Notes under the pieces: generated by a model
What the model was told of the DNA's origin: nothing
The model's input: the letters and a program-made list of their open reading frames with translations, nothing else
The model's database searches: none
Assembly: GCA_008632985.1 (NCBI GenBank)
Contig: QPGO01000236.1
Location: 1 to 64,000 of the forward strand
Direction of reading: 5' to 3'
DNA length: 64,000 nt
Source of the DNA: Psammoneis japonica
Taxonomy: Eukaryota
Shown: positions 1-64,000 of the stretch, piece by piece
Layout of the letters: the number at the start of each line of letters is the position of its first letter
Numbering within the stretch: the stretch's first letter is position 1
Made by a program: the position numbers and the translations under genes

Positions 1-239
1 ACGCCTCACAGCTTATGGCCATGACACATACAAGCATGCCTCATTGTCATCGCGTCGAGCACTCGTATCGAAAATGCCGATAGATCAAAGTTCAGGAAAA
101 GGATGGAATACAAATTCATTTGTGAATTCATTAGTGGCATTGGCGTAATGATATTTACGGCAGAAGCAATCTAAAATCCTTATTCATCATTGACATTTCT
201 GTATTGCTCAGATTTTGAAATCTGACCACTACCGTTAAG

Positions 240-373
240 CATTTAGCTGTCTTTGTATGGAAGTGGAAATGACACTTAACGATTTACACTAACCATTTAG
301 CTTTCTTTGTGTCGAAGTGGAAATGACACTTAACGATTTACACTAACCATTTAGCTTACTTTGGCTCGAAGTC
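240..373. repeat. Tandem repeat, 54-bp unit, ~2.5 copies
   Basis: CATTTAGCT recurs at 240, 294 and 348; GAAGTGGAAATGACACTTAACGATTTACACTAAC is identical in two units. Confidence 0.9.
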
Positions 374-480
374 AGACAAAGAGATTGGGCTATGGGCTTG
401 TCGTTAACCAGCCACGAGCATGAAATCTTTACCAGGCTCACGGCCATGTTGAAAATGCTGTACAGTACGAACTTGAGCCT

Positions 481-1632
481 ATGCCACACACGATGATGAT
501 CGGCAATCACTGCCGTTGCACAAGCAAGACAAGCGCCATGACAATGGCAAGAGCAGTTTTCTTTTCAGTGGTTCTAGTTGCTGTGATTGCTTTTGCTGCA
601 CTAATGGGCGTGACGGTTCCGAGGAGCAAATTACAACACCATGAACTGGTGCAGACAAAGATCATACCTTCGTCGCAACGCCACAAGAATATATCTACGC
701 CATTGATCCAAAACGATCTCGGCACAGAATGTACCTCGCAGTCCTCAAAAAATGAGCAAGCACTGAATACTATACAGATGATATCTATATCAAGAGATAA
801 ATTCTCGCTGTTGCACGTTGGAAAAGCCGGAGGCGGTGCATTTCGAGACCGAACACTTCGTGCATGGCGGATTAAAACCAACGAATGTCATCCGGTTCCT
901 TGTACCAATCGCTTGGTGTCAGATACGGCGGCATTATTTGTCGTTACCATTCGAGATCCAATTGATCGCTTTCTTTCTGCCTTTTATTGGCGAGACCTTG
1001 TCCTGTGCAATCCACACGGCGACAATCGCAAACCGGGTTTTGCAGCAGGTGCTCCCGACAAGCATTGTCAGAATCGTTCTCATGTGCGTGCCGAGCAGGA
1101 AATAATTTTTGACAAGTACAAGAGAAATGCAAACCTCTTGGCAGAAGCCCTTTGCGATTCTACGGTGGACGCCAGGATGGATCTGAAACAAATTGTACAC
1201 GCTCGATTTTCCATAAAGGATTGGTTGGGAATCGACTTGTGGAAAACATCGGCGTCGTCCATCATGCCAATTGTGCTGGAGGAGAATTTTGACTATTACA
1301 GGCAAATTGATCATGCGGTTCGTTGGATCCATGCCCATGCCGAATTCTTGAATGCGTCTGACTTTGCCTTGCGACAAGCCAATGTTGTTCAAATGGATTG
1401 CGAGATGCAGAGGAACAATGCCTCTAGAACATCCCTGTCAAGACTGCATTCATCCGTTACAACCGACAAGTATCGTGCTCCTCTATCACCCATGGGCAAA
1501 AGGTGTCTTGCACAGTACTATCATGAAGATTATGAAATTTTGCAAGACTTGAAGGAACTGGCCTGCAAGACTGACGTTTGTCGATTGGCAATCCAATCCA
1601 TTCTTACGCGTCGAACATCCCTGTTGGCCTGA
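481..1632 (+). CDS. Sulfotransferase-family (Sulfotransfer_2-like) type II membrane protein
   Basis: N-terminal TM (AVFFSVVLVAVIAFAALMGV); 5'-PSB-like LHVGKAGGG; 3'-PB-like IRDPIDRFLSAFYW; C-terminal YYHEDYEIL. True start may be the Met at 538/544. Confidence 0.75.
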   Translation: MPHTMMIGNHCRCTSKTSAMTMARAVFFSVVLVAVIAFAALMGVTVPRSKLQHHELVQTKIIPSSQRHKNISTPLIQNDLGTECTSQSSKNEQALNTIQMISISRDKFSLLHVGKAGGGAFRDRTLRAWRIKTNECHPVPCTNRLVSDTAALFVVTIRDPIDRFLSAFYWRDLVLCNPHGDNRKPGFAAGAPDKHCQNRSHVRAEQEIIFDKYKRNANLLAEALCDSTVDARMDLKQIVHARFSIKDWLGIDLWKTSASSIMPIVLEENFDYYRQIDHAVRWIHAHAEFLNASDFALRQANVVQMDCEMQRNNASRTSLSRLHSSVTTDKYRAPLSPMGKRCLAQYYHEDYEILQDLKELACKTDVCRLAIQSILTRRTSLLA

Positions 1633-2162
1633 CGATTAAAGAAGCTCATGTGCTGTATTTCTTAGCAGTCGCTTAGGATGGTCGTATTGGGAGAGAATTT
1701 TTGTGAATGTGACCGGATGACTCGTACAAGGAGGGCATTCTTCGTGACTGCCATCATTGGCGGACACAACGTTTCTCTCAAGTGGAAGTCACACCATCTC
1801 CACTGTAGCATTGCCGTCCTATAGAAGGGTTTGATTTGCGAGAAGCCACGTCTCCCTTTTGGGACAATGCAGAAGGACAGAGGACAATCAACGCAGGTGC
1901 CACACTTGTCAACTCTTTTTCTGAGCGTACCATTGACAATGACTGTGACATAGAGGGCTCCAGGGCTGCAGAATATAGCTAGTTAGAGCCAGTTATGATA
2001 CCATCGAGGCCTTGCCATTAGCCACAGATAGAGCGACAGCTACTGAGTAGCTAGAGAGTACCGGTAGGCGTACGAAAGAAACGTTCTCATTATGCTGGTT
2101 AGGCTCCCGTCCTAATTTAGCGCCCACCTACCGTATTTCATTCATGAAATTCATTTATCACC

Positions 2163-3159
2163 ATGGCGTCCCTGTTGCCATCTCGTTGCTTGCTCCGAGC
2201 GACTCCTCTAGCCAGTAGACTCTCTCTGACTGACAAAACGAGTGCAATACTCGATAATTTTCGTACGCACATGAACCATGGAAGTGGTGAATTGTTGCAC
2301 GCAGCACCTCCTCAAACAGGTCCACGTGAACCGATCGAGCTTGGGTTGGATGCGGCACGGGCGACGCAAAACATTTTGAGATTGCTCGAGTCGTCGTCAC
2401 AAGGTGGGTACAGAGACACACTTGATACCACATGGCACCCCAAGGGACTTGTTTGGAGAGGAGGAGGAGTCGCGCTGACGCCGTCGCAAGCACAACGACA
2501 ACGCAGTAGCAATCACGTTTCTCCGCCAAACTCGAGTGGCTGGCGTTTGCAGACAATCGAACGGCACTCGCCAAAATTCAAGAAACGAATGGATTCTATA
2601 AGTACATATCTATGCTTCGTCTTGATGATTCTCCAAGCAACAATAGGGTTTTACCAAATGATGGTTGGCAAATTCTCAGGTCATTGGAATCATCGTCTTC
2701 TTCCGAAAACCTAATGAAAAACAACGATTCAATTGTTTCTCTCCATAACACACTGCAAACCTACTTATCGATTGAACATGGTGGTGGAGAAAAAGACAAG
2801 CAACGAGCAGAGGTGCTGTTCGATACAAAAGCATCGCTGCTTACAGCTGGAGCTTCTGATCCAGACGAACCACCCACGGATTGGTCCGCCCCGGTAGGAT
2901 CCTTGTTGGAGATTTCATTGGAATCCTATTTAAAGGGCGTGTCACAACAACGCCTCATTCCAAGGAAAGCAAATTGCATGATGCCATTGTTCAAATTGAC
3001 GTGTTACCATGTCATACCGCGGCATCAGCAACAGTGCATGTGGGCAATGGCACACAATCCAACATCTTTGTGGATCACTTGTTGCTGAGCTGCAAGCATG
3101 ACAACGATGAGTGGACAATTGTTTCCAAAGTCTTTTCACCACAACCTTGGCCGTCATGA
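2163..3159 (+). CDS. Protein with tandem SnoaL/lumazine-binding-like (NTF2 fold) domains, split by about 2 frameshifts
   Basis: Overlapping ORFs 2163-2714, 2612-3088 and 2881-3159 join into one protein ending ASATVHVG...FVDHLLL...WTIVSKVFS, typical of Lumazine_bd_2-like domains. Normal TpA content. Confidence 0.55.
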
Positions 3160-3354
3160 GAGAGAGTTGCGCCCTGGAATTATTGATTCTATTGCTGCGG
3201 TTGTTTTTTGTCGTCCAGCTACTCTCCGTACATGGAGAAGCTAATGAAGAGATTGTGTGGCTTAAATATTCAAACTTCAAACCTGTTTTATATAATGTGA
3301 TATGAATAAAGTCAAGGTAAACTATGAAAAGTTTCAAGATAGGGCCACTAGCGA

Positions 3355-3900
3355 TCAAGCATCCACAAACGAGGTCGCGGTCTTGAGTTTTTCCATGCAC
3401 TTTGCGACATCAGCATCAAAGTTATTGAAATCCCAGTAATGCGCCCACCGATACATCTTGCCTTCTTCGTCGAGTTCAATCGTCTGATAGCCAGCAGCCG
3501 TAACGAGGCAGGATCCCCCGAAAAGTCCAATGAAGTCATTTTGAAAGCTGCATGTTTTGCCCGAAACAAAAATGGGGCCAGCAATGGAACTGCTGTAGCG
3601 AAAACCGTCTGATGGGGTAAATCCGTGCGTCTCCACCCAATTCATAATGTCTTGTGGAGCATAATTGGTCAAGGTACGCTCCTCAACCCCAACAGGGCAG
3701 GCAAAATAGTTTCCAGGCTTGGTGGAATGTAATTTCGCAAAAGCTTCTACATCCTCTAGAGTCGTCCAGCGGCTGGGAGGAAATGCGGTCTCATAGATGC
3801 TTCTGCACTGGGAACGAACCACGTTATCCTCCTCGACGGTCGTGGCGGTTGACAAGACGACAGTGGTGAAGAGCAGGGCAAAAGAAATGAGCTTCGTCAT
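3355..3900 (-). CDS. Secreted protein, probable SnoaL/NTF2-like fold (181 aa)
   Basis: Signal peptide MTKLISFALLFTTVVLSTA from the Met at 3900; C-terminal IELDEEGKMYRWAHYWD resembles the SnoaL-like end motif. Confidence 0.6.
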   Translation of the reverse strand: MTKLISFALLFTTVVLSTATTVEEDNVVRSQCRSIYETAFPPSRWTTLEDVEAFAKLHSTKPGNYFACPVGVEERTLTNYAPQDIMNWVETHGFTPSDGFRYSSSIAGPIFVSGKTCSFQNDFIGLFGGSCLVTAAGYQTIELDEEGKMYRWAHYWDFNNFDADVAKCMEKLKTATSFVDA

Positions 3901-4029
3901 TTTTGAGAGATTAGAGAGTACTTTGTTGGATTGCAGATGGTGGTTTTGTGAGAGGGGCAAGAGTTGCTGTGATGTGATTTGAAACGATCCGTGTGCAGTT
4001 TTTGCCATCTCACTTTTTGGTCGCTGTGC

Positions 4030-5850
4030 ACGATTGAAGGTCGCGGCATAGCGCGCATGCATGCACTCAGCATTGTCACGCCTTGCTTCAAGGAATCAAG
4101 GTGGAGGATGCGAGTCCCGCGAGAGGGAGTCGTGGCGCGACCCCCACTGGGAAATCATCCGTTGTTCCCGCCACCCGCAATCAAACCGTGCTCGTTGAGC
4201 CTGTTGCTCTCTCCCTGTTGTCATTTCAGGTCAGTGGCAGGGTTTGCATTATTTGTGAAAACTGCATGTGACAGGAAACAGTGGCTAAATTGTTGGACTC
4301 AGCAGAGCCCCACCTCTTTGCGCCCCTCAGCTGTCTGCGGCGGCTGTGCACGTGTGTGTTCGTGTGAACAAACCCAGCCAAACTCACCTTTCAGTGGGCA
4401 AAATGAGCCTGGAAACAGCTGAAGAGAAGCCAATGTTGTTGTCACAACCACAAATCTGAGGTTCCAGCCGAAGCAGAGAGTGCCAGAAGAAGAAAAAAAC
4501 TCCTGAGACATTTCTTGACATGCGCCACCTGACACAAGACACAAACCATCTGCAAATGTGAGTGCTGAGAACAGTCTAAAAAGCAGCCAATGTTGTCATC
4601 ACAATTGCTCTTCTGAGGTTGCAACCAAAGCCAAGCCCCTTGACATCTCTTGATGCCACCTCAAACACAAGACAGACCATCCGCCAATGCGGCTCAACTT
4701 TTGAAAACTGCTCAAAACTTCTTCCTTTTGGGAAGCAAAATGCACAAAACCCAAGCTTGCAGCCACAAAGTGACCCTTGGTCTGGGAGGCAAAAAAGGCA
4801 ACATGTCACAGGTGGCTGTGACCTTGAAGTCAGAACCTCTGCCAAAGTCATTGCTCTGGCTCTGGGCGGGACCTTGCGCGACTGCTGGTGGGCTGTGACA
4901 TGAGAGTTTTTCGGATCGCACCGCGTGTTGTGCGTGCACATTTTTGTGTGCTGTGTTCTGCAAAATTGCTTTGTGCTCCCTGTTTTGTGAAGCCAAAGGC
5001 TTTCCATTTTCTTCGTGATTCTTCATGAGAGCAAAAATGGGCCGGTTGTGTTCTTTTGTGTTTGAAGAACATGCCTGGGCAAACTGCAAATGATGTGGCT
5101 CACCCCGGGTTTGTCCTGACATTGCCATGCCATTTGAACAAGATTGTTTGCAGTTTTTTTGTTTTTGAATGCAAAAATTGTTCTCCACATTTGCAACTGA
5201 TCATGCACAAAAATGATGACATCAGCCACTGCGATTGCAGCACGATGATGACAGGAGCAACCATCAATCTTTTTCTCGAAAACACAGTTTGCTGGCATCA
5301 CACTCTCGACTGACGTTGATCATGCAACACATGGCAATTGCAACACCAATGAGAGCATGACACTGACAAACTTTCATCACAGACTCATGGCTTGCTGTTT
5401 TCGCCATGGCGAAGCATGGTCCAACTTTAAAAAATCACGCAAATCACGAGCTGTTCGGCGAAATTTGAGCTAAAAAAGCAGTGGCCAACCCCGTTGGAGT
5501 GTGGAGGAGGAGACATGTTCGCAAAATTTGCCTCTTCTTCTGCTGGTGATCATTCATGTGTTCATTCCTTGACAATTTCACTGCGGAGCTCACGCAGGTC
5601 CATGCCACACGGAGTCCCATGACATGGCGGGGCTGGGGAGTGCAGCTGACTGAAGAGATGGTGTCTCGCAGCCTGTCAATGAATGCCACTTGTCGGCATT
5701 TCCCGGGAAACAGATGAGTGTTTGGATTTGGGGGTGTTTCGAGAAAGGTCAAAACAACACGGCGAAGTGTGGGCCCACAAATGTCCGCCCTCATTTTTGA
5801 TCCATCCTTGCTCAGAAATGAGAATGCTGATCATGTTTGTGTGTCGGTGT
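4030..5850. other. TpA-depleted hypermutated domain, probable transposon relic upstream of the RdRP gene
   Basis: TA dinucleotides nearly absent and TG/CA abundant; 5100-5490 is homologous to the reverse complement of 53196-53578. Confidence 0.75.
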
Positions 5851-5998
5851 AATCGGCTCATAGAGTGCACAGCGCTGTTCCTCTTTAGTTTTGAAATCTT
5901 TTGGTGGCGTAGCGTACCGAGAAAAGTATCTTTGGTGTCAACATACACACAATGAGTGTCACGTTATTCTTTATTTTCTTAAATGATCAGCCTGAACC

Positions 5999-8836
5999 AT
6001 GAAGAAAGGGCAAATTATTTTGGTTAAGGATGAAAAAGGAGCACTGGTGCACCAAGCCACCTTGCTTGAAGATGTCGAGGACGACGACTTGAAAGTTGCC
6101 GGAAACCTGGTGAGGATTCGTTGGTTCATCCGAGGTGACATTGCTCATGTTCGCTCGGAGAACATCGTCCCGTTTGAGGAGAAACTTCCGCCACGGAAAC
6201 GGACTCGTCCCAACCCAGGGAGCTGCTTGAGTCCACAGAAGCGCCCCAAACAACGGATCACTGTACCTGGTGCAAGTGGCGCCGACGGTTTGGCCGCACG
6301 CCCACAAGAGAAAAGTGCAGCAGTGGTCACTCCCACCTCGGCACAAGGAGCAGAGAATGAGCAACTTGTCCCGGGAGGCGATCTCCTGAGTGATGCCGAA
6401 CCGGAAGATGATCCGGAGTTGTTTCCCTCCGAAGACAATCTCCTGGACGATGGCGAGCCAGAAGATGATCCGGAGTTGTTTCCAACTGAAGACAATCTCC
6501 TGGACGATGGCGAGTCAGAAGATGATCCGGAGTTGTTTTCCACTAAAGACGATCTCGAACCGGAAGATGATCTGGAGTTGTTTCCGGACAAACAAGAGGA
6601 AGAAGAAAATGAACAGCAGCGTGGCGACATTGCCAGTGACAACGAATCTACGAGTGAAGCAGGTCAAGCAAATGAATTGAAGAAAGAGTCATTCCCTTCA
6701 GCCCCTCCAAAACATTATAGCACGAAAATTCCAGATGCTGCAGTTCGCAGCGAAGGCGAACTTGTGATCTACGAGGAAAGCACGGACGAGTTCTTTCTTC
6801 GTTGGCTCTTTGGCGGGAAATTGAAGATAATTAAGGTGGGAAACGTCAGCATGAAAAGCCCCCCTCTTGAAAAGCAGCGCAAGGTGGCAGGTGAGGATTG
6901 CACCCTAATCTGCTCCAAGTTGGAAAAAGGAGCATCATCGCACAAGTTTAACGGGAAAGACGACCAGGGAATGTACGTGAAAGCCTACTACGTATCAATG
7001 TCGAAGAACAAGGTTCGCAAGGAAATGGAAAAGATCGCGAATTTCCAGGAGCTATCCCCTACAAAAGTCGCATCCCGATTCGAACTGCTGGTGTCTCCCG
7101 CTGCGCGTTCAAAGGGCAAATTGAAAGTTCCCTACCAGTTTAAAATGGACATTTCTGAGTTTGAAGAAATCCAGGAAAACGGAAATGAAGGAGGTGGTTT
7201 TATTCCCAAAGATATTATCCAAAAGCTTTTCGGAAGAAAAAAGGAGGGTGCATTGATTTGCGCTATACAAGTTCGAGTGGTTGCGCCCGGTCTTGGCATA
7301 TTCAAGGGCACGTTGGTGAGGAAACATGGCATCAAACGAGTGCAACTGCCACTGTCTATGAAGAAGGTCAACGCCTCTCTACTCAAGACGCGTTCGCAGC
7401 GATGGGTGTATGTCGATGTCATCAGAACGTTTCCTTCGACTATCTGCGAACGCATTGAGTGCAGCTTAAATCCGAATCTAAAAGACCCAACAGGAGAACC
7501 CTCGAATGCTCTAAAAGCGCCACCTGTCTCAATACGTAAGATGATGCTGGCCCGGGGAGTCCCTCGTGACATGCTAGAGGACTATTGTTGTAGTTCAACG
7601 AAATCCTGGGATCTGCACAAACATGCTTGGTGCGCTGGCGTTGCAGACCCGACCGGTTCGCTGCCTCATGGCACTATTTTCATCTCGGGACGCGGTGAAG
7701 AATCGGCCCAAGAGCAGATCTTTGTCACACGATCACCAAACACGGAGATTGATGACAGCCTGCTAGTTGAAAGTATTCGATGCAGACCAAACGGAATGAA
7801 AACAGAAGACTGGAAGTTACTCTGCTCTCTCCATTTTGGAATTGTGGTATTTTCTCGCAGCCAGGCAGGCGAGAAATCTCTCCCGGAAAAATTGGGGGTG
7901 GCGACCTTGACGGCGACCAGTACTTCGTATGCTGGGATGAGGATTTAGTTTCCAGCATGACTGCCAGCTCACCATCAGTTGTAGCCAACGATGGGGGTGT
8001 TGACGACATCTTCGGAACCGAGTTCGTGGACTCGGTGGATGAGAAGAAGAAGAGAGGCACAGTGGTGAGAAAAGACGGCGAGAAATATGTTGTGAACTTT
8101 GGTCACGGCGACGAAAGGAATACACTCGCGATGAGATAATGGAGGGCCGTGCTTACCCGGAAAGGATTGAAGCCCCACCGCGTCAAAGGTGGGAAAACAC
8201 AAGTAAAATCCGTTGGCAAGGAGGAGGGGTTGAATGGAGAAATCTATCCGAACTCAAAAAGGAGATCCCGGACATTTTGGCTCGCTATGCTGCCGAAAAT
8301 GATCTCTTGCACACGAACGGCTGGAAGGGGTTCAGCAAGACACTCCCAATGGTGGATTCACCGGGGATTGCCAAGATAATCGGTCACAGGGGGTCGGACA
8401 AGACGCTTGAAGTTGAAATACTGTGGGAAGACGGATCTTCAGAATGGCAAAGGGTCCAGTGCAAAGATGACGACCTGAGAGAAGAAGACCCAGAGGTTCT
8501 AGTAGAGTACGCCAGGGCGAATGATTTGGAGAACAAAAAAGGGTGGAAATGGGTCAAGAGGCACCTTTCGAAACCAAGAATTCGTGGTTTGACAGAGCGC
8601 AGGATGTTGTTGCTAATGTGTCGCGTTTGAAGGAACTTGACATGCTGACGAAAAGGCTCAGCAATGAATACAAAAATATCGAAGACTTTCGGGACCCTGA
8701 CAAGTTGATGTTGGGACGTGCATTTAAGGACTCGCTAGACATTGGAAAGCATGGCGGGAGAGTAAAGCTGCCTGTTCGCTTGCGTGATCGCGTCCCCGCC
8801 TCCCATTGGAAGTACATCTATTTTAGTGACGAGTAA
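5999..8836 (+). CDS. Cellular RNA-dependent RNA polymerase (RNAi RdRP/RDR family) with N-terminal Tudor-like domain and internal Tudor/chromo-like insertions; several 1-bp frameshifts
   Basis: RdRP motifs in order: NEGGGFI, AIQVR...FKGTL, GVADPTGSL, FVTRSP, VVFS, GGDLDGDQYFVCWD (after a slip at the A/G homopolymers near 7890) and LGRAFKDSLDIGKHGG. Further slips at ~8119, ~8175, ~8207 and ~8570, mostly in homopolymers. Confidence 0.85.
6378..6590 (+). repeat. Coding tandem repeat, ~60-bp unit (acidic EPEDDPELFPxEDNLLDDG) within the RdRP N-terminus
   Basis: GAAGATGATCCGGAGTTGTTT three times plus one GAAGATGATCTGGAGTTGTTT variant. Confidence 0.9.
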
Positions 8837-9845
8837 TTGGCACGATCACGGAGCACCCGAATCGAATTCACACACCTCACGAAGAACTCATGGCGGGAGA
8901 TCAGAGGTTAAACTGCATTTTCGTTTTCACAAACATCTACGATTTCATGAGTGTTACATATCCCACTTAAGAATGGCCGGTGAGCTGAACTTTTGATTCG
9001 TCAGTGGGACTGCATTGTGCATTTGAACGACAAGCAACTCTTGACCAAGCATAAACTATTCCCTCTCAAGCGTTGCGGGAGAACAGAATTTCATTTTACG
9101 TTTCAACGATGAGCAACACGTGAGCAAATGTTGCGAACTCCCATTCAATTATTGCGGGAGACCAGGACTTCAGTACCGAAGTGCTCGCCGAATTGCACAT
9201 CTATGTCATCTATCTGAAACATCTAAACATCTTCTATAGTTTATGACAGCTTAAAGCATTACAAAATGTTCCCGCTCTGCTTCACCATGGGGTTCTTAGT
9301 TCTTGTTTCGTTGCCCCAAAACAATCGACATCCTGGATTTCTTTCTCAATGTGTTCGTACTTGCCGCATCAAACAGGTCTTGGGTCGAAATGCTAAATGC
9401 AGAAAGAGTGCCAAAAGAATGTGTCCCTAACAAGAGCATGGGCTGCGTCATCTGCGATAAAGTCTGGACCTGCGGCATCTCAATCTACTTCTGAACCTCA
9501 TCCTTGAACCAAGCGCAATTCTCAATCTCGGTTTCTATCTCCTCGGCAATGTCAGGATAAATCTCCTTGAGTTCCATCTACCAGAATTGGGATGAACAAA
9601 TCGCAGTGAAATGGCCGCGCATGCACTGGTGAAGCTTGAGCTCAAATGTTGCCGATGGCTAAATTCAGCATCAACATGCCAGAAATGGGATGGGCTTGCC
9701 ATGTAATAACCGCACCTGTACTGGTGAAGTTGAGCTCAAATCTCAACGCTTCTTTTTCTTTTGATCAGTCTTTATCTCTTTGGAAAGCAAACTTGGAAAC
9801 TGTGGAAACTGGAACCCGCACGCATGCTGCATCTTTTCGCAAGCC

Positions 9846-10020
9846 ACTCTACTGTGTACTGCCGGTAGCTACTCTCTACTCTAGTAGCTCTCTATTAGCT
9901 ATTAATAGCTATTTCTAGAGAGAGTAGAGGTAGTGCTGTACCTCTACTACTCTACTCTCTCTAGCTCTACTCTCTAGCTAGAGCTAGCTCTAGAGAGTAG
10001 AGTAGAGGGTACAGTACGTA
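9846..10020. repeat. TpA-dense low-complexity palindromic tract upstream of a gene
   Basis: CTACT/AGTAG/CTAG units, perfect palindrome TAGCTATTAATAGCTA (9896-9911), imperfect hairpin 9935-10015. Confidence 0.8.
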
Positions 10021-10157
10021 GGCAGGGCCCAAAAGGGCCCAAAATCTGCGCTGTGTGTGCTCTGCCGCGTGCGTGCGTGGCGACACTGCGAACCGCGACA
10101 TCCCAAACAAAACAAACTTGCCCAAACGCAGAAATAATATTGAAGAAAAAATCGACG

Positions 10158-10854
10158 ATGCTCCAGATGCTCCACTCGTCCGCGTTGACTGTCGGGGCAA
10201 TGGAGCGCATCGGTACTGGCCTGTGCTTTATCCTCTTTCCACTGACTTGGATCTTTTGCTTTTGGGCACACCCCAACCTGCTGCAGCCACGAATTCGCGG
10301 GCTTGAGCCCGAAGAATGGATCCGTCGCAAACATGAGAATGCACTCCTTCGCGTGGGCCACGCCCTCGTGGCACTCAGCACGACGCTCATGATTCCCATT
10401 ACGCTGCATTACATGTATTTACTGGGACATTCATCCAATTCGTTTTTGGGCCTCTTTGGTGCCGCCTTTGCAGTCTTTGGTGTCGTCTTGTTGGCGGCCA
10501 GCAAGGGCGCGGTGTGCTTCACAATGATTGCTCTGGAGGGGTTGGAAGAAGAGGACTTTGAGCAACTGCTGCCGGGCCTCGTGGCTGTTTTTTTCCTTTG
10601 AGGGGTACATGTTTTTAATGTGGGGAATGATTCTCATGGCGTTGGGCGTCTTGGTCCAAGTGTGGGGCATGATGCGCAGCCAGAGTTTACCTCAATGGCA
10701 ACTGAGGCTGCTCTTCGTCAGTGTCTTGTTCATTGGCTTTCCGGATGGGGCGGAAATTATCAATCTAGTGGCGACCTGTCTCATGGCCGTGGCAATGATA
10801 CCATATGGGGTAAATCTGATTCGGGGAGAAAGCAGTCACGTCAAGGTGCATTGA
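10158..10854 (+). CDS. Multi-pass membrane protein of unknown function, one frameshift at a poly-T (~10590)
   Basis: ORFs 10053-10601 and 10528-10854 give about 6-7 hydrophobic helices joined across GTTTTTTTCC; Met at 10158. Confidence 0.65.
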
Positions 10855-11945
10855 AAATGGTCACAGTACTGTGTAATCATTGCTGTTCTCTCTACAACTT
10901 CTCTCTGGTTGACGGCATTCATCAACTATCCATTCCCACGGCATGCAAAGATTTTGTACGTGGAACTTTTATGAGATACGTTCTTGAAACACGTCTTTGA
11001 GGTCAAGGTCATCGGTTGGATCGGAGTCGATCCTATGGCCAAACGCACATACCCGGTAGCGTTCCTCAATTGGCTTTAACTTGAGTCCGTGTGTAATACG
11101 GAACACTGGGTTCGATGACAGTATCGAAAGGATTACACTATTGTACATAGTTTGGAGCAAAACAAGTCCATTTCCACTAAAGCATCAACATCTGTATGAT
11201 CGGTTCCGACGACCGCAAGATTTGCAATCTACTCTGCGATGCTGAAACTTGGTGCTCGGCGTCATGAGATTTACGACACCAAAGGTCTCACTACAACTTT
11301 TAAGGCATCTTGTCGTCGTAGTGAATGATTGACTGAATTTCTGGGAGCCGTGTTTATTCATTGCCTATCGTCTACATGCATGTATGAAGTTCCACGATAT
11401 CTCCCCTTTGCTTCTCGGTGGCCATTCGTGTTGTTTGCCACGCTTGGCGTCTTCGCATCTTTGCGCTTCAGAAAGCGGGCATACTTCGGCTTCTTTTGCC
11501 AAACTGATAAGCTGGTGCTCACGACAACAATATGGACAAAGCTAGTCTTTGCGTGTTTTCGAGTCGGCAACGTTTGATTTCAGCATTTATTCTGTACCTT
11601 CACGTTATACCGATAGAATACTCATAGGTCCAGTTGTTGAAATCAAATTCGCTGATACTTTTGACTTGAGTGAGATGGCGATGCTTTCCCAGCTTATCGA
11701 ATGCCAGGTACAAACAATAGCACGGAAACACTGGCCTCGCATAGATGCATCCGTGGGGCACTCCGGTATGCTGACGAGTGACTCGATGAACCGGCACTTT
11801 GCACAACGGTCTAAAGCTACCTCGTGAGCAGTGAATGAATCAGCTACTCTCTACATGAAATGGTGGGTCCCTCAGAGCTGAAGGTACAAGATATGAGAGC
11901 CTCATTTTGCCTGGTGTTGGAGAGAGGCGGTTACAAATACATTCG

Positions 11946-13002
11946 TCATGAACCAAGACGTTGTGCATAGTACAATTTGTTCTTGTCCTTCCAAACTTGA
12001 TAGTTTTGCATTCCATCAGCTTTGCCTGCAACGACACGCTTGTAGATTACATATTCACTCCATGAGGAATACATGGATGGAATAAAATACTCTGCCCGAA
12101 TCATGACTTCTTGTTCCACAGCTGACATGATTGCAGGAGATAGCTGGCGGACAAAAGCAAAGTCAAACGACTGCAGAAAATTCCGGCCAAGCACGGTCGG
12201 GTCCATCCTGCTTCTGCTGTCATGAGCAATGTAGATCTGGTGGTCATCATCAAGTTTTGGAAACATTCTGTCCACCACATTGGTCCAGTTTAGTCCCTCA
12301 CAACGTCTGAAATGGTATTTCCAGCTTTTGAAATCCTTGACAAAACTAACCTAAAGACCCAATGCTGAACAGTTGCTTGCTGGAACTCTATCTTTTCGAA
12401 TGTGCACGCCAACGTAGGGCCGACCAATTCTTTTCGCCACCAGTTCCACTATTTTTTGAATGTTTAAGTTATAGGAGAAGGAATCTATCAGATGGGAGAA
12501 CACCTCTTGCGATGGATTAAGCCAGGGGAAGGCACGATCGATGTATGCATAGCCCTTGTCATAGGTGATTCTTTTATGTGCTTTCAAAGCCTGTAAGTCT
12601 GAGTAGTTGGCAAAGACGCTTGACAATCTGATGATGTAATCATATCCTTCTGATGTTTTGTTGCTAGGAACATTTCTCACACCAACGTGCTTTTCCAAAC
12701 AAGAATGATTCCACAGGTCTCCATGGCCGGATACCGGTGCTAGCTGGATGGAATGGCTTAAGCTCAAGCGTGTGCCCCGTAAAGTGGGCAACCATCCAGG
12801 CCATCATAGCACCCTGGCGCTGGTTGTTCCAGCCAGAGCTCCGGGTCGTCATGTAATGAACAAAGCCCGTGGCAGGTTCCGACTTTTCTTCAGTCACTTC
12901 GAGTTGCGTTCCTTTCAATTGAGGAGCTTCTTTGCAAGTCCAACCCACCACCAGTAGAGAACACAGCAAAACCGAGATACGGACATTCGACCATTTCATC
13001 AC
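11946..13002 (-). CDS. O-fucosyltransferase-like (O-FucT/POFUT) glycosyltransferase, split across three ORFs
   Basis: N-terminal TM; SGWNNQRQ..MAWMVAHFTGHTLEL, PYVGVHIR, IYIAHD and AVEQEVMIRAEYFIPSMYSSWS are the standard O-FucT motifs. Confidence 0.8.
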
Positions 13003-13229
13003 AGCAACAGAAGCAGAACTGACTGATGCTACTGTATGTCACTGGCTGTATTTTGCGAGAAGAAGCCTCTCGCGCGCTCGAGGGGTAGACGACTCCTCTA
13101 CTCTTACAATCAGCATTAGAGCTTGTCCAAAGAGCGGAAAGTGTCAATCACTGCAATGTACAATGACCATTGGACGACAGACGGACACCCTGAAACGCCC
13201 TCTTGCGTGCATGCTTCTATTCTGACTCA

Positions 13230-15400
13230 GCTTGGCACCAACCAAAGTAAGAAAAAACAAGACCATCTTTTTATCCAGCTCTCTGGGGTGTTTGCAGTTT
13301 GCAGCACTCCAGGGAAACAAATGTCATGCTTGAAATGCAGTGAGCAGGATTTCATCAATGCACAGCATTTTGGAGTCATCAACTGTTGGATGCCAAGCCC
13401 GCCACAGAGCGAGGAGGGCAGCATGAAAAATCAACCTGAGCTGTGTCTCACACAGCTCAAATTGAACAGATTTAAAATGGTCAAGATTGCAGGGCACAAG
13501 TGGAGCATTTTGCTTGCCCACTGAACAAATTTTCAATCTGATTTTTCGACAACACCCTCCCTTGACTTCTTGTGCTCCACTCTCCTGAGTGCCTCATCCA
13601 CTGATGCTTGCGTGTGCCAACGTCATTGCTGACATCTGCCTGTTGTGCCAGGATGTGTGCCAGCCTTGTGCCAGCAATGCTTCATTGAGTTGGTGCAAGC
13701 ATGTCCATTGTCTTTGTTCCGGAATCCTGGGAGAGCACTTGGCTTCATTGCGCAGAGTGCAATGGTGCAATTGTGCCCGAATTCTGCAAGCTGTTGGCTG
13801 TGCATTGCAGAGTGCAATGATGCAATGCTGGCCCTGCGCAGATGTGGGGACATGTGGTCACAGTTCAAATCAAACAGATTTTAAAAAAAATTGATGTTGG
13901 GTGCTGCAAGTGGAGCACTTGCCTGTTGCACAAATCATCAATCTGCTTTTGCTGTGTTTTGCAGAGTGCAATGACACAATGCTGGCCCTGTGCAAATGTG
14001 TGGCCACAGTTCAAATCAAACAGATTTTAAAAAATGACATTGGGGTGGTGCAAGTGGAGTGCTTTGCTGCTTGCCTGTTGCACAAAACATCAACCACATT
14101 TCACAACGCCTGCTCCCTTTTGGTGCGCCTGAGCACTTCATCTGCTGACGCTTTTGAGTGCCATGGTCATCATTGGTGTGTCTGCCTGTTTGTTGTGCCA
14201 GGATGCAGGATGCATGTTGGCCTTGCACCAGCAATGTTTCATTGTGTTGGTGGTGCAAGCATGTTCATCATCTTTGTTCCAGGTGAGCCAAGCAAATGAG
14301 GAGCTTTGCTGCCAAAGACAACTCTTTCACAACTTCAACAATGTTGCTTGCCGGCAGCACCTCCACTGGTGGTGAGCTCAACACTCTCACAGCCACCTCC
14401 AGTGTCAAACATCTCTGACAGCTCTGTGAGAAGGAGAGTCTTGCAGCACACTTTGAGACTGGCCATCGCCCCCGCTTCAGCTGGCCAGTGACATTGAGTG
14501 GGGGGGGGGGGGGGCTCTTGTGAGGTCACCTTCACAGTGTGCTCTCACAATGCTCTTGTGAGGTCACCTTCACAGTGTGCCCTCATCAATTGTTCAATGT
14601 GTGCACTGCAGTTGTTGAGAAAGAGAGCTGCGTGCGTGCATTGCCATGCATGCACAAACAACAAGGCCAGAAGATGTCGTCAGTGCACCAAAGAATGCTG
14701 CTGCTGCAACAAAACCCTGTGATCTGATTTTCATCTGTGTGTGGCACCAGTGGTTTTGCAACACTGTCAGCCACTGTGAAGTCAATGGGAGCTTTCCCAC
14801 TGATGGTGCATGTGAGGTGCAAACTGTGAGGGTTGCTTGTGTCTCATCCTTCATTTGCTTGACACTTGCAAATTTCTTTCTTGGCAGCTTTGTCCATGTG
14901 CACCTCAGTTTGAACATTTTGGAAACAGCCCCACCCAGTTGGCACTCCATGCACATTCTGGAGGGACATTCTCTTTCATCAAAAAACTGGCAAAAATTCA
15001 CTCAATCTCCATCATTTTGTGACATCACCTGCTTCTGCATCTGATCTCTCTCATTTTGCTTTTCTACAAAAATTGGTTTCAACCTTGTCATGATTTTTTG
15101 AGGTCTTTGCAATCCAGCCTGCAGGTGCCTTGAGTTTTCCATCAGTTCCCAGTGCCTTGGCACATTTGAGACACTTCTCATGCATCAGCAACCAAGAGAT
15201 TTTGGAGCAGTCTGCTTTTCTTCAACAAAGGTGTCGTGCAAAAACCAAGGCAAATGCAAACCACTTCTTCTCTTTGACTTGCTCATTTTGAGCTTGTGCT
15301 TTTCAGCCATTGGCTTTTAAAATGGCACTTGTTGTGCTTCTTCAAGATCTGCCTGAACAGCTGCTGTTCACTTTTTGACCCTGAGTGCAAGTCATTGCTG
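13230..15400. other. TpA-depleted degenerate repeat region of unidentified origin
   Basis: Almost no TA; internal duplications (CACAGTTCAAATCAAACAGATTTTAAAAAA at ~13859 and ~14006; GCTCTTGTGAGGTCACCTTCACAGTGTGC twice at 14514-14580); poly-G run near 14500. Confidence 0.65.
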
Positions 15401-15689
15401 GGGAGGAACTTGCTGTGAAGATTGTCAAATCATCATGGCAGTCATTGTGACTCACCGTTGCAATGTGACTTGCACCGTTGGGATCAATGTCACTCAAAGG
15501 ACCTCAACAAAGAGACACAGAGAGCTTCCTCTCCTCACAATCTCAGTTTAGCCACTGCAACACCAGCACCTGGAATCGCCCCATGTCCAATGTTCATCAT
15601 CACACTTTGTCTGTTGACTGTGCTCTGGATGTCTTGACGCACTTCCTCTGCACTGAAGACAAGAGATGTGTCAGATGCTTTGAGTGTGG

Positions 15690-17388
15690 TGTCACCCTCA
15701 TCATCTGATGAGGACATTCCATTTGCTCTGACTCTGGCTCAGGTGACTTAGGGAGCAATTGGCTTTTGTAAGAGTGCTGGACAAAGGCTCTTCCAAACTG
15801 GTTTGGAAGAGCTGCCAAGTGGGGAGATGTTCCACTGCACTCCAGGCAAACTCTTTCAGCTCCTCAATGACATTGAGGACAGGGCCAGCTTGCTTGGATG
15901 AAATGACCTGGTGACTGGAATTTTCATGACACCCAAGGACCCTGATGATCCTGATGCAACGCACTCAAACCTGCTCACCAATTGTGGTGAGGTCAGCTTG
16001 GAACACATCAAGAGACACAAGGAGTCATGCATTGTGAGCTCCTGCAAAGGGGCCCAAGACAGTGCCATTCTCGGACACAACTGTCTCATCAACTTGATCT
16101 CAAAAAAGTGGAAAGGATGAGGTGCTGCACATCCATGACAAGTCCCACAAGATCAGAGACAAGCTTTCTGGTTGTTTGCTTCTCAAGGTCATCATTCAAA
16201 AGTCACGTTTTGATGTGAACACAGCCACAAGCATGACCCACATGAAACTCGTGGAGCTTGACCAACATTTTCTCACAATTGGTCATGACATCATGAAGTT
16301 TGGCTCTTCTGCTTGCGGCATTGAGGTCTCATGGTGAAACCATGGAAGACCTCCTGATGAATCTGTTCAAAGGGAGTTTGGCTGCTTCAGATGAGAGCTT
16401 CGTCAAGTGCACTGGAAACAAGCAAGATGAGCACGAGGGTGGCAAGGACATCAGACATCATGCCAACTCACCTCATGATGCTTGCAGACAAGCATGAGAA
16501 CTCAGTTCAGAAGAAGAAGCAGAACTTGTCCAGCAAAGAAGAGGAAAAGATGCTTGCCTTGTGAGCCAAGGTGAAAGGTGTTGAAAAGCAAGCCAAAAAG
16601 CAGGGCACTGCTGGAAACACCGTGGGGATGATTCCAAGCATGGCAAAGGCAAAGATGGTGACAAGGGGGCTGCGCCAATGTGGGTGAAAGAGAACTTGCA
16701 CCCTGCCAAGGATGTGATCTCCAAACCAAGGCATTGGAATGGTGCACCATGCTGTTGCTGCTGCAAGGACCTTGGAGATGGCCACCATGGCAAGTGGCTC
16801 AAGCACACTCCTGAGAATTGTGCATTTGACCTGGAGTGCAACAAGAAAAGGCCAGCTGAAGACAAGAACAGTGAGGATGGACATCATGCCAAGAAGTTCA
16901 GCCACAAGGGCAACAACAAGAGACACCTTGAGCCAGCCAAGGCATGCAAGGCAGTCATTGATGAAGAGGGGTCAGACAAAAAATCCAAATGACTTCCAGA
17001 GCATGGCCATGGTTGTGACTGCTGTGATTGAGTGCCAGATGGAAGCGCAGCTGGAAACCTTGTGATGCTGTGCTGTGCACTGATCATCGCAGACTGTTCA
17101 GTGGCATGCGCTCATTGCAGTCCATCAGCTGCCATCCTTGTCAACTGCTTGTCATTCTGTTGCAACATCCCAGGGCATCTGCCATTCTGCCCACCCAAGT
17201 GCAAGCGATGGTGCAGGCTGCACTCTGGTTGGCAACATTTGACCAACACATTGCACAAGATTGGAGAACAAATTGCGTGCCCCACCTGGGCCACCAGTGC
17301 CAACACTGGCTCATCCAGAAGAGGGAGAATCCAAAAACTCTGCCAGTCCACAGACGTGCTCAAGAGCCCCAAGCGATCATGAGCCAAC
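15690..17388 (+). mobile_element. Hypermutated Copia-type (diatom-like) retrotransposon gag relic, 5' part
   Basis: Recognisable diatom gag motifs FALT, NLLTNCGEVSLEHI (ancestral YG), AQDSAIL, SGCLLLKVIIQKSRFDVNTAT, HGETMEDLLMNLFKG and a Cys/His knuckle-like WNGAPCCCCC..GKWLKHTPENC; broken by stops and frameshifts. Confidence 0.6.
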
Positions 17389-17821
17389 TGCCCCATGCAT
17401 GCACTGGGCACTGAAAAGAAGATGTGTTACGACTTTGTCGTTGTGAAAATTATGAGCTAGTTTAGAGTAGAGAAAATGGGATCGTGCGAATGGGGAATCT
17501 TGCCAAATCCCTGTTCGTTCGCATTTGGATCGCATCAAATCGATCGTGCGTTCGCATTGCGGATCGTGCGAATCAAGCCATCACGCGCTGTGCACGAGTG
17601 ATGTCATCGTGTGGAATCACGCTACCATCGTGGGCCAGACGACGGGCTAGTGTGCTTCACACGGATGCTCTCTTAGCATCCTTCTGGAATTGCCTTAGAC
17701 CTAGAGCCACGCCCTCCTGTGGTCGTGCTTCCCAGGTACGTGTTAACAATACTACGTTGCCACGTACAAGAGGCTTATGCACGGTCTCGCCGTGTTGTCC
17801 AGTAGCGAGGCATACTGCACA
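17389..17821 (-). repeat. Gypsy 3' LTR (433 bp)
   Basis: Gapless alignment to 22704-23136 with 22 differing sites (hand count). Confidence 0.95.
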
Positions 17822-17828
17822 CTCCCCC
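17822..17828 (-). promoter_or_regulatory. Polypurine tract of the Gypsy element
   Basis: Plus-strand CTCCCCC, i.e. GGGGGAG on the minus strand, abutting the TG start of the 3' LTR. Confidence 0.8.
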
Positions 17829-17858
17829 ATGATCAGGGCCGTTAAGTGACAGGATGTC

Positions 17859-20654
17859 TTACTGGTGATAGGGTACAATCTGCCGTAGATTGTACGTATC
17901 TATCAGCGCTCCGTTCTGGATACGCAACGTGCCGTTGTCATATATACGGACAACTCTGGCGGGTCCTGCATAGCTGTCAGAACCATATTTAGAGGATTGT
18001 TCCTGTTTGATAAGTACCAATTGCCCTACGGTATATTGATACTCCTTGCGTTTCTGATTTTCACGCTTGTTGTTTAAGTGGATAAGCTTCTGCTTTCTGG
18101 TGTCTATGTACTTCCACTTAGCACGATGGACAATAGATAAAACCGCATCGCGTCCGAAGACCAATTGCATGGGACTTGCACGCGTGGTCGTATGTACCGT
18201 AGCTCTAATAGCGAAGGCTACTGCGGAGAGGATGCCACTCCATGGGTCATCTTCGTCCAATTCCATATCCTGTACTGAAAAGGAACGTACCATGTTACCA
18301 AGTGTCTGGTGTACACGTTCCACAATGGCATTCGCCTGTGGATTCCGTTTACTTATGGGTTTCTTCAAAATCCCATAGTCATTTTTAATCATCTGGCTAA
18401 ATTCTGCCATAAATTCTGTCCCACGGTCATAAACCACCTGGGTTGGCCACGGACATCTGCATAGCCACGTTTGTTCCACGACGTTTGCTACGACGTCAGC
18501 GCGTTTCGTAGACACTTCTTCAATCTCGAACCACCCGGTTGCTGGGTCAATCATTGTGACTGCCCTTAATTGCAAAGTGTCCTTTCCGCGTCTTTGAATT
18601 TTATATGGCCCTATCATATCTATGCATAGTGTCTCCCATGGAATTATCTCGGCGACCTTTTCTGGTAGCTTCCCATAACGCTGCGTTCGGCGTTTTGTCT
18701 TCTGGCATCGATCGCACTTAACGCACGTAGAATGCACCGTAGACCTCATACTAGGCCAGTAGAAGTGCTGGGCAATAGATATTTCCGTACGTGTCTCACC
18801 TGGATGACACAGTGTCTCGTGGTACCATTCAGTTAGCGGAACCTGCAATGACTGTGGTACTGCGATTTTGTCCTTATGACAGATTAACTGTCGTGATGAC
18901 CCTCCCCCACGATACGCGCGAATGGAGTAGTCGGACGAGTCCTTAGCTCGTGAAAGTAGGCGCTTGTCCTTTTGTTGTGCTTTTTGAATGCGCTTGAAGC
19001 TAACAGGCAGAGATGCATCGTCTTGCGCGTCTGCATTAAAGGCTTCATGCAAAGGACGACTCGATGGAGTGTCTTTTACATCTGGATTGGCCTCGGAAGG
19101 CAAGCTGGGTGCCAGCCGAAGGCGACCAAGAGCGTCAGCGACTGGGTCATGGGTGCCCTTGACACAGCGTAATTCGGGACCGCATTCTTCGCACACCAAC
19201 CGCCAGCACACAACGCGCTCGGCATTGAACACTTTGTACGTAAGATTTTTATGATCAGCACACACAATCACACGATGACCAAGGAGAGTCGTTCGAAATT
19301 CTTTCAACGTCTCCACAATGGCGAGCAATTCTCTCTCTGTTGTTGTGCAATTTAATTGCGCACTGTTGAGCTTTCTGCTGTAAAAGGCGACAGGTTTATT
19401 ATCTTGGGACATGACTGCTCCCAATTGATGTTTAGAGGCATCGGTGTGTGTCTCAAAGGGTTTGTTGAAATCAGGATGTGACAACAAAACATCATCCGAT
19501 GTCACCCGTTCAACGGTTTCAAACGCCTCGTCTTCAACGGACGTCCACTCCCACTTGACAGTCTCGCTTACGAGTCGTGTTGGCGGAGCCAAGACTTCAG
19601 AATGTCTAATCCACGTGTCACGGCAGTGGTTCACCACACCAACAAATGAGCGCAGGTCGCGTTTGTTGGCTGGGGTCGCGATTCGCTTGATGGCGTCGAC
19701 TTTGTCAGGCATTGGTCGCACCCCGTCTCTGTTGACCAGACAACCCAAGTGTTCTAATTGGGTTTGACAGAAGTGAGATTTAGTTGCGTTAACTTTTAGT
19801 CCTGCTTTCTGGACCCTCAACAAAACTTCTTCAAGTTTGTTGAGGTGATCTTCACAGGTGCCTTTCGTCATGACGAGAAGGTCATCTAAGTGCGTTCGAA
19901 CAAACAACAGATCTTCAAACAAGCCTGACATGCGTTCTTGGAAAATGTCTGGCGAGCTGCATGACCCCATGGGCAATGCCTGCATCTCATGCTTGCCCCA
20001 TGGGAAGATGAGCGTGCAGAGCTTCTTGCTGTCAGCATCCAATCGGATGTGACAATGGCCCGTGTTTAAATCCAGCGATGCAGCCCACACAAAGCCTTCG
20101 AGCTTGAGTGGCACATCTTGGATGTGAGGAATCGGATGAGGCAATCGCTTGATCCATTTGTTCAGCTCTCTGAAATCATCAACAAAGTGCACCGTTGAAT
20201 CTTTCTTCGGCATGACAAATGATGGAGCTGCCCACCGGGATCGGTTGATGCGTTTGAGAACACCGACACGCACTGGGCATTCTACTTCTTTATGCAGCGT
20301 AGCTTCGCACGCACAAGGTGCTTCATGCGGACGAGCGTGGCATGGTTCTGCACCCTCCTTGAGTTGGACATGGCAGGGTTCTCCCTTCCATTCTCCCAAT
20401 GTCCCATCAAATGAGGACTCATGGCGTTTCAACAGTGCCAAAAGGTCATTTTGTTGAACTGTGGAAAGTCCCATTGCCCCTTGCGTTGTGTCCTCGAGGC
20501 AGGCCGGCGCGCACTTGGCATCCAAAATGCGTGAAATCCGGTCGGTTTCCGAAGACAAGGCTTCTGGATCTTGAAGATAGAAGGAGGTTTCTGCCGCAGC
20601 ATCTACGTGCCTCATTGGCACTTCTCCATTGACCAATGGCCACTCCATCATCTG
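17859..20654 (-). pseudogene. pol: Gypsy pol (RT-RNase H-integrase); RT and RNase H inactivated by Tyr to His/Cys changes
   Basis: DFRELNK, LDLNTGHCHI, LPMG, RTHLDD (YxDD changed to HLDD), TDAS, ERELLA, DHKNL; integrase HxxxxHPG..CxxC, IDMIGP, DRGTEF, NPQANAIVER, GPA motif. Confidence 0.95.
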
Positions 20655-21101
20655 TGCAGCATGCATGCAGACAAAAGGTCATTTTTGTCACGCCCTTTGT
20701 GACATTTAAAGGCTGCAACACGTCGCCGTGATGCATTGACTCTCATCAGTGGCTGTGTGTTGCACTCCTCCCCATGTGTCACGCATCCATGCGGCTCTTT
20801 ACTGACGTGTGCTGACACTGCACGGTTTTGGCGGAACAGTGTGGGTATGTGCGAAGGAACACACAGAACTGCACAGAGTTTTGCGCGTTCAACAGTGATC
20901 AACGTTGCTGCAGACAACTCCCACTCAGGGTTTCGAACCCCTGGCCTCCTGCCCAATGGTTGCGATGTGCCACTCCGCTGTGAATTCATGGTGCAGCATG
21001 CATGCAGACAAAAGGTTATTTTTGTCATGCCCTTTGTGACATTTAAAGACTGTGGCACATCGCCGTGACACATTAACTCTTGTCAGCAGCTGCACATTGC
21101 A
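20655..21101 (-). mobile_element. TRIM (447 bp, 110-bp terminal direct repeats) inserted in Gypsy pol
   Basis: TDRs 20655-20764 and 20992-21101, TSD TCTG, PPT GGGGAGGAG; removing it and one TSD rejoins FSEQ-MMEW in frame. Confidence 0.92.
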
Positions 21102-21531
21102 TCTGCTCAGAGAAGACAATGTCAATGCCTTGTGTCTCCAGAATGTCACGTCCAATGATCACATCGCACTTGCCCAACTTTCCGTTGTGTGCGTGGACGG
21201 CATGTGCAAGTTCTGCAGTTTCGGACAATTCTGGCAACCGAAATTTAACGGTGCAGTCGTCAGACGCACTGAACGAGCCTGCTGCCGTGGTCCAGTTTGT
21301 CTCAGCCGTTGAATGGCTTCGCAGACGCTTGCAGCATCGACTGTCGAGCAGAGTGCTGCTGGCGCCACCATCTGGCAGTGCCTCAATGGTTTGAGTCTTG
21401 CCCTTGCCACGCCTGGCATTCATGGCTGCAAACAAGATTGGAGTGAGATGAGTCTTTTTAACTCGTTTGCGGGATTGGCCCACAACACGTGTGCAATGGT
21501 AATTCAGTTGTTCATCCACACATTCTTCCAA
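21102..21531 (-). pseudogene. Gypsy aspartic protease region
   Basis: EALPDGGASST (expected ALLDSGAS) and CDVIIGRDIL (expected YDVIIGRD). Confidence 0.85.
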
Positions 21532-21567
21532 TGCATTGAAACCACCTGTGTCGTGTCGGCCCCCTTC

Positions 21568-22642
21568 TCAGGTGTCCGAATCTTCGGAATCACTTGAGTT
21601 GAGGTCGCGGAAGTGATTGAGCTCCTCCTCACGTGCCTTGCACTTTTTCTGAGCGTTGGCAAAGAACTCCTCGACCTTCGATCCGATGAGAGTGTCAACA
21701 TCTTCCTCATTCCGAGGTTTTGCATTGGGTTTGCTGCCTCCGTCATTGGAATGTCCAGTCTTGACATGTTTCATGTGGTGCTTGAGCTGACGGCAATCCT
21801 CCGCATGATGTCCACAGTCAGTCCCGTGTGGCACACACGACTTCTGGGTGTTCCGTTGGGTCATGATCAACGACTCAGGATTGTCCGTTCTACGTCCCCG
21901 CTTGCGTGGAACCTTGGCACGTTGGTCCAGGTTACCTTCGGCAAGCTCGACCTGCTCGATGCGCTCGCAGAACTGTGCAAATTCGGTGACAGTGTGCGCC
22001 AACGGGTCAAAATTCTGCAGCGTCATGAACTTCTGCCATGCGTTCGGCACACCGCACTCGAACATGTCGCATGGTTCGTCATTGGGCAATGGTGCCGGTG
22101 CTTCTCCATCCTCTGTCACGGGTGGAAACTGAGAGACACAGCCGTTAATTTCAACAGCCCTTGCGACAGTCACGAGTGGAAACCTCTGCGGGCTTGCGCA
22201 TGAAGCGCCTCAGATGACGCTTCTGCAATGGTGCCGCCCCATGTGGGAAGATGCTCTCCTTTAGCTTCGCGACGCATGCTGCGCACGCAGCGTTGGTTTG
22301 GGATGCCTGCTTGTCAGTGGCATCATTGAATGACATCAGAGCATCACCCTGTGGCAGGTCACGCACAAGGGCAAATTTTGCTGGCCCGGTCGTCATGTTT
22401 TGTCCTTCGTGCATGCGATCCACGTTGCGCAGAAAAATCAGGAGTGTCTCGCATGTAGCCGCAGAAAGGTGCGGGATGCCCATCTCGTGTGTTGGACCAT
22501 CCGGATCAGCGGGGTTGTTGCGCAGTTTGAATGTCTGGTGCTCGCCCTGCTGCAGCTCTTTCTTCTCCGGCTGAGCGAACAGAATCGGCGGCTCAACCCG
22601 CTTCTTCATGGTCATTTTGAGATTTGTCGGTCCTGCCAACAT
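21568..22642 (-). pseudogene. gag: Gypsy gag (two frames, frameshift near 22160)
   Basis: Directly downstream of the 5' LTR; QKRHLRRFMRKP, GVPNAWQK and a CxxH..H...C knuckle CVPHGTDCGHHAEDC. Confidence 0.8.
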
Positions 22643-22703
22643 TTCGTAGTTTCGTTTCTGCAGATTTCGTCACCTCGCACAACATGCGGGAGCAATGTTG
22701 CTG

Positions 22704-23136
22704 TGCCCTGTGCATGCACTGGGCGCTGAAAAGAAGATGTGTTACGACTTTGTCGTTGTGAAAATTATGAGCCAGTTTAGAGCAGAGAAAATGGGATCGT
22801 GCGAATGGGGAATCTTGCCAAATCCCCATTCGTTCGCATTTGGATCGCATCAAATCGATCGTGCGTTCACATTGTGGATCGTGTGAATCAAGCCATCACG
22901 CGCTGTGCACGAGTGATGTCATCGTGTGGAATCATGCTGCCATCGTGGGCCAGACGATGGGCTAGTGTGCTTCACACGGATGCTCTCTTGGCATCCTTCT
23001 GGAATTGCCTAAGACCTAGAGCCACGCCCTCCTGTGGTCATGCTTCCCAGGTGCGTGTTAACAACACCACGTTGCCACGCACAAGAGGCTCATGCACGGT
23101 CTCGCCGTGTTGTCCAGTGGTGAGGCATGCTGCACA
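22704..23136 (-). repeat. Gypsy 5' LTR (433 bp), the more heavily mutated copy
   Basis: Alignment to 17389-17821. Confidence 0.95.
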
Positions 23137-23320
23137 ACATCATGCCACAGCATTGACTGTGGTTGTGGTGGTGATGCAGGCTCAGCATGAAACCATCTTG
23201 TGACACACAGTGGCCTTCGACACTGATTCTGGGCCAGTTGGGGTTGACAAAAGAGCAACAGGTTGCGTGCCTGATTGCATGGAAGACTTCATTGGTGAAC
23301 TCCAAGATTGCAACAGAGCC
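23137..23320 (+). mobile_element. Continuation of the Copia relic (protease-like segment) after the Gypsy insertion
   Basis: FDTDSGPVGVDKRATGCV..CMEDFIGEL resembles the FDTDS..IG.DN motif of diatom Copia proteases. Confidence 0.5.
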
Positions 23321-25599
23321 CAGATGTGACACTTGCACCAGGGCATGACCTTTGTGACATGCAGAAAGGGCCATGTGAAAGTCATGAATCTTTCTTGCCT
23401 CAGCAGCAATCTTGGCAAATTAACAAGAAAGAGAGCCTGCTTCATTGTTTTCATCAAGCTTGACATGCCCTTTGTCTGGTTGAGCAAACTTGTCCTTGAC
23501 ATCCTGAGGAATTGTGGGGGAATTGCCCTGGAAACTTGTTGAAGAAGCTCACATTTGCAGCGCTGATGTGGACCATGACACAAGCCAAAAGAAAGCTGGT
23601 GCTTTCCTTCCAGCTTGCAGCACACTGGAGCTCACCCTTGTCTTCCTCAGCTGGTGCTTCATGAGGGCATGCTGTGTCTGTGCATTCCACATTGCTGGTG
23701 TTTGTGTTGTCAGCAGCAAGACAACCAAGTGCACAGCTGTCCACCACAAGAAGCTCCTGTGCCCCCAATGCTGCTTTGATGGTCACTGCTGCCAAGGTGG
23801 AGAATGATGACATGCCTGCCTCTGTGCTCAATGAGTGGCAGCGAACCCTGGCTCTCTTCAAGCCAAGTGATGGAAGCAACACAACATGGCGCAATCTGTG
23901 TGAGCTGTGCAAGCAACAACTGATTGCTTCTCCATTGTCTAAAAAAAAAGGTTGAGATCCTGCACATGATGGAATGGAAGATCATTGGTGGGCTTTCTGT
24001 GCAAGCTGGTCACCATCAGACAGAGTCTTCATGTTCTGCAAACTCTGCCAGCTTGCATGAGATTCCTTGCACAAGAAGTTAAAGTCTTGCTTTGCACATT
24101 TTGATGCCTTGGCAGCCAGCCTCTTGCTCTGATCTGAAAGATGCATGTGAGAACTGGGAGAGCACAAAGGCTGCAAAGATCACCTCCATTGCATGGAAAA
24201 GAGTTGCGCAGCCAATCTCTCTGTGCTTGGCACAAAGCTGGTGGATTCTAGCAAGCACACAATGGCATGAGCACCCAGACAATGCTGTGCTGCAAGGGAG
24301 AGGGGTGGACTTTGCTGCAAGTCCTCCAGCTCTCCATGCTTTGGTGCAGAGCCGGCAGATTTTTGTGCATGGTGGTGGACATCACTTGCTGCACCACAAG
24401 CACTTGGGCAATGCTGTGTTCCAAGGTCAAGGGCTGGGGACAGGAGCATCATTCAAACTTGCACTGCGTGGGCTGTGATGAGAACTGATTGATCAACACC
24501 CGCAAAATGAGCTCAATCAGCTGAGCAGAGTGCACTGTGGAGGACAAAGCCCCGCAATGCAGGAGACACAGAGCTTTGAAGAGTGCTGTGGAGGATGATG
24601 GCCTGAAAAGTTGATCCTGTCAAGAAGGCAGTGGAGCAGAAGCAGCAAAAGCAAGTGATTCAGCATGACAGGCACAGCTTTCAAAAACTGGCAGAGCAAG
24701 GTGTCGCACTCATGCCACCACCACATCATCAGCACAAATCAAGCACTGCCTTGATGCCAGCACAGAGGGCATTTCAGGAGGATTGGGATCAGCACAAGCA
24801 GAAGGAACCTCAGTTGTGAGAAGATCTTTGCAAGATTGTGATGGAGTGGGAGGAGAAAGATCAAGTGTGCTGAGGGGTGCCAGCACGCAGAGCTGTTGCA
24901 GAAAAAAGAGGGCCAGCATGAGGAACAGCTGCGCCAAGAAGAGAGCCAGCATGAAAGTCATGTGAAAGAAAAAGAAAAGGCCTCAGAACAAACCAAGAGA
25001 AGCCACAAAAAGAGGAGCTCATTGAGGACTTGATCAACCGCACTTGAAGCAGCTCAAGAGTGCTCTGATGGCACTGTCCAGCCTTCTGGGAGCAACGAGG
25101 CTGGTGGCAAGCTCATCTTGCTGTCAGCGACAACAACTCCTCATGAGGTCTCACAGCCAACCGCAATGTCAACAACGCAGTGGCCAGCCCCACATCCTCA
25201 TGGCCCCTGCTCTGTGTTCAAAAAATGAGTGCAAACGAAAGCAGAACAAGGTGCAAAAAGTGAAAATTGTGAGATTGGATTTCACTCAATCATTTTGGGT
25301 TTCTCCGAACGAGTTCTCAATGGCCTGAAGCTTTTGCACTACTTCTACAGACTAAAAGGCCTTTCGGGGAATACAATTGTGACAACAGATTGTCCGGGTA
25401 CGATTGCTGTTGACACGTGTGATGTCAACATCGCCAAGCGATCGTATTTGCAATTCTGTGTGACTGATCTGTCCTTCGTACGAACCCACGATTGACGTAC
25501 GATTGAAACATGCTGTAGCAACATTTAAAAAAAAATGTATGTCCACATAAAATGTACGTAACGCACCTTGCACCTTGCCGCCATGGTTGCCACCGGGTG

Positions 25600-28500
25600 C
25601 CTCGCCTTTTACGATTGAGGAAGAGCACATCATTTGGAAGCAGCAGAGGGCTCAAGCCAAGGAGAAAGCTTTGAACATGGCGTCACCTTCTGCCAAAGTC
25701 CTCAACCGGCAGACCCTCTTCGGCCACGCTTGCATCACATTCCACCCTCCTCTTGCGTCATTTGGAAGAAGCAGAGGGCCCAAGCCAAGGAGAAAGCTTC
25801 AAACATGGCATTGCCTTCTGCCAAAGTCCTCAACCGGTGGCAGACCCTCTTCGGCCATGCTTGCACCACATGCCTCCCTCACCTTGCCCACTGGTTTTCC
25901 AACAAGTCTCAAGCGTGCTGCTGGGGTGCTTGCCAACCCAGTGTGATGCCAAACGTGCTGCTGCTTGCCCTGAATGAATGGCGGTGCCTTGTTGTCACAA
26001 TGGCGGCAATGGCGAGCAGTCATTTTTCTGACTTTTGACAACCAGGTCCAACCTGTGCTGCTTGTGGCAGGTTGAGCACAGCCACGTGCATGAGGGTCTT
26101 GAAGGGTTGACAAAATGACAGCACCTGCGCAACAGTCTCAGCAAGCAACAAATGCTCAGGTTGTGAGAGCAGCTGGCAAGCTCCAGACTCCAGCACAGTG
26201 GCAGATTGGTGGGCATGCCAGAGGATCCAACAAGAGACCATTTCAAGGCTTCACAATGAACAAGATGAACACTGCCAAAATCTGTTGCTTGTTGGCGCCA
26301 ACTGGAGTCCTGCCAAGCTCACCTGAGCTGGCCTGAACAGAGCTGCCAAGTTCTGGAAAAAGGTGCTGCTGTCCATGAAAGCCTGGTCTTTCCCCTTCAG
26401 ACATTTCTTTGCCAAAAAAAACCAGGTGTTGTCAGCTGGAGTGCATGGAAGCCAAAACAGCTTCAGACAAAAGCAAAAAAGGTGCGGAGATGGGCTGTGA
26501 GCACTTGTTGAGATGGAGCTGATGCCCATGCATTGTGTGCAGTGTGCACAAATGGGTGCAATCTTGCAGCTGTTTTGCCTGGCACAACCAATCGATGGGT
26601 GCCCCACACATCGCCAGGCATGTCTTCAGTTTGCAAAACTCTTTGAGGCCTCGTTGCCACAAAGCATGGACCTGATGACTGCGAATTGATGAGGTGCAAG
26701 TCATTCTCTCACTTCTCTTGTGCAGATCTGAAGGCCACCAGAAACCAAAGTGAAGTGCCCCCTTGAACAAGACAGGCTGAAGAGAAACTGAGTCAAAACC
26801 AGTGGAGCAAAAAAGGTGTGGAGATGGGCTGTGAGCACTTGTCAAGACGGAGGTGCATCTTCAGTTTGCAAAACTCTTTGAGGCCTTGTCACCACAAAGC
26901 ATGGACCTGATGACTGTGACCCCAGATTGACAAGGTGCAAGTTGCACCCTCACTCTTCTGCAGATCCGAAGGCCACAAGAAACCAAAGTGAGACACCCCC
27001 TTGAACAAGATGGACTCAAGAGAAACTGAGTTGAAACTGGTGGAGCAAAAAAGGTGTGGAGATGGGCTGTGGGCACTTGTCAAGATGGAGCTGATGATTG
27101 TGCATCACACACACAAAAGCAGGTGCCATCTTGCTTCTGTCTCACCTTGTGCAACCAATCGACAGGTGCTCCACATGTCATGAGACACATCTCCAGTCTG
27201 TGGAACTTGTTGAGGCCCAGTCACCACAAAGCATGATGGACCTGATGACTGTGATCCCAGATTTAGGACAGGGCGCAAGTTGTCCCTTTGCTCTTCTGCA
27301 AATCTGAGGGCCACAAGAAACCAGAGCAAGACACCTCCTGCCACGCTGCGTGGTCACTTCTCGTTGAGTTTTCCAGCACATTCTTTTTCTTGTCCTCCAC
27401 TTGAAGCTCTGCATGGGTGGCGAGTGCCAGGAGAAGACCTTGCTTCCATTCCTTGTTCACACACAAAACTTTGGGCTGAAGCTCATGGCGGGGTGTGGTG
27501 CATGACAAACCTGCCACAAAGAGAAAATCATGAGAGCAGGAGTGAAGGCAGAGACTGAGCAAGCTCTGAAGAGAAAAGTGGTCAGGAGGGCTGGGCTCGC
27601 TGCGAGCAGAAGGAGTCTCAGTTGCGAGAAGAACTTTGCAAAATCATGGTGGAGCAGGAGGTGGGAGAAGGGTGGCAGAGAGCGAACACGCCATGTGCGC
27701 CCCAGGCTGCTTCTTCTTGTTCAAGATCGTGGTGGAGCAGGAGGCAGGAGAAGGATGCCTGAGAGCAAACACGGCCATGTGCGCCCCAGGCTGCTTCTTC
27801 TTGTTCTTGATCTTGGGGTCAGGAGAAGGATGCCTGAAAGCAAACACGGCCATGTGCGCCCCAGGCTGCTTCTTCTTGTTCTTGATCTTGGGGGTCTTGA
27901 GGGGTTGCAAAATGACAGCACCTGTGCAACAGCCACAGCGAGCAACAAATGCCCAGGCAGAGTGCCGGCATTGCAAGAGCAGCTGGCAAATTCCAAACTC
28001 CCGCACAATGACAGATTGGGGGGCCCTTGGGGGGCCCTCGCCCCCCCCCCCCCCCCCTCCACTGCACATTGCAGATCATGGTGCCAGGTTCCACACCCGG
28101 CCCTTTTTGAGATTCTCTGGGATTGGTGCCGGCGTGAACCACTTGGTCTTGCGATCCAAAGGCCACTGTGGTGTGCTGGTCACATGCTTGGCAATTTCAT
28201 CCATCACGGTGATGTGTTTTGAATGTTTCTTTTCCGCGTTGGAGCAGCTGGGTGTCTTTCCATCCTGCTCTCTTGCAGCGGACGATTGGCTGCGGTTGCA
28301 GCCTGTGATCTGCTCCATGTTTTTTTCACCTCCTTTGAAAACGGGTCGTCAGATTCGATCACAGCATCACCCTCGCTGTCACTGCGCTTTGCCACGGGAC
28401 GGTTTTGACAAGCAAATGACTTTGCGCAATCCTCCAATCCTGGCGTGGAAGCAACAGCTGATGTTGAAGGGGCAATGGCAAAACCTTCAAAAGACATGAT

Positions 28501-29066
28501 GCAACTGCCATGGGCTGGTCTTGGTTTGTTTGATTCTTCAACCGTTTGCTGTTTTTTCTTGACCGGGTTCCCCCAGGGTTCTGTGAGAGCTTTGATGGCA
28601 CACACACCCTCCAAGATTACACTCGGATTCCTCAAAGCCAACCAGAGTCCTGCCAAGCTCACCCAAGCTGGCCTGAACAGAGCTGCCAAGTTCTGGAAAA
28701 AGGTGCTGCTGTTCATGAAAGCCTGGTCTCTCCCCCTCAGACATCTCTCAGACAGCCAAAACCCACGTGTCGCCAACCAGAGCACTTGGAAGCAAAAGCA
28801 AATTTAGATGAAAAGACTGAGGGCTGAAAAGGGGTGCTTCTCTCAAACATGTCATGTCATTGCAACTGTGGCATTTTTTGAAGTTGCAGGCATGTGAGAC
28901 AATTTGCATTTAAAAAAAGGCCCTGAGATGACCAAAAATTTGCCAGACAAAAAAGATCAATGTGAAAATGAGATTGACCAAGTTTCTCATGATTCTTTCG
29001 TGCTCATGAGGGCAGACGATGAACATGAGGTGACAACCTCAAGTGCATGAGACAATTTGCATTTTC
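25600..29066. repeat. Hypermutated array of degenerate dispersed and tandem repeats
   Basis: Duplicated blocks 25633-25750/25760-25880, 26095-26220/27895-28020 and 26305-26460/28646-28800; ~240-bp units at 26470-27320; CCATGTGCGCCCCAGGCTGCTTCTTCTTGTTC three times at 27690-27890. Confidence 0.8.
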
Positions 29067-29070
29067 TTAA

Positions 29071-29528
29071 CCCTTCAACCACCAGGGGAGCAAATCTCCA
29101 CTTGCTCTACTTAGGGATTTGTGACGTGTCATGCACTTTTATAACAATATAATGAACGTGGTATAAAAATGTCATGTCGCGTAGAATCTACGTAAAGTGT
29201 GCCACGTGCATTTACTTTGCTCCAAGGGTGTGGTATTATTTCTCTATTTGTGATAGTAGTTCATGATAACCTGCATTGTTAAAGGTTGAGATTTAGTTCC
29301 TCTCTATCCATAGATGAAGCTTGCAAAAAACCCGGTGTTAAAAGTCGACATTGAACTTTCTAAATTACAAAAAGGGTTCCCCCAGATTTTCGGCGAATGC
29401 GCGTTCCAAAACAAAATCGCGCGAATAAAATATTATTTATATCTGAAAATACCTATTTTACTATATTTGTGACGTAAGGGAGCAAATCTCCACCCGTGGA
29501 GATTTGCTCAAGTCCGGTGGTTGAAGGG
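29071..29528. mobile_element. piggyBac-type MITE (458 bp)
   Basis: 13-bp TIR CCCTTCAACCACC / GGTGGTTGAAGGG, TTAA on both sides (29067-70, 29529-32), subterminal palindrome GAGCAAATCTCCAC-CC-GTGGAGATTTGCTC; interrupts one unit of a ~155-bp tandem repeat. Confidence 0.9.
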
Positions 29529-30345
29529 TTAAAATGACCTGAGATGAGCAAAAAATTGCTAGACAAAAAGAATCGATGTGAAAATGAGGTTGACTAAGTT
29601 TCTCACTATCTTCGCATTTTGGCACATGAGGGCAGACAATGAATATGACTTGACAACCAAGAGTGAAGCTAAAGCAGGTACAGTGGATGAAGGTGGTGTA
29701 GGAGATCAATTCGAGGGACACGCATGTGACAGCTATACCTGAGAAGCAGAAAATATGGAGTTTTGATTTTTTCAGAATCGCAATTGGGAGTAGAAACGGG
29801 AAAGAAAGTCTTCTGGTTCGAACACGACAACAATTCATGCTTTTAGCCTCAGATGGATGGCAATTGATAAGGGAGACATGAGCAGTGGCATCCAGTCAAA
29901 ATGAGCATGATCGCCTACATGACCCCAGCATAAACGGGAAGTAGGAATAGAGACTCGAATTTGGCACTTCACAGCTGGTGTTTTAGCTTGAAAATTCATA
30001 ATATGGACCATCAAATGACAAACCCGGGGAAATGACTCGTGCGTTAAATCGAGAAACTCGCGATTCTTTTTTTTTTCAGGTAAAATACCTCTACGGCACT
30101 GTCTAGGTAGGAACATACTGGCTGATAAGCTCTAAGCCACCGAAAAGCTTCACCTGATGATGACAATGAAATACGATGCCTCTGCCGCTTACTAAGCTAT
30201 CCATCATGATATTATGGTCAACCAACCCCAACAATCAAAAACAATGGAAAGATCAGGCATCTGTATAACGCCATAAGGAGGTATTTTGTTATTGATTGTG
30301 AATCGCCCTACGGTTAGACAGAATTCAAGGCAAATTCGTTCATCA

Positions 30346-30530
30346 GGGTAGACTAAAGACGAATAGAGAGCTTTTTGTTGTATTCGTATACTGTAGTAAA
30401 CTTACGCTTATTCTTTTTGATTGGTAAACCATACAACCCTGGGTAGACTAAAGACGAATAGAGAGCTTTTTGTTGTATTCTTATAGTAAACTTACGCTTA
30501 TTCTTTTTGATTGGTAAACCATACAACCCT
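30346..30530. repeat. Direct tandem duplication (95 + 90 bp)
   Basis: GGGTAGACTAAAGACGAATAGAGAGC...CCATACAACCCT twice. Confidence 0.95.
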
Positions 30531-31035
30531 GAAAGAGACCAGAATGCGCTGCATCACTGTCGACCCCTCGTGGCCATCACATTGGTCGTCGGAGCTTCAT
30601 TTGCTAGTGCTGAAAATCATGTAGAAATTATGGAGAAGAATAATTTTTGTTAGACTCTGAGGAAACTTTATCTTAAAAAAAAGCCATTTCCAATGGTACA
30701 AAAATTACGTTCGACCGATGCCTCAAGGAGTTGTTCTCCCCTGAAACCATTGACACTTTACATGATGACTTTTACGTAAGCAACACGATGAAAACTTCAA
30801 AATTCCGTTTTCAGAAATACGGTGAGCATTTACCAATTATGGAATTTTGCCGAATGGTGAACATCGTTGGGTTTGTCACAAAAAAGTAAGCACGCGAAAA
30901 CACGACAAACAAGATATTCTACGTGAATTTTCTCCTTTTCGCAAAAAATTTCTAGGTATTTCTCGAAGAGTTGGATAAAGATCCACAGTGATTTCTACCT
31001 TCTTCACTGTAAACGCTTGCGGCTAAGACCCGTCG

Positions 31036-31139
31036 CAGTCGTGGAAATTGGGGTTTAATTCGGGGTGTAATTTGGGGGTGTAAATACGCGAATCGCGCAA
31101 ATTTACACCCCAAAATGACACCCGATTTTCTCACGACTG
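31036..31139. repeat. ~104-bp imperfect palindrome
   Basis: CAGTCGTG...CACGACTG outer arms, GGGGTGTAAAT...ATTTACACCCC inner arms. Confidence 0.8.
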
Positions 31140-33014
31140 CTAGAGTGTGAAATTGGATGTCTGTAATTCTGCAAGAACTGATATACACTGTACATTGAAT
31201 ATCCCTGCTTATGCACACGAACCTCGTGTGCACCCTACGCAAAATGCTGCGTAGATTTGTACCGAATTAAATCTGAATGCCTACATCTGCAGTAGGCTCT
31301 ACGTGAAAACGCACTCGAAACAGTGTCCACCGAGCCGGCAGTCATGTGCCGGAACGTCGTGAAAAGTATTTTATGTCTGAGAAAGAGTTCGTCAGGGCCG
31401 GCGAACAACACCCCTCTACGATGCGACTGGTATAAAATGTACGTAAATGCACAGGAACCAGCATGTGGTTCGTGTGCAAATTAGAGCTCGTGAAAAATAA
31501 GCAGGGATATATACTCCTCAAAAATTGTTGATAGCTGAGTAGGAATAACTCTATATTTTTAATTTGAATCAACTTATTTGTACACGTAGCTGAACATTCT
31601 ATTGACAGCATCAAAACACCATGGCGTTCGGCGGCTCCGCTGCGATCTTACACACATCAAATCATTGTTCTGACAAGTCTAGTCCATTTACAATAACGTA
31701 TGACGTGTTTTCTTCTGAAATGGCATGAACTTGCCTTCATTTTGTTGTCCGTTGATGGCAATCTCATCGTTTTTCGTCATTATTTCTTTCATAAATATAT
31801 CATAATAGTTCCCCATCAACGAGTTCTTACATCTCTTACTGGTTGAAGCTCGTCGTTGATTGTTGGTTGCCATTGTTGTTCGACATTCTGATGTTTGTTG
31901 CCGTCATGGACGATGATGAGTCTGTTTTCGTACGAAAAATTACAGGCAGCTTACTAAAAATTACAGGCAAAAATTACATGCCTCAGTACGGGTAATTGTT
32001 GGCTGTAATTTTTTTGAGGGGTCGCGCGTTTTTACACCCCATAATTACGGATGCAAGCACGAGTCGTATGAAAGAAATAATACTGTTATATGCCTGGCAG
32101 TAGATTAAAGAATGTTGAAAATCTGGTAAAAACTCCGAGCAGCATTTGTTAGTCGTCATTCATAGATCCAATAGCGCAATTCTGCTGGTTTCTATTTTAA
32201 ATTTTGCCATTTGGAGTTTTCAGAATTATGTAACATTAATTCGACTAAGAGAATCTGTCTCTACAGATAGCCGTGCTTCATTTTTTCGTTTTGTTCTCTA
32301 GCCTCTTTCGCTGCAATAAAAATGGACAGCTCATACGCTCTTGAACCTTCAATCTCCAAGTTAAAAACTAATAGAATTTCAGATGAGTTCTCTCGATTTC
32401 CATCATTGCTATGGATTGAGAGGAACTGAATATGAAAGTTATTTTGAGTTACTATCACAGCATGGAGGAAATCTCAAATGATGTCAGCAAAAACTATGTG
32501 TGACAGAAGAATTGTCGGGCAAGCTGAGGAGGTGCATTGTCTGTCTATCTTAGGCTATTTCTTGTTTTTGCTCCTTCTGCATGCCATGTCCTAGCTTTCA
32601 TTCATCCTGTGTCCGAGTGACCAAATGCATAGAACTGTAATTGAAAAATGTACTGAAAGGCTGGTGCAAAGGAATTGAAATCGTGGTTTTGTCAGTGCAA
32701 TTTCTACGGTACGAAAAAAGACGTCGAGACTGTCCAGCGTTCACCGAAGCGGCCAACCTTCTTCGGCCAGCACTGGCTGGACGTCCCCCAAATTGCACGG
32801 GCGATAGCATTCAACATCCGATCTGCGCAAAATATTTGGCCAATTCCACAAGTTGATAAAGACCTGCAGCTATTTCTTGAGTCTCTTCTTTGTTTTTGGG
32901 TTACCTTGCAGATCTAAAGAAACCATGTACCAGTGTGGAACTGGACTCAAAGGGATAATGACCACGATGCAAATTGCAAAGGAGGCAGATATTATGATGG
33001 CTTCTGAAGCGGCA

Positions 33015-34210
33015 GCTAAAGCAACATGAGACAAAATGTCCTGAGATGGACAGTGTGGTGAGCTAAGCCCTTGCTGAATCTGAAAGAGACAAAATAATGA
33101 CCTCGTGGGGAAACCGAGTTTAATTTGTTGGGATAACGAGTTTGCTCAAAAGGTGGATTTTCTCACCATTCTCTTTTTTCGCTGGTGTTATTTCCTTAAC
33201 CGCGTTGTGGGGCGGCTATCATCTCTAGCCTTTGAGATGACAATGATGCAAATTTTTCACGATTGCAATCAGTTGTTTCAACACCTAGTCAGGGCAATTG
33301 TCATGCGCTTACGAGCTTGACAGAGATGTGCTTCTCAACCGTCACCCAAAGCAACATGAGATAAAATGATTTGAGATGGACAGTTTGGTGAACTAAAACC
33401 TTGCCTTTGAGATTTTCACGTTGCAATTTTTTCACGATTACAATCAGTTGTTTCAATGCCTAGTCAGGGCAATTTTCATGGGCTAACGAGCTTGAAGTCA
33501 CGTTCTCGCAACACCGGTGGGTAGTTTTAACTTCTCGCGGGACCACCAATGCAAATGAGGCAGAGATCTGCTTCTCAACCGTCACCCAAAGCAACATGAG
33601 ATAAAATGACCTGAGTTGGACAGTAAGGTGAACTAAAACCTTGCCTTTGAGATGACAATGTTTCAAATTTTTCACGATTACAATCAGTTGTTTCAAAACC
33701 GACTAGTCAGGGCAATTGTCATGTGCTTAAGAGCTTGAAGTCACCTTCTCGCAACACCGGTGGGGTAGTTTTAACTTCTCGCGGGAACACCAATGCAAAT
33801 GAGGCAGAGATCTGCTTCTCAACCGTCACCCAAAGCAACATGAGATAAAATTACCCGAGATGGACAGTTGTGGTGAGCTAAAACCTTGCATGGGGGAATC
33901 TGACAGCGACAAATAATGAGCAGGTGTGAAAACCGAGTTTAATTGCGATGACGAGTTGGCTCAAAGGATGGATCTTCTTCAACACATCCTTTTTGTCGCG
34001 TTTGATGCGACAACGAGTTGGTTCAAATGGTTGATCTTCTTCACTGTATTCTTTTTTGTCGCTGGTGTTCATTTCCCAAACCTCGTTGTGGGGTGGCTTC
34101 CCCAGCCTTTTGAGATGACAATGCTGAAAATCTTTCACGATTGCAATCGGTTGTTTCAAGCAACAACTACTCAGGGCAATGTGGCCATGCACACTAAAGA
34201 GCTTGAATCC
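33015..34210. repeat. Degenerate tandem repeats (~240-330 bp units)
   Basis: AAAGCAACATGAGA(C/T)AAAAT...GGACAG near 33018, 33348, 33588 and 33832; TTTTCACGATT(G/A)CAATC(A/G)GTTGTTTCAA four times. Confidence 0.85.
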
Positions 34211-34793
34211 AATCTCGCGGATGGTCTCTGTTGGAGACTGTTGGAAATGGTGAATTAAAAGTTCAAACACCGAAATTGGTTCCTCCTCTTTTAGGTGGAA
34301 CTCTCTAGATCGAAGTCTGAAACCGAAAGATTTTGGATTGCCGCCCTCGCTACTATCAGAAAATAGAGCCATGACGATTGCCTGCACCAATCATTTTGCT
34401 GCATTTTGCGCCGGGCGTTCGAATTAATTATAACACACAACGGCCATTTCGGTGCGCACTTTTGCGCGACCCACGCGACATGACTGACATGCGTTAGTGC
34501 GTGGTGCTGGTTGTTTTGCTTCTGACCGTTCTGTCTTCTGTGAGGTTTCATGAGGCTGTCTGTGCACATTGATGTTGTCTAGTTGTGCATGTTGATGTTG
34601 TCCAAGGCAAGCTGCGTTGGATTAAGTGAGTGTGGAAATGTGCGAAATTTGCGCATTGTTGCAGTTTCTTTGCCAAACAGTTGGCCCTCATTTGTGGCCA
34701 CACTCAATCCGCGGCGGCTCAAGTGAAAGTCCATGTGCATGCATTTTGCGCATTGATGCGGTTGTCTTTGCTAAATGGTCATTTGCAATTTGC

Positions 34794-35264
34794 TCAATTC
34801 CATTCTTTCTGGCCACACTTCTTCTGAAGGGACTTTGCTTGCTCCTTCTCCTGCTCCGCCATCTCCTCCTCGGTGAAAAATCTCCCCGACCGCTGTGGAA
34901 TCGCCGCTGCATGTGCTGCCTTTAGCTCCTCCATGGTTGAATCATCCTTGGGCGCGACTGTTGTTTCCACATGATGACTGTCCACTGTCGTGTTGTCTTG
35001 CACAAGTGCAGAAGTGACATCAAAATTTCCCGAAGTGAGGTCAAACGCCGCTCTTGCTTCTTCCAAGGTAATCTCCTCTTCGTCTTCCTTGTTCATCAAT
35101 GACTGAAGAAGTTCCGCATGTGTCTGCACCTTTTTCTTGTCCTCACCAGTTTTCTTTGGCTCGTCTGCCTTCTTTGTTTGTTGTTGCAAATCCATGTTCT
35201 CTCTGTTGCTACGTTTTCTGTGAGGGTTGCGTTCGCGTTTCTTGGTTTGTTGGTTAAAATCCAT
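34794..35264 (-). pseudogene. Small charged ORF downstream of RepHel (copy A; copy B at 39622-40125), unknown function
   Basis: K/E-rich ORF of 156-167 aa preserved in both duplicate copies. Confidence 0.4.
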
Positions 35265-35410
35265 TCGACGTTGTGTGACACATGTGCAGATTTCTGCGCA
35301 ATGTGCTGATCTAATCGAAATGTTTTATTTTACGAAATTTCCGCATTTTTACGGTTGGGGTCGCTGGACAGTTGCACAGTGGTTGAGCATCCCAATCCAA
35401 TGTTTGCGCA

Positions 35411-38400
35411 CTACATTGACATTTCTGCGCACTGTTGCTGAGAAAAATGCGTGGCGCTTCTCTCCTTCATGAGTCTCATCAAGGCTTCGTAGCCTTCTGG
35501 GACCTTGCATTTTCGCAGGTCCTTGCTCAGCGGCTTTCGCATGAACAGCCCTTCTCTGGTCTTTGCTCTGGAGAGCACAACATACACCCAATTCTGAGTG
35601 TAGCTCCAAGAGTGTACAAACAACTGCGGGACTCCACTCCCTTGCAGTTTGTGCCCTGCAGTGGCATTGTTGATGACAAACGGCAGCTGGGTTGCCTTCA
35701 GTTGGAAAGTGTGCCTTTGTTTGTCGCCTTCTTCTAAAATTAGGCTGGGCTTGGCGATGCAAGCCCTGAAAGCATTTGTTTTTGGCTCAGCTGAAAACTT
35801 CGCGGGGTCGATGCTTTTGTTGCAGTGTTCCAACACAACATGGTCCACCTGACCAGCAAGCACAGCAGGAATGCCGGTGTTGTTGTCTAAAGTCACCAGT
35901 CTTGGTTCCTGTCCTGGTTTGAGAACGACCTTGTCAACAGTGGCTTGCGTTCCGTTTGCTTGACTGTTTGCTGCATTTTCGTTGAAAGGTGTCATGACTC
36001 TGCATCCTCTGTAAATTCGTAAGACTGGATCCATTCTTCCTGATTGCATGACAACGTCTCCTTCACCACAGTTGTTCCAGAAGCTGTTGCAAACCGGAAA
36101 TGGTTGGCAGAGTCTCGTGCCATTCTGCACCTGCAAGTCGTCACTGAAAATCAACATTGAGTCAAGGACGTCTCCATCTCTTCCATGCAGTGTTTTTACT
36201 CTTTTTTCGAATGGGCCAGTGTCAATTGCATCTCTGTCCTTATTTGCGCATGCAGCATGGTGGAGGTCACTGGGCAGATCATCTTCGTTCTGAACTGCTC
36301 GTTCGTTGATGTGCTCTATGTCGTCAACTGTAATCTCACCAGTGCGGAATCTCTTGAGCAGTTTTCCCCATGACGGATCGTCTTTAAACCTGTGTACACC
36401 ACGAAGTTCCATGTGGCAGTTGATCCACTCGTGAAACTCGGGACATGCATCTTTGCACAGTGGTTTCACTCCTTTTCCGACTGGTTCTAGTTGCCTGAGG
36501 TCACCTGCGAAAACAATGTTCATGCCACCGTGCGGCTTGCTCAACTCACTCTTCAACACTGTCAAATTCTCATGGAGTTTTTCTAGTTCTCTCTTGCTTG
36601 CAAAAGAAATCTCGTCCACCACCAAAAGTCTCGTGTCTGACCATGCTTCAATTTGCTCTTCGGTTGTTTGCTTTCTTCTCATGAGGCATGCAACTCGGTG
36701 GATTGTGTCCCCTTTGAGAACAGTGGCAGCCACTCCGGTCAGTGCAGTCACTCTGATTGTGCTTGTTGTGAACGGCTGCTCAACAAGCGAGCAATGCTCT
36801 CTTCCGCATTCCACAACGAGGTCTGTTGTGGTTGATTTGCCACTTCCACCTGCACCATGTAAAAAACACACAAGTTGCAACGTTCCACGTCTTTGCACTT
36901 CCACGAGTTTCTTCAATCGGCAAAGGTTTGTTGCGAATTCGTGTCTGCCATTTCTCCTGTTGAGTCCATTGCGTGACGTCTCGTCTTGAAGAGCGTCTTG
37001 ACAGCAAGTGAGCACAAAGGTTCCTGCTAGAATTTCAAAGGCACGCTGCTGTTGCCCATCCAGTCTTGCTTTCCTAGCCCAGTCTACGATGCTTGCTGCA
37101 GATCCGTTTGCTTGACGTACATCGACGTGTTCTTCCAGACCTGTTGTGTCCTCAAACGACCTTCTTGTTCTTTGCGTTCTAGTCAGTGTCACTCGAACAA
37201 TGTCGTCTCTTGACAGTGGTCTGCTGTGGATGTGTTGTTGCACTCCTTCATTCTGGTCTTCCTCGTCGGTGTCATCGCCGCCCTCTAGATTCTCAAAAAG
37301 TTGTCGTTCATTGACCTGGCTTTCCTCGTTTGGTGGGTCAGTGTGCATGTCTGCCAAGCATTTGCAACCACCCATGTGTGAACCTTTCTGTCTTGCACGT
37401 TTGCCACTCAAATGCGCAGGAATGACTGCTTGGTCGCTCAACCCAATGTCATCGTCTTCTGGCTGCTCTGCCATTTCTTCCAAGAGTGCATCCAGCAGTT
37501 GACCCTGAACGGCGCCTGAAAGACCTTCTTCCTCGTCACTTTCGTGACAGTCAAACGCAATGTCAGCAGGTCTAAATTGCTCTGTCTTTCTTTGCAGATC
37601 GTCAGATGCACTTTTGAGATGAAGGCAGTTGGACTTAGCATCCTGCAGGTTCTGCAAGAAGTTCAAGTTTTCCTCTGTAATGACACCGGCTGCTGCGGAG
37701 AGTTGGAATTCACGCAGGCATGTGTGGGTTGTTGGTTTGAGTTCCGTCATTGTTCTGTAAGGCGCAAACAAGGCCAATGCCAACTTGCAGCACAATTCTT
37801 TGTCTGGTGTTGTTGGTTGCTGCGGATTCACAAGGCAACTGCCAAACTTGGCTGCATCAGGAAAATCACACTGAAGTGCTTTCAACAATCGCGGTTGCTG
37901 TCGCTGTCTGACACCTTGAAGAAACTCATTCTTTGTTGAATTGTAAGACGGGTGCCTGTGCGCTCTGTCATCGAACATCATCATGCCGTGTTCGTTTTTC
38001 CTTGTGTTGCGAAGAACTTCGCATTCACTGAAAAACGCAAATGGACTGAGATTCTCCAGTGCTGTTGGACGACATGGGCAGTGCAAGGCCTGGCATTGGA
38101 AGAACGGTGCATCGCCAAAACAGGCTACAGTCGCAGACACTTCGTCTCTTTCTAGTGTGCTGACAATGTCTTTCAAGGGGCACCATGCGGTCAAATGAGA
38201 TTCGATGAAACGGCTTCCGTTCCTTGTCATGTAAGACGCAAGTGGTGGTCCAATGACGTTCGTCTTGTCATGCGAGCAAGCACCCCACATGAGACGTCTG
38301 ATTGCTTCCGATGCATCAGATGCGTGTTTCCGTAATTCCGTCGCCATCCTGTTCGTAGTTCGAAGCACTTCGTCGTACGATGCAGCATCATCTTTCTGGG

Positions 38401-39147
38401 TGTCTTTTAGGATGTGCTCAATCGTGCATTGAGCAGACGGTCCAGGCATCAACAAAGCAATGTTTGTGTTGCATGTCAGTTTTGATCTGCTCATTGCAGG
38501 GCACGACACGTTTTGAAAAGCATCGCACTTTCTCCTCTTCGGAACAACTTCCTTCACGCACCGACACGCAAAAGTCCCATCCCAGCTGAACCACTTTATC
38601 TGAGTGTCATCTGCGTTCCTCACCAAATCATTTGGACACGAAGCAGCTGGTTGCCTGTGACGGCAGTCACCCAGTTTGAGCTCCTCTCGTTTCCTTTTCC
38701 TTGACAGCGCGTCCAGTTCCTCGTGTGGGGTTTTTTTGCGCATTTTACGCAACTCTGCGCATTTGGGAAAACACGACTTCGTAACGTGCATGTGATGGTT
38801 GTAAGCTGCGTCCGGTGCACATGCCTCCATTGTCCCTTGCGGACCACTTCGCTGGCATTGCACACACATTGCTTTTAGTCGCTTTGCATGGTTGTCTGGA
38901 TAGCGAGTCAGGCCAGGTGCACAGTGCCGTGACTGTAAAAAGCTTTCTACAAACTCGACGTTTGTCCAGCACTTGGTGCAGTGACGACAATGAGCAAACA
39001 TTCCGTTCTTCGACTGCTGGCCGTCTTTGTGCCTCAGGTTTCTCAGCTGTTGGTCGTCTGCTGCTTTTGGAGAGGTGCGACACATTTTTGGCACTGTGCA
39101 GTCATGATCGAATGCTTCACGCAACGCACCAGTGCTGAAGTCCTCGC
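35411..39147 (-). pseudogene. Duplicated C-terminal part of Helitron RepHel (Rep motif 3 plus PIF1 helicase)
   Basis: Walker A HGAGGSGKS, LLVVDEISF, FAGDLRQLEPV, HRFKDD, QLPF..NNATAGHKLQG, WVYVVLSR. Confidence 0.92.
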
Positions 39148-40238
39148 ACCGAAAGATTTTTGGATTGCCACCCTCGCTGCTGTCAGAAAATAGAGCCATG
39201 ACGATTGCCTGCACCAATCATTTTGCTGCATTTTGCGCTGGGCGTTCGAATTAATTGTGACACACAACGGTCATTTCGGTGCACACTTTTGCGCGACCCA
39301 CGCGACATGACTGACATGCGTCAGTGCGTGGTGCTGGTTGTTTTGCTTCTGACCGTTCTGTCTTCTGTGAGGTTTCATGAGGCTGTCTGTGTACATTGAT
39401 GTTGTCCAGTTGTGCATGTTGATGTTGTCTGAGGCAAGCTGCGTTGGATTGAGTGAGTGTGGAAATGTACGAAATTTACGCATTGTTGCAGTTTTCTTTG
39501 CCAAATGGTCAGTCCTCATTTGTGGCCATGCTCAATCCGCGGCGGCTCAAGTGAAAGTCCATGTGCATGCATTTTGCGCATTGATGCGGTTGTCTTTGCC
39601 AAACAGTTGTTTGTAATTTGCTCAATTCCATTCTTTCTGGCCACACTTCTTCTGAAGGGACTTTGCTTGCTCCTTCTCCTGCTCCGCCATCTCCTCCTCG
39701 GTGAAAAATCTCCCCGACCGCTGTGGAATCGCCGCTGCATGTGCTGCCTTTAGCTCCTCCATGGTTGAGTCATCCTTGGGCGCGACTGTTGTTTCCACAT
39801 GATGACTGTCCACTGTCGTGTTGTCTTGCACAAGTGCAGAAGTGACATCAAAATTTCCCGAAGTGAGGTCAAACGCCGCTCTTGCTTCTTCCAAGGCAAT
39901 CTCCTCTTTGTCTTCCTCATTCATCAATGACTGGAGAAGTTCCACATGTGTCTGCACCTTTTTCTTGTCCTCACCAGTTTTCTTTGGCTCGTCTGCCTTC
40001 TTTGTTTGTTGTTGCAAATCCATGTTTTCTCTGTTGCTACGTTTTCTGTGACGGTTGCGTTCGCGTTTCTTGGTTTGTTGGTTAAAATCCATTCGACGTT
40101 GTGTGACGCATGTGTGGATTTCCACGCAATGTGCTGATCCAATCGAAACATTTTATTTTACGAAATTTCCGCATTTTTACGGTTGGGGTCGCCAGACAGT
40201 TGCACAGTGGTTGAGCATCCTAATCCAATGTTTGCGTG

Positions 40239-43200
40239 CTACATTGACATTTCTGCGCACTGTTGCTGAGAAAAACACGTGGCGCTTCTCTCCTTCATGA
40301 GTCTTGTCAAGGCTTCGTAGCCTTCTGGGACCTTGCATTTTTGCAGGTCCTTGCTCAGTGGCTTTCGCATGAACAGCCCTTCTCTGGTCTTTACTCTGGA
40401 GAGCACAACATGCACCCAATTCTGAGTGTAGCTCCAAGAGTGTACAAACAACTGCGGGACTCCACTCCCTTGCAGTTTGTGCCCTGCAGTGGCATTGTTG
40501 ATGACAAACGGCAGCTGGGTTGCCTTCAGTTGGAAAGTGTGCCTTTGTTTGTTGCCTTCTTCTAAAATTAGGCTGGGCTTGGCGATGCAAGCCCTGAAAG
40601 CATTTGTTTTTGGCTCAACTAAAAACTTCGCGGGGTCGATGCTTTTGTTGCAGTGTTCCAACACAACATGGTCTACCTGACTGGCAAGCACAGCAGGAAT
40701 GCCAATGTTGTTGTCTAAAGTCACCAGTCTTGGCTCCTGTCCTGGTTTGAGAACGACCTTGTCAACAGTGGCTTGCATTCCGTTTGCTTGACCGTTTGCT
40801 GCATTTTTGTTGAAAGGTGTCATGACTCTGCATCCTCTGTAAATTCGTAAGACTGGACCCATTCTTCCTGATTGCATGATGACGTCTCCTTCACCACAGT
40901 TGTTCCAGAAGCTGTTGCAAGCCGGAAATGGTTGGTGGAGTCTCGTGCCATTCTGCACCTGCAAGTCGTCACTGAAAATCAACATTGAGTCAAGGACGTC
41001 TCCATCTCTTCCATGCAGTGTTTTTACTCTTTTTTCGAATGGGCCAGTGTCAATTGCATCTCTGTCCTTATTTGCGCACGCAGCACAGCGGAGGTCACTG
41101 GGCAGATCATCTTCGTTCTGAACTGCTCGTTCGTTGATGTGCTCTGTGTCGTCAACTGCAATCTCACCAGTGCGGAATCTCTCAAGCAGTTTTCCCCATG
41201 ATGGATCGTCTTTAAACCTGTGCACACCACGAAGTTCTATGTGGCAGTTGATCCACTCGTGAAACTCGGGACACACATCTTTGCACAGTGGTTTCACTCC
41301 TTTTCCGACTGGTTCTAGTTGCCTGAGGTCACCTGCGAAAACAATGTTCATGCCACCGCACGGCTTGCTTGATTCACTCTTCAACACTGTCAAATTCTCA
41401 TGGAGTTTTTCTAGTTCTCTCTTGCTTGCAAAAGAAATCTCGTCCACCACCAAAAGTCTCGTGTCTGACCATGCTTCAATTTGCTCTTCGGTTGTTTGCT
41501 TTCTTCTCATGAGGCATGCAACTCGGTGGATTGTGTCCCCTTTGAGAACAGTGGCAGCCACTCCGGTCAGTGCAGTCACTCTGATTGTGCTTGTTGTGAA
41601 CGGCTGCTCAACAAGCGAGCAATGCTCTCTTCCGCATTCCACGACGACGAGGTCCATCATGGTTGATTTGCCACTTCCACCTGCACCATGTAAAAAACAC
41701 ACAAGTTGCAACGTTCTACGTCTTTGCACTTCCACGAGTTTCTTCAATCGGCGAAGTTTGTTGCGAATTCGTGTCTGCTGTTTCTCCCATTGAGTCCATT
41801 GCGTGACGTCTCGTCTTGAAGAGCGTCTTGATGGCAAGTGAGCACAAAGGTTCCTGCTAGAATTTCAAAGGCACGCTGCTGTTGCCTGTCCAGTCTTGCT
41901 TTCCTAGCCCAGTCTACGACACTTGCTGCAGATCCGTTTGCTTGACGTACATCGACGTGTTCTTCCAGACCTGTTGTGTCCTCAAACGACCTTCTTGTTC
42001 TTTGCGTTCTAGTCAGTGTCACTCGAACAATGTCGTCTCTTGACAGTGGTCTGCTGTGGATGTGTTGTTGCACTCCTTCATTCTGGTCTTCCTCGTCGGT
42101 GTCATCGCCGCCCTCTAGATTCTCAAAAAGTTGTCGTTCATTGACCTGGCTTTCCTCGTTTGGTGGGTCAGTGTGCATGTCTGCCAAGCATTTGCAACCA
42201 CCCATGTGTGGACCTTTCTGTCTTGCACGTTCACCGCTCAAATGCGCAGGAACAACTGCTTGGTCGCTCAACCCAATGTCATCGTCTTCTGGCTGCTCTG
42301 CCATTTCTTCCAAGAGTGCATCCAGCAGTTGACCCTGAACGGCGCCTGAAAGACCTTCTTCCTTGTCACTTTCGCAACAGTCAAACGCAACGTCAGCAGG
42401 TCTAAATTGCTCTGTCTTTCTTTGCAGATCGTCAGATGCACTTTTGAGACGAAGGCAGTTGGACTTAGCATCCTGCAGGTTCTGCAAGAAGTTCAAGTTT
42501 TCCTCTGTGATGACACCGGCTGCTGCGGAGAGCTGGAATTCACGCAGGCATGCATGGGTTGTTGGTTTGAGTTCCGTCATTGTTCTGCAAGGCGCAAACA
42601 AGGCCAATGCCAACTTGCAGTGCAATTCTTTGTCTAGTGTTGTTGGTTGCTGCGGATTCACAAGGCAACTGCCAAACTTGGCTGCATCAGGAAAATCACA
42701 CTGAAGTGCTTTTGACAATCGCGGTTGCTGTCGCTGTCTGACACCTTGAAGAAACTTGTTCTTTGTTGAATTGTGAGACGGGTGCCTGTGCGCTCTGTTG
42801 TCGAACATCATCATGCCGTGTTCGTTTTTCCTTGTGTTGCAAAGAACTTCGCATTCACTAAAAAACGCAAACAGACTGAGAATCTCCAGTGCTGTTGGAC
42901 GACATGGGCAGTGCAAGGCCTGGCATTGGAAGAACGGTGTGTCGCCAAAATGGGCTACAGTCGCAGACACTTCGTCTCTTTCTAGTGTGCTGACAATGTC
43001 TTTCAAGGGGCACCATGTGGTCAAATGAGATTCGATGAAACGGCTTCCGTTCCTTGTTGTGTAAGACGCAAGTGGTGGTCCAATGACGTTCGTCTTGTTG
43101 TGCGAGTGAGCACCCCATGTGAGACGTCTGATTGCTTCCGATGCATCAGATGCGTGTTTCCGTAATTCCGTCGCCATCCTGTTCGTAGTTCGAAGCACTT

Positions 43201-45892
43201 CGTCGTACGATGCAGTGTCATCTTTCTGGGTGTCTTTTAGGATGCACTCAATCGTGCATTGAGCAGACGGTCCAGGCATCAACAAAGCAATGTTTGTGTT
43301 GCATGTCAGTTTTGATCTGCTCATTGCAGGGCACAACACATTTCGAAAAGCATCGCACTTTCTCCTCTTCGGAACAACTTCCTTCACGCACCGATGCGCA
43401 AAAGTCCCATCCCAGCTGAACCACTTTATCTGAGTGTCATCTGCGTTCCTTGCTGAATTGTTTGGACACGAAGCAGCTGGTTGCCTGTGACGGCAGTCAC
43501 CCAGTTTGAGCTCCTCTCGTTTCCTTTTCCTTGACAGCGCGTCCAGTTCCTCGTGTGGGGTTTTTTTGCGCATTTTACGTAACTCTGCGCATTTGGGAAA
43601 ACACGACTTCGTAACGTGCATGTGATGGTTGTAAGCTGCGTCCGGTGTGTGTGCCTCCATTGTCCCTTGCGGACCACTTCGCTGGCATTGTACACACATT
43701 GCTTTCAGTTGCTTTGCGTGGTCATCTGGATAGCGAGTCAGGCCAGGCACACGGTGCCGTGACTGTAAAAAGCTTTCTACAAACTCGACGTTTGTCCAGC
43801 ACTTGGTGCAGTGACGACAACAAGCAAACATTCCGTTCTTCGACTGCTGGCCGTCTTTGTGCCTCAGGTTTCTTAGCTGTTGGTCGTCTGCCACTTTTGG
43901 AGAGGTGCGACACATTTTTGGTGCTGTGCAGTCATGATCGAATGCTTCACGCAACGCGTTGGTGCTGAAGTCCTCGCTGCAGATTGATTCCGTGCTGCAG
44001 ATCTTCTGAACTGTGTTGGCAAGGCACTCAGCACCTTCGCGTCGGATCTGTCTTGTTGGCAAATGCAGTTTCTCTCTTGCATTGTTGATTGATGCGAACC
44101 AGATCTGCATGTGTCCGTGTGCTGTTGGACGTCCCTGCTCCTCAACTGCGGCTAAAAATGCGGCTGGCCCGCCAATGTAGAAGTTAAAGTTTTCTCTTGG
44201 TTGGTTGGCACTCAGATCCCAACCCACTGCCTCTTCCATTGCAATGTCAAACAAGCACTCGAATACAAAGGCTGTTAGACCGGGAAACTTTAGACGCAGT
44301 TCATTGCGTTGCTTGGCCCTGCTAGCAAGAATTTCGTCCGTCAGTTGTGTCACGTCTTCGTTTGGGTCCAGGATGACACCCGAGTGCAGTTGCACAAGAA
44401 ACAAATTTGCATCGTCCGGACTGACGGTTAAGAAAATGCCACCCTGACCAAAATGATGCTGACAAGTTTCGGCGTTTCTCCTCATTTTCTTTGCTGCTTC
44501 GTTGCTGTGTGGCAGAGACGCAGATGCAACGTCGAGTGCACGCAAAAAGTGGTGCCCGAGTCCACAATCTCTTCTCTCGCCCAAGTTGCGATCACAAACA
44601 GCTCCATCCACATCATCCACTGTCAGTTCGTTTGCAAACTGTGCAGCCTGATTCTTGTCCCTGACTTTCCACCCTGCGCTCTGCAGCATCCTTTGCTTCA
44701 TTGTCAAGTTGCAGCACATTAACACGAAGAGCTGCTCGTGGAAGTGAGGCTGGGAAATCCGTGCCAAGTGGTCGGCACAGTGTGCAAGGTTGGTGCCATC
44801 TGCAAGACTTCCGTCTTTCTTCATTCTCGTCTCATTGATTCCTCCTCTGCCAAAAGGAAACTGCAGCAGACACGCGTTGATGAAGTTGTTGCCTTTGAAA
44901 TCACTCGCAGATTCTTTAGACAACTGTGCTTGCACCTCTAAATCAAATCCGTTGGCAGCAGCTTCGTGCACAAGATCTTTGAAGCAGTCCAGGTTGCGCT
45001 GACCACCGGTCGCAGGAGACATGGTTCCATCAGGAAAGCAAGTGTGAAATGACTCTGAGGTCTCAACATTCGCATTTTCTCCTTCCTCTTCGCCGGTGCT
45101 GTCGACAAGTGCGGGATTCCGCAGATTGCGCCTGACTTCGTCTAGATTTGTCTGTTGGTGCACCCACTCTTGGTCATGGCACAACAGCCATTCCATCGCC
45201 CTCAGTGTGCAGTGCGTCCTAATTCTGTTCTTTGAACGTGCAAGTTGTCTTTGCTCCAGAGTCATCTTTCCAGTCATCAGTGCAATCACATTCTGATGTA
45301 AATTCAGTGCGTCGAAGTGCACGACAGTTCTTACGATGCTTTGCATCTTGACTTTGTAGCACGTCAGACTTCCCTGAAGCTTCTTCTGTTTGCCGCCAAG
45401 GCAACTGAAGCAGTGTCCGCATGTTTTCACTGGTGTGAGCATTGCCAATTCTACTTTGGTTAGAGACAACAGTTTGTGCGGTGGGGCACCGAAACAGCAG
45501 TTGTTCGCTGTCGCGTACATTGGCGTGACGGCTCTTCCCAGGCTTCTTCGGCATTCGCTGCAGCAAGTGAATCCGTCGACGCGTCGTCTGTCTTCCTGCA
45601 CTGCGCATTGGGCGCGGGGAGAAAGCAGCAGGTCTTTGATCCAATCAGCATCTTCATGCTCTACAGTGTGGCAGGACTTGAGACGATCAGATGCGCTGTT
45701 CCAGTCTGAAGGGGTGAGTGAGTTTCTTGCTGATTCCAATGTTTCGAGCAGCAAGTGGCAAACTTCTCTAGGTTTCAGCAGAACGTCACAGACTGAACAT
45801 GCGTGTGGTCTAAATTCTCCGTCTCCATGCAGACAAAGCATCTCAAACTTTCTGTTGATTGCACTGCAAACACGGGAGTTGGCCTCGTCCAT
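40239..45892 (-). pseudogene. Helitron Rep-helicase (DUF6570-like, HUH Rep, PIF1), ~1880 aa, one frameshift near 41755, hypermutated
   Basis: N-terminal Cys cluster and ANNCCFGAPP..L..L..VE..ML; FPFGRGG; FLTVSPDD; HUH motif VEEQGRPTAHGHMQIW; motif 3 QCTIECILK (expected QYTIKYILK); full set of PIF1 motifs. Element termini not identified. Confidence 0.92.
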
Positions 45893-45974
45893 TTTAATTT
45901 AAGCTGACACTTTAACTCGACAAATTTCAAGAAGTTGCTCAGCAAAAATGGTTGTTTTTTCGGTGCGATCACCG

Positions 45975-46660
45975 TGAAGCTGCGATCGGTGCTGTCCAAT
46001 CACCACAGCGATGTGTGTTTTCTCGCCACCTGCAGCACTGCGACTGGTGTCGTCCAGTCACCGCAGTGGTTCTGTCCAGTTGATCAACGAACCACGTCGG
46101 TGCTGCCCGTTCACCGCAGCGCTGTGTCGTCTTCTCACAACCTGTGCAATCAGGTCGCTGTGAGCACTGCGACTGGTGCTGTCCAGTCACCGCAGCCGAG
46201 TCAATTGGTTGCTTGACGAACTGCGTCGGTGCCACCAGATCACCGCAGTGTTGTGTCGTGTTCTCACAACCTGTGCGATCAGGTCTCTGTGAGAGCTGCG
46301 ACTGGTGTCGTCCAGTCACTGCAGCTGAGCTTGTGCGTTGTCTCACAACCTACGTTGCGAGGTGCAGCGCTGTGTTGTTCACTCACAACCTGTGCAATCA
46401 GGTCGCTGTGAGAGCTGCGACTGGTGTCATCCAGTCACCGCAGCCAAGTGAATTGGTTGCTTGACGAACTGCGTCGGTGCCATCCGATCACCGCAGCGTT
46501 GTGTCGTGTTCTCACAACCTGTGCGACCAGGTCTCTGTGAGAGCTGTGACTGGTGTTGTCCAGTCACCGCAGCTGAGCTTGTGCGTTGTCTCACAACCTG
46601 CGTTGCCAGGTCACTGTGAGAACTGAGAACTGCGATCGGTGTGGCCCAATCACCACAGTT
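45975..46660. repeat. Array of hairpin-bearing repeats upstream of RepHel
   Basis: CTGCGACTGGTGTCGTCCAGTCACCGCAG-like units at 46038, 46167, 46296, 46415 and 46544 (spacing 129, 129, 119, 129). Confidence 0.85.
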
Positions 46661-47465
46661 GGATGCTTTTCGTTTCCCTTTGCGCAAAGGTTCTGTCACA
46701 AAAAAGTGAGACGAAAGTGTGCCTCTTTCACCTCGACGGAAGAGTGATGTGTGCGTTCCTCCCACATCCTTCTTTGTGCCAGACGTGCGATGTCCTGCTT
46801 AGTTTCGTCGACGTTGAACATCCCATGGGACAAGATCTGGATCTTGTTCAAGTTCTTTCGACCATCTGCTCTGAACATTCCATGGGGCAAGATTCGGATC
46901 TTGTTCAAGTTGTTTCGGCAATCTTGGTGGTGGGCGCAGCTTTGCGCAAATTCCGCAGAATCACGCTTTGACGAGTGGCGGGGCAGTTGAGTCAGTCATG
47001 TGGCAATGACAATGCGATTGACGTCATTCGTGTTTCCAAAGTGCGCGCGAATCCTCCAAATGGGTGATGGGCCCACCTCAGCTAACCACCGGCACAGCAT
47101 GTAGTGACAGCGATGGCGTCGACCGTTTGGCGACTAGATTTTGTGCGCGATGGCCGCGCGGCAGCAACGGCTGAAACACACACGAAGCACGGACGGAATT
47201 GCACGTGATTTTGCGCATTTTCAGCAAACTTGGTATGACTTTGCGTGCTCCGATCCTTGCATCTGTTTTGTTCAAATTGAATCCATGCACCACTTGTGAG
47301 TGCTGACACCTGGAAGGTCACCTTGTTGCAGTTCGACGTGTTTGAATCTAGTTGCTGACGTTGCCAGTTCTCCTTGGCATGATGTGCGCAGCTCTGCTGG
47401 GTCTTTCTTGGCACTTCTGAACGACCGCACTTTTTGTTCCCACAATTTCTCTCCGACTGATTCGA

Positions 47466-48335
47466 TGGCACGCAAAAGAAACACAACGACCTCCCCGGCT
47501 GCGAAAGCCAAAGTCGCCGAAACCAAACAGAAGAAGGCAAAGATGAAGTTTTCTGATGCTCTGTTGAAGAAACTAAGTCCGCCCCGCAAGACCAACGGCT
47601 TGACCGACAACGACCTTAAACCGGAAGACTGCCTTGCCAAGCACGGGTTCAAGCTTTCCAAATCCGCCGGTTCTGATGATGGCAGCCATTCCGACAAGGA
47701 CGCCCTCCTGCGCTGCGCCACCGTCACTGTCGGCCGCAAGAAAGGCGTCGTTTTCGTCTCCAAGCCAAGAATCCACTTTTGACCAATGTTTGGTCGGAGA
47801 AGGTTCTGTTTGACAACCTTCGCAGCAGGACTCCGTGGGCGGTTCAAGTCGGATTCCACCCTCTCGCTGGCAGGTGGGTTCACGAGGGCGAGTTGCAGAC
47901 GAACGCCAAGAACTGCACCGTGCGTCTCTTCTTCATCTTCCTCGAAGAAGTCCCAACCGATGCTAAAGTGCGCGGCCTCGGGAAGGCATTGCGAAGCAGC
48001 TGAACGATGACCCTGAGAACAACACCGAGGTCTTCGTTGAAGACGACTTCTTCTGGATGAAGGATGCTGTTTGGTCCGAAGTGATCGGCAACGAGGCGGC
48101 GCTTGCCGAGCTTCAGAAGGAAGGTGGTCAGTTTCACATCGGTTGGTGCGCCCAAAACAAGAACTTGCTTCACAGTTGCTTCTACGAGGGGTCGTTGCCT
48201 ATGGAACTCTGTCGTCTCATTGGAGCTCTGGCAGAAGAAGCTGGAGAAGAGGCCGACGATGATGTTGAGCTCAACTGCGAAGTTGACCTGAACGTCGATG
48301 ACGACTTGGTGCTTCAGGACAGCGATGAAGACTGA
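47466..48335 (+). pseudogene. Hypothetical protein gene, hypermutated and broken
   Basis: MARKRNTTTSPAAKAK basic start at 47466, protein-like composition and acidic C-terminus ending 48335, followed by a T-rich tract; interrupted by TGA stops. Confidence 0.45.
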
Positions 48336-48423
48336 GTTGTTTTTTTTTTTTGCCGGTGCAGTGTAAATTTGTAAATGTTTTGCAAACTAAGTGTCGATTG
48401 CAACTCAGCTTTCCTCTGTCTCT

Positions 48424-49389
48424 TCAAGTGTGTGCCATCTCCGACGACAACTTTACGTTACCGCGAAGCAATGGCGAATTGAGTGGAGTGGCTAGCGTGT
48501 GACGTCTGGCACAGTGACAGCAAAAAAACAGTTCAGTTGAGTTCTTAAGTAAAATTGGCCATTTCGCGACGGGTGGACACTTCCGTTCCAAGTGTGTCGG
48601 AGTGGGACGTCGCATGTGCTGGCTGGTTGACTGAGAAGTCTCCTCTTTCTTGGTGCACTTGTGGAAGACGAGATGTTTCACGTCTCTGCTGTGCCACAAA
48701 AAGTCGCCATCATGGCAATCCGCCGTGAAGGACTCGTACATCCACTCTCCCGCGTACGACGCGAACAGCGGATCTAGCGCCACCACCACGGTCCCAGCAC
48801 GACACAACTTCGAAAGCATCGCCTCTGCCTTCTGCTGTGTGTTCTTGTCGTCAACCATGCGGGAGTTGCAGTTGTTGAAGAACACCTTGAGTCCTTTCTT
48901 TTTCCACAAAGGAGCCAGCCTCTCGTCCAAGAATGACTTGTTGATCAACTCTAACCCGCCGTTCGAGCGAAGGCCAGCATGATGAGCCCAACGCACAGCC
49001 TCTTGGTGACGATCGTGGTCGGCCTCGATGCTCACCACGGTGCAACGGCGACGAAGTAACTTGAGCCCGATGCTGGGTCCGGCAACTCCCCCGCCCATGT
49101 CGACAGATGCATCGCAGGTGTGATTCACGCCAAGAAGGCATTCGTTCAAAAACACTTCGCTGCTCAAAGCGAAGCCAACTTCGCCGCCGTGCGAAGATCC
49201 GCTTCCGTCTCTGGAGACACGCCTGCTCTGGAACGCGGAGTCCGGAGCCGTTTGAAGACAAAACTCCCTGACACTTCTGCAACGATGGTTCATCGCATCC
49301 AACCTTGTGGCAACATCAACCTTGCTTGCAGCGGGTTCGACCAGACGACGCGTTTCCAAACCAAACTGTGACGTGCGCAGAATGCGCAA
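48424..49389 (-). pseudogene. DOT1-like class I SAM-dependent methyltransferase
   Basis: VDMGGGVAG (motif I), VVSIEADHDRH..A, INKSFLD, VFFNN and L.RAGTVVVAL.PL match the DOT1 order D(L/M)G.G.G / GIE...R / vifvNN / G..ivs. Confidence 0.6.
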
Positions 49390-49740
49390 AATTACCGTCG
49401 CGCCCTCTGCGCACGCGAAATTTTCAAACGCGGTGTGCTGCCTCTACCTGCGCATGGAGCGACGTGTGAAGTCATTTTAAACAGATGTGCAGACGCGTTG
49501 AAATGACAAGACGCCTTCAGGCGGTAAAATTTGTTTTGAATCTCGGACTGCTTCTCATCATCACCGTACTTGTACATCCGTGTAATTCAAACGCACGAGC
49601 TGGCACGGCACGTGACGCACTTCTACGCGAGAACTCGCACTGAGATTGCCGTGGGATGATCCTCCCTCCGCGGAGACAAAAACAAGGCGACAACACTTCC
49701 GTCATTGTGTTTTGAAACACATTTCAAATTGAGACACACC

Positions 49741-51172
49741 ATGTCACAACTGCCTCGTGCCTCGCTGCATCATCCTCCCAATGACAAGCACTTGTCGCAA
49801 TCGAGTTACAGCCGGTCTCGACAGTGTGGGGGTTTGGGACGTGCAGCTCGCAGCCCGACAACAAGCAAATGCTTCTCGCGATTGGGTTTCGACCCCACTC
49901 CCCTGGAGTCCGCCGGTCCCTGTCAACAGAGTTTTGCTTTGGGTGCTCTTGAGGCAACGGAAAGCAGACACATCTCTCGATTGGGTTTTGACCCCACTCC
50001 CCTGGAGTCCGCCGGTCCCTGTCGACAGAGTTCTGCTTTGGGCACTGTTGAGACGACAGTGACAGTGTCAAGCAGCGGAACATTTGCCGGCAAGTTCGCA
50101 CACACATTCTCTGCGAACACCGCATCGTCAATGTGCACCAGGACACGAGAACGTGTTGAGGTCTCAACCGCCACTTCGTAAGGCCCACCGCAGCCGCAGG
50201 CGAATCCGCAGCCGCGCCAGCAGGAAAACATCCAAGATTGCTCGCCTCGTTCCACTCGCACCGTGCGCCACTGAGAGTCTCTCCGTGCACTGCGCAGCTG
50301 GCCACACTCTGGTTTGTGACGGCGACTACACTCAGCCTGCACCACCTTGTCTTGCTGACATTGACTTTGCCGAATTGGCTCCTCTGCTCGTCTGTGACCC
50401 TGTGCTCGATCTGAAGCCTTTCTTTGGCTTGGACGGTTGCCGCTGCGACAACACCTGCACCCTGCTGCCGCATTCTGCTGTGGTGTTCAGCTCCCCCAAC
50501 CCAGCAGAACTAGTTGCTCAGTGCCGAGCGCTCGAAGCACTAGAATGCTGCACCGCCCAGTCCACCGTGCGCGGCAAACAACGTGTTACCTTCATGGAGA
50601 CGGACAGGAGCAAGCATTCCACGATTGGCCTGGCTGCCACGAGGGACGCTCGAATTTCTTGCAAGCAGCCTGGCACAGCTGACCAACACACTCACCACCT
50701 CACCAGACTTCTTTCACGCATGGAGCACCTTGTCAATGAGCGCGTGGACCATGCCATCCTTGAGGGTGTCACTCGTGTCAAAAAGTTTCACAACTGGAAA
50801 TCCCTGGCAAGGTCAGATGGCATTTTCTCCTCTCTGGCGGCTGGGCGCAATGTCTTCCTCAACGCCCATCGGGACCAGGACTTCTTCCTGTCAGCAGTCA
50901 CCATGGTGGGAGTCCCTCCGTCCGGCAGCTGCAACATGAATGACGGGATTGTGGCACACTTCTGCTTCCCTGCCGAAGGCATCTCCGTTGCACTCCGGCT
51001 TGGTGATGTCATCATTTTTAACCCCACCAAGTGCCACTGCATCTCCAGCAGGACAAACTCAAACGACGAGTTCTTCTGCATGTCTCTCTGCCTGAAGAGT
51101 GCTGCAGTGGGCAAGAATGACAATTCAATCCCCCTTTCTCTAGAGGAAGAGACCATTCTCAGGCGACTGTGA
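49741..51172 (+). pseudogene. 2OG-Fe(II) dioxygenase, TET/JBP-like
   Basis: LNAHRDQD (HxD at 50867-50875), VALRLGDVIIFNPTKCHC (distal His at 51035), CMSLCLK (expected SLYLK). Main ORF 50084-51172; N-terminus from Met 49741 includes a ~100-bp tandem duplication and a frameshift. Confidence 0.6.
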
Positions 51173-51394
51173 CAGCACAAAATAACTTGCTAAATTTGCA
51201 TAAATTTGCTGACTTTCTGTGCTCAGGCGACTGTGCAGGTGCCTGCCAATTTGCTGGATTTGCACAAATTTGCCGACTTTCTGTTCTTCCTCGTTCCCAT
51301 TTTTCGAACCACAACTGGGGCTACGCCTTTCCAACTAATGCCACAGTTTCGCTGAAAAACACCAACACACTGTGCTGCTAATTTGCAGAGCACA

Positions 51395-52881
51395 CTACAC
51401 GGCAAACGTTTTGCCAGACGCAGAGCTTCTCCCCCCCGACTTGGGGAGTGGACGTGATTTCTTCTTCCGATTCATGGCACCCGACGTCGCCTTCCTCTTC
51501 TTCTTCTTCTTCTCCGATTCGTCCAAGTTGCATCTGCAGAGAAATTCCTCCCCGGGCATGATTCGCTTTGTGACTGCCAAGCACCCGTCGTTGTAGAACT
51601 CGCAGTTGTTGTCCGCGTGTTGGCTTGCCTTGATCTTCTTCTTGTCCTTGAATGACTCGGTGGCATCGTTCACGCAGTGCATTCTGAGGTAGAGTGGATG
51701 GGAATTCTTGTTCCCTGGACCGCTAAAATCAAGCGGTTTTGGCTCCACTGTGACGCAGCAGCCCTCGCTGTCATGGATGGTGGAGCAGCACACGCTGTGG
51801 TCTTCTCCAAACTTGCTGTCGTGGTCGCACCACGAGCAGCTCCTCGTCGCACCGGGCACCCTGGGGCCCACGTAGATTCCAACCGCACTGCCTTTCTGGA
51901 ACTGGCGCAAAGCAAAAAAACCAATGCCTGCGCCCCTCCGTTGCGATGCGCGCAGCTCGCCCACCTCCACCTCCTTGGGGCCTGCGGAGCGAACGGACTT
52001 TTCGAGGCAAAACAACGCAGGTTAAGTGACACGGCGCCTCATCCAAATGTGCACACTTCTGCACTTGCTCTCTTCACGAGATGGACCAGTGCGAGCGACC
52101 ACCCCGCTTCGAAAGCCTCGACGGCGGTCTTGAACACTTTGTTGCTCTTCGGTGTCAAGTCTGGGATGCCCCTCTCGCCGACTTCCGTGCGGCACCTCCA
52201 CACCCACTTGCAGTGTTCGCCGTGAGCATTCGCGACGGCTTCAGGGTCGCTCCTGATGCACCCCAGTTCTCCCAGCGCAGGGAACCAGAGGTCGGGATTG
52301 TTCGGCGCATCCTTCATCAGGCACATGGACTCCTGGAATTTATCGGATTTTTCGTGCCGCAACACCCAGTCCCACAAGTCGAATGACGGATCGTTGGGGT
52401 CCAGAAATTGCTTTCCTTCTTCTTCCTCTTCCGCCGTTGCTTTCGGGACCACTTTGGCCGCCGGCTTGGCTGCCTCCTCGCTTTTGCCGCTGCAAAAAGG
52501 CAGGACCTCCGGTTTCACAAAGGTGGCCTGATCACCCACCAACTCGATCTTGCAACCGGCCTTGAGGAGCTGCTCGGCGGTGCAACCCAGCTGCTGTGCT
52601 TCATTCCAACCACAGATTTGAAAGGTTGGCTCCGGCGGCACGGCTTTCTCACTCTTTTCAGTTTGGGGCTGCGCCGGCTTCTCCGACATCCTTGCGCATT
52701 CGGACTCAACGGACACACCCTCGGCACTTCCCTCGGCGCCAAGTGCAGTCATGGCAGCTGCCGCCGTGCCTTCGGCGCCCGTGAGTTCTGCCATGACTTC
52801 TGGAGCTGCTGCATCCTCTGCTTTGCCAGACGCAACGATGTTGTCCTCCACCATTCTAGCGCCGTGATGACAGAGCTGCAC
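51395..52881 (-). pseudogene. SET-domain lysine methyltransferase (SET in 51395-52015; probable N-terminus 52039-52881)
   Basis: GAGIGFFALRQFQKGSAVGIYVG, MHCVND (expected HYxN(D/H)), NCEF, TKRIMPGEEFLCRCN (expected GEE....Y), basic tail. Confidence 0.8.
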
Positions 52882-54252
52882 TCACTGCTGTGTGGTGTGC
52901 TGCTCCATTCCAGCCGTTGGCGATCCACATCCTTCTGCGCACGCAAACGCATGACACTTCGCACCAAATTCCACGTGGCGCGTCTGCACCTGTCTGCGTC
53001 CGTCTTCACTGCTGTGCGCACTACGGCACTGCAGCGCACCCTTTCAAACCTTCATCAATGTTCATTTTTTCCTTCCTTTTCCTTTTCTCTTCTTCTTCTA
53101 TCTGGCTGGGAGGAACTGCTGGACAGCCGGCCTTGTTTTATGAAGGCGATGAGGACTGTTTGAGAAACAAGGCAGCATCAGTTGCCCTTTGTCAAGGGTG
53201 GTCGGTTGCTGCTTTTTTTAGCTCGAATTCAGCCGAACAGCTCGTGTTTTGCATGATTTTTCCTGAATTTCACCGTGCTTCACCGTGAAAACAACAAGCC
53301 ACAAGTCTGTGACGGAGGTGGCCCGTCTGCCAACTCTCATTTGTTTTGTGTTTGTCATGTGTCAAAGATTGCACACACATGAAAAGTTGGCAGACGGCAA
53401 ACTGCGTTTGTGAGAAATGTCGACATTGCCGTCATCGTCGTGCTTCGATCGCGGTGCATGATGTTCTCGTTTCATGCGCGATTGGGGGTGAATGCAAACA
53501 ATTTTTGCACTCAAAAATGAACACTGCAAATGTCCTTGTTCAAATGCCACGGCAATTCTAGGACAAACACGGGGATGACCCCCTGCTTCAATGGAGTGGC
53601 GCACTTTCAAAAATTCGGTGCGCATGCCTGATCTGCACAAAACACACGCATGTAAAAATGCACTGCAAAATTCGTAGAGATGTTTGTTTGAATTCACTTC
53701 ACACACAAACATCACAGCAACGATGCCGGCGACATTGGCAATGGATGCACACAACAACGACAGCGGACTGGGAGGTTGTGATGCACCGAGACAACAACTG
53801 ACATGATGAGAAATGAGATGTCAATGTCAAATGACAATGATCGAGTTGTTTTGGGAGCTGGTTGAGCCATTGGTGACGAAGGGTTTTTGGCATGTGCAGC
53901 TTGGTGCTGAAATCACGCAGAGGTTTTGGCCGCGGTGGGACTGTTGTTTTTCACTTTTTTTGGGGTGCATTTTGTGTTTTCTCGGTCGACCGCATTGATG
54001 AAGCACTGAAGTGAGCATGCGACAACAGATTTTGACGAAAAGTTGGATTTTCATTCATCATGGAGGATCAGCACGGGGTTTTTAACACGGTGAAGCACGG
54101 GGGGACGATTTTTTCACCAGATTTGCAAGATCCTGTCTCCCACCCAATTCGCGTGCGTGATGTTAGTGGATTGATGTATTTTTCACATGCAAGAAGTGCA
54201 ACAACGTCGACATGCCCGACATGACAGACTTCCCGTGCTGTTGTCGTAATGA

Positions 54253-55250
54253 GTGAAATCTTGTTGTGTTCGGTGCGCAGAGTCCAGTGCCATTTGTCCG
54301 CATGCAGACAAGCGCCAGCAGCAACTTGACGAAACCCAAGACGAAGACACCGCTTTTGTTGCCATTGTGTTTGAAAGACTTCCAATGGACTGCAAGGCAA
54401 AGATGTTCTCCAATCTTTCTTTGGATGATTTAAGTGCAGTGGCTGTTTGCAGCAGGGGGTGCAATGAAGCGCGCAACAATGAATCGCTCAATCGAGAACG
54501 AATCGCTGCCATTTTCTTCACCAACAAGAGCACTTCAGACTCATTCCGCAATGTCATCAGGAAAGCAAATGAGAACAATGCCTTTGGAGAAATCTGTGCT
54601 GCTCTTGCAATCAGTGGAGTGGAAAAATGTCGCACTCGCCCTCTTGGTTTTGGACAACTGCCACAAATCCGAAAGTTGGCAATTTCCACTTCAGATCCCA
54701 ACAACAACACGTCAACTCGATGGGACGATACAGAATCCCTTTCCACATTTGTTCAGATGTGCCCAAACGCTCCTGAACTAGAACTAAATGGCATCAAGGC
54801 ATCCGGAGCATTTTGGAGAACAACCTCACATGCCCTTTTGAGCGCAAGGAGGGTCGTTTTGAATCATTGCACCGTTTCCACAGTTCACACAGCAGACGCT
54901 GCTCCGCCGAGCATGACTGACCTTTGCTTCAACAACACTTTATTCGAGAGTAGACATGGGGCACCATTTCGTGACGAAAGATTTTTTTACTTCATTCCTC
55001 TGACAATCTTGAGCGTGTGAGTGTCGCCAATGCATTGCATCCGCATTGGGGTCACAGGTCAGTTCTGAGTGGTCGTCACTGGTGGTGTGCTTGTGCTTTT
55101 GAAGGACCATTGCCTCTAGAGTTCATTGTCAACATTGTTCTTGTTCAAAGCCGGCCCACTCTTTGTTGGCTTAGAAGTGATGTGCTGTCAGCTGACAACC
55201 TGGCCATGTTGCAGAACAAGAGACCCGACATTGAGTTCATGTCGAAATGA
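54253..55250 (+). pseudogene. F-box/LRR-like protein
   Basis: FERLPMDCKAKMFSNLSLDDLSAVAVCSRG is an F-box consensus; CPNAPELEL and a C-terminal LCWLRSD..L..DNLAMLQNKRPDIEF resemble LRR-type diatom F-box proteins. Confidence 0.65.
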
Positions 55251-55299
55251 TGATGATGCAGCGCACGCCAGGCGTGCAGTGGGTGGGCCCTCTGGTGTG

Positions 55300-58200
55300 T
55301 GGAGTGCAGCAGCGCGACCTCTTGCATGGCAAGAGGAGACATCACATGACACAAAACAGTTGCCACAGACACACGCACAAATGGTCTAATCATGTTTTCT
55401 TGTCCATGGCTGCACAACAACAGATGATCAGCTGTGGTGGCGATCGATGGATTTGTCGTCGCGCTGCGCAGAAACGGGAAAAGATTTGTGCGAGGTCCAA
55501 GTTTCTCAAAGCAACACAACCAACATTCAGCACACCAAAAATCTTGGCTGCCAACAATGAAGCCAAACCCTTCTGCTGCTGTTTGAACTCTGACTGCACA
55601 GGCAGCCCCAGCACAAGGCCCTGAGCAGAAAAGCCAGTCCCAGCGAAGTGGCCAAAAGTGCAGAAGAGCTGCTCAACACAAACCAAAGTGCAGTTGAGGG
55701 GTGCAAGCCAAGGCTTTGGCTTCTTGCACCTCTGTGGTGTCACAGCCTCTGAGACTGTCCCACAGCTTGCCCAGCCAATTCGGCCACCTTGGGTGGGCGG
55801 CACCTCTTGCTTCTGCTCAACTTTCCTGCTGCTGCCAGCTGAAGCAACAAAACAGAACATCAAACATCCACTGATGTCCTGCTCCAGGACTCTGGCACAC
55901 TGCATCCATGCTGCACACAACCCTTTGTCAAAAAAGACCCTGACAATGTCATGAGCTGCATGCCCAAACACACACGCCCACATCACCAACCAACTTTTGT
56001 CAATCACTTGTGCTCTGACAATTTGCCAATGAGCTGCTGACCTGAAGTTCCAAGCCTTCCACTGGAAGTTGTTGTTCAGTGTGCAAAAGGGCTGCCCCAC
56101 AGATTTTGGAGCAAGACTCAATTTTTGAAAAATCATGTGGGTCGCAGAAATCAGCATCCACAGGCAGGCCTGCAGCACAGCAACAAGCTCATTCCATCAT
56201 GCCGCAGCTGTCACCATGAAAAAGCTCTTGTTGCACTTTTTTTCTTGTTTCCTTGTTTCCTTGTTCATTGCCCCAGCTGGTGCCACAGAGACTGGCTCAT
56301 GAACAGCCCAAAACAGCAGTGCACTTGCCAATGGAGGTGCTGCTCATAAGTTGCAGTGTGACAACTTCAGCTCTGTTGCAGATCTGCAGTCTTTTGGACT
56401 GGCACTCCTTGTGACTCTGAAGATGAAGAGATTGTGATGTTGAAAAAAAACTTGTTGAGGCTCTTGGCCAACAAACATGCCAAAGTCAGGCACTCTTTTT
56501 CATCCCCTTTTTTCTCAAGAATTTGAGAGCTGGCTTTTTGTGCAGCAGGTCAACACTTTTGCCGTGGCACTCAACATTTGTTGGTGCATGTCAGCAAATG
56601 GCATGATTTCCTTTGACACCTTTGCATCCCCAGAGACACAAAAGTTGTCCAAGCTGCTGTGTCGGTGCTCTTTTTGCTCTGTGGAGGAGAAGGCACACTC
56701 AGCATCACAGCTGCATTGACAAAAGTGACAAGAGCAAAGATGGGGTGCCCGCTGATGATGTCAATCTTTGGAGCACCAAGGGGTGGCTCAAGCCACAGAC
56801 TCAAATGGAGGTGTGCTGTTGCGTGCAGGGTGTGGTTGTGGGACAGCCCAAAAATGTCTTTGCTCAAAAGAAACCCCAACCGGCAACTTGACCCCAGCTG
56901 GCAAAGAAGGAAAAAGGGCAGGAGAGACAACTGCAAAGCTCTCAGACTGGGGCTGGGCAAGATGAATGACCACTTCAAACTCTCAAGTGTTTTGTTCCAA
57001 GCTGTTCAAGGTTGGGGTGGGAATGACCAAGGTGACATGTGCCGCAGGTGCATGCCTGGCTTTGACAGGCGGCTGCAAAAACTTGTGGGACAAGCACCAA
57101 AAACATTGCAAAGATGAGCTGGCCAGCTGTGGGTGCTGCCTCACCCAGACAAACAAACAGGTCAAGAGCGTGCTCTTTGCCACTTGCAGCAATGCACACA
57201 GCAACAATGCATGTTGCTCTCCTTTGATGGCTTGCTGGATCTTGAGCAGCACTTTCAAAACATGCTTTGGGTGCAGTCATGAACACATGAAGGTTTGTCT
57301 GCAGTGCCTTGTGGATCAAGTGAAGCACTGTTCTTGCCAAGTTCTTCTAAAATTTGATCCATCATTGTCTGCAATGCCTGGAAAGTCAGCCAGAAGAAAA
57401 AACCAGCAGAGCACTGCTGTGTGCAACCCCCCAAGAGAGGTGCACACTCCTCTCTGACCAAAGTGGGTTTGAAAGCTGGCACCTTGGATGATGAAAAGCT
57501 GTTGTCTTGGACAATGTTGGCATGACAGAGTCATGCAGCTGCGCACCATGCAGACTTTCTTGTTGAAAGTGTGCCCCCTGGAGGGCATGGCCAAAAAGAC
57601 TTGCAAGATTTTTTCTGTCTGGGGGCTCAACAGCATTGCTGCCAGTTGACAGCCTCTTTGCAAGGAATGCCACAAAAAGAGTGGCAAAGTTGGTTTTGGC
57701 CCCTCTGCTCAGAACAGCAACACTCGCAGGTCTTTTGAAGGTCTTTGACAATCTCCTCTTGTGCAGTTGCAGTGTGAGCAGCCAGTGCTTGGCCCTCTTT
57801 TAAAAAATCCCTGCTGTGACCCATCTCAAGAGCATCACTTTTGTGTGCCATCTGTTGTTGGTGAGGAGGCTGCAGCCCAAATCTAAAGTGCTGGGTCCTC
57901 TGTGACCAAGCTCAGCAGGTCTTTCTCCATGAGCACATGCCAACAAATGCCTTTTCGTTGCTGAGGTGCTTGCACTCAATTCTTGCATGTGATGCACAGC
58001 ACACCAGCCCAACATTTTTGGCTGCTTTGGATGCCGTCTGCTGAACCTCGCCAAGCAAGTCATGCTGCTGTTGTTGACACATCCCTTGCAGAGCTGTTGG
58101 CAGTCACATCGTTTCCATCAACAGTGAGGTCTGTTGTCACCATGACAACAAACACAATTTCTGCTGCAGCACGCCATTCTTGCACCGGCAATTGTCTTTG

Positions 58201-61200
58201 GCAAGGCTGGCTGGATGGCCCTGACAGGAGGTGCTTCCCATGATTTGTTCAAGACTTCAGCATTCGCAATCTGAGCCAACTGCTAAAAACCTCCAGCAAC
58301 CAAAAAGCATCACCTGCCAACATCACCAAGCTCCAACAGGCTGGCTTCTTGATGAAAAGGCTGGAACTGTCGCGTCAACGTTCACTCGCCATCACCTGGC
58401 TGGCAACAACTTGGACATTCGGCTGAGGGAGCTTGAGAATGTACACTGTCTTCCATGTGTGTTCTTCAATGCATGAGACTTTGGGTGACAGATGCTGCGC
58501 TGACCCATGCATTCGTCAGGAACAATGGTGCACCATTTGTCAGGAAGGGACAAATCCAAACAGCGCACCATGCATCAATGTGCCATCAAGTCCAAGAGGA
58601 GAAAAGACCTGCAGAAACCCCATCAATGTCTCAACCAATCACACATTGCACAGGCCCTCTCCAGCCCACTGGCTCTCTAGAGAGGGCCCCAACCAATGAG
58701 ATTGGTCTGGGGTTCAAAATGAGAACAAAGCCCATCTTCTCTTCTTCTTTTGTGCAATCAAGAACTTCTTGTTCTTGACAAGTCTACCATGTGCATGTGT
58801 GTCAGTTCCAGTGCAAATGCGGGATGCTTCTCGTTTTCTCTCAATTCTTGTTGGTTGTCGAGCAGTGCAATTCTTCTTCTCGCAATTTTGATTTTGGTCA
58901 AACCGCACCTGCTGGATTGTCCGCACTTTGCTGTTTCACTCTCTGGAGTGCAAACTGCCGCAAGCCCACAACAATGTCTCACTTCTGCTCATGTGCTGTG
59001 TTTCTTGTGGATGACTTTGGTTGGTCAATTTGCACTCGAGTCTCAAACCAAAGAAAATCCATCTGTCCCTGCTGTTGCATGACAACATCGAGTCACATCA
59101 TGCACAATGTGTTTTACCCGATGGACTTCCTCACACATGTTGTGAACAATGACAGCAACTGACAGCAGCACAAGACGAGTCACCAATCCAAGTTGCAAGA
59201 ATTGTGGATCCAAAAGTTGTCTTGGGTGGACGTGCTTCTCAAAAACTCCTCAAGGCGCGCTTGGCTGCTGGGGCACTCTGTGTGATGACACCCGGAATGT
59301 GGGTTGACATGGTCGAATGTGTGCAAGCCATTGTGGATGTGGGTTGCACCCCACTTCCTCAGGGCAGCAAAACAGGCTTGACACAAGTGCAACACACAGC
59401 TGCTGATGAGAGTCAGTGCATCACGGCGACATGTTGCAGCCTTTGAATGTCACAAAGGGCGTGACAAAAATGACCTTTTGTCTGCATGCACACTGCATTG
59501 TGAATTCACAGCGGAGTGGTTCATCGCAACCATTGGACAGGAGGCCAGGGGTTCAAAACCCTGAGCGGGAGTTGTCTGCAGCAACGTTGATCACTGTCAA
59601 ACACGCAAAACTCTGTGCAGTTCTGTGTGTTCCTTCGTGCGCACCCACACTGTTCCACCAAAACCGTGCAGTGTCAGTGCACATTAGCAAAGAGCCGCAT
59701 GGACGCGTGACACATGGGGAGGAGTGCAACACGCAGCTGCTGACAAGAGTCAATGCATCACGGCGACATGTTGCAGCCTTTAAATGTCACAAAGAGCGTG
59801 ACAAAAATGACCTTTTGTCTGCATGCATGCTGCACAAGGATCTGTTCCATGCTCAGCTCCATCATGGAGGCCAGCGGCAGTGGTGAATGTGAAGAAACCC
59901 AGCGCAACATTCCTCATTGACAACAGCAAACGCATCGTGTGTTTGGGTGCAGCTGGCTCAGCGACAATGGCATCCAAGGTTCAACTGTGGTTTCCAAACA
60001 GGGCATCGCATTTCATCTTAGGAAGTGTCTTTTTGAACCCCACCACGGCAGCTGTGGCATCTTGTTCGGCTTGGGTGGGATGCAACTTTGCCAGGGACAG
60101 GCTTCTGCACGGATCAAGCCATCTCATGGATCAAAACAAGTGGGGCAAAAATGTCATGTCCGTTGTCAATGCCTTGGCTGTTCATGTCATTGAAGATGAA
60201 GACTTTCCTTCAATTGTGGAAAAGCAATTCAGCCCACAGATGCCTGCACACAGCAAACACCGACGAGTTTGGAGAAGTTGTTGCATCTGATCTTTTTTTG
60301 ATTCCAGAACTTGTTTTGGCAGTTCAGCAGCTTGTGAGCATTCATTTGGTGTCAGCGTCGTCCCATGAGACTCATGTGCCGCCGTTGGACAGCTCACAGC
60401 TCTGCTTGTCAGTCGTGGGAAGCGCATCGTCCCACTTTTTCATGGCACAGAGCGCTTTGTTTGTTCTGACTCAGGATCTCCTCCAGACAGACAGATCAGT
60501 TGCACCCCATTTGTTTTTTGCAAATGACACGCAGCAAGGAAGCCAGCTCAGTCACTGCAAGACATTGCGAGGCCGGCAGGAGGCCCTCTGTCCTCTGTTG
60601 TCATGAAAAAGCCCTGTCGTGGCGTTTTGTTTGTCAGAAGAGGCTGCACGAGCACTTGCACTGGACACACGGGGAACCTTGTCACTTGCCAGTGCAGCCA
60701 GTCCAGTCGACATGGATGTCCCTTCTCTGAAGAGCCTCTTTGCGTCTGAGAAAGCTGACAAAACTAGCAACTTTAACAGGAAAATGAGGGCTAAACTGGA
60801 GCGCATGTTTGAGGTCGACAGCGATGTGTGCGACACGGCCAACTTCTCAAGCTCGTCAAAAGGGCCAGACCTGAGGAAGAGAAGAATCCGGTGGCCTCCA
60901 CGGAGGTGGAGAAAGTGTGAAATCAGAGGGGAAAGGTCATGTGTTTCTCGTCAGACCGAGAGCCGCGTTGTTGCACTTTCAACTTGTTTGGGGATCCCCT
61001 GCTGGAAGAGATGCTCTGTTGTGTTGCAAGCAGCTGCAACGCCGAAATTGCCTGTCGTGTGAGTCAGAAGTGGAAGGTGCTTGGGTGACACAATGTTTTG
61101 CCGAGAGCAAATTGAATCATGGACCAAAATTTCAAAATTTGAAAATGCCTTTTAATTGCTGCATTTGCCAAAAACCGTTGTCGTCAATTGGAAATGTGCA

Positions 61201-64000
61201 CGAGTCGTTGTGCTGTGGCCAGAGACGTCAAGAAGGTCGTGTCATTAAAGTCGCTTTGCAGATCCTGCGCAGAACGCACACAAGGCAAAAGGCGAAAAGA
61301 CTTTTAGACACACAAAAGTTCGTAGATGGAATGATGCCTTGCATGTGACCATTGACACTTCTTGTGCTTCGCAGCAAGATCCCGTGAAAACTCCAAAACA
61401 TGCAAAGAGCAGCACATCGCAATGACATCCGCCATTGTCCGACAACCAGCCAACACCATCACGTCTCTGTCAACACCGTTTGAGGCAAGCGACGCTTCAT
61501 CCTGCAAGCATTCATTGTGATCATTGATCATGCTGACCACTGTTGTTGGTGCTTTTGCAGCTTCTAGAACCAGAAGACACTCACGGACTGTGCGATTGTG
61601 CAACCGCAAAAAGAGCAGCAGCACCAGCCATCGAGAGATGGCACGATTTGTCTGCCACAAGAGCAACCATCATCACTCAACATGAGCTCCTTTGCCATCA
61701 ATTCATTGCATCTCTTTCGACAAGGCTCAAAACATCACACCTGCACCCTTGATTGCAGAAAGGAGCTTCCCAAGCTCCGGCATCAAGTGGATTGTCTTCT
61801 GCAGAAATTCCCCGATTCGCGCAACTCAAACATTCTGCTCGGTGTTCATCCACCCTTCCGACACTCCCGTGCATTTTGCATGGCGAAACACTCCATCCCA
61901 CCATGGCGAGTCTGTCGGTTGCGGTGGCGTCAATGTTGACATGGGAAGCAGAATCGGGGCATGAATGTCTTGCTCACACCCATGAGAAGATCCCTGAATG
62001 GCAACCTTGCTTCCCAAACTCGATTTAAGTTGCCATTTCTACATTTTTGAATGACTCACCTCATTTTGTGCATTGTTTGCTGCCTCCAACAGAGTGCAAG
62101 TCAGCCAAAAACCTCACCGTCAGAGGATTTGTCAATCGCCAATGTGTCCATTTGATGGTTCAACAAAAGCAGTGGATGTCTAGAAGGGTGCTTCCCCAGA
62201 GAAAAATTCTGGATGGTGCAACACAATGTGAAGAGTGCCAAGGTGGTGCCCGATGAACTTCTTTTCAGCATGTTGCTTCACATTGACCACGACTCCTTTC
62301 TTCGTGCATGTGGACGATGAGCCAGGAGAAAGATTGAGGAGACTCGCAGTCAGCTCAAGACTGGTGATCTTTGTGGCGCAATCATTGTTAAAATCGTTCC
62401 CGAGCACGCAAAGGAGCAATCATGCACTTGTGCCAGTGAATTCCAAGTCGTTCGCAATGACCGAGTTTTGAGACACACAAAACCTGATGAAGTGAAGGCA
62501 GCTTTACATTCCACTGACAATGATGAAGAAACTACATTGTCTCCTGACAAAAGCTTGTCATCATCAAGCCATGTGGCTGCCATTTCTCCAGAAAAACACA
62601 TCAAGCTGAGTGGCTGCTGACCCCCACAAGACTGTGATCAGACACTTTGAAGACTCAATCAAGAGCCAAAAATCTAGTCCACATGAACTAGCGTCAGTTC
62701 TGTCTGACCTGACATTGGAGAGAATGTGTTGGTCCAGGTTTGTCATCTGCAAAGATTCCACCATCTCTTCACTGAAGTCAATTGTGGCGGAGAAGGAGGA
62801 GTTGGCATGCGCCTCAGCTGACGCATCAGCTGACAACACCTGTGTGCAATGCAACAAAAACAATGGTGAGTGCAAGGCAGATCATTGACTGCCATGCATG
62901 AGTGCAAGCGGTCTTCAAGAAGTTGAGGCACGCGCGCAGCGACGGCCACACAAAGAAACAAAGAAAAGCATGACCCGTCTCCCACAGCAAGGGCCAGAGC
63001 AAACACAGATGTTGCTTGAGATTGACTTGACTGGTGAGTGCTTTGTCCTCTCTGATGAAGAGCCCACTGCAAAGTCTTGGGCACCATTGTGCTTTCTGGC
63101 CACCGACGACAAACCTCCACAATCTTGGTGTCAAGTTTTTCTCAAAGATGAAAGTTTTGGCGAAGAACCGAGAGTCAAGGTTGAGCATTGCAGCAAAGGA
63201 AATTAAAAAAACCAGAGCTGCTGGAAAATTTGCCTTGGTGTTGCAGTCAAATGCAAACAGTCACCCACCCATCACTGCCTCCATTGCAGAATCCATCTCT
63301 CCGATGACAAATGCCACACATCCAGCATTGGAGTCATTGCAGGTGCCAATTGTGCCAATGCCAACACCACCCACTCCAACTTTTCCAACTGAATGTTGCC
63401 GGCTGCTCCAATGCCAAACACGACAATGCCGCCTGTGTCAACGATGCTGTCAATGATGACACCTGCACCAACACAAACACCGCTGTGCTGACCACATCTT
63501 GCTCCAACCTCCAATGCCAAGTCCCGCACAGACAGCCACCCAGCACTGCCTGCTCCAACTGCAATGCCACTTGCGCCAACCAATGCCACCGACTGAATCG
63601 CCGGCAGCTCCAATGCAAAAGATGATGCCACCTGCATCAACGACACCATCCATGACACCACCTGTGCCATGCCAAAGACTGCAACATCAAAATGTTGCGA
63701 GTGTCATGCAAATGCAGCTGTCCATCACAGTGTGGTCATTTCACACCCAAAGGAAAAGCCATTGTCATCCATCTGCGAAAGGTGGTCATTGAAAGAAAAA
63801 AATGTGAGGCATTCAAAAAGCTGAAAAGGTCATGGGATGATCACACACAAAGTCTCGCATGATTTTTCTGCAGCGGGTTGAAGAACAGACAATGTGCCAG
63901 GCCTGCGGCCACAATGTCCCACCTTTCACGTGGTGGGGGAGGGACCTGGAGAGGCGTCTTGCAGCCATGTGCATGTCAATGGGAATCTTTTGAAAATGAC
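55300..64000. other. Strongly TpA-depleted region of unidentified degenerate coding and repeat sequence
   Basis: TA almost absent; protein-like fragments (60619-61062, 61145-61348, 62470-63206) cannot be assigned by eye. Confidence 0.6.
59388..59834 (+). mobile_element. Second copy of the 447-bp TRIM
   Basis: TDRs 59388-59497 and 59725-59834, TSD CAAG, PPT GGGGAGGAG; same length as and colinear with the reverse complement of 20655-21101. Confidence 0.92.

Follow-up and report, generated by a model that had tools for sequence, protein, structure and literature searches.

We found that a 64,000-nucleotide stretch of DNA from Psammoneis japonica (GenBank GCA_008632985.1, contig QPGO01000236.1, positions 1 to 64,000; hereafter the window) carries an RNA-dependent RNA polymerase (RdRP) gene in which an insert of about 190 aa, made up of a small beta-barrel and a pair of homologous chromodomain-like units, follows the catalytic DLDGD motif. 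Taken as a whole, the locus is best explained as an intact RdRP gene with an inserted chromatin-docking module, a reading to which we assign a probability of roughly 55%. Very probably, the gene is intact and single-exon and encodes a eukaryotic two-barrel RdRP of a compact, diatom-like clade with neither neck-3 helix nor head. Tethering of the enzyme to chromatin is plausible, and the protein may act as a chromatin reader and in repeat targeting. The original prediction had the anatomy right, in that it described an RdRP that has a barrel and two chromo-like units after DLDGD, then a late motif, and that ends early, and all of the segments that it quoted could be located (Table 1). Its interpretation was supported in part: the intact gene and an insert that is not a retroelement both held, while the placement of the insert inside the polymerase core needed refining.

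Table 1. Features of the RdRP gene and of the adjoining DNA, in window coordinates.
Feature	Position	Strand	Basis
TA-poor, hypermutated-looking block	4000..5750 (about)		6 TA in 1750 nt vs about 110 expected; context only
RdRP coding sequence	5999..8836	+	one 945-codon ORF after correction of five assembly indels; no intron needed
N-terminal beta-rich domain, about 64-65 aa	5999..6190	+	common to P0003 (phmmer E 2.3e-5), P0021 and P0007
Basic patch PPRKRTR, directly after the N-terminal domain	6188..6208	+	sequence
Tandem 57-nt repeats, about four acidic E(P/S)EDDPELF units	6381..6585	+	sequence
RdRP core (slab and two barrel domains), up to just beyond the catalytic loop	6737..7960	+	Pfam PF05183; 38-43% identity to relatives
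Assembly indel 1	7894..7895	+	two surplus G in a G run; omitted by X1 (depth 392.6/392.6) and X2 (54.1/54.1) contigs
Catalytic Asp triad DLDGD	7903..7917	+	residue 635 of the corrected ORF
Putative SH3/Tudor-like beta-barrel, first part of the insert	8002..8141	+	family HMM E 6e-11
Assembly indel 2	8113..8114	+	one A lacking; supplied by X1 and X2 contigs
Chromodomain-like unit 1	8151..8333	+	P0003 model 750-808 vs chromo shadow domains, VIA Z 7.3-7.7
Assembly indel 3	8173..8173	+	one surplus C in a C run; omitted by X1 and X2 contigs
Assembly indel 4	8203..8204	+	one T lacking; supplied by X1 and X2 contigs
Chromodomain-like unit 2	8352..8552	+	tandem profile vs cpSRP43 chromodomains 2-3, E 3.3e-5; Foldseek 5e4w_C, E 4e-4
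Assembly indel 5	8570..8571	+	one A lacking; supplied by X1 and X2 contigs
C-terminal helices with KHGG (8747-8758)	8573..8833	+	protein terminates here, without neck-3 helix or head domain

As assembled, the gene is broken five times within 700 nt and runs through four reading frames because of five homopolymer-type assembly indels. Contigs derived from the reads of two runs, X1 and X2, which represent one sample and perhaps the assembly's own reads, differ from the window so as to restore the frame at exactly these five breaks. Correction with reads, which the original prediction had proposed, thereby removed all five breaks at full depth, and its reading of IEAHR proved right, with two further frame changes (at 8173 and 8203) that the reads both confirmed. 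The corrected ORF contains no in-frame stop, its stop codon lies at 8834-8836, and in the alignment intact relatives are colinear with all four frames. A decayed pseudogene was rejected in view of the unbroken read-derived contigs together with the absence of in-frame stops from the corrected ORF. The long X1 contig spans only 5974-9051, leaving 5900-5973 uncovered in X1, where X2 continues. Of the five differences that the X2 contigs show in coding sequence, four are nonsynonymous, which counts against the preferred reading. Frame breaks in conserved genes of this assembly can be consensus errors, and a read check should precede declaring such a gene dead.

The identification as an RdRP was borne out by the Pfam family, by the catalytic triad and by a fold that, in the relative P0003, is superposable on solved RdRPs. 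PF05183 (cut-off 23.8) was matched with 40.7 bits on the frame 5996-7948 and with 47.0 bits on the frame 7771-8139, and the window protein retains 38 of the 39 residues that hardly vary in the family; D654, D656 and D658 are nearly invariant across the RdRP family. The structure model that we used is that of P0003, whose core is 42-43% identical, and not of the window's own protein. It superposed on maize RDR2 with Z 22.1 (rmsd 3.4, 395 residues aligned) and on QDE-1 with Z 19.5, and Foldseek matched it to solved RdRPs at E 6e-14. The likeness to QDE-1, RDR2/RDR6 and S. pombe Rdp1 (PF05183) lies in the core of two double-psi barrels and in the DLDGD triad. In contrast to RDR2 and QDE-1, the window family has no neck-3 helix or head, and the window RdRP has the module of barrel and two chromo units and none of the RRM/PH-type domains found at the N-terminus of RDR2.

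The early end of the protein, already noted in the original prediction, is shared by the whole family, in which relatives stop about 25-35 aa past KHGG. In the VIA comparison, residues 255..960 of the P0003 model correspond to RDR2 389..937 of 1133, and the model ends at about RDR2 residue 937, or at about residue 1140 of 1402 in QDE-1. The neck-3 helix and C-terminal head of QDE-1 and RDR2 are therefore absent from the whole window RdRP family, given the RDR2 domain order in the available part of PMC8713982. A head domain is typical of solved RdRPs and is not a criterion of PF05183.

On the P0003 model, in which pLDDT over the insert is 87-97, the insert is a rigid module composed of a barrel, putatively of SH3/Tudor type, and a duplicated chromodomain-like pair. 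The barrel has four strands and a short helix (pLDDT >90). Foldseek placed this region with the Tudor tandems of SETDB1 and 53BP1 (E 1.5e-3 to 1.6e-2), in long alignments that also cover the chromo units, and Tudor_3/DUF7141 was matched in P0005 and P0011 at subthreshold level only. In both units a C-terminal helix packs against a three-stranded sheet, at the same pLDDT (unit 1: strands 757-764, 771-776 and 781-785, helix 786-803; unit 2: strands 824-833, 836-843 and 850-853, helix 859-868). They are similar to each other in sequence, by BLASTP (E 3e-9, 17/45 identical) and by hhalign of their family profiles (probability 99.2%, E 2.2e-19). The unit 1 stretch could be superposed on HP1-type chromo shadow domains over 51-55 of 54-61 residues, with rmsd 2.1-4.0. 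Judged from the model, the module would sit in a loop that leads from the catalytic Asp loop to the C-terminal helices, whose counterpart in RDR2 is the bridge-helix/trigger-loop region. The claim of an insertion inside the polymerase core thus stands in that the insert follows DLDGD, and is refined by structure comparison to this loop before the C-terminal helices. A two-barrel polymerase appears to tolerate a folded insert of 190 residues in the loop that follows its catalytic barrel.

Assignment of the pair to the chromodomains was based on profiles and on the P0003 model. Even at E values as high as 10, Pfam Chromo did not match the units in the window, and among 26 close relatives only P0045, with 19.6 bits, and P0002, with 14.9, gave a match, neither of which reached the cut-off of 25.1. 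A profile of the whole insert-bearing protein returned weak chromodomain rows only from PDB (E 0.18-0.61), so that a tandem-only profile was needed. Built from the window and 14 relatives and compared with PDB sequences, the latter matched cpSRP43 at E 3.3e-5, 2.4e-4 and 0.005, the only solved family at significant E, with weaker rows for CBX1, MPP8 and Rhino (E 0.4-0.6). At least 8 of the 11 rows name chromodomain proteins; two Cry8 rows (E 0.09 and 0.32) were taken as chance matches. The first non-polymerase row in Foldseek was likewise cpSRP43, chromodomains 2-3 with the Alb3 tail (5e4w_C; E 4e-4, 25% identity over 116 columns). What the window tandem shares with these chromodomains (PDB 5e4w, 3ui2 and 1x3q) is the tandem arrangement of minimal chromodomains. 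Going by the entry titles, cpSRP43 serves in chloroplast targeting, binds the tails of Alb3 and cpSRP54 and was solved with these tails, not with histones, whereas the window tandem sits in a polymerase and has its own conserved HR(G) after strand 1 and GWxW after the helix. As read by eye from the alignment to cpSRP43, the central residue of the aromatic cage (the Trp after strand 2) is aromatic in 15/15 sequences, and cage positions 1 and 3 are non-aromatic in the window and most relatives. A single-sequence AlphaFold model of 8043-8630 was discarded (pLDDT 43.5), and a word-indexed homologue search with this chromo frame found nothing at near or longer lengths.

An exhaustive HMMER search gave 510 relatives of the RdRP core at E<=1e-3, and intact proteins with the insert make up 30 of the 150 best. 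The insert HMMs used in this count had 27 of the 30 in their building alignment, and three were new. Within the window's own clade (SH-aLRT 97) the insert is present in 22 of 24 rows, at 20-35% identity to the window compared with 38-43% in the core; P0001, in the same clade, is without it and has about 45 low-complexity residues in its place. One of the insert-bearing clusters, that of P0006, includes an MMETSP transcript. Judged from these alignments, the insert is ancestral to a protein clade and conserved within it. Tail length was too coarse a proxy for the insert, since P0101, P0026 and P0118 are long-tailed without chromo units.

The wider family carries further domains of this kind. 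Among the 150 relatives, a canonical Chromo domain exceeds the cut-off in three (P0079, P0066 and P0107, N-terminal in each, with Mtf2_C also in P0107), a PTM/DIR17 Tudor domain occurs in three, PHD in one and Spt5-type KOW motifs in 17, and P0101 has an RNase H1-type hybrid-binding domain and an RNase H. Four or more GW/WG repeats are found in 8 of the 17 chromo-bearing relatives with a long N-terminus compared with 0 of 88 others, and these GW/WG-rich proteins include all five sister proteins of the window gene (8-10 motifs), among them those of the P0003, P0006 and P0008 types. This compact RdRP family thus appears to gain reader-type modules repeatedly, as an internal chromo pair, as Chromo, Tudor, PHD or KOW domains at the front and, in the sisters, as GW repeats.

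The N-terminal region of the window RdRP itself has no GW/WG repeats; acidic repeats stand there instead, and comparable acidic LF repeats occur in P0001, P0005, P0009, P0012 and P0018. Ahead of them, the PPRKRTR patch resembles a nuclear-localisation signal, with KRKR patches at the equivalent place in P0003, P0021 and P0007. The small N-terminal domain, for which the original prediction had proposed a Tudor-like barrel, had no Pfam match, was poorly modelled in P0003 (pLDDT about 29) and was unlike the internal barrel and chromo units in hhalign (probability <2%).

How might the module serve the polymerase? In the working mode that we propose, the RdRP would copy transcripts into double-stranded RNA for small-RNA production, and the inserted module would dock onto a histone tail or a chromatin protein and thereby keep the enzyme on chromatin, with copying taking place beside a transcribed repeat locus. 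We hold this mode tentatively, as a possibility that falls a little short of even odds, and we infer for it the ligand, the nuclear location, the template and the link to repeats. A link to chromatin is favoured by the relatives with canonical Chromo, Tudor and PHD domains and by the GW repeats, and the KOW motifs of 17 relatives add to a link with chromatin or transcription; the presence of the canonical domains in the same family indicates a chromatin theme. Against the reading of histones stand the seemingly incomplete aromatic cage and the closest solved relatives, namely chromo shadow domains and, as binders of protein tails, the chromodomains of cpSRP43.

The same observations favour, as the strongest competitor, a protein-protein device that is not a histone reader: the module could dock a partner peptide in the manner of cpSRP43, or it could dimerise the enzyme or close its cleft in place of the missing head. 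In the VIA comparison unit 1 matched best to chromo shadow domains, which are dimerisation and partner-docking modules. Significant sequence matches were to cpSRP43 chromodomains only, the top non-polymerase fold match includes the bound Alb3 tail, the cage appears incomplete and the family has no head domain. In QDE-1 the head domains supply most of the dimer contact, 1,720 of 2,215 A2 (PMC1750930, available part). However, relatives without the insert are equally headless, and the insert is therefore not needed as a head replacement; canonical histone-reader domains (Chromo, Tudor, PHD) in other family members also speak against this device, which we regard as rather unlikely.

Some chromo, Tudor and KOW barrels bind nucleic acid, and the module could instead retain template RNA or double-stranded product close to where it enters or leaves the active site. 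A loop of RDR2 crosses a potential secondary channel toward the bridge helix (PMC8713982, available part), and the insert is predicted to lie in the equivalent loop; the KOW motifs in 17 relatives and the hybrid-binding domain and RNase H of P0101 also fit such a role. Neither the sequence matches nor the fold matches of the module, however, included a nucleic-acid-binding family, and we consider this explanation improbable.

A further explanation concerns the enzyme and is compatible with any reading of the docking: it could be mainly a DNA-templated RNA polymerase, in the manner of the phage two-barrel enzymes or of the DNA mode of QDE-1. In being compact and headless it is similar to two phage RNA polymerases, gp64 and gp62 (Z 16.7 and 16.4 for the P0003 model), its Atlas neighbours include phage clusters, and QDE-1 has both RNA- and DNA-templated activity (PMC9508822, available part). 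The eukaryotic RdRPs RDR2 and QDE-1 nevertheless score higher, and Pfam RdRP was detected in 145 of the 150 relatives; template choice is not readable from sequence. We think a mainly DNA-templated enzyme a long shot.

The least tenable explanation, that the gene has decayed to a pseudogene or that a fragment of a chromodomain-bearing retroelement interrupts it, could appeal to the five frame breaks as assembled and to the transposon-rich window, but it is already contradicted and highly improbable: the breaks are missing from full-depth read-derived contigs, there is no in-frame stop, the stretch at 8000-8570 that might have been an unrelated retroelement fragment is conserved and colinear in intact relatives, within 1-16000 neither an LTR nor an inverted repeat was seen on either side of the gene, and the six-frame translation of the window contains no further chromo unit of the insert type.

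The preferred reading, an RdRP docked on chromatin by its own module, has parallels in known silencing systems. In fission yeast, RITS unites the Chp1 chromodomain, the GW motif of Tas3 and Ago1, and acts with RDRC (Rdp1). The window family is similar in that it joins an RdRP to a chromo-type module and, in the sister proteins, to GW repeats, and it might work in a like manner; it differs in that RITS and RDRC are made of separate proteins, whereas here the parts form one chain, whose units are not canonical H3K9me readers. In plants, the RdDM factors SPT5L/KTF1 and NRPE1 carry KOW motifs and AGO-hook GW repeats on elongation-factor or polymerase subunits. The compact RdRP family likewise joins KOW (17/150) or chromo-type modules with GW repeats; these modules are not on an RdRP in plants, but they are on the RdRP in the window family. 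Chromatin coupling of RNA silencing is poorly known outside fungi, plants and animals, and this family provides concrete candidates for the coupling step, in transformable algae.

In the openly accessible literature that we searched, we found no description of a chromodomain within or fused to an RdRP. A term search of the available part of PMC5906684 returned no description of a chromodomain-RdRP fusion, and the available parts of two diatom papers (PMC2724275, PMC3145265) list RdRP genes without domain analysis.

The DNA beside the gene bears on a more far-reaching version of chromatin docking. In this one-chain chromatin-RNAi loop, a nuclear RdRP would read a mark through its barrel and chromo pair, sister proteins would recruit Argonaute through their GW repeats, and RNA would be amplified on the marked repeat; we judge the complete loop unlikely. 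It could feed a process that marks or mutates repeats in the P. japonica genome, a connection that is suggested because TA-poor blocks adjoin the gene and fill the window. The nearest block ends about 250 nt before the RdRP start codon, and its TG and CA observed/expected ratios are 1.4-1.8. In the RdRP gene the corresponding ratios are 0.39 for TA and 0.98 for CA, in agreement with the earlier description of an unmutated gene next to hypermutated DNA. The window at large is rich in transposons, and TA-poor blocks fill it.

Our analysis best supports an intact gene for an RdRP in which the inserted royal-family module would serve for docking. The Pfam RdRP model PF05183 matches two of its frames, 5996-7948 and 7771-8139 (40.7 and 47.0 bits; cut-off 23.8), and DLDGD is present, which bears out the RdRP identity first proposed; the barrel, two repeats and late motif quoted in the original prediction were all found in the sequence, as was a stop codon.

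Features of the RdRP locus and its surroundings in the window
Feature	Position	Strand	Detail
Open frame	424-1632	+	402 aa; borderline sulfotransferase PF03567, 22.1 bits (cut-off 22)
Four overlapping open frames	5996-7948, 7771-8139, 8043-8630, 8525-8836	+	RdRP gene, window as assembled
57-nt tandem repeats	6381-6585	+	code acidic DDPELF-type units
Indel	7894	+	two letters left out in X1 and X2 contigs
DLDGD	7903-7917	+	sequence
Barrel-like stretch	8002-8141	+	
Indel	behind 8113	+	A put in, X1 and X2 contigs
Chromo-like repeat 1	8151-8333	+	
Indel	8173	+	one letter left out, X1 and X2 contigs
Indel	behind 8203	+	T put in, X1 and X2 contigs
Chromo-like repeat 2	8352-8552	+	
Indel	behind 8570	+	A put in, X1 and X2 contigs
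Late KHGG motif	8747-8758	+	
Stop codon	8834-8836	+	TAA
Indel outside gene	behind 8961		C put in, X1 and X2 contigs
Ty3/gypsy pol	17859-20678	-	open, 939 aa; RT, RNase H, integrase
Helitron-like gene sets (two)	35411-39217, 40239-45898	-	PIF1 helicase, Helitron_like_N, DUF6570

The 650-residue core frame served as query in an exhaustive HMMER search, which returned 510 proteins at E<=1e-3, of which 151 reach E<=1e-30. The relatives listed come from metagenome, Logan or MMETSP data and are unnamed or "hypothetical", apart from one called RdRP. Among the best 150 listed (P0001-P0150; 29-43% identity), the spacing from DxDGD to [KR]HGG falls into two classes, about 95-125 versus about 240-315 residues. 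HMMs of the three parts of the insert detected chromo-like units in 30 of these best 150 of 510, 27 of which had been in the HMM-building alignment while P0012, P0031 and P0099 were new; the complete barrel and two units follow DxDGD in 22 of the best 150. In the closest relatives (P0002-P0011 and others) the protein is intact and its parts are ordered as in the window. The cluster of P0006 includes an MMETSP transcript, so at least one organism transcribes a gene of this architecture. In a tree of the core only (122 rows, insert columns excluded), from which 29 listed relatives were dropped for lacking the motif, 330 residues upstream of it or 115 downstream, the window falls in a 24-row group (SH-aLRT 97). 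The module occurs in 22 of the 24 rows by HMM and is absent from P0083 and from P0001, which has about 45 low-complexity residues instead. Two members of the other half of the tree, P0059 and P0149, carry one unit at the equivalent position, and in P0021 and P0031 a unit is located before the core. Against ten relatives, the window protein shows 38-43% core identity, with 20-35% for the insert and 29-41% for the tail.

The two repeats of the insert are, on sequence comparison, related well beyond chance (BLASTP E 3e-9, 17 of 45 positions identical; profiles of the two units built from relatives, probability 99.2%, E 2.2e-19). The Pfam Chromo model gave no match on the window's units and two subthreshold matches, none higher, among 26 close relatives. 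A profile of the tandem only (the window piece and 14 relatives), searched against PDB sequences, found the cpSRP43 chromodomains at E 3.3e-5 (5e4w), 2.4e-4 (3ui2) and 0.005 (1x3q), followed by the chromodomains of CBX1, MPP8 and Rhino at E 0.4-0.6. Two Cry8 rows in the same search look like chance matches. We also examined an AlphaFold2 model, built from an 81-row alignment, of P0003, a relative standing in for the window protein (mean pLDDT 75.6, pTM 0.72; residues 260-980 mostly above 90, insert 87-97), in which the insert forms a barrel of four strands and a short helix, then twice three strands with helices. With this model, Foldseek against PDB returned QDE-1 (6e-14), RDR2 (1.6e-10) and phage two-barrel polymerases; the top non-polymerase row was cpSRP43 chromodomains 2-3 (E 4e-4, 116 columns, 25% identity), followed by the SETDB1 and 53BP1 Tudor tandems. 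VIA-align placed the model with maize RDR2 (Z 22.1) and QDE-1 (Z 19.5), and its residues 750-808 with the chromo shadow domains of CBX3, Rhino, HP1a and CBX1 (Z 7.3-7.7, 51-55 of 54-61 residues); by the tool's own warning Z 7-8 can reflect common arrangements, and these matches were counted only jointly with the sequence-profile result. Read by eye, the cpSRP43 alignment shows that all 15 sequences retain the aromatic residue that follows strand 2, and cage positions one and three of canonical readers are non-aromatic in the window. In the alignment of both units, an HR(G) motif with nearly invariant His follows strand 1 of each and GWxW follows the helix; neither motif is typical of canonical chromodomains.

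In the P0003 model, the chain runs from DLDGD (654-658) through a strand, a helix, a low-confidence linker (681-710) and the module (711-870) to helices with KHGG (876-947). The insert would sit in the loop joining the catalytic barrel to the bridge-helix region. VIA equates model residues 255..960 with 389..937 of the 1133 of Arabidopsis RDR2, and 259..980 with 515..1140 of the 1402 of QDE-1, and we infer that the family as a whole stops short of neck helix 3 and the head. The early protein end noted at the outset is thus real, a family trait and no truncation. In QDE-1, most dimer contacts come from the head domains (PMC1750930).

A Pfam scan of the 150 representatives (26 at E<=0.1, 20 at E<=0.01, 104 at E<=1e-4) found the RdRP domain in 145. 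Above curated cut-offs, accessory domains comprised Chromo in three relatives (P0079, 54.7 bits; P0107, 49.7 bits, with Mtf2_C; P0066, 41.2 bits), PTM/DIR17 Tudor in three (P0146, P0150, P0092), PHD in P0109 (which also shows a weak CXXC), KOW in 17 (Spt5-type models in several, four in P0112), SH3_KIN17_C in one and repeated HA domains in P0063 and P0029, all of these before the core; P0101 combines RNase H with a C-terminal RNase H1-type domain. The family has therefore gained SH3-fold reader or KOW modules repeatedly, and this recurrence is the chief comparative argument for a putative role coupled to chromatin or transcription.

At the N-terminus, residues 1-64 form a domain common to P0003, P0021 and P0007, followed in each by a basic KR patch. 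Among relatives in which 100 or more residues precede the core, four or more GW/WG repeats occur in eight of 17 chromo-bearing proteins versus none of 88 others, and three or more acidic LF repeats in four versus one (P0001); each of the window's five sister proteins has 8-10 GW/WG motifs. GW repeats are known Argonaute-binding platforms. The acidic DDPELF-type repeats (window, P0001, P0005, P0009, P0012, P0018) stand in for the sisters' GW repeats, and none of the 17 chromo-bearing relatives with long N-termini has both kinds.

Because of the family-wide domain fusions and the GW repeats, we place first the reading in which the inserted module docks the enzyme on chromatin, at a probability of roughly 45%. 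Docking of a partner, or dimerisation, in the manner of cpSRP43 or of chromo shadow domains, is possible but less probable, and a module that holds nucleic acid is unlikely. That the locus is a pseudogene or a retroelement piece, as its broken frames could suggest, is essentially excluded. The alignment of relatives is colinear through all four frames and implies five frame changes, each at a short homopolymer run. We compared the window with contigs of two public runs, X1 and X2, that contain the locus (shares 0.91 and 0.86); the runs come from one sample and may be the assembly's own data, and contigs conceal rare variants. All indels are at full depth in both runs, and the read-based correction anticipated in the original prediction restores a single 945-codon ORF that starts at 5999 and closes with the TAA ending at 8836; in it, DLDGD falls at residue 635 and KHGG at residue 917. 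The frame breaks are assembly errors. The protein keeps 38 of 39 positions conserved at 90% or more in the 81-row family alignment, the sole change being Cys to Gly.

X2 contigs also show six single-letter differences, four of the five coding ones nonsynonymous. The six indels (7894-8961) and five of these six differences crowd into 1.2 kb at the 3' end of the locus (7781-9053), and 5974-7893 has none of the indels; polishing of this part may have been disturbed by diverged haplotypes.

A chromodomain-RdRP architecture was not found by full-text search of openly available literature, nor by term search of the chromo-superfamily survey PMC5906684. The passages on RdRP genes in two diatom papers (PMC2724275, PMC3145265) are lists only.

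The window is transposon-rich, and much of it is TA-poor with TG and CA in excess. The RdRP gene has observed/expected TA of 0.39, CG of 0.94 and CA of 0.98, and the 1750 nt at about 4000-5750 hold 6 TA versus about 110 expected, with TG and CA in excess, in keeping with the earlier description of an unmutated gene beside hypermutated DNA. About 250 nt separate the end of this block from the start codon, so hypermutated-looking DNA adjoins the likely promoter region. Within 1-16000, the gene is flanked by neither direct nor inverted repeats, and six-frame translation of the whole window revealed no further chromo-like unit. The Helitron-like sets lie in TA-poor DNA (TA observed/expected 0.12-0.27), and yet their frames of 1268 and 1384 aa are open. 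Unlike most repeats of the window, the Ty3/gypsy pol is not TA-depleted (0.92 at 18001-19000), and this copy may be young or protected.

Follow-up and report, generated by a model that had tools for sequence, protein, structure and literature searches.

The DNA analyzed here, a window of 64 kb with a G+C content of about 49% (base counts), is divided into domains that differ strongly in their content of the dinucleotide TpA. Between 13,001 and 64,000, the observed/expected ratio of TA was at most 0.30 (range 0.00-0.30) in 44 of the 51 1-kb windows, and the seven exceptions lay at 17-19 kb and 29-34 kb. Before 13 kb, only three of 13 windows (4-7 kb) fell at or below 0.30, while the other ten reached 0.42-0.70. 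The TA-poor 1-kb windows had TG and CA ratios of 1.3-2.3, and the longest runs without any TA measured 1,659, 1,654, 1,354, 1,091, 1,037, and 1,001 bp. Domain borders are sharp; at 29.0-29.1 kb, for example, the density rises from 0-1 to 11 TA per 100 bp. The original prediction had described domains with few TA and abundant TG/CA at 4.0-5.85, 13.2-17.4, 19.3-25.3, 25.6-29.06, and 34.6-64 kb. The 1-kb windows and the TA-free runs bear out this description, and our recount agrees with its limits.

The first TA-poor domain (3973-5850; TA ratio 0.07-0.16, 0-2 TA per 100 bp) is a degraded repeat fragment sharing 70% identity with 53209-53574 across 385 bp; a Pfam search of it gave no match. Next to it lies a gene for an RNA-dependent RNA polymerase (5996-8630, forward strand; PF05183, E=1.6e-10 and 2.1e-12) that served as a host-like control. 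The first ~700 bp of this gene (5996-6700) are TA-poor and without homology. Its nearest relatives, 41-43% identical, come from metagenomes and one MMETSP transcript.

Both TA and CpG are lost from an old domain at 13230-17388 (TA ratio 0.00-0.19, CpG 0.11-0.35), where a Pfam search found no match and a TA-free run occupies 15769-17428. This domain is single copy (depth 55-118) in X1, an independent sequencing run that possibly derives from a culture of the same species. A Ty3/gypsy LTR retrotransposon follows on the reverse strand (17389-23134; RVT_1, RNase H, and integrase domains). Its LTRs occupy 17389-17821 and 22704-23134, and the target site was duplicated over 4 bp (CAAC). The 5′ two-thirds of the element (19345-23134), from the 5′ LTR through gag, protease, and RT into RNase H, are hypermutated. 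The TA- and CpG-poor DNA at 23135-25290 (TA ratio 0.03-0.08, CpG 0.13-0.19, X1 depth 57-66) is the continuation of the old domain, split by the gypsy insertion. At 25290-25610 a small high-copy island with normal TA (5, 3, 6, and 1 TA per 100 bp) is inserted in TA-free DNA; its X1 depth is ~4,000, with loose ends at 25292 and 25354. Another old TA- and CpG-poor domain extends over 25611-29060 (TA ratio 0.00-0.05), contains internal tandem repeats of 238 and 75 bp and harbors the TA-free runs of 1,654 and 1,354 bp.

Two Helitron segments are arranged in tandem on the reverse strand. Copy 1 (34322-39147) carries an ORF at 35411-39217 with a PIF1 helicase domain (Pfam), and copy 2 (39148-45898) has full Rep-helicase frames (40239-41864 and 41744-45898) with Helitron_like_N, DUF6570, and PIF1. 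The remainder, 45900-64000, is TA-poor in 18 of 18 1-kb windows (ratio 0.01-0.24), with tandem repeats of 129/248 bp at 46038-46611 and a CpG-poor part at 55-58 kb. It also holds an inverted gypsy fragment (59388-59836) that is 89% identical to 20653-21101. Among the scanned ORFs of at least 110 aa in this domain, none matched Pfam at E≤0.001. A SET-like ORF (51398-52021, reverse strand) matched PF00856 at 15.4 bits (E=0.026), short of the 22.4-bit cutoff; the predicted change of a terminal SET Tyr to Cys is hence tentative, since the match to the domain itself is sub-threshold.

Grouped by composition, host-like stretches contained 44.5 TA per kb (770 in 17,303 bp), TA-poor stretches with near-normal CpG 9.4 (260 in 27,804 bp), and stretches low in TA as well as CpG 1.8 (23 in 12,504 bp). 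The sparing of host-like DNA, as originally proposed, is thus seen in these densities, and also in the RNA-dependent RNA polymerase, which kept its conserved Tyr at three of three sites, a small sample. Along with TpA, the stop codons TAA and TAG fell from 21.1 to 6.3 and 1.7 per kb, so that dead elements keep long open frames. When the window was divided into 128 windows of 500 bp, 62 were poor in TA only, 27 in TA and CpG, 39 in neither and none in CpG only. Loss of TA therefore always came before loss of CpG.

X1 allowed a comparison with independent reads. Contigs of X1 covering TA-poor single-copy stretches, at a k-mer depth of ~55, differed from the assembly at 13 of 1,855, 7 of 1,598, 1 of 739, 0 of 678, and 3 of 651 nt, an agreement of 99.3-100%. 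The differences were mostly transitions, and few of them restored TA. Reads with TA at these sites had been named as the observation that would speak against the original prediction; the X1 contigs agree with the TA-poor sequence instead, and an assembly artefact is therefore largely ruled out. Furthermore, besides the island at 25290-25610, normal TA is found in two other high-copy stretches, the last 1.9 kb at the 3′ end of the gypsy element (X1 depth ~17,000) and 29.1-30 kb (1,100-2,700).

The gypsy copy provides a view of the process after integration. In X1 its site is empty, with a joint from 17384 to 23135 at a depth of 56.2 and a single CAAC, which identifies a young insertion; the element itself reaches depths of 12,600-67,000. 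Its two LTRs have diverged at 24 of 433 positions (5.5%), while the surrounding single-copy stretches are 0-0.7% different from X1. All 11 one-sided TA losses fell in the 5′ LTR and none in the 3′ LTR. Taken together with the absence of the insertion from X1, this one-sidedness shows that the process acts on integrated DNA. One-sided CpG losses were distributed similarly, with seven of eight in the 5′ LTR and one in the 3′ LTR; these could stem from a different or additional agent. The TA ratio is 0.08-0.41 in the hypermutated part compared with 0.85-1.37 at 17.6-18.8 kb, a mosaic that could alternatively result from gene conversion of the 3′ end by an unmutated copy. At five of nine listed variant places between 20.8 and 22.3 kb, a TG of this copy corresponds to TA in other copies in X1. 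Among 78 related gypsy loci from metagenomes, TA ratios were 0.60-1.18, although a Tyr is part of one of the two search patterns, and hypermutated relatives could therefore have been missed in this biased control.

At the protein level, 13 of 14 conserved Tyr residues in the TA-poor part of the gypsy element were changed (eight to Cys, five to His), while Phe (12/12), Pro (16/16), and Asp (12/12) were kept at conserved positions. In the TA-normal part, eight of 11 Tyr were retained. All predicted motif changes were present: GYYHI to GHCHI (aa 208-209), Y-x-DD to H-x-DD (aa 263), EYLGY to EHLGC (aa 310 and 313), and NYYRD to NHCRD (aa 351-352). The occurrence of both Tyr to Cys and Tyr to His within one element, together with the enrichment of both TG and CA, agrees with the proposed action on both strands. 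Tyr makes up 0.5-0.8% of the element proteins compared with 3.4-3.8% in homologues, and 2.7-4.8% in all 120 gypsy and all 18 Helitron matches.

The Helitron copies are 95.8% identical over 4,831 bp, and 199 of the 211 differences among 4,848 aligned positions are transitions. Sorted by dinucleotide, these comprise 55-58 TG-versus-CA doubles, 33 singles of TA versus TG or CA, and 29 singles of CG versus TG or CA, leaving only 12 other transitions. A TG in one copy facing a CA in the other indicates independent hits on one ancestral TA. Set against the 12 other transitions, the doubles and TA singles confirm the anticipated TpA context bias, while 204 CG were conserved beside the 29 CG-type single differences. 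By arithmetic, these counts imply ~190-220 TA in 4.8 kb of the ancestral Helitron, a host-like ratio of ~0.65-0.7, and TA was lost in both, one or neither copy at ~116, 33, and 45 sites. Conserved Tyr became His or Cys at 12 of 19 sites in copy 1 and 16 of 23 in copy 2. As predicted, the catalytic Y-x-x-x-Y is lost: its two Tyr are replaced by Cys and His in copy 1 and both by Cys in copy 2. In 13 columns with Cys in one copy and His in the other, Tyr was the commonest residue of homologues in eight and Arg in none. The Tyr replacements in gypsy and in Helitron copy 2, along with the TG-versus-CA pairs, show that the mutations ran from TpA to TpG or CpA, and a retroelement and a DNA transposon are affected alike, both as first suggested. 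The loss of Tyr at conserved and catalytic sites inactivates the element proteins.

Mutability depended on the flanking bases. Comparing RTAY with YTAR, and sites mutated in both copies with unmutated ones, gave 16:3 against 8:17 (odds ratio 11, p=0.0008). Relative to the density in host DNA, survival of TA ranged from 0 for ATAT and 0.04 for ATAC up to 0.44 for CTAA and 0.56 for CTAG. RTAY is thus the most mutable context and YTAR the least. Polarised events did not assign this flank rule to one strand: a 3′ pyrimidine was found at the mutated A in 13 of 21 informative ones (p=0.38). Strand-coordinated clustering was not found in a runs test (p=0.14) or by the longest run (p=0.37). In the Helitron pair, AA contexts changed at 0.0-1.3% versus 1.4-4.3% for TA-type contexts even without the double changes. 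Pol-eta-like synthesis from WA to WG, a candidate mechanism of the original prediction, does not fit these rates and was rejected.

We consider it likely that TpA in resident mobile DNA is converted to TpG or CpA by a host process, each conversion being an A:T to G:C transition that can affect either of the strands. As the data above show, the mutations arise separately in each copy, once the DNA has been integrated or duplicated. They run nearly to completion, fastest at RTAY and slowest at YTAR, and coverage can be partial within one element. Decay of CpG to TpG or CpA proceeds alongside, several-fold slower. Element proteins are destroyed by Tyr to Cys or His changes, including the RT Y-x-DD motif and both catalytic Tyr of the Helitron. 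Targeting probably depends on whether the DNA is silenced or foreign and not on its copy number. The enzyme may be a deaminase of the ADAT2/TadA type that turns DNA adenine to hypoxanthine; the natural tRNA target of this family is an A preceded by U. Going by the signature, the process is probably the same as that measured directly in mutation-accumulation lines of Bigelowiella natans.

Other explanations have to be weighed against this process. The chemical target might instead be thymine, where a TET/JBP-type dioxygenase would oxidise the T of TpA to 5-hydroxymethyl- or 5-formyluracil, leading to mispairing with G and T-to-C changes. 5-Formyluracil is indeed mutagenic in this direction, and because the signature is symmetric, T-to-C at R-T-A cannot be distinguished from A-to-G at T-A-Y. 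The ORF at 50063-51169 weakly resembles an Atlas cluster with Tet_JBP in 13% of its members (score 0.95; recognition 1831, below the 2300 mark). However, Pfam detected no Tet_JBP in this ORF even at E≤1, and the ORF sits inside a mutated domain, being itself hit by the process and not obviously its cause. The candidate named in the B. natans preprint is an ADAT2 homologue (bioRxiv 10.64898/2026.01.13.699255). We regard a thymine target as unlikely. A homology-sensing, RIP-like mutator that recognises duplicated DNA and mutates both copies appears less likely still. Every identified target in the window is a repeat or a repeat relic, and TA loss in the Helitron pair is overdispersed relative to independent hits, as co-mutation would give. 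Yet this overdispersion is largely explained by site context, high-copy stretches with normal TA exist, and the gypsy copy is mutated only over its 5′ 3.8 kb though the whole element is repeated. Moreover, the main target in B. natans, an integrated NCLDV, is single copy according to the preprint (bioRxiv 10.64898/2026.01.13.699255). Targeting by repetition as such, assumed in the original prediction, is therefore not upheld.

An ADAR-like editing of element transcripts, fixed by reverse transcription, would fit the retroelements among the targets and the preference of ADAR for a 5′ U (bioRxiv 10.64898/2026.01.13.699255). It is contradicted already by the Helitrons, which are DNA transposons whose tandem copies diverged by independent hits, and also by the hits to both strands within one element, the one-sided LTR divergence in a single gypsy insertion and the saturation of old non-coding relics. 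We judge it highly improbable. Equally remote is an artefact, either from assembly or base-calling errors at modified bases or from a native TA-poor composition of imported elements. The sequencing platforms of the assembly and of X1 are not on record, but the near-identity of the X1 contigs largely refutes such errors. Native composition cannot yield TG-versus-CA discordance between copies or the loss of Tyr at conserved sites, and relatives have normal TA.

While the original prediction knew of no description of such a system, this is now outdated. TpA-restricted A-to-G and T-to-C hypermutation has been reported in B. natans, with a defence role and adenine deamination proposed (Mettrop et al., bioRxiv 10.64898/2026.01.13.699255). 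In two viral regions, 230 of 231 new mutations were A-to-G or T-to-C, all on TpA per the text; the mutation bursts did not include CpG changes, and TpA-poor coding sequences were enriched in RT and DDE transposase domains (bioRxiv 10.64898/2026.01.13.699255). The likeness to this account is close: TpA alone is affected on both strands, giving TpG and CpA, and the effect is confined to foreign or silent DNA in TpA-poor, CpA- and TpG-rich clusters, with an ordinary spectrum in host DNA. Instead of the NCLDV and virophage of B. natans, an LTR retrotransposon, Helitrons, and unrecognisable relics are hit here, and depletion is near-total (TA ratio 0.0-0.2 versus 0.45 in the NCLDV). The RTAY-over-YTAR rule, the mosaic within one element and the co-located CpG decay are likewise absent from that account as available. 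The uninterrupted host ORFs of 1.2-1.95 kb fit poorly with a mean exon of 159 bp in B. natans (PMC12730881, Table 1), and its G+C content is 45% compared with ~49% in the window. Tentatively, the DNA might come from a eukaryote other than Bigelowiella, and TpA hypermutation might be a general protist transposon defence. It would be directed by silencing and not by copy number, have a four-base R-TA-Y specificity, act regionally from the 5′ end of a new insertion and be coupled to deamination of C or 5mC at CpG, for instance by one deaminase working on A and C in silenced chromatin.

Other known systems share parts of this behavior. Fungal RIP in ascomycetes is also a dinucleotide-specific transition hypermutation that inactivates genomic mobile DNA and creates compositional domains. 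It runs in the opposite direction, making TpA from CpA (C:G to T:A) and thereby stops (as described with RIPCAL), whereas here TpA and TAA/TAG are lost. RIP is also triggered by duplication and mutates the whole length, unlike the partially mutated high-copy element and the high-copy islands with normal TA. APOBEC3, acting on retroelement cDNA, and ADAR, acting on repeat RNA, resemble the present process as deaminase-type mutation used in defence, and ADAR shares the 5′ U/T preference. Both act before integration on single strands or RNA with a strand bias (G-to-A or A-to-G), so that LTRs would be identical at insertion and DNA transposons exempt. The mutations described here affect integrated DNA on both strands, include independent hits in the two copies of a DNA transposon and have left the LTRs diverged one-sidedly. 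Deamination of 5-methylcytosine at CpG also yields TpG and CpA and is present here as a slower companion, but it cannot remove TpA.

For annotation, these results are a warning: with TAA and TAG gone, dead elements have long open frames on both strands, and gene finders will call orphan genes there. Before one 2026 preprint on two integrated viruses of one alga, programmed mutation from A:T to G:C is not known to have been described for genomic DNA. To this, the present data add ordinary transposons of both classes, on which the same signature has gone to completion after integration. The flank preference is a property that any candidate enzyme must reproduce, and the young, half-mutated gypsy copy together with its empty-site allele is a natural reporter of the process.

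The window has a G+C content of 49% (base counts) and is divided into compositional domains with sharp bounds. Between 13 and 64 kb, 44 of the 51 1-kb windows had a TA observed/expected ratio of 0.00-0.30, the exceptions lying at 17-19 kb and 29-34 kb. The same range (0.00-0.30) was found at 4-7 kb, and the other 10 windows before 13 kb gave 0.42-0.70. In the TA-poor windows TG and CA reached 1.3-2.3 times the expected level. Host-like DNA carries 44.5 TA per kb, TA-poor DNA with near-normal CpG 9.4, and DNA in which CpG is also lost 1.8. Domain edges are abrupt and the longest TA-free runs measure 1,659, 1,654 and 1,354 bp. The domains and coordinates listed in the original prediction are correct.

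Contigs of X1, a public DNA sequencing run independent of the assembly, reproduce the TA-poor sequence, and the depletion is hence not an artefact. In this run 84% of the sampled words from 13.3-17.3 kb were present. Comparison of X1 contigs (k-mer depth ~55) with TA-poor single-copy stretches revealed 13 differences in 1,855 nt, 7 in 1,598, 1 in 739, 0 in 678 and 3 in 651. Among the 40 of 247 variant places listed, these were mostly transitions, and a TA was restored at one of them in the old domains. X1 is a strain or haplotype other than that of the assembly, since it carries an empty gypsy site: a joint from 17384 to 23135 with a single CAAC at a depth of 56.2, the full single-copy depth.

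The Ty3/gypsy element that fills this site in the assembly (17389-23134, minus strand) encodes reverse transcriptase (RT), RNase H and integrase domains, and has 433-bp LTRs and a CAAC target-site duplication. Its insertion is young and polymorphic, with the duplication intact in the assembly (17384-17389 / 23134-23139) and absent from the X1 site. Judging from X1 depth, the family numbers some hundreds of copies (about 200-1,000). Along the element the TA observed/expected ratio lies at 0.85-1.37 between 17.6 and 18.8 kb, drops to ~0.4 at 19.0-19.7 kb and reaches ~0.1 at 19.8-23.1 kb, so that 17.4-19.3 kb is still TA-rich, with a boundary near 19.3 kb. Between its two LTRs there are 24 differences in 433 positions, and the 5' LTR accounts for all 11 TA losses and 7 of the 8 CpG losses that are one-sided. 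At 5 of the 9 variant places listed for the mutated part, other X1 copies have TA and this copy has TG. The single-copy stretches flanking the insertion differ from X1 by only 0-0.7%, and therefore mutation has been much faster in the element, over only part of its length, than in the DNA around it. Alternatively, an intact copy could have converted the 3' end, which would also produce the mosaic.

The mutation of the 5' two-thirds of the element is also visible in its protein. We aligned the polymerase with 40 homologues (53-61% identity, no relative above 61%). In the TA-poor part, 13 of 14 conserved tyrosines are now Cys (8) or His (5), with conserved Phe (12/12), Pro (16/16), Asp (12/12) and Ala (16/16) unchanged. 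The four motif changes from Tyr to His or Cys that were originally noted are all present in this alignment. Tyr was kept at 8 of 11 conserved positions in the TA-normal part. Ile has also been replaced by Val, Met or Thr, and Leu by Ser or Pro, consistent with the loss of a TA that lies inside a codon or spans two. TA ratios of 0.60-1.18 were measured as a control in 78 metagenomic loci of related gypsy elements, in a locus search that is biased against Tyr-less copies, and Tyr content was 2.7-4.8% in all 138 homologous proteins (120 gypsy, 18 Helitron).

A second line of evidence comes from a tandem duplication inside one Helitron on the minus strand (copy 1, 34322-39147; copy 2, 39148-43977; 95.8% identical), the Rep-helicase frames of which run from 45898 to 40239. 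Directly past the Helitron 5' end, at 46038-46611, lie 129- and 248-bp tandem repeats. The Helitron ORF had 0 matches among PDB sequences. In an alignment with 16 homologues, conserved Tyr has become His or Cys at 16 of 23 positions in copy 2 and at 12 of 19 in copy 1, and copy 2 retains Trp (12/12) and His (17/17). In place of the two catalytic Tyr of Y-x-x-x-Y, copy 1 has C/H and copy 2 has C/C, bearing out the catalytic Tyr loss originally noted.

The two copies show 211 differences in 4,848 positions, nearly all of them transitions (199). By dinucleotide, TG is opposed to CA in 55-58 events, TA to TG or CA in 33, and CG to TG or CA in 29; the remainder comprises 12 other transitions and a handful of transversions. 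A TG/CA pair requires a TA or CG ancestor in which each copy mutated on its own. Among the 13 discordant Cys/His codons, Tyr is the commonest homologue residue in 8 and Arg in none, hence the ancestral dinucleotide was TA. These pairs, together with the Tyr losses in both elements, confirm that the mutation ran from TA to TG/CA, as originally read. Counting at least as many hidden sites with the same product, we computed ~190-220 ancestral TA in the 4.8 kb of the alignment. The implied ancestral TA ratio of ~0.65-0.7 resembles that of host DNA, and consequently essentially all depletion postdates the duplication. A homogeneous model of independent hits was rejected, as it predicts ~3 TG/CA doubles compared to the 55-58 observed. 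Strand-coordinated clusters were not detected in the pair (adjacent-same p=0.39 and 0.053; runs p=0.14; longest run p=0.37).

The Helitron is a DNA transposon whose duplication took place in situ, which excludes RNA editing in its case. Pol-eta-like synthesis with WA to WG errors had been a candidate, and AA contexts are not mutated between the copies, which argues against a polymerase error of this type. The flanks of the TA do matter. Between the Helitron copies, the ratio of both-mutated to unmutated sites was 16:3 for R-TA-Y versus 8:17 for Y-TA-R (odds ratio 11, p=0.0008). Over the whole window, survival relative to host density was 0 for ATAT, 0.04 for ATAC, 0.05 for ATAG, 0.09 for ATAA and 0.16 for GTAC, rising to 0.26 for CTAC, 0.36 for GTAA, 0.40 for TTAA, 0.44 for CTAA and 0.56 for CTAG. 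The TA surviving in old domains are almost only CTAA and TTAA, and the ATA/TAT share of trinucleotides falls from 2.32% through 0.11% to 0.01%. Sorting the flank effect by mutated strand (A before pyrimidine versus T after purine) gave 13/21 (p=0.38), thus no significant preference. Trinucleotide shifts of +11.9 per kb for ACA/TGT and -1.1 for ATG/CAT, which are confounded by element composition, suggest that TAT to TGT is favored.

The process had been proposed to target repeats. Some stretches are high-copy in X1 and yet have normal TA, namely the gypsy 3' end, an island at 25.3-25.6 kb and a stretch at 29.1-30 kb; copy number is insufficient for targeting, and the claim does not hold in this form. 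The island (25290-25610, ~320 bp, ~70-fold X1 depth, within TA-free DNA) probably represents a small, young element or a solo LTR. The region 29060-34300 has a lower G+C content (39-44%), normal TA, and 240- and 90-bp tandem repeats; X1 depth is high at 28.7-30 kb, with many variable joints at 29.08-29.5 kb.

Among 128 half-kb windows, 62 were TA-poor only, 27 TA-poor and CpG-poor, 39 neither and 0 CpG-poor alone. Therefore, TA was lost first and CpG later at the same places. The domains at 13.2-17.4, 23.1-25.3 and 25.6-29.1 kb, with CpG ratios of 0.1-0.4, a single copy in X1 at 90% likeness and no Pfam match, are read as old relics. Overall, 0 of 91 ORFs of TA-poor DNA had a Pfam match at E<=0.001; rescanning 20 of them at E<=1 gave sub-threshold matches only, in 8, SET among these. 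Rfam gave 0 matches across the window. The domain at 46-64 kb is TA-poor throughout and includes a gypsy fragment and the sub-threshold SET match. The latter (ORF 51398-52021, minus strand; E=0.026, 15.4 bits, profile 1-102 of 105) sits in a TA-poor domain (46-55 kb) with a G+C content of 51-59% and near-normal CpG, and could be a captured or virus-derived gene. Nearby, a 369-aa frame (50063-51169, plus strand), in which Pfam found nothing, has eukaryote clusters as Atlas neighbors (score 0.96; the few with an assigned taxon include diatoms). In another neighbor cluster (0.95) 13% of members carry Tet_JBP, with low recognition, and this possible resemblance is a lead only.

The host-like DNA carries an RNA-dependent RNA polymerase (RdRP) gene, in which conserved Tyr is kept (3/3). 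Its closest relatives reach 41-43% identity at best in an exhaustive search (Atlas scores at most 0.83); a word-indexed search found no match at near length. The first ~700 bp of the open frame (5996-6700) are TA-poor, with 6 TA and a 57-bp tandem repeat at 6381-6556, and show no homology with other RdRPs. Here either mutation spilled into the 5' end of a host gene or a relic extends the stop-poor frame.

The original prediction knew of no description of such a system. Full-text searches found one, a preprint on Bigelowiella natans (Mettrop et al., bioRxiv 10.64898/2026.01.13.699255), which describes the same signature as in the window. According to this text, integrated NCLDV and virophage sequences take 231 of 302 new substitutions in mutation-accumulation lines, 230 of the 231 being A-to-G or T-to-C, all stated to be on TpA. 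Viral-region rates are ~1,000-fold over background, and hypermutation occurs in some lines only. The preprint counts 124 TpA-poor clusters genome-wide, finds RT and DDE domains enriched, and proposes an ADAT2-type adenine deaminase. Compared to the available part of the preprint, it is new here that transposons are the targets, that depletion is nearly complete, that mutability follows a flank rule, that one element is a mosaic and that CpG loss is co-located. The long uninterrupted host ORFs of the window fit poorly with the mean B. natans exon of 159 bp (PMC12730881, Table 1). We file the process under this recently described TpA hypermutation; its mutating enzyme and targeting signal we can only infer.

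The loss of TA also alters reading frames. TAA plus TAG per kb per strand drop from 21.1 through 6.3 to 1.7, with TGA steady at 20-26. The loss of TAA and TAG therefore leaves many long overlapping frames, as well as a 939-codon polymerase frame that is open and dead. Between 13 and 64 kb TGA is almost the sole stop, and non-coding relics contain numerous open frames of 110-370 codons on both strands. Such frames are likely to give rise to spurious orphan gene models.

Follow-up and report, generated by a model that had tools for sequence, protein, structure and literature searches.

Helitron-type transposons with TET/JBP or SET genes as cargo have already been described. TET/JBP-bearing Helitrons include, in the parts of the reports available to us, Helitron1 of Puccinia graminis and Pezizales and Helitron2 of Agaricus bisporus (PMC12730594), as well as Helitron2-2_cRei and Helitron2-3_cRei in Chlamydomonas (10.1101/2022.06.16.496473). 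These are RepHel transposons with a dioxygenase accessory gene, which is proposed to let them evade silencing by methylation. A SET gene is present, together with hypothetical proteins beside Rep/Helicase, on proto-Helentron-Pi of the stramenopile Phytophthora infestans, and SET-bearing Helentrons occur in P. cambivora and P. capsici (PMC4067079, available text). The term DOT1 occurs 0 times in the available part of PMC12730594, and neither 'dioxygenase' nor 'DOT1' is found in that of PMC4067079 (0 occurrences of each); we found no DOT1-bearing Helitron in the literature, nor all three enzymes on one element. A TpA-specific hypermutation that is strand-symmetric and consists of TpA-to-TpG/CpA transitions was first described on integrated viral DNA of Bigelowiella natans (Mettrop et al., 10.64898/2026.01.13.699255), in the available text of which the word 'Diatom' occurs 0 times.

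Here we describe a locus of the diatom Psammoneis japonica that shares features with each of these systems. The window, that is, the whole stretch of DNA analysed, comprises 64,000 nt (contig QPGO01000236.1 of GCA_008632985.1, positions 1 to 64,000, forward strand). An earlier note on this DNA had proposed that 40239..53100 is a single large Helitron carrying DOT1-like, TET/JBP-like and SET genes, a combination it did not know on a Helitron. All the features it described lie inside those limits and we found no report of the trio, or of DOT1 itself, on such elements, but the unit is larger (about 39148-53583) and Helitrons with TET/JBP or SET genes are already in print. We propose, with a probability of about 0.65, that 39148-53583 represents a single decayed copy of an autonomous Helitron-type transposon of ~14.4 kb that is present in many copies and has its own accessory genes. 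The features are as follows.

34322..39147, minus strand: 5'-truncated tandem second copy, equal to 39148-43977 and directly abutting it (95.8% identity over 4831 bp)
39148..53583, minus strand: whole repeat unit (~14.4 kb), Helitron-type element with accessory genes, delimited by depth, contig ends, the tandem 3' end and TpA observed/expected ratio
40242..45892, minus strand: RepHel gene, identified by Pfam domains and broken by a 1-nt deletion after 41755
41244..41702, minus strand: PIF1-like helicase core (E 4.5e-16, 59.6 bits, cut-off 25.9)
44108..44743, minus strand: Helitron_like_N (Rep) domain (E 3.2e-09, 37.7 bits, cut-off 28.9)
45170..45526, minus strand: DUF6570 domain of RepHel (E 5.9e-09, 36.9 bits, cut-off 24.3)
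46038..46611, no strand: tandem repeats with a period of 129/248 bp, next to RepHel on its upstream side (4.3 copies of 129 bp by Tandem Repeats Finder; also in self-BLAST)
48571..49293, minus strand: compact DOT1-like methyltransferase gene (the section of the ORF with homology, 241 aa; motifs VDMGGGVAG and FFNN)
49874..50052, no strand: 99-bp tandem repeat within the 1.1-kb divergent intergenic region between methyltransferase and dioxygenase
50390..51169, plus strand: TET/JBP-like 2OG/Fe(II) dioxygenase domain within ORF 50063-51169 (HRD...H), divergent to the methyltransferase
51398..52021, minus strand: probable SET-domain gene, domain about 51536-51928 (Pfam, PDB phmmer, atlas)
52042..52881, minus strand: open frame of no assigned family that immediately precedes the SET frame, the TGA of the former overlapping an ATG of the latter (ATGA)
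53209..53583, minus strand: 5'-terminal segment of the unit, present also as an inverted solo fragment at 5103-5481 (plus strand, 70% identity)

Repeat unit and transposase

Contigs assembled from the sequencing run were aligned to the window, giving 4719 pieces with a likeness of 80% to 100%. Summed contig depth, which by the tool's own warning is not equal to copy number, was 1688-5426 in all 26 bins between 37000 and 53925 and 93-224 in the last three bins (54577-56500), placing ~37000-53900 at about 20-50 times the flank level. At position 53583, 19 contigs stop and their continuations are unlike each other. The alignment of the solo 5' fragment begins at ~53580, matching this point, and the 3' end of the unit is common to both tandem copies. 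Since depth is high and contigs end at 53583, we read RepHel and the cargo as one repeat unit, 39148-53583; depth and ends thereby suggest that transposase and cargo are syntenic across copies within this genome, and on the same evidence the element apparently exists as many dispersed copies with common ends. The proposal of the earlier note that these genes form one element is therefore borne out to the extent that the block behaves as a single high-copy unit with RepHel, with uniform depth, ends at 53583 and a common 3' end. Copy-number variants of the 99-bp repeat in other copies are seen as joints at 49741/49826.

The transposase is encoded in two frames. ORF 41747-45898 (minus strand) carries DUF6570 and Helitron_like_N and ORF 40242-41864 (minus strand) carries PIF1 by Pfam, and the 1-nt deletion that separates them is evident both against the lower tandem copy, where the frame is intact, and against other genomic copies. 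In the lower copy, the C-terminal part of Rep and PIF1 (55.6 bits) share the single open frame 35414-39217. The N-terminus of RepHel reads ...IKMDEANS, and its HGH (HUH-type) motif lines up with that of a metagenome relative (L001). The predicted protein is thus a Rep (HUH) nuclease fused to a PIF1-type helicase, the combination by which a Helitron is recognized.

Helitron consensus termini are 5'-TC...CTRR-3' with a 3' hairpin, or the asymmetric inverted repeats of the Helitron2 type, and insertion occurs without target duplication. The ends of the present unit, of which two 5' and two 3' examples are readable, are hypermutated and read ~GGGGGTCATCCCC... on the 5' side and ...AATCTTTCGGT on the 3' side. 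Canonical termini (5'-TC, CTRR-3', 3' hairpin) were not seen at these hypermutated ends, and no terminal inverted repeats were found there.

Accessory genes

A methyltransferase ORF, a divergent HxD...H ORF and a SET-like ORF are all present within ~7 kb upstream of RepHel, as the earlier note had stated. The methyltransferase is 54% identical to its homolog P0002 across all 244 aa, and the G-x-G-x-G and 'NN' motifs, which we take to be DOT1 motifs, are conserved in its family as in DOT1/DOT1L. When the PDB was searched with the family profile, the best 20 distinct sequences were all H3K79 methyltransferases (E 2.5e-12 to 2e-08), followed from E 1.3e-07 by archaeal and PrmA-like protein-lysine methyltransferases. 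Pfam DOT1 (PF08123) matched 11 of 25 family members at E<=0.1, and its 23-bit cut-off was reached by 3 of the 17 members scanned separately (P0024, 33.2; P0005, 29.6; P0007, 23.0). The AlphaFold model of P0002 (pLDDT 86.5, pTM 0.87) retrieved only Dot1/DOT1L structures at Foldseek ranks 1-21 among the rows listed (E from 5.4e-09, TMq 0.59-0.66); a different fold, COMT, first occurs at rank 22 (TMq 0.53). The model hence points, by a modest margin, to the DOT1-type class I SAM-methyltransferase fold found in DOT1/DOT1L (PF08123; PDB 1nw3, 1u2z and 7k6p, and the small chains 9ne1 and 8fjm). Unlike these proteins, the predicted enzyme is transposon-borne and only ~244 aa long, and neither the window protein nor P0002 is matched directly by PF08123 in the Pfam scan. 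It covers about half of DOT1L (TMt 0.42-0.51), and nucleosome-binding parts may therefore be missing. Together, the family profile, the Pfam matches of relatives and the predicted structure make the DOT1-like assignment well supported, in agreement with the original proposal.

The dioxygenase ORF has 35% identity with a protein of Seminavis robusta (E 1.6e-28) and 30-39% identity with four homologs (P0001, L001, L002 and L003). H160, D162, H216 and R221 are invariant in all five aligned sequences, and by analogy we presume that H-x-D...H is the iron triad and that the arginine binds 2OG. In a protein atlas the dioxygenase query scores 0.96 with Tet_JBP clusters (201 of 256 features shared), which make up 23 of its 30 nearest clusters, and the atlas's own model of P0001 has a TM of 0.72 to a cluster with 95% Tet_JBP members. 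Pfam Tet_JBP (PF12851, cut-off 34.9) matched one of the five members below its cut-off (the L001 homolog, 13.7 bits, E 0.038) and did not match the window protein. A profile search of the PDB returned nothing relevant, and the AlphaFold model is of low confidence (pLDDT 30.6). Atlas features, structure and the invariant H-x-D...H...R give moderate support to a TET/JBP-like enzyme; the atlas and the motif agree with the family named in the earlier note, but at 13.7 bits against 34.9 Pfam does not establish it.

SET domains are typified by a SET-N GxG, an NHxC-like motif and a C-terminal ELxxxY. The third frame reads RRGAGIGFFA..., ...RMHCVND... and ...GEEFLCRC, its final Cys standing where Tyr is expected, which fits a change of TAT/TAC to TGT/TGC. 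Pfam SET (PF00856) matches it weakly (E 0.026, 15.4 bits, cut-off 22.4) but spans positions 1-102 of the 105 in the profile, the best PDB phmmer matches are the PR/SET domains of MECOM and PRDM16 (E 0.7-0.8), and in the atlas, where it shares 164 features at a score of 0.95, 19 of the 30 clusters nearest to it are SET. No homolog was found among 68 candidates. These three weak, concordant signals make a SET-domain gene probable, so that the assignment proposed earlier stands only at that strength, below the curated Pfam cut-off. ORF 52042-52881, for which neither Pfam nor PHROGs gave a family, could represent the N-terminal portion of this SET gene.

The extent to which these genes accompany RepHel elsewhere differs among them. 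Among three metagenome loci, the two of sufficient length to be informative (L001 and L002) each have a DUF6570/PIF1 RepHel ~0.7-1.9 kb from the dioxygenase ORF. These RepHel relatives are only 24-30% identical, and the association of dioxygenase and transposase is an old one. Gene order is not conserved: here the dioxygenase lies 5' of RepHel in divergent orientation, whereas L001 and L002 have it on the 3' side. None of the three loci (L001, L002 and L003) contains a DOT1-like or SET gene, so the tie of these two genes to RepHel is seen in one genome only. The linkage to RepHel on which the earlier note made its proposal depend is thus found outside this genome for the dioxygenase (two of two contigs) but not for the DOT1-like and SET genes.

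Compared with the known TET/JBP Helitrons (PMC12730594 and 10.1101/2022.06.16.496473, available parts), the present element has a diatom host, a dioxygenase too divergent for the Pfam Tet_JBP cut-off, and DOT1-like and SET-like genes at its side. It shares with proto-Helentron-Pi a stramenopile host and, beside Rep/Helicase, a probable SET gene and a hypothetical protein, although the SET match reported there is strong (E 3.4e-24; PMC4067079, available text) and that found here is weak.

TpA depletion and decay of the copy

The observed/expected ratio of TpA is 0.06 in ORF 52042-52881, 0.13 in the dioxygenase, 0.14 in both the methyltransferase and the SET gene and 0.20 in RepHel, compared with 0.35-0.70 in five stretches outside the element. 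Tyrosine makes up 0-0.8% of RepHel, the methyltransferase, the dioxygenase and ORF 52042-52881 and 1.4% of the SET frame, compared with 1.7-3.7% in unmutated homologs. The two tandem copies differ by 196 mismatches, 194 of them transitions. CA-versus-TG doubles account for 116 and TA versus CA/TG for a further 33, such that 149 of the 196 are TA-derived. A common mutation load across RepHel and cargo (ratios of 0.06-0.20, with loss of tyrosine) and inactivation by a TpA-specific mutator, both claimed in the earlier note, are upheld by these data.

We propose that a host process converting TpA to CpA or TpG acted after the tandem 3' duplication arose. Such a mutator would have erased roughly four fifths of the TA dinucleotides expected, replaced codons for Tyr by codons for His or Cys and removed TAA and TAG stops. 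Because stops are lost in this way, the length of the open frames is in part artefactual. With TpA mutation of all its genes, the additional 1-nt frameshift in RepHel, and a dioxygenase frame that has no in-frame ATG upstream of its conserved part (the first Met is residue 178), this copy is dead. The signature is the same as in B. natans, where hypermutation is likewise confined to foreign or repeated DNA (10.64898/2026.01.13.699255, available text), but here a Helitron and adjoining repeats of a diatom are affected, and what is seen is a fossil signature rather than a measured rate.

Alternative readings and significance

The unit could instead consist of two adjacent repeats, a Helitron ending at ~46000-46700 and an unrelated, nested high-copy block at 46.7-53.6 kb with the three enzyme genes. 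Depth does not separate one unit from two adjoining high-copy units, the cargo has a higher GC content (0.53-0.56) than RepHel (0.48-0.50), a tandem array lies between them, and gene order relative to RepHel is different in L001 and L002. Against this, the ORFs scanned in 45.9-53.6 kb (Pfam, PHROGs) gave neither a transposase nor any other mobility gene, the contig ends listed form a block at 53583 and none near 46-47 kb, and the dioxygenase family is tied to RepHel in both informative foreign contigs; we regard two repeats as unlikely. Slightly less unlikely, though still improbable, is that the cargo is real but is no chromatin toolkit, with the DOT1-like enzyme acting on a non-histone or other substrate, the dioxygenase on a protein or small molecule, and the 'SET' frame not working. 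The small size of the methyltransferase, the proximity of the archaeal and PrmA-like enzymes to DOT1 in the PDB search and the Tet_JBP and SET scores below Pfam cut-offs would fit such cargo, but H3K79 methyltransferases are the best matches by three methods, the atlas groups the dioxygenase with Tet_JBP by features and structure and the third frame with SET, and both gene types have precedents on Helitron-type elements (PMC12730594 and PMC4067079, available parts).

Two other origins are very unlikely. Helitrons often capture host fragments (PMC4067079, available text) and the whole of 34-64 kb is depleted in TpA whatever its content, as might be expected of host genes or captured pieces beside a Helitron insertion in a hypermutated repeat island. 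The cargo, however, shows the same 20-50-fold excess of summed depth as RepHel, and the dioxygenase is linked to RepHel in distant relatives; moreover, the match of the methyltransferase to P0002 is full-length and that of the dioxygenase reaches the C-terminus of its homologs, which argues that these are genes and not fragments. A remnant of an integrated giant-virus-like element with SET, DOT1 and TET/JBP genes, into which a Helitron inserted later, is equally improbable. It would accord with the largely viral nearest atlas clusters of the SET frame and the dioxygenase (Nucleocytoviricota, Uroviricota), with the DOT1 and SMYD homologs of Mimiviridae (10.1101/2021.11.30.470311, available text) and with the first description of TpA hypermutation on viral DNA, but no relatives of RepHel, the methyltransferase or the dioxygenase were found in a viral contig collection, no viral hallmark gene was found among the ORFs scanned, and the repeat unit is only ~14 kb with defined end points.

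A single autonomous Helitron-type element is thus the reading that we favour. Its transposase would be the RepHel protein with DUF6570, Rep (HUH) and PIF1 helicase domains, and its cargo, upstream, would comprise a compact DOT1-like protein-lysine methyltransferase, a divergent TET/JBP-like dioxygenase, a probable SET methyltransferase and at least one further ORF. We infer that, in active copies, these enzymes would target the chromatin or DNA of the element itself, resisting host silencing or marking the element: the dioxygenase may oxidise 5mC, the DOT1-like enzyme may set an H3K79-type mark and the SET protein a lysine mark. Transposons with their own epigenetic enzymes reveal the silencing marks that count in a host and the means by which mobile DNA evades them. 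The locus would also provide compact natural enzymes (~244-300 aa) that can be tested, P0002 and the dioxygenase ORF of L001 being unmutated. It gives, in addition, an internally controlled record of TpA hypermutation, in which two tandem copies mutated independently, in a lineage with no published process of this kind.

Diatoms are major primary producers in which chromatin-based control of transposons is little known, and a DOT1-like gene and the trio on a Helitron would, if confirmed, extend epigenetic cargo to them. More tentatively, and with the odds somewhat against so broad a claim, this could be the first transposon-borne DOT1-type methyltransferase, joined with TET/JBP-like and SET genes on one Helitron lineage as an element-encoded counter-silencing kit against DNA methylation and histone marks. 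The host would answer by TpA-specific hypermutation, to date published only for a chlorarachniophyte, and diatoms would then host both sides of a hitherto undescribed epigenetic arms race.

Organization and proposed extent of the Helitron unit

The nearest protein relatives of the window come from Seminavis robusta and a Bacillariaceae metagenome-assembled genome (MAG), and the DNA is eukaryotic. RepHel lies on the minus strand in two ORFs; the loss of a base after 41755 puts them in different frames. This base is present in the lower copy, a 5'-truncated tandem neighbour, and sequencing-run contigs show that other genomic copies have an extra base behind G. Judged from the sequence, the gene probably starts at 45892, since its N-terminus reads ...IKMDEANS. 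The protein has an HGH (HUH-type) motif that aligns with the same motif of a metagenomic RepHel.

Features of the Helitron unit (39148-53583)
40242-41864, minus: RepHel helicase ORF, PIF1 above the Pfam cut-off
41747-45898, minus: RepHel N-terminal ORF, DUF6570 and Helitron_like_N both above the Pfam cut-offs
48571-49293: DOT1-like methyltransferase
50063-51169, plus: likely TET/JBP-like dioxygenase
51398-52021, minus: probable SET gene
52042-52881: unnamed ORF upstream of the SET frame

The sequence from 34322 to 39147 repeats 39148-43977 with 95.8% identity over 4831 bp, the two copies directly abutting. Read on the minus strand, both finish ...CAATCCAAAA(A)TCTTTCGGT and diverge beyond; the upper copy leads into the interior of Rep in the lower one, and the lower copy into flanking DNA with near-normal TA content. 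We place the 3' end at 39148 for the full copy and at 34322 for the 5'-truncated copy. At 34322-39147/39148 the full copy's 3' end is fused straight to an internal Rep position of the second. One sequencing-run contig has a comparable junction at another genomic site (39171 to 49485 with 4 extra letters), and fusions between the 3' end and internal positions may recur in this element. At the other side, the match of 19 contigs breaks off at 53583, with dissimilar sequence beyond, and this is also the position from which a solo fragment at 5103-5481 aligns; the 5' end is therefore placed at ∼53583, which gives a unit of ∼14.4 kb. Within the window, neither terminal inverted repeats nor a second copy of the cargo genes was found. 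An ORF at 5996-7945 (+) that adjoins the solo 5' fragment encodes a eukaryotic RNA-dependent RNA polymerase domain (PF05183, E 1.6e-10).

When sequencing-run contigs were aligned to the window at a likeness of at least 80%, 4719 contig pieces fitted, 1326 of them at ≥99%, 1517 at 95-99%, 1384 at 90-95% and 492 below 90%. Summed depth is not copy number, and a single conclusion is drawn from it, namely that repetition is high, and of similar extent, for RepHel and for the cargo.

Summed word depth along the window
37000-53925, all 26 bins: 1688-5426 (cargo bins 1703-5426; RepHel bins 1709-4799)
53926-54576: 996
54577-56500: 93-224 (single contigs with a near-perfect match: depth 88-106)

The cargo genes

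The sequence at 48571-49293 is 54% identical to P0002, a 244-residue methyltransferase homolog, all residues of which are aligned. An exhaustive HMMER search with P0002 yielded 24 proteins at E≤0.001. Pfam DOT1 gave no direct match for the window methyltransferase or P0002, and was matched more often than any other family in the 25-member alignment (11 of 25, best E 5e-08); in a separate Pfam scan of 17 members it was found at E≤0.01 in five and reached its 23-bit cut-off in three. A profile of the 25 members run against all PDB sequences ranked H3K79 methyltransferases in the first 20 places (E 2.5e-12 to 2e-08), followed by a PrmA-like or archaeal lysine methyltransferase (1.3e-07). The AlphaFold model from the 25-member alignment has a pLDDT of 86.5, and the Foldseek matches listed at ranks 1-21 are all Dot1/DOT1L (TMq 0.59-0.66), with COMT at rank 22 (TMq 0.53). 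The window methyltransferase spans only about half of DOT1L. Family membership among the relatives, the PDB profile and the modelled fold agree with the DOT1-like label of the earlier note, which we accept, with a putative H3K79 activity. Three relatives, P0003, P0004 (from a Bacillariaceae MAG) and P0006, are 600-640 residues long with the DOT1-like part N-terminal, and in P0003 and P0006 a further, weak resemblance to a methyltransferase occurs around residue 400.

The dioxygenase ORF at 50063-51169 shares 35% identity with the last 270 residues of a Seminavis robusta protein and 30-39% with three metagenomic ORFs, and H160, D162, H216 and R221 are invariant in all five aligned sequences. 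No usable match was obtained for the window protein in Pfam, or for the dioxygenase in the PDB (phmmer and profile), PHROGs or NCBIfam. Pfam Tet_JBP was matched in one of the five members, with a best score of 13.7 bits where the cut-off is 34.9. A tblastn search of a phage collection gave a single match at E 3, and PF12851 was present in none of 401 genomes of one prokaryote phylum and none of 14 control genomes. A viral contig collection yielded no relatives of the dioxygenase, the methyltransferase or RepHel. AlphaFold reached a pLDDT of 30.6 on a two-sequence alignment. When residues 330-560 of the Seminavis homolog were used to query a protein atlas, Tet_JBP clusters ranked first (feature score 0.96, 201 of 256 features common), 23 of the 30 matches were Tet_JBP, and the atlas's own structure model gave a TM of 0.72 against a cluster that is 95% Tet_JBP. 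The TET/JBP label proposed earlier is thus carried by atlas features and structure, whereas the Pfam score lies below the cut-off, and the window dioxygenase likely belongs to the TET/JBP superfamily. The first in-frame methionine is residue 178, within the conserved region; therefore either the start codon has been lost in the window copy or translation begins in a different exon.

For the ORF at 51398-52021 the assignment is less firm. Pfam SET matches at E 0.026 over profile positions 1-102 of 105, the best PDB phmmer matches are the PR/SET domains of MECOM and PRDM16 (E 0.7-0.8), and 19 of the 30 nearest atlas clusters are SET (score 0.95); none of 68 candidates was identified as a homolog. 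These signals are each weak and all concordant with the earlier reading of a SET gene, which we consider probable on sequence comparison. The terminal TGA of the upstream ORF at 52042-52881 overlaps a SET-frame ATG (ATGA, 52039-52042), and a TAA follows in the SET frame six codons downstream of that ATG. In one contig, which derives from a different copy, a G is inserted after 52023. The upstream ORF and the SET frame may be either one gene or two.

TpA hypermutation of the unit

Between the tandem copies 196 aligned positions differ, and 194 of these differences are transitions.

Classes of mismatch between the tandem copies
CA versus TG at the same dinucleotide: 116 mismatches (58 sites; an ancestral TA mutated separately in the two copies)
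TA versus CA or TG: 33 mismatches
CpG versus CA or TG: 31 mismatches
Other differences: 16 mismatches

A TpA-specific process (TpA to CpA or TpG) was therefore active after the duplication. The same signature is described from Bigelowiella natans, where viral DNA that has integrated is hypermutated (10.64898/2026.01.13.699255), in a paper whose available text makes no mention of diatoms. The observed/expected (o/e) ratio of TpA is 0.06-0.20 in all parts of the unit (RepHel 0.20, methyltransferase 0.14, dioxygenase 0.13, SET 0.14, 52042-52881 ORF 0.06) versus 0.35-0.70 in five stretches outside it, and the equal mutation load of cargo and RepHel asserted in the earlier note is confirmed. Tyrosine makes up 0-0.8% of RepHel, the methyltransferase, the dioxygenase and the product of the 52042-52881 ORF and 1.4% of the SET frame, compared with 1.7-3.7% in unmutated homologs, and at conserved tyrosine columns of the homolog alignments the window has His or Cys. 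Since TpA mutation erases TAA and TAG, long open frames on both strands are no evidence of intact genes. The window copy is killed by TpA hypermutation. A strand bias of the mutator was ruled out, the AT skew of the RepHel coding strand being +0.18 and that of an unmutated metagenome locus (L001) +0.21.

The 31 CpG-type differences hint that the element was cytosine-methylated, and CG o/e is kept at 0.71-1.06 in the unit. Other TpA-depleted blocks (4001-6000, 12001-17000, 20001-28000 and 53584-64000; o/e 0.01-0.38 in a 2-kb profile) include strong CpG depletion as well, with CG o/e of 0.13 (14001-16000), 0.24 (26001-28000) and 0.11 (56001-58000). The contrast in CG o/e between unit and depleted blocks could reflect age, or lower cytosine methylation of a TET-bearing element. 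An LTR retrotransposon at 17389-23136 has direct repeats (17389-17821 and 22704-23136) that are 94.5% identical, and its pol ORF (17862-20678, minus; RT, RNase H and integrase domains) is far less mutated than its surroundings (TpA o/e 0.56). An inverted repeat pair (20653-21092 and 59397-59836; 89.5% identity, 440 bp, internal 112-bp sub-repeats) is probably another repeat family.

Linkage elsewhere and proposed role

A pattern scan of metagenome contigs gave three loci with the dioxygenase (L001-L003), two of them long enough to judge, and in both RepHel lies beside it.

Metagenome loci with RepHel and dioxygenase
L001: RepHel 1661-7508 (DUF6570, Helitron_like_N, PIF1), then dioxygenase ORF 8177-10084, same strand
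L002: RepHel 13776-6529 (DUF6570/PIF1); dioxygenase 3315-4583, opposite strand

The RepHel proteins of these loci are just 24-30% identical to that of the window, and the pairing is therefore old; gene order in both is unlike that in the window. In all three loci tblastn found no DOT1-like or SET gene, and the sole match of the methyltransferase-family HMM was the window's own ORF. Hence, linkage to RepHel in other DNA is upheld for the dioxygenase, whereas the DOT1-like and SET genes are tied to RepHel only in the window genome. Long ORFs lacking a Pfam family lie beside the pairs (L002 233-3187, plus, and 4942-5877, minus; L001 5-946, minus) and may be further, different cargo.

The available texts describe TET/JBP genes on fungal Helitron1 and Helitron2 (PMC12730594) and on Chlamydomonas Helitron2 families (10.1101/2022.06.16.496473), which, like the window element, are Helitrons with self-encoded epigenetic enzymes. 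SET genes are described as well, on a proto-Helentron of Phytophthora (PMC4067079) and, by citation in PMC12730594, on HarbingerS and MuDR elements; DOT1 and SMYD homologs are reported from Mimiviridae (10.1101/2021.11.30.470311). In the article texts searched, no report was found of DOT1 on a Helitron or of DOT1-like, TET/JBP-like and SET genes together on one element; what is new in the window Helitron is its DOT1-like gene and the co-occurrence of all three. A cytosine-methylated element, if such it was, would have given a TET-like enzyme something to act on, and we infer that the cargo enzymes may act in counter-silencing or self-marking of the element, through 5mC oxidation and histone lysine methylation.
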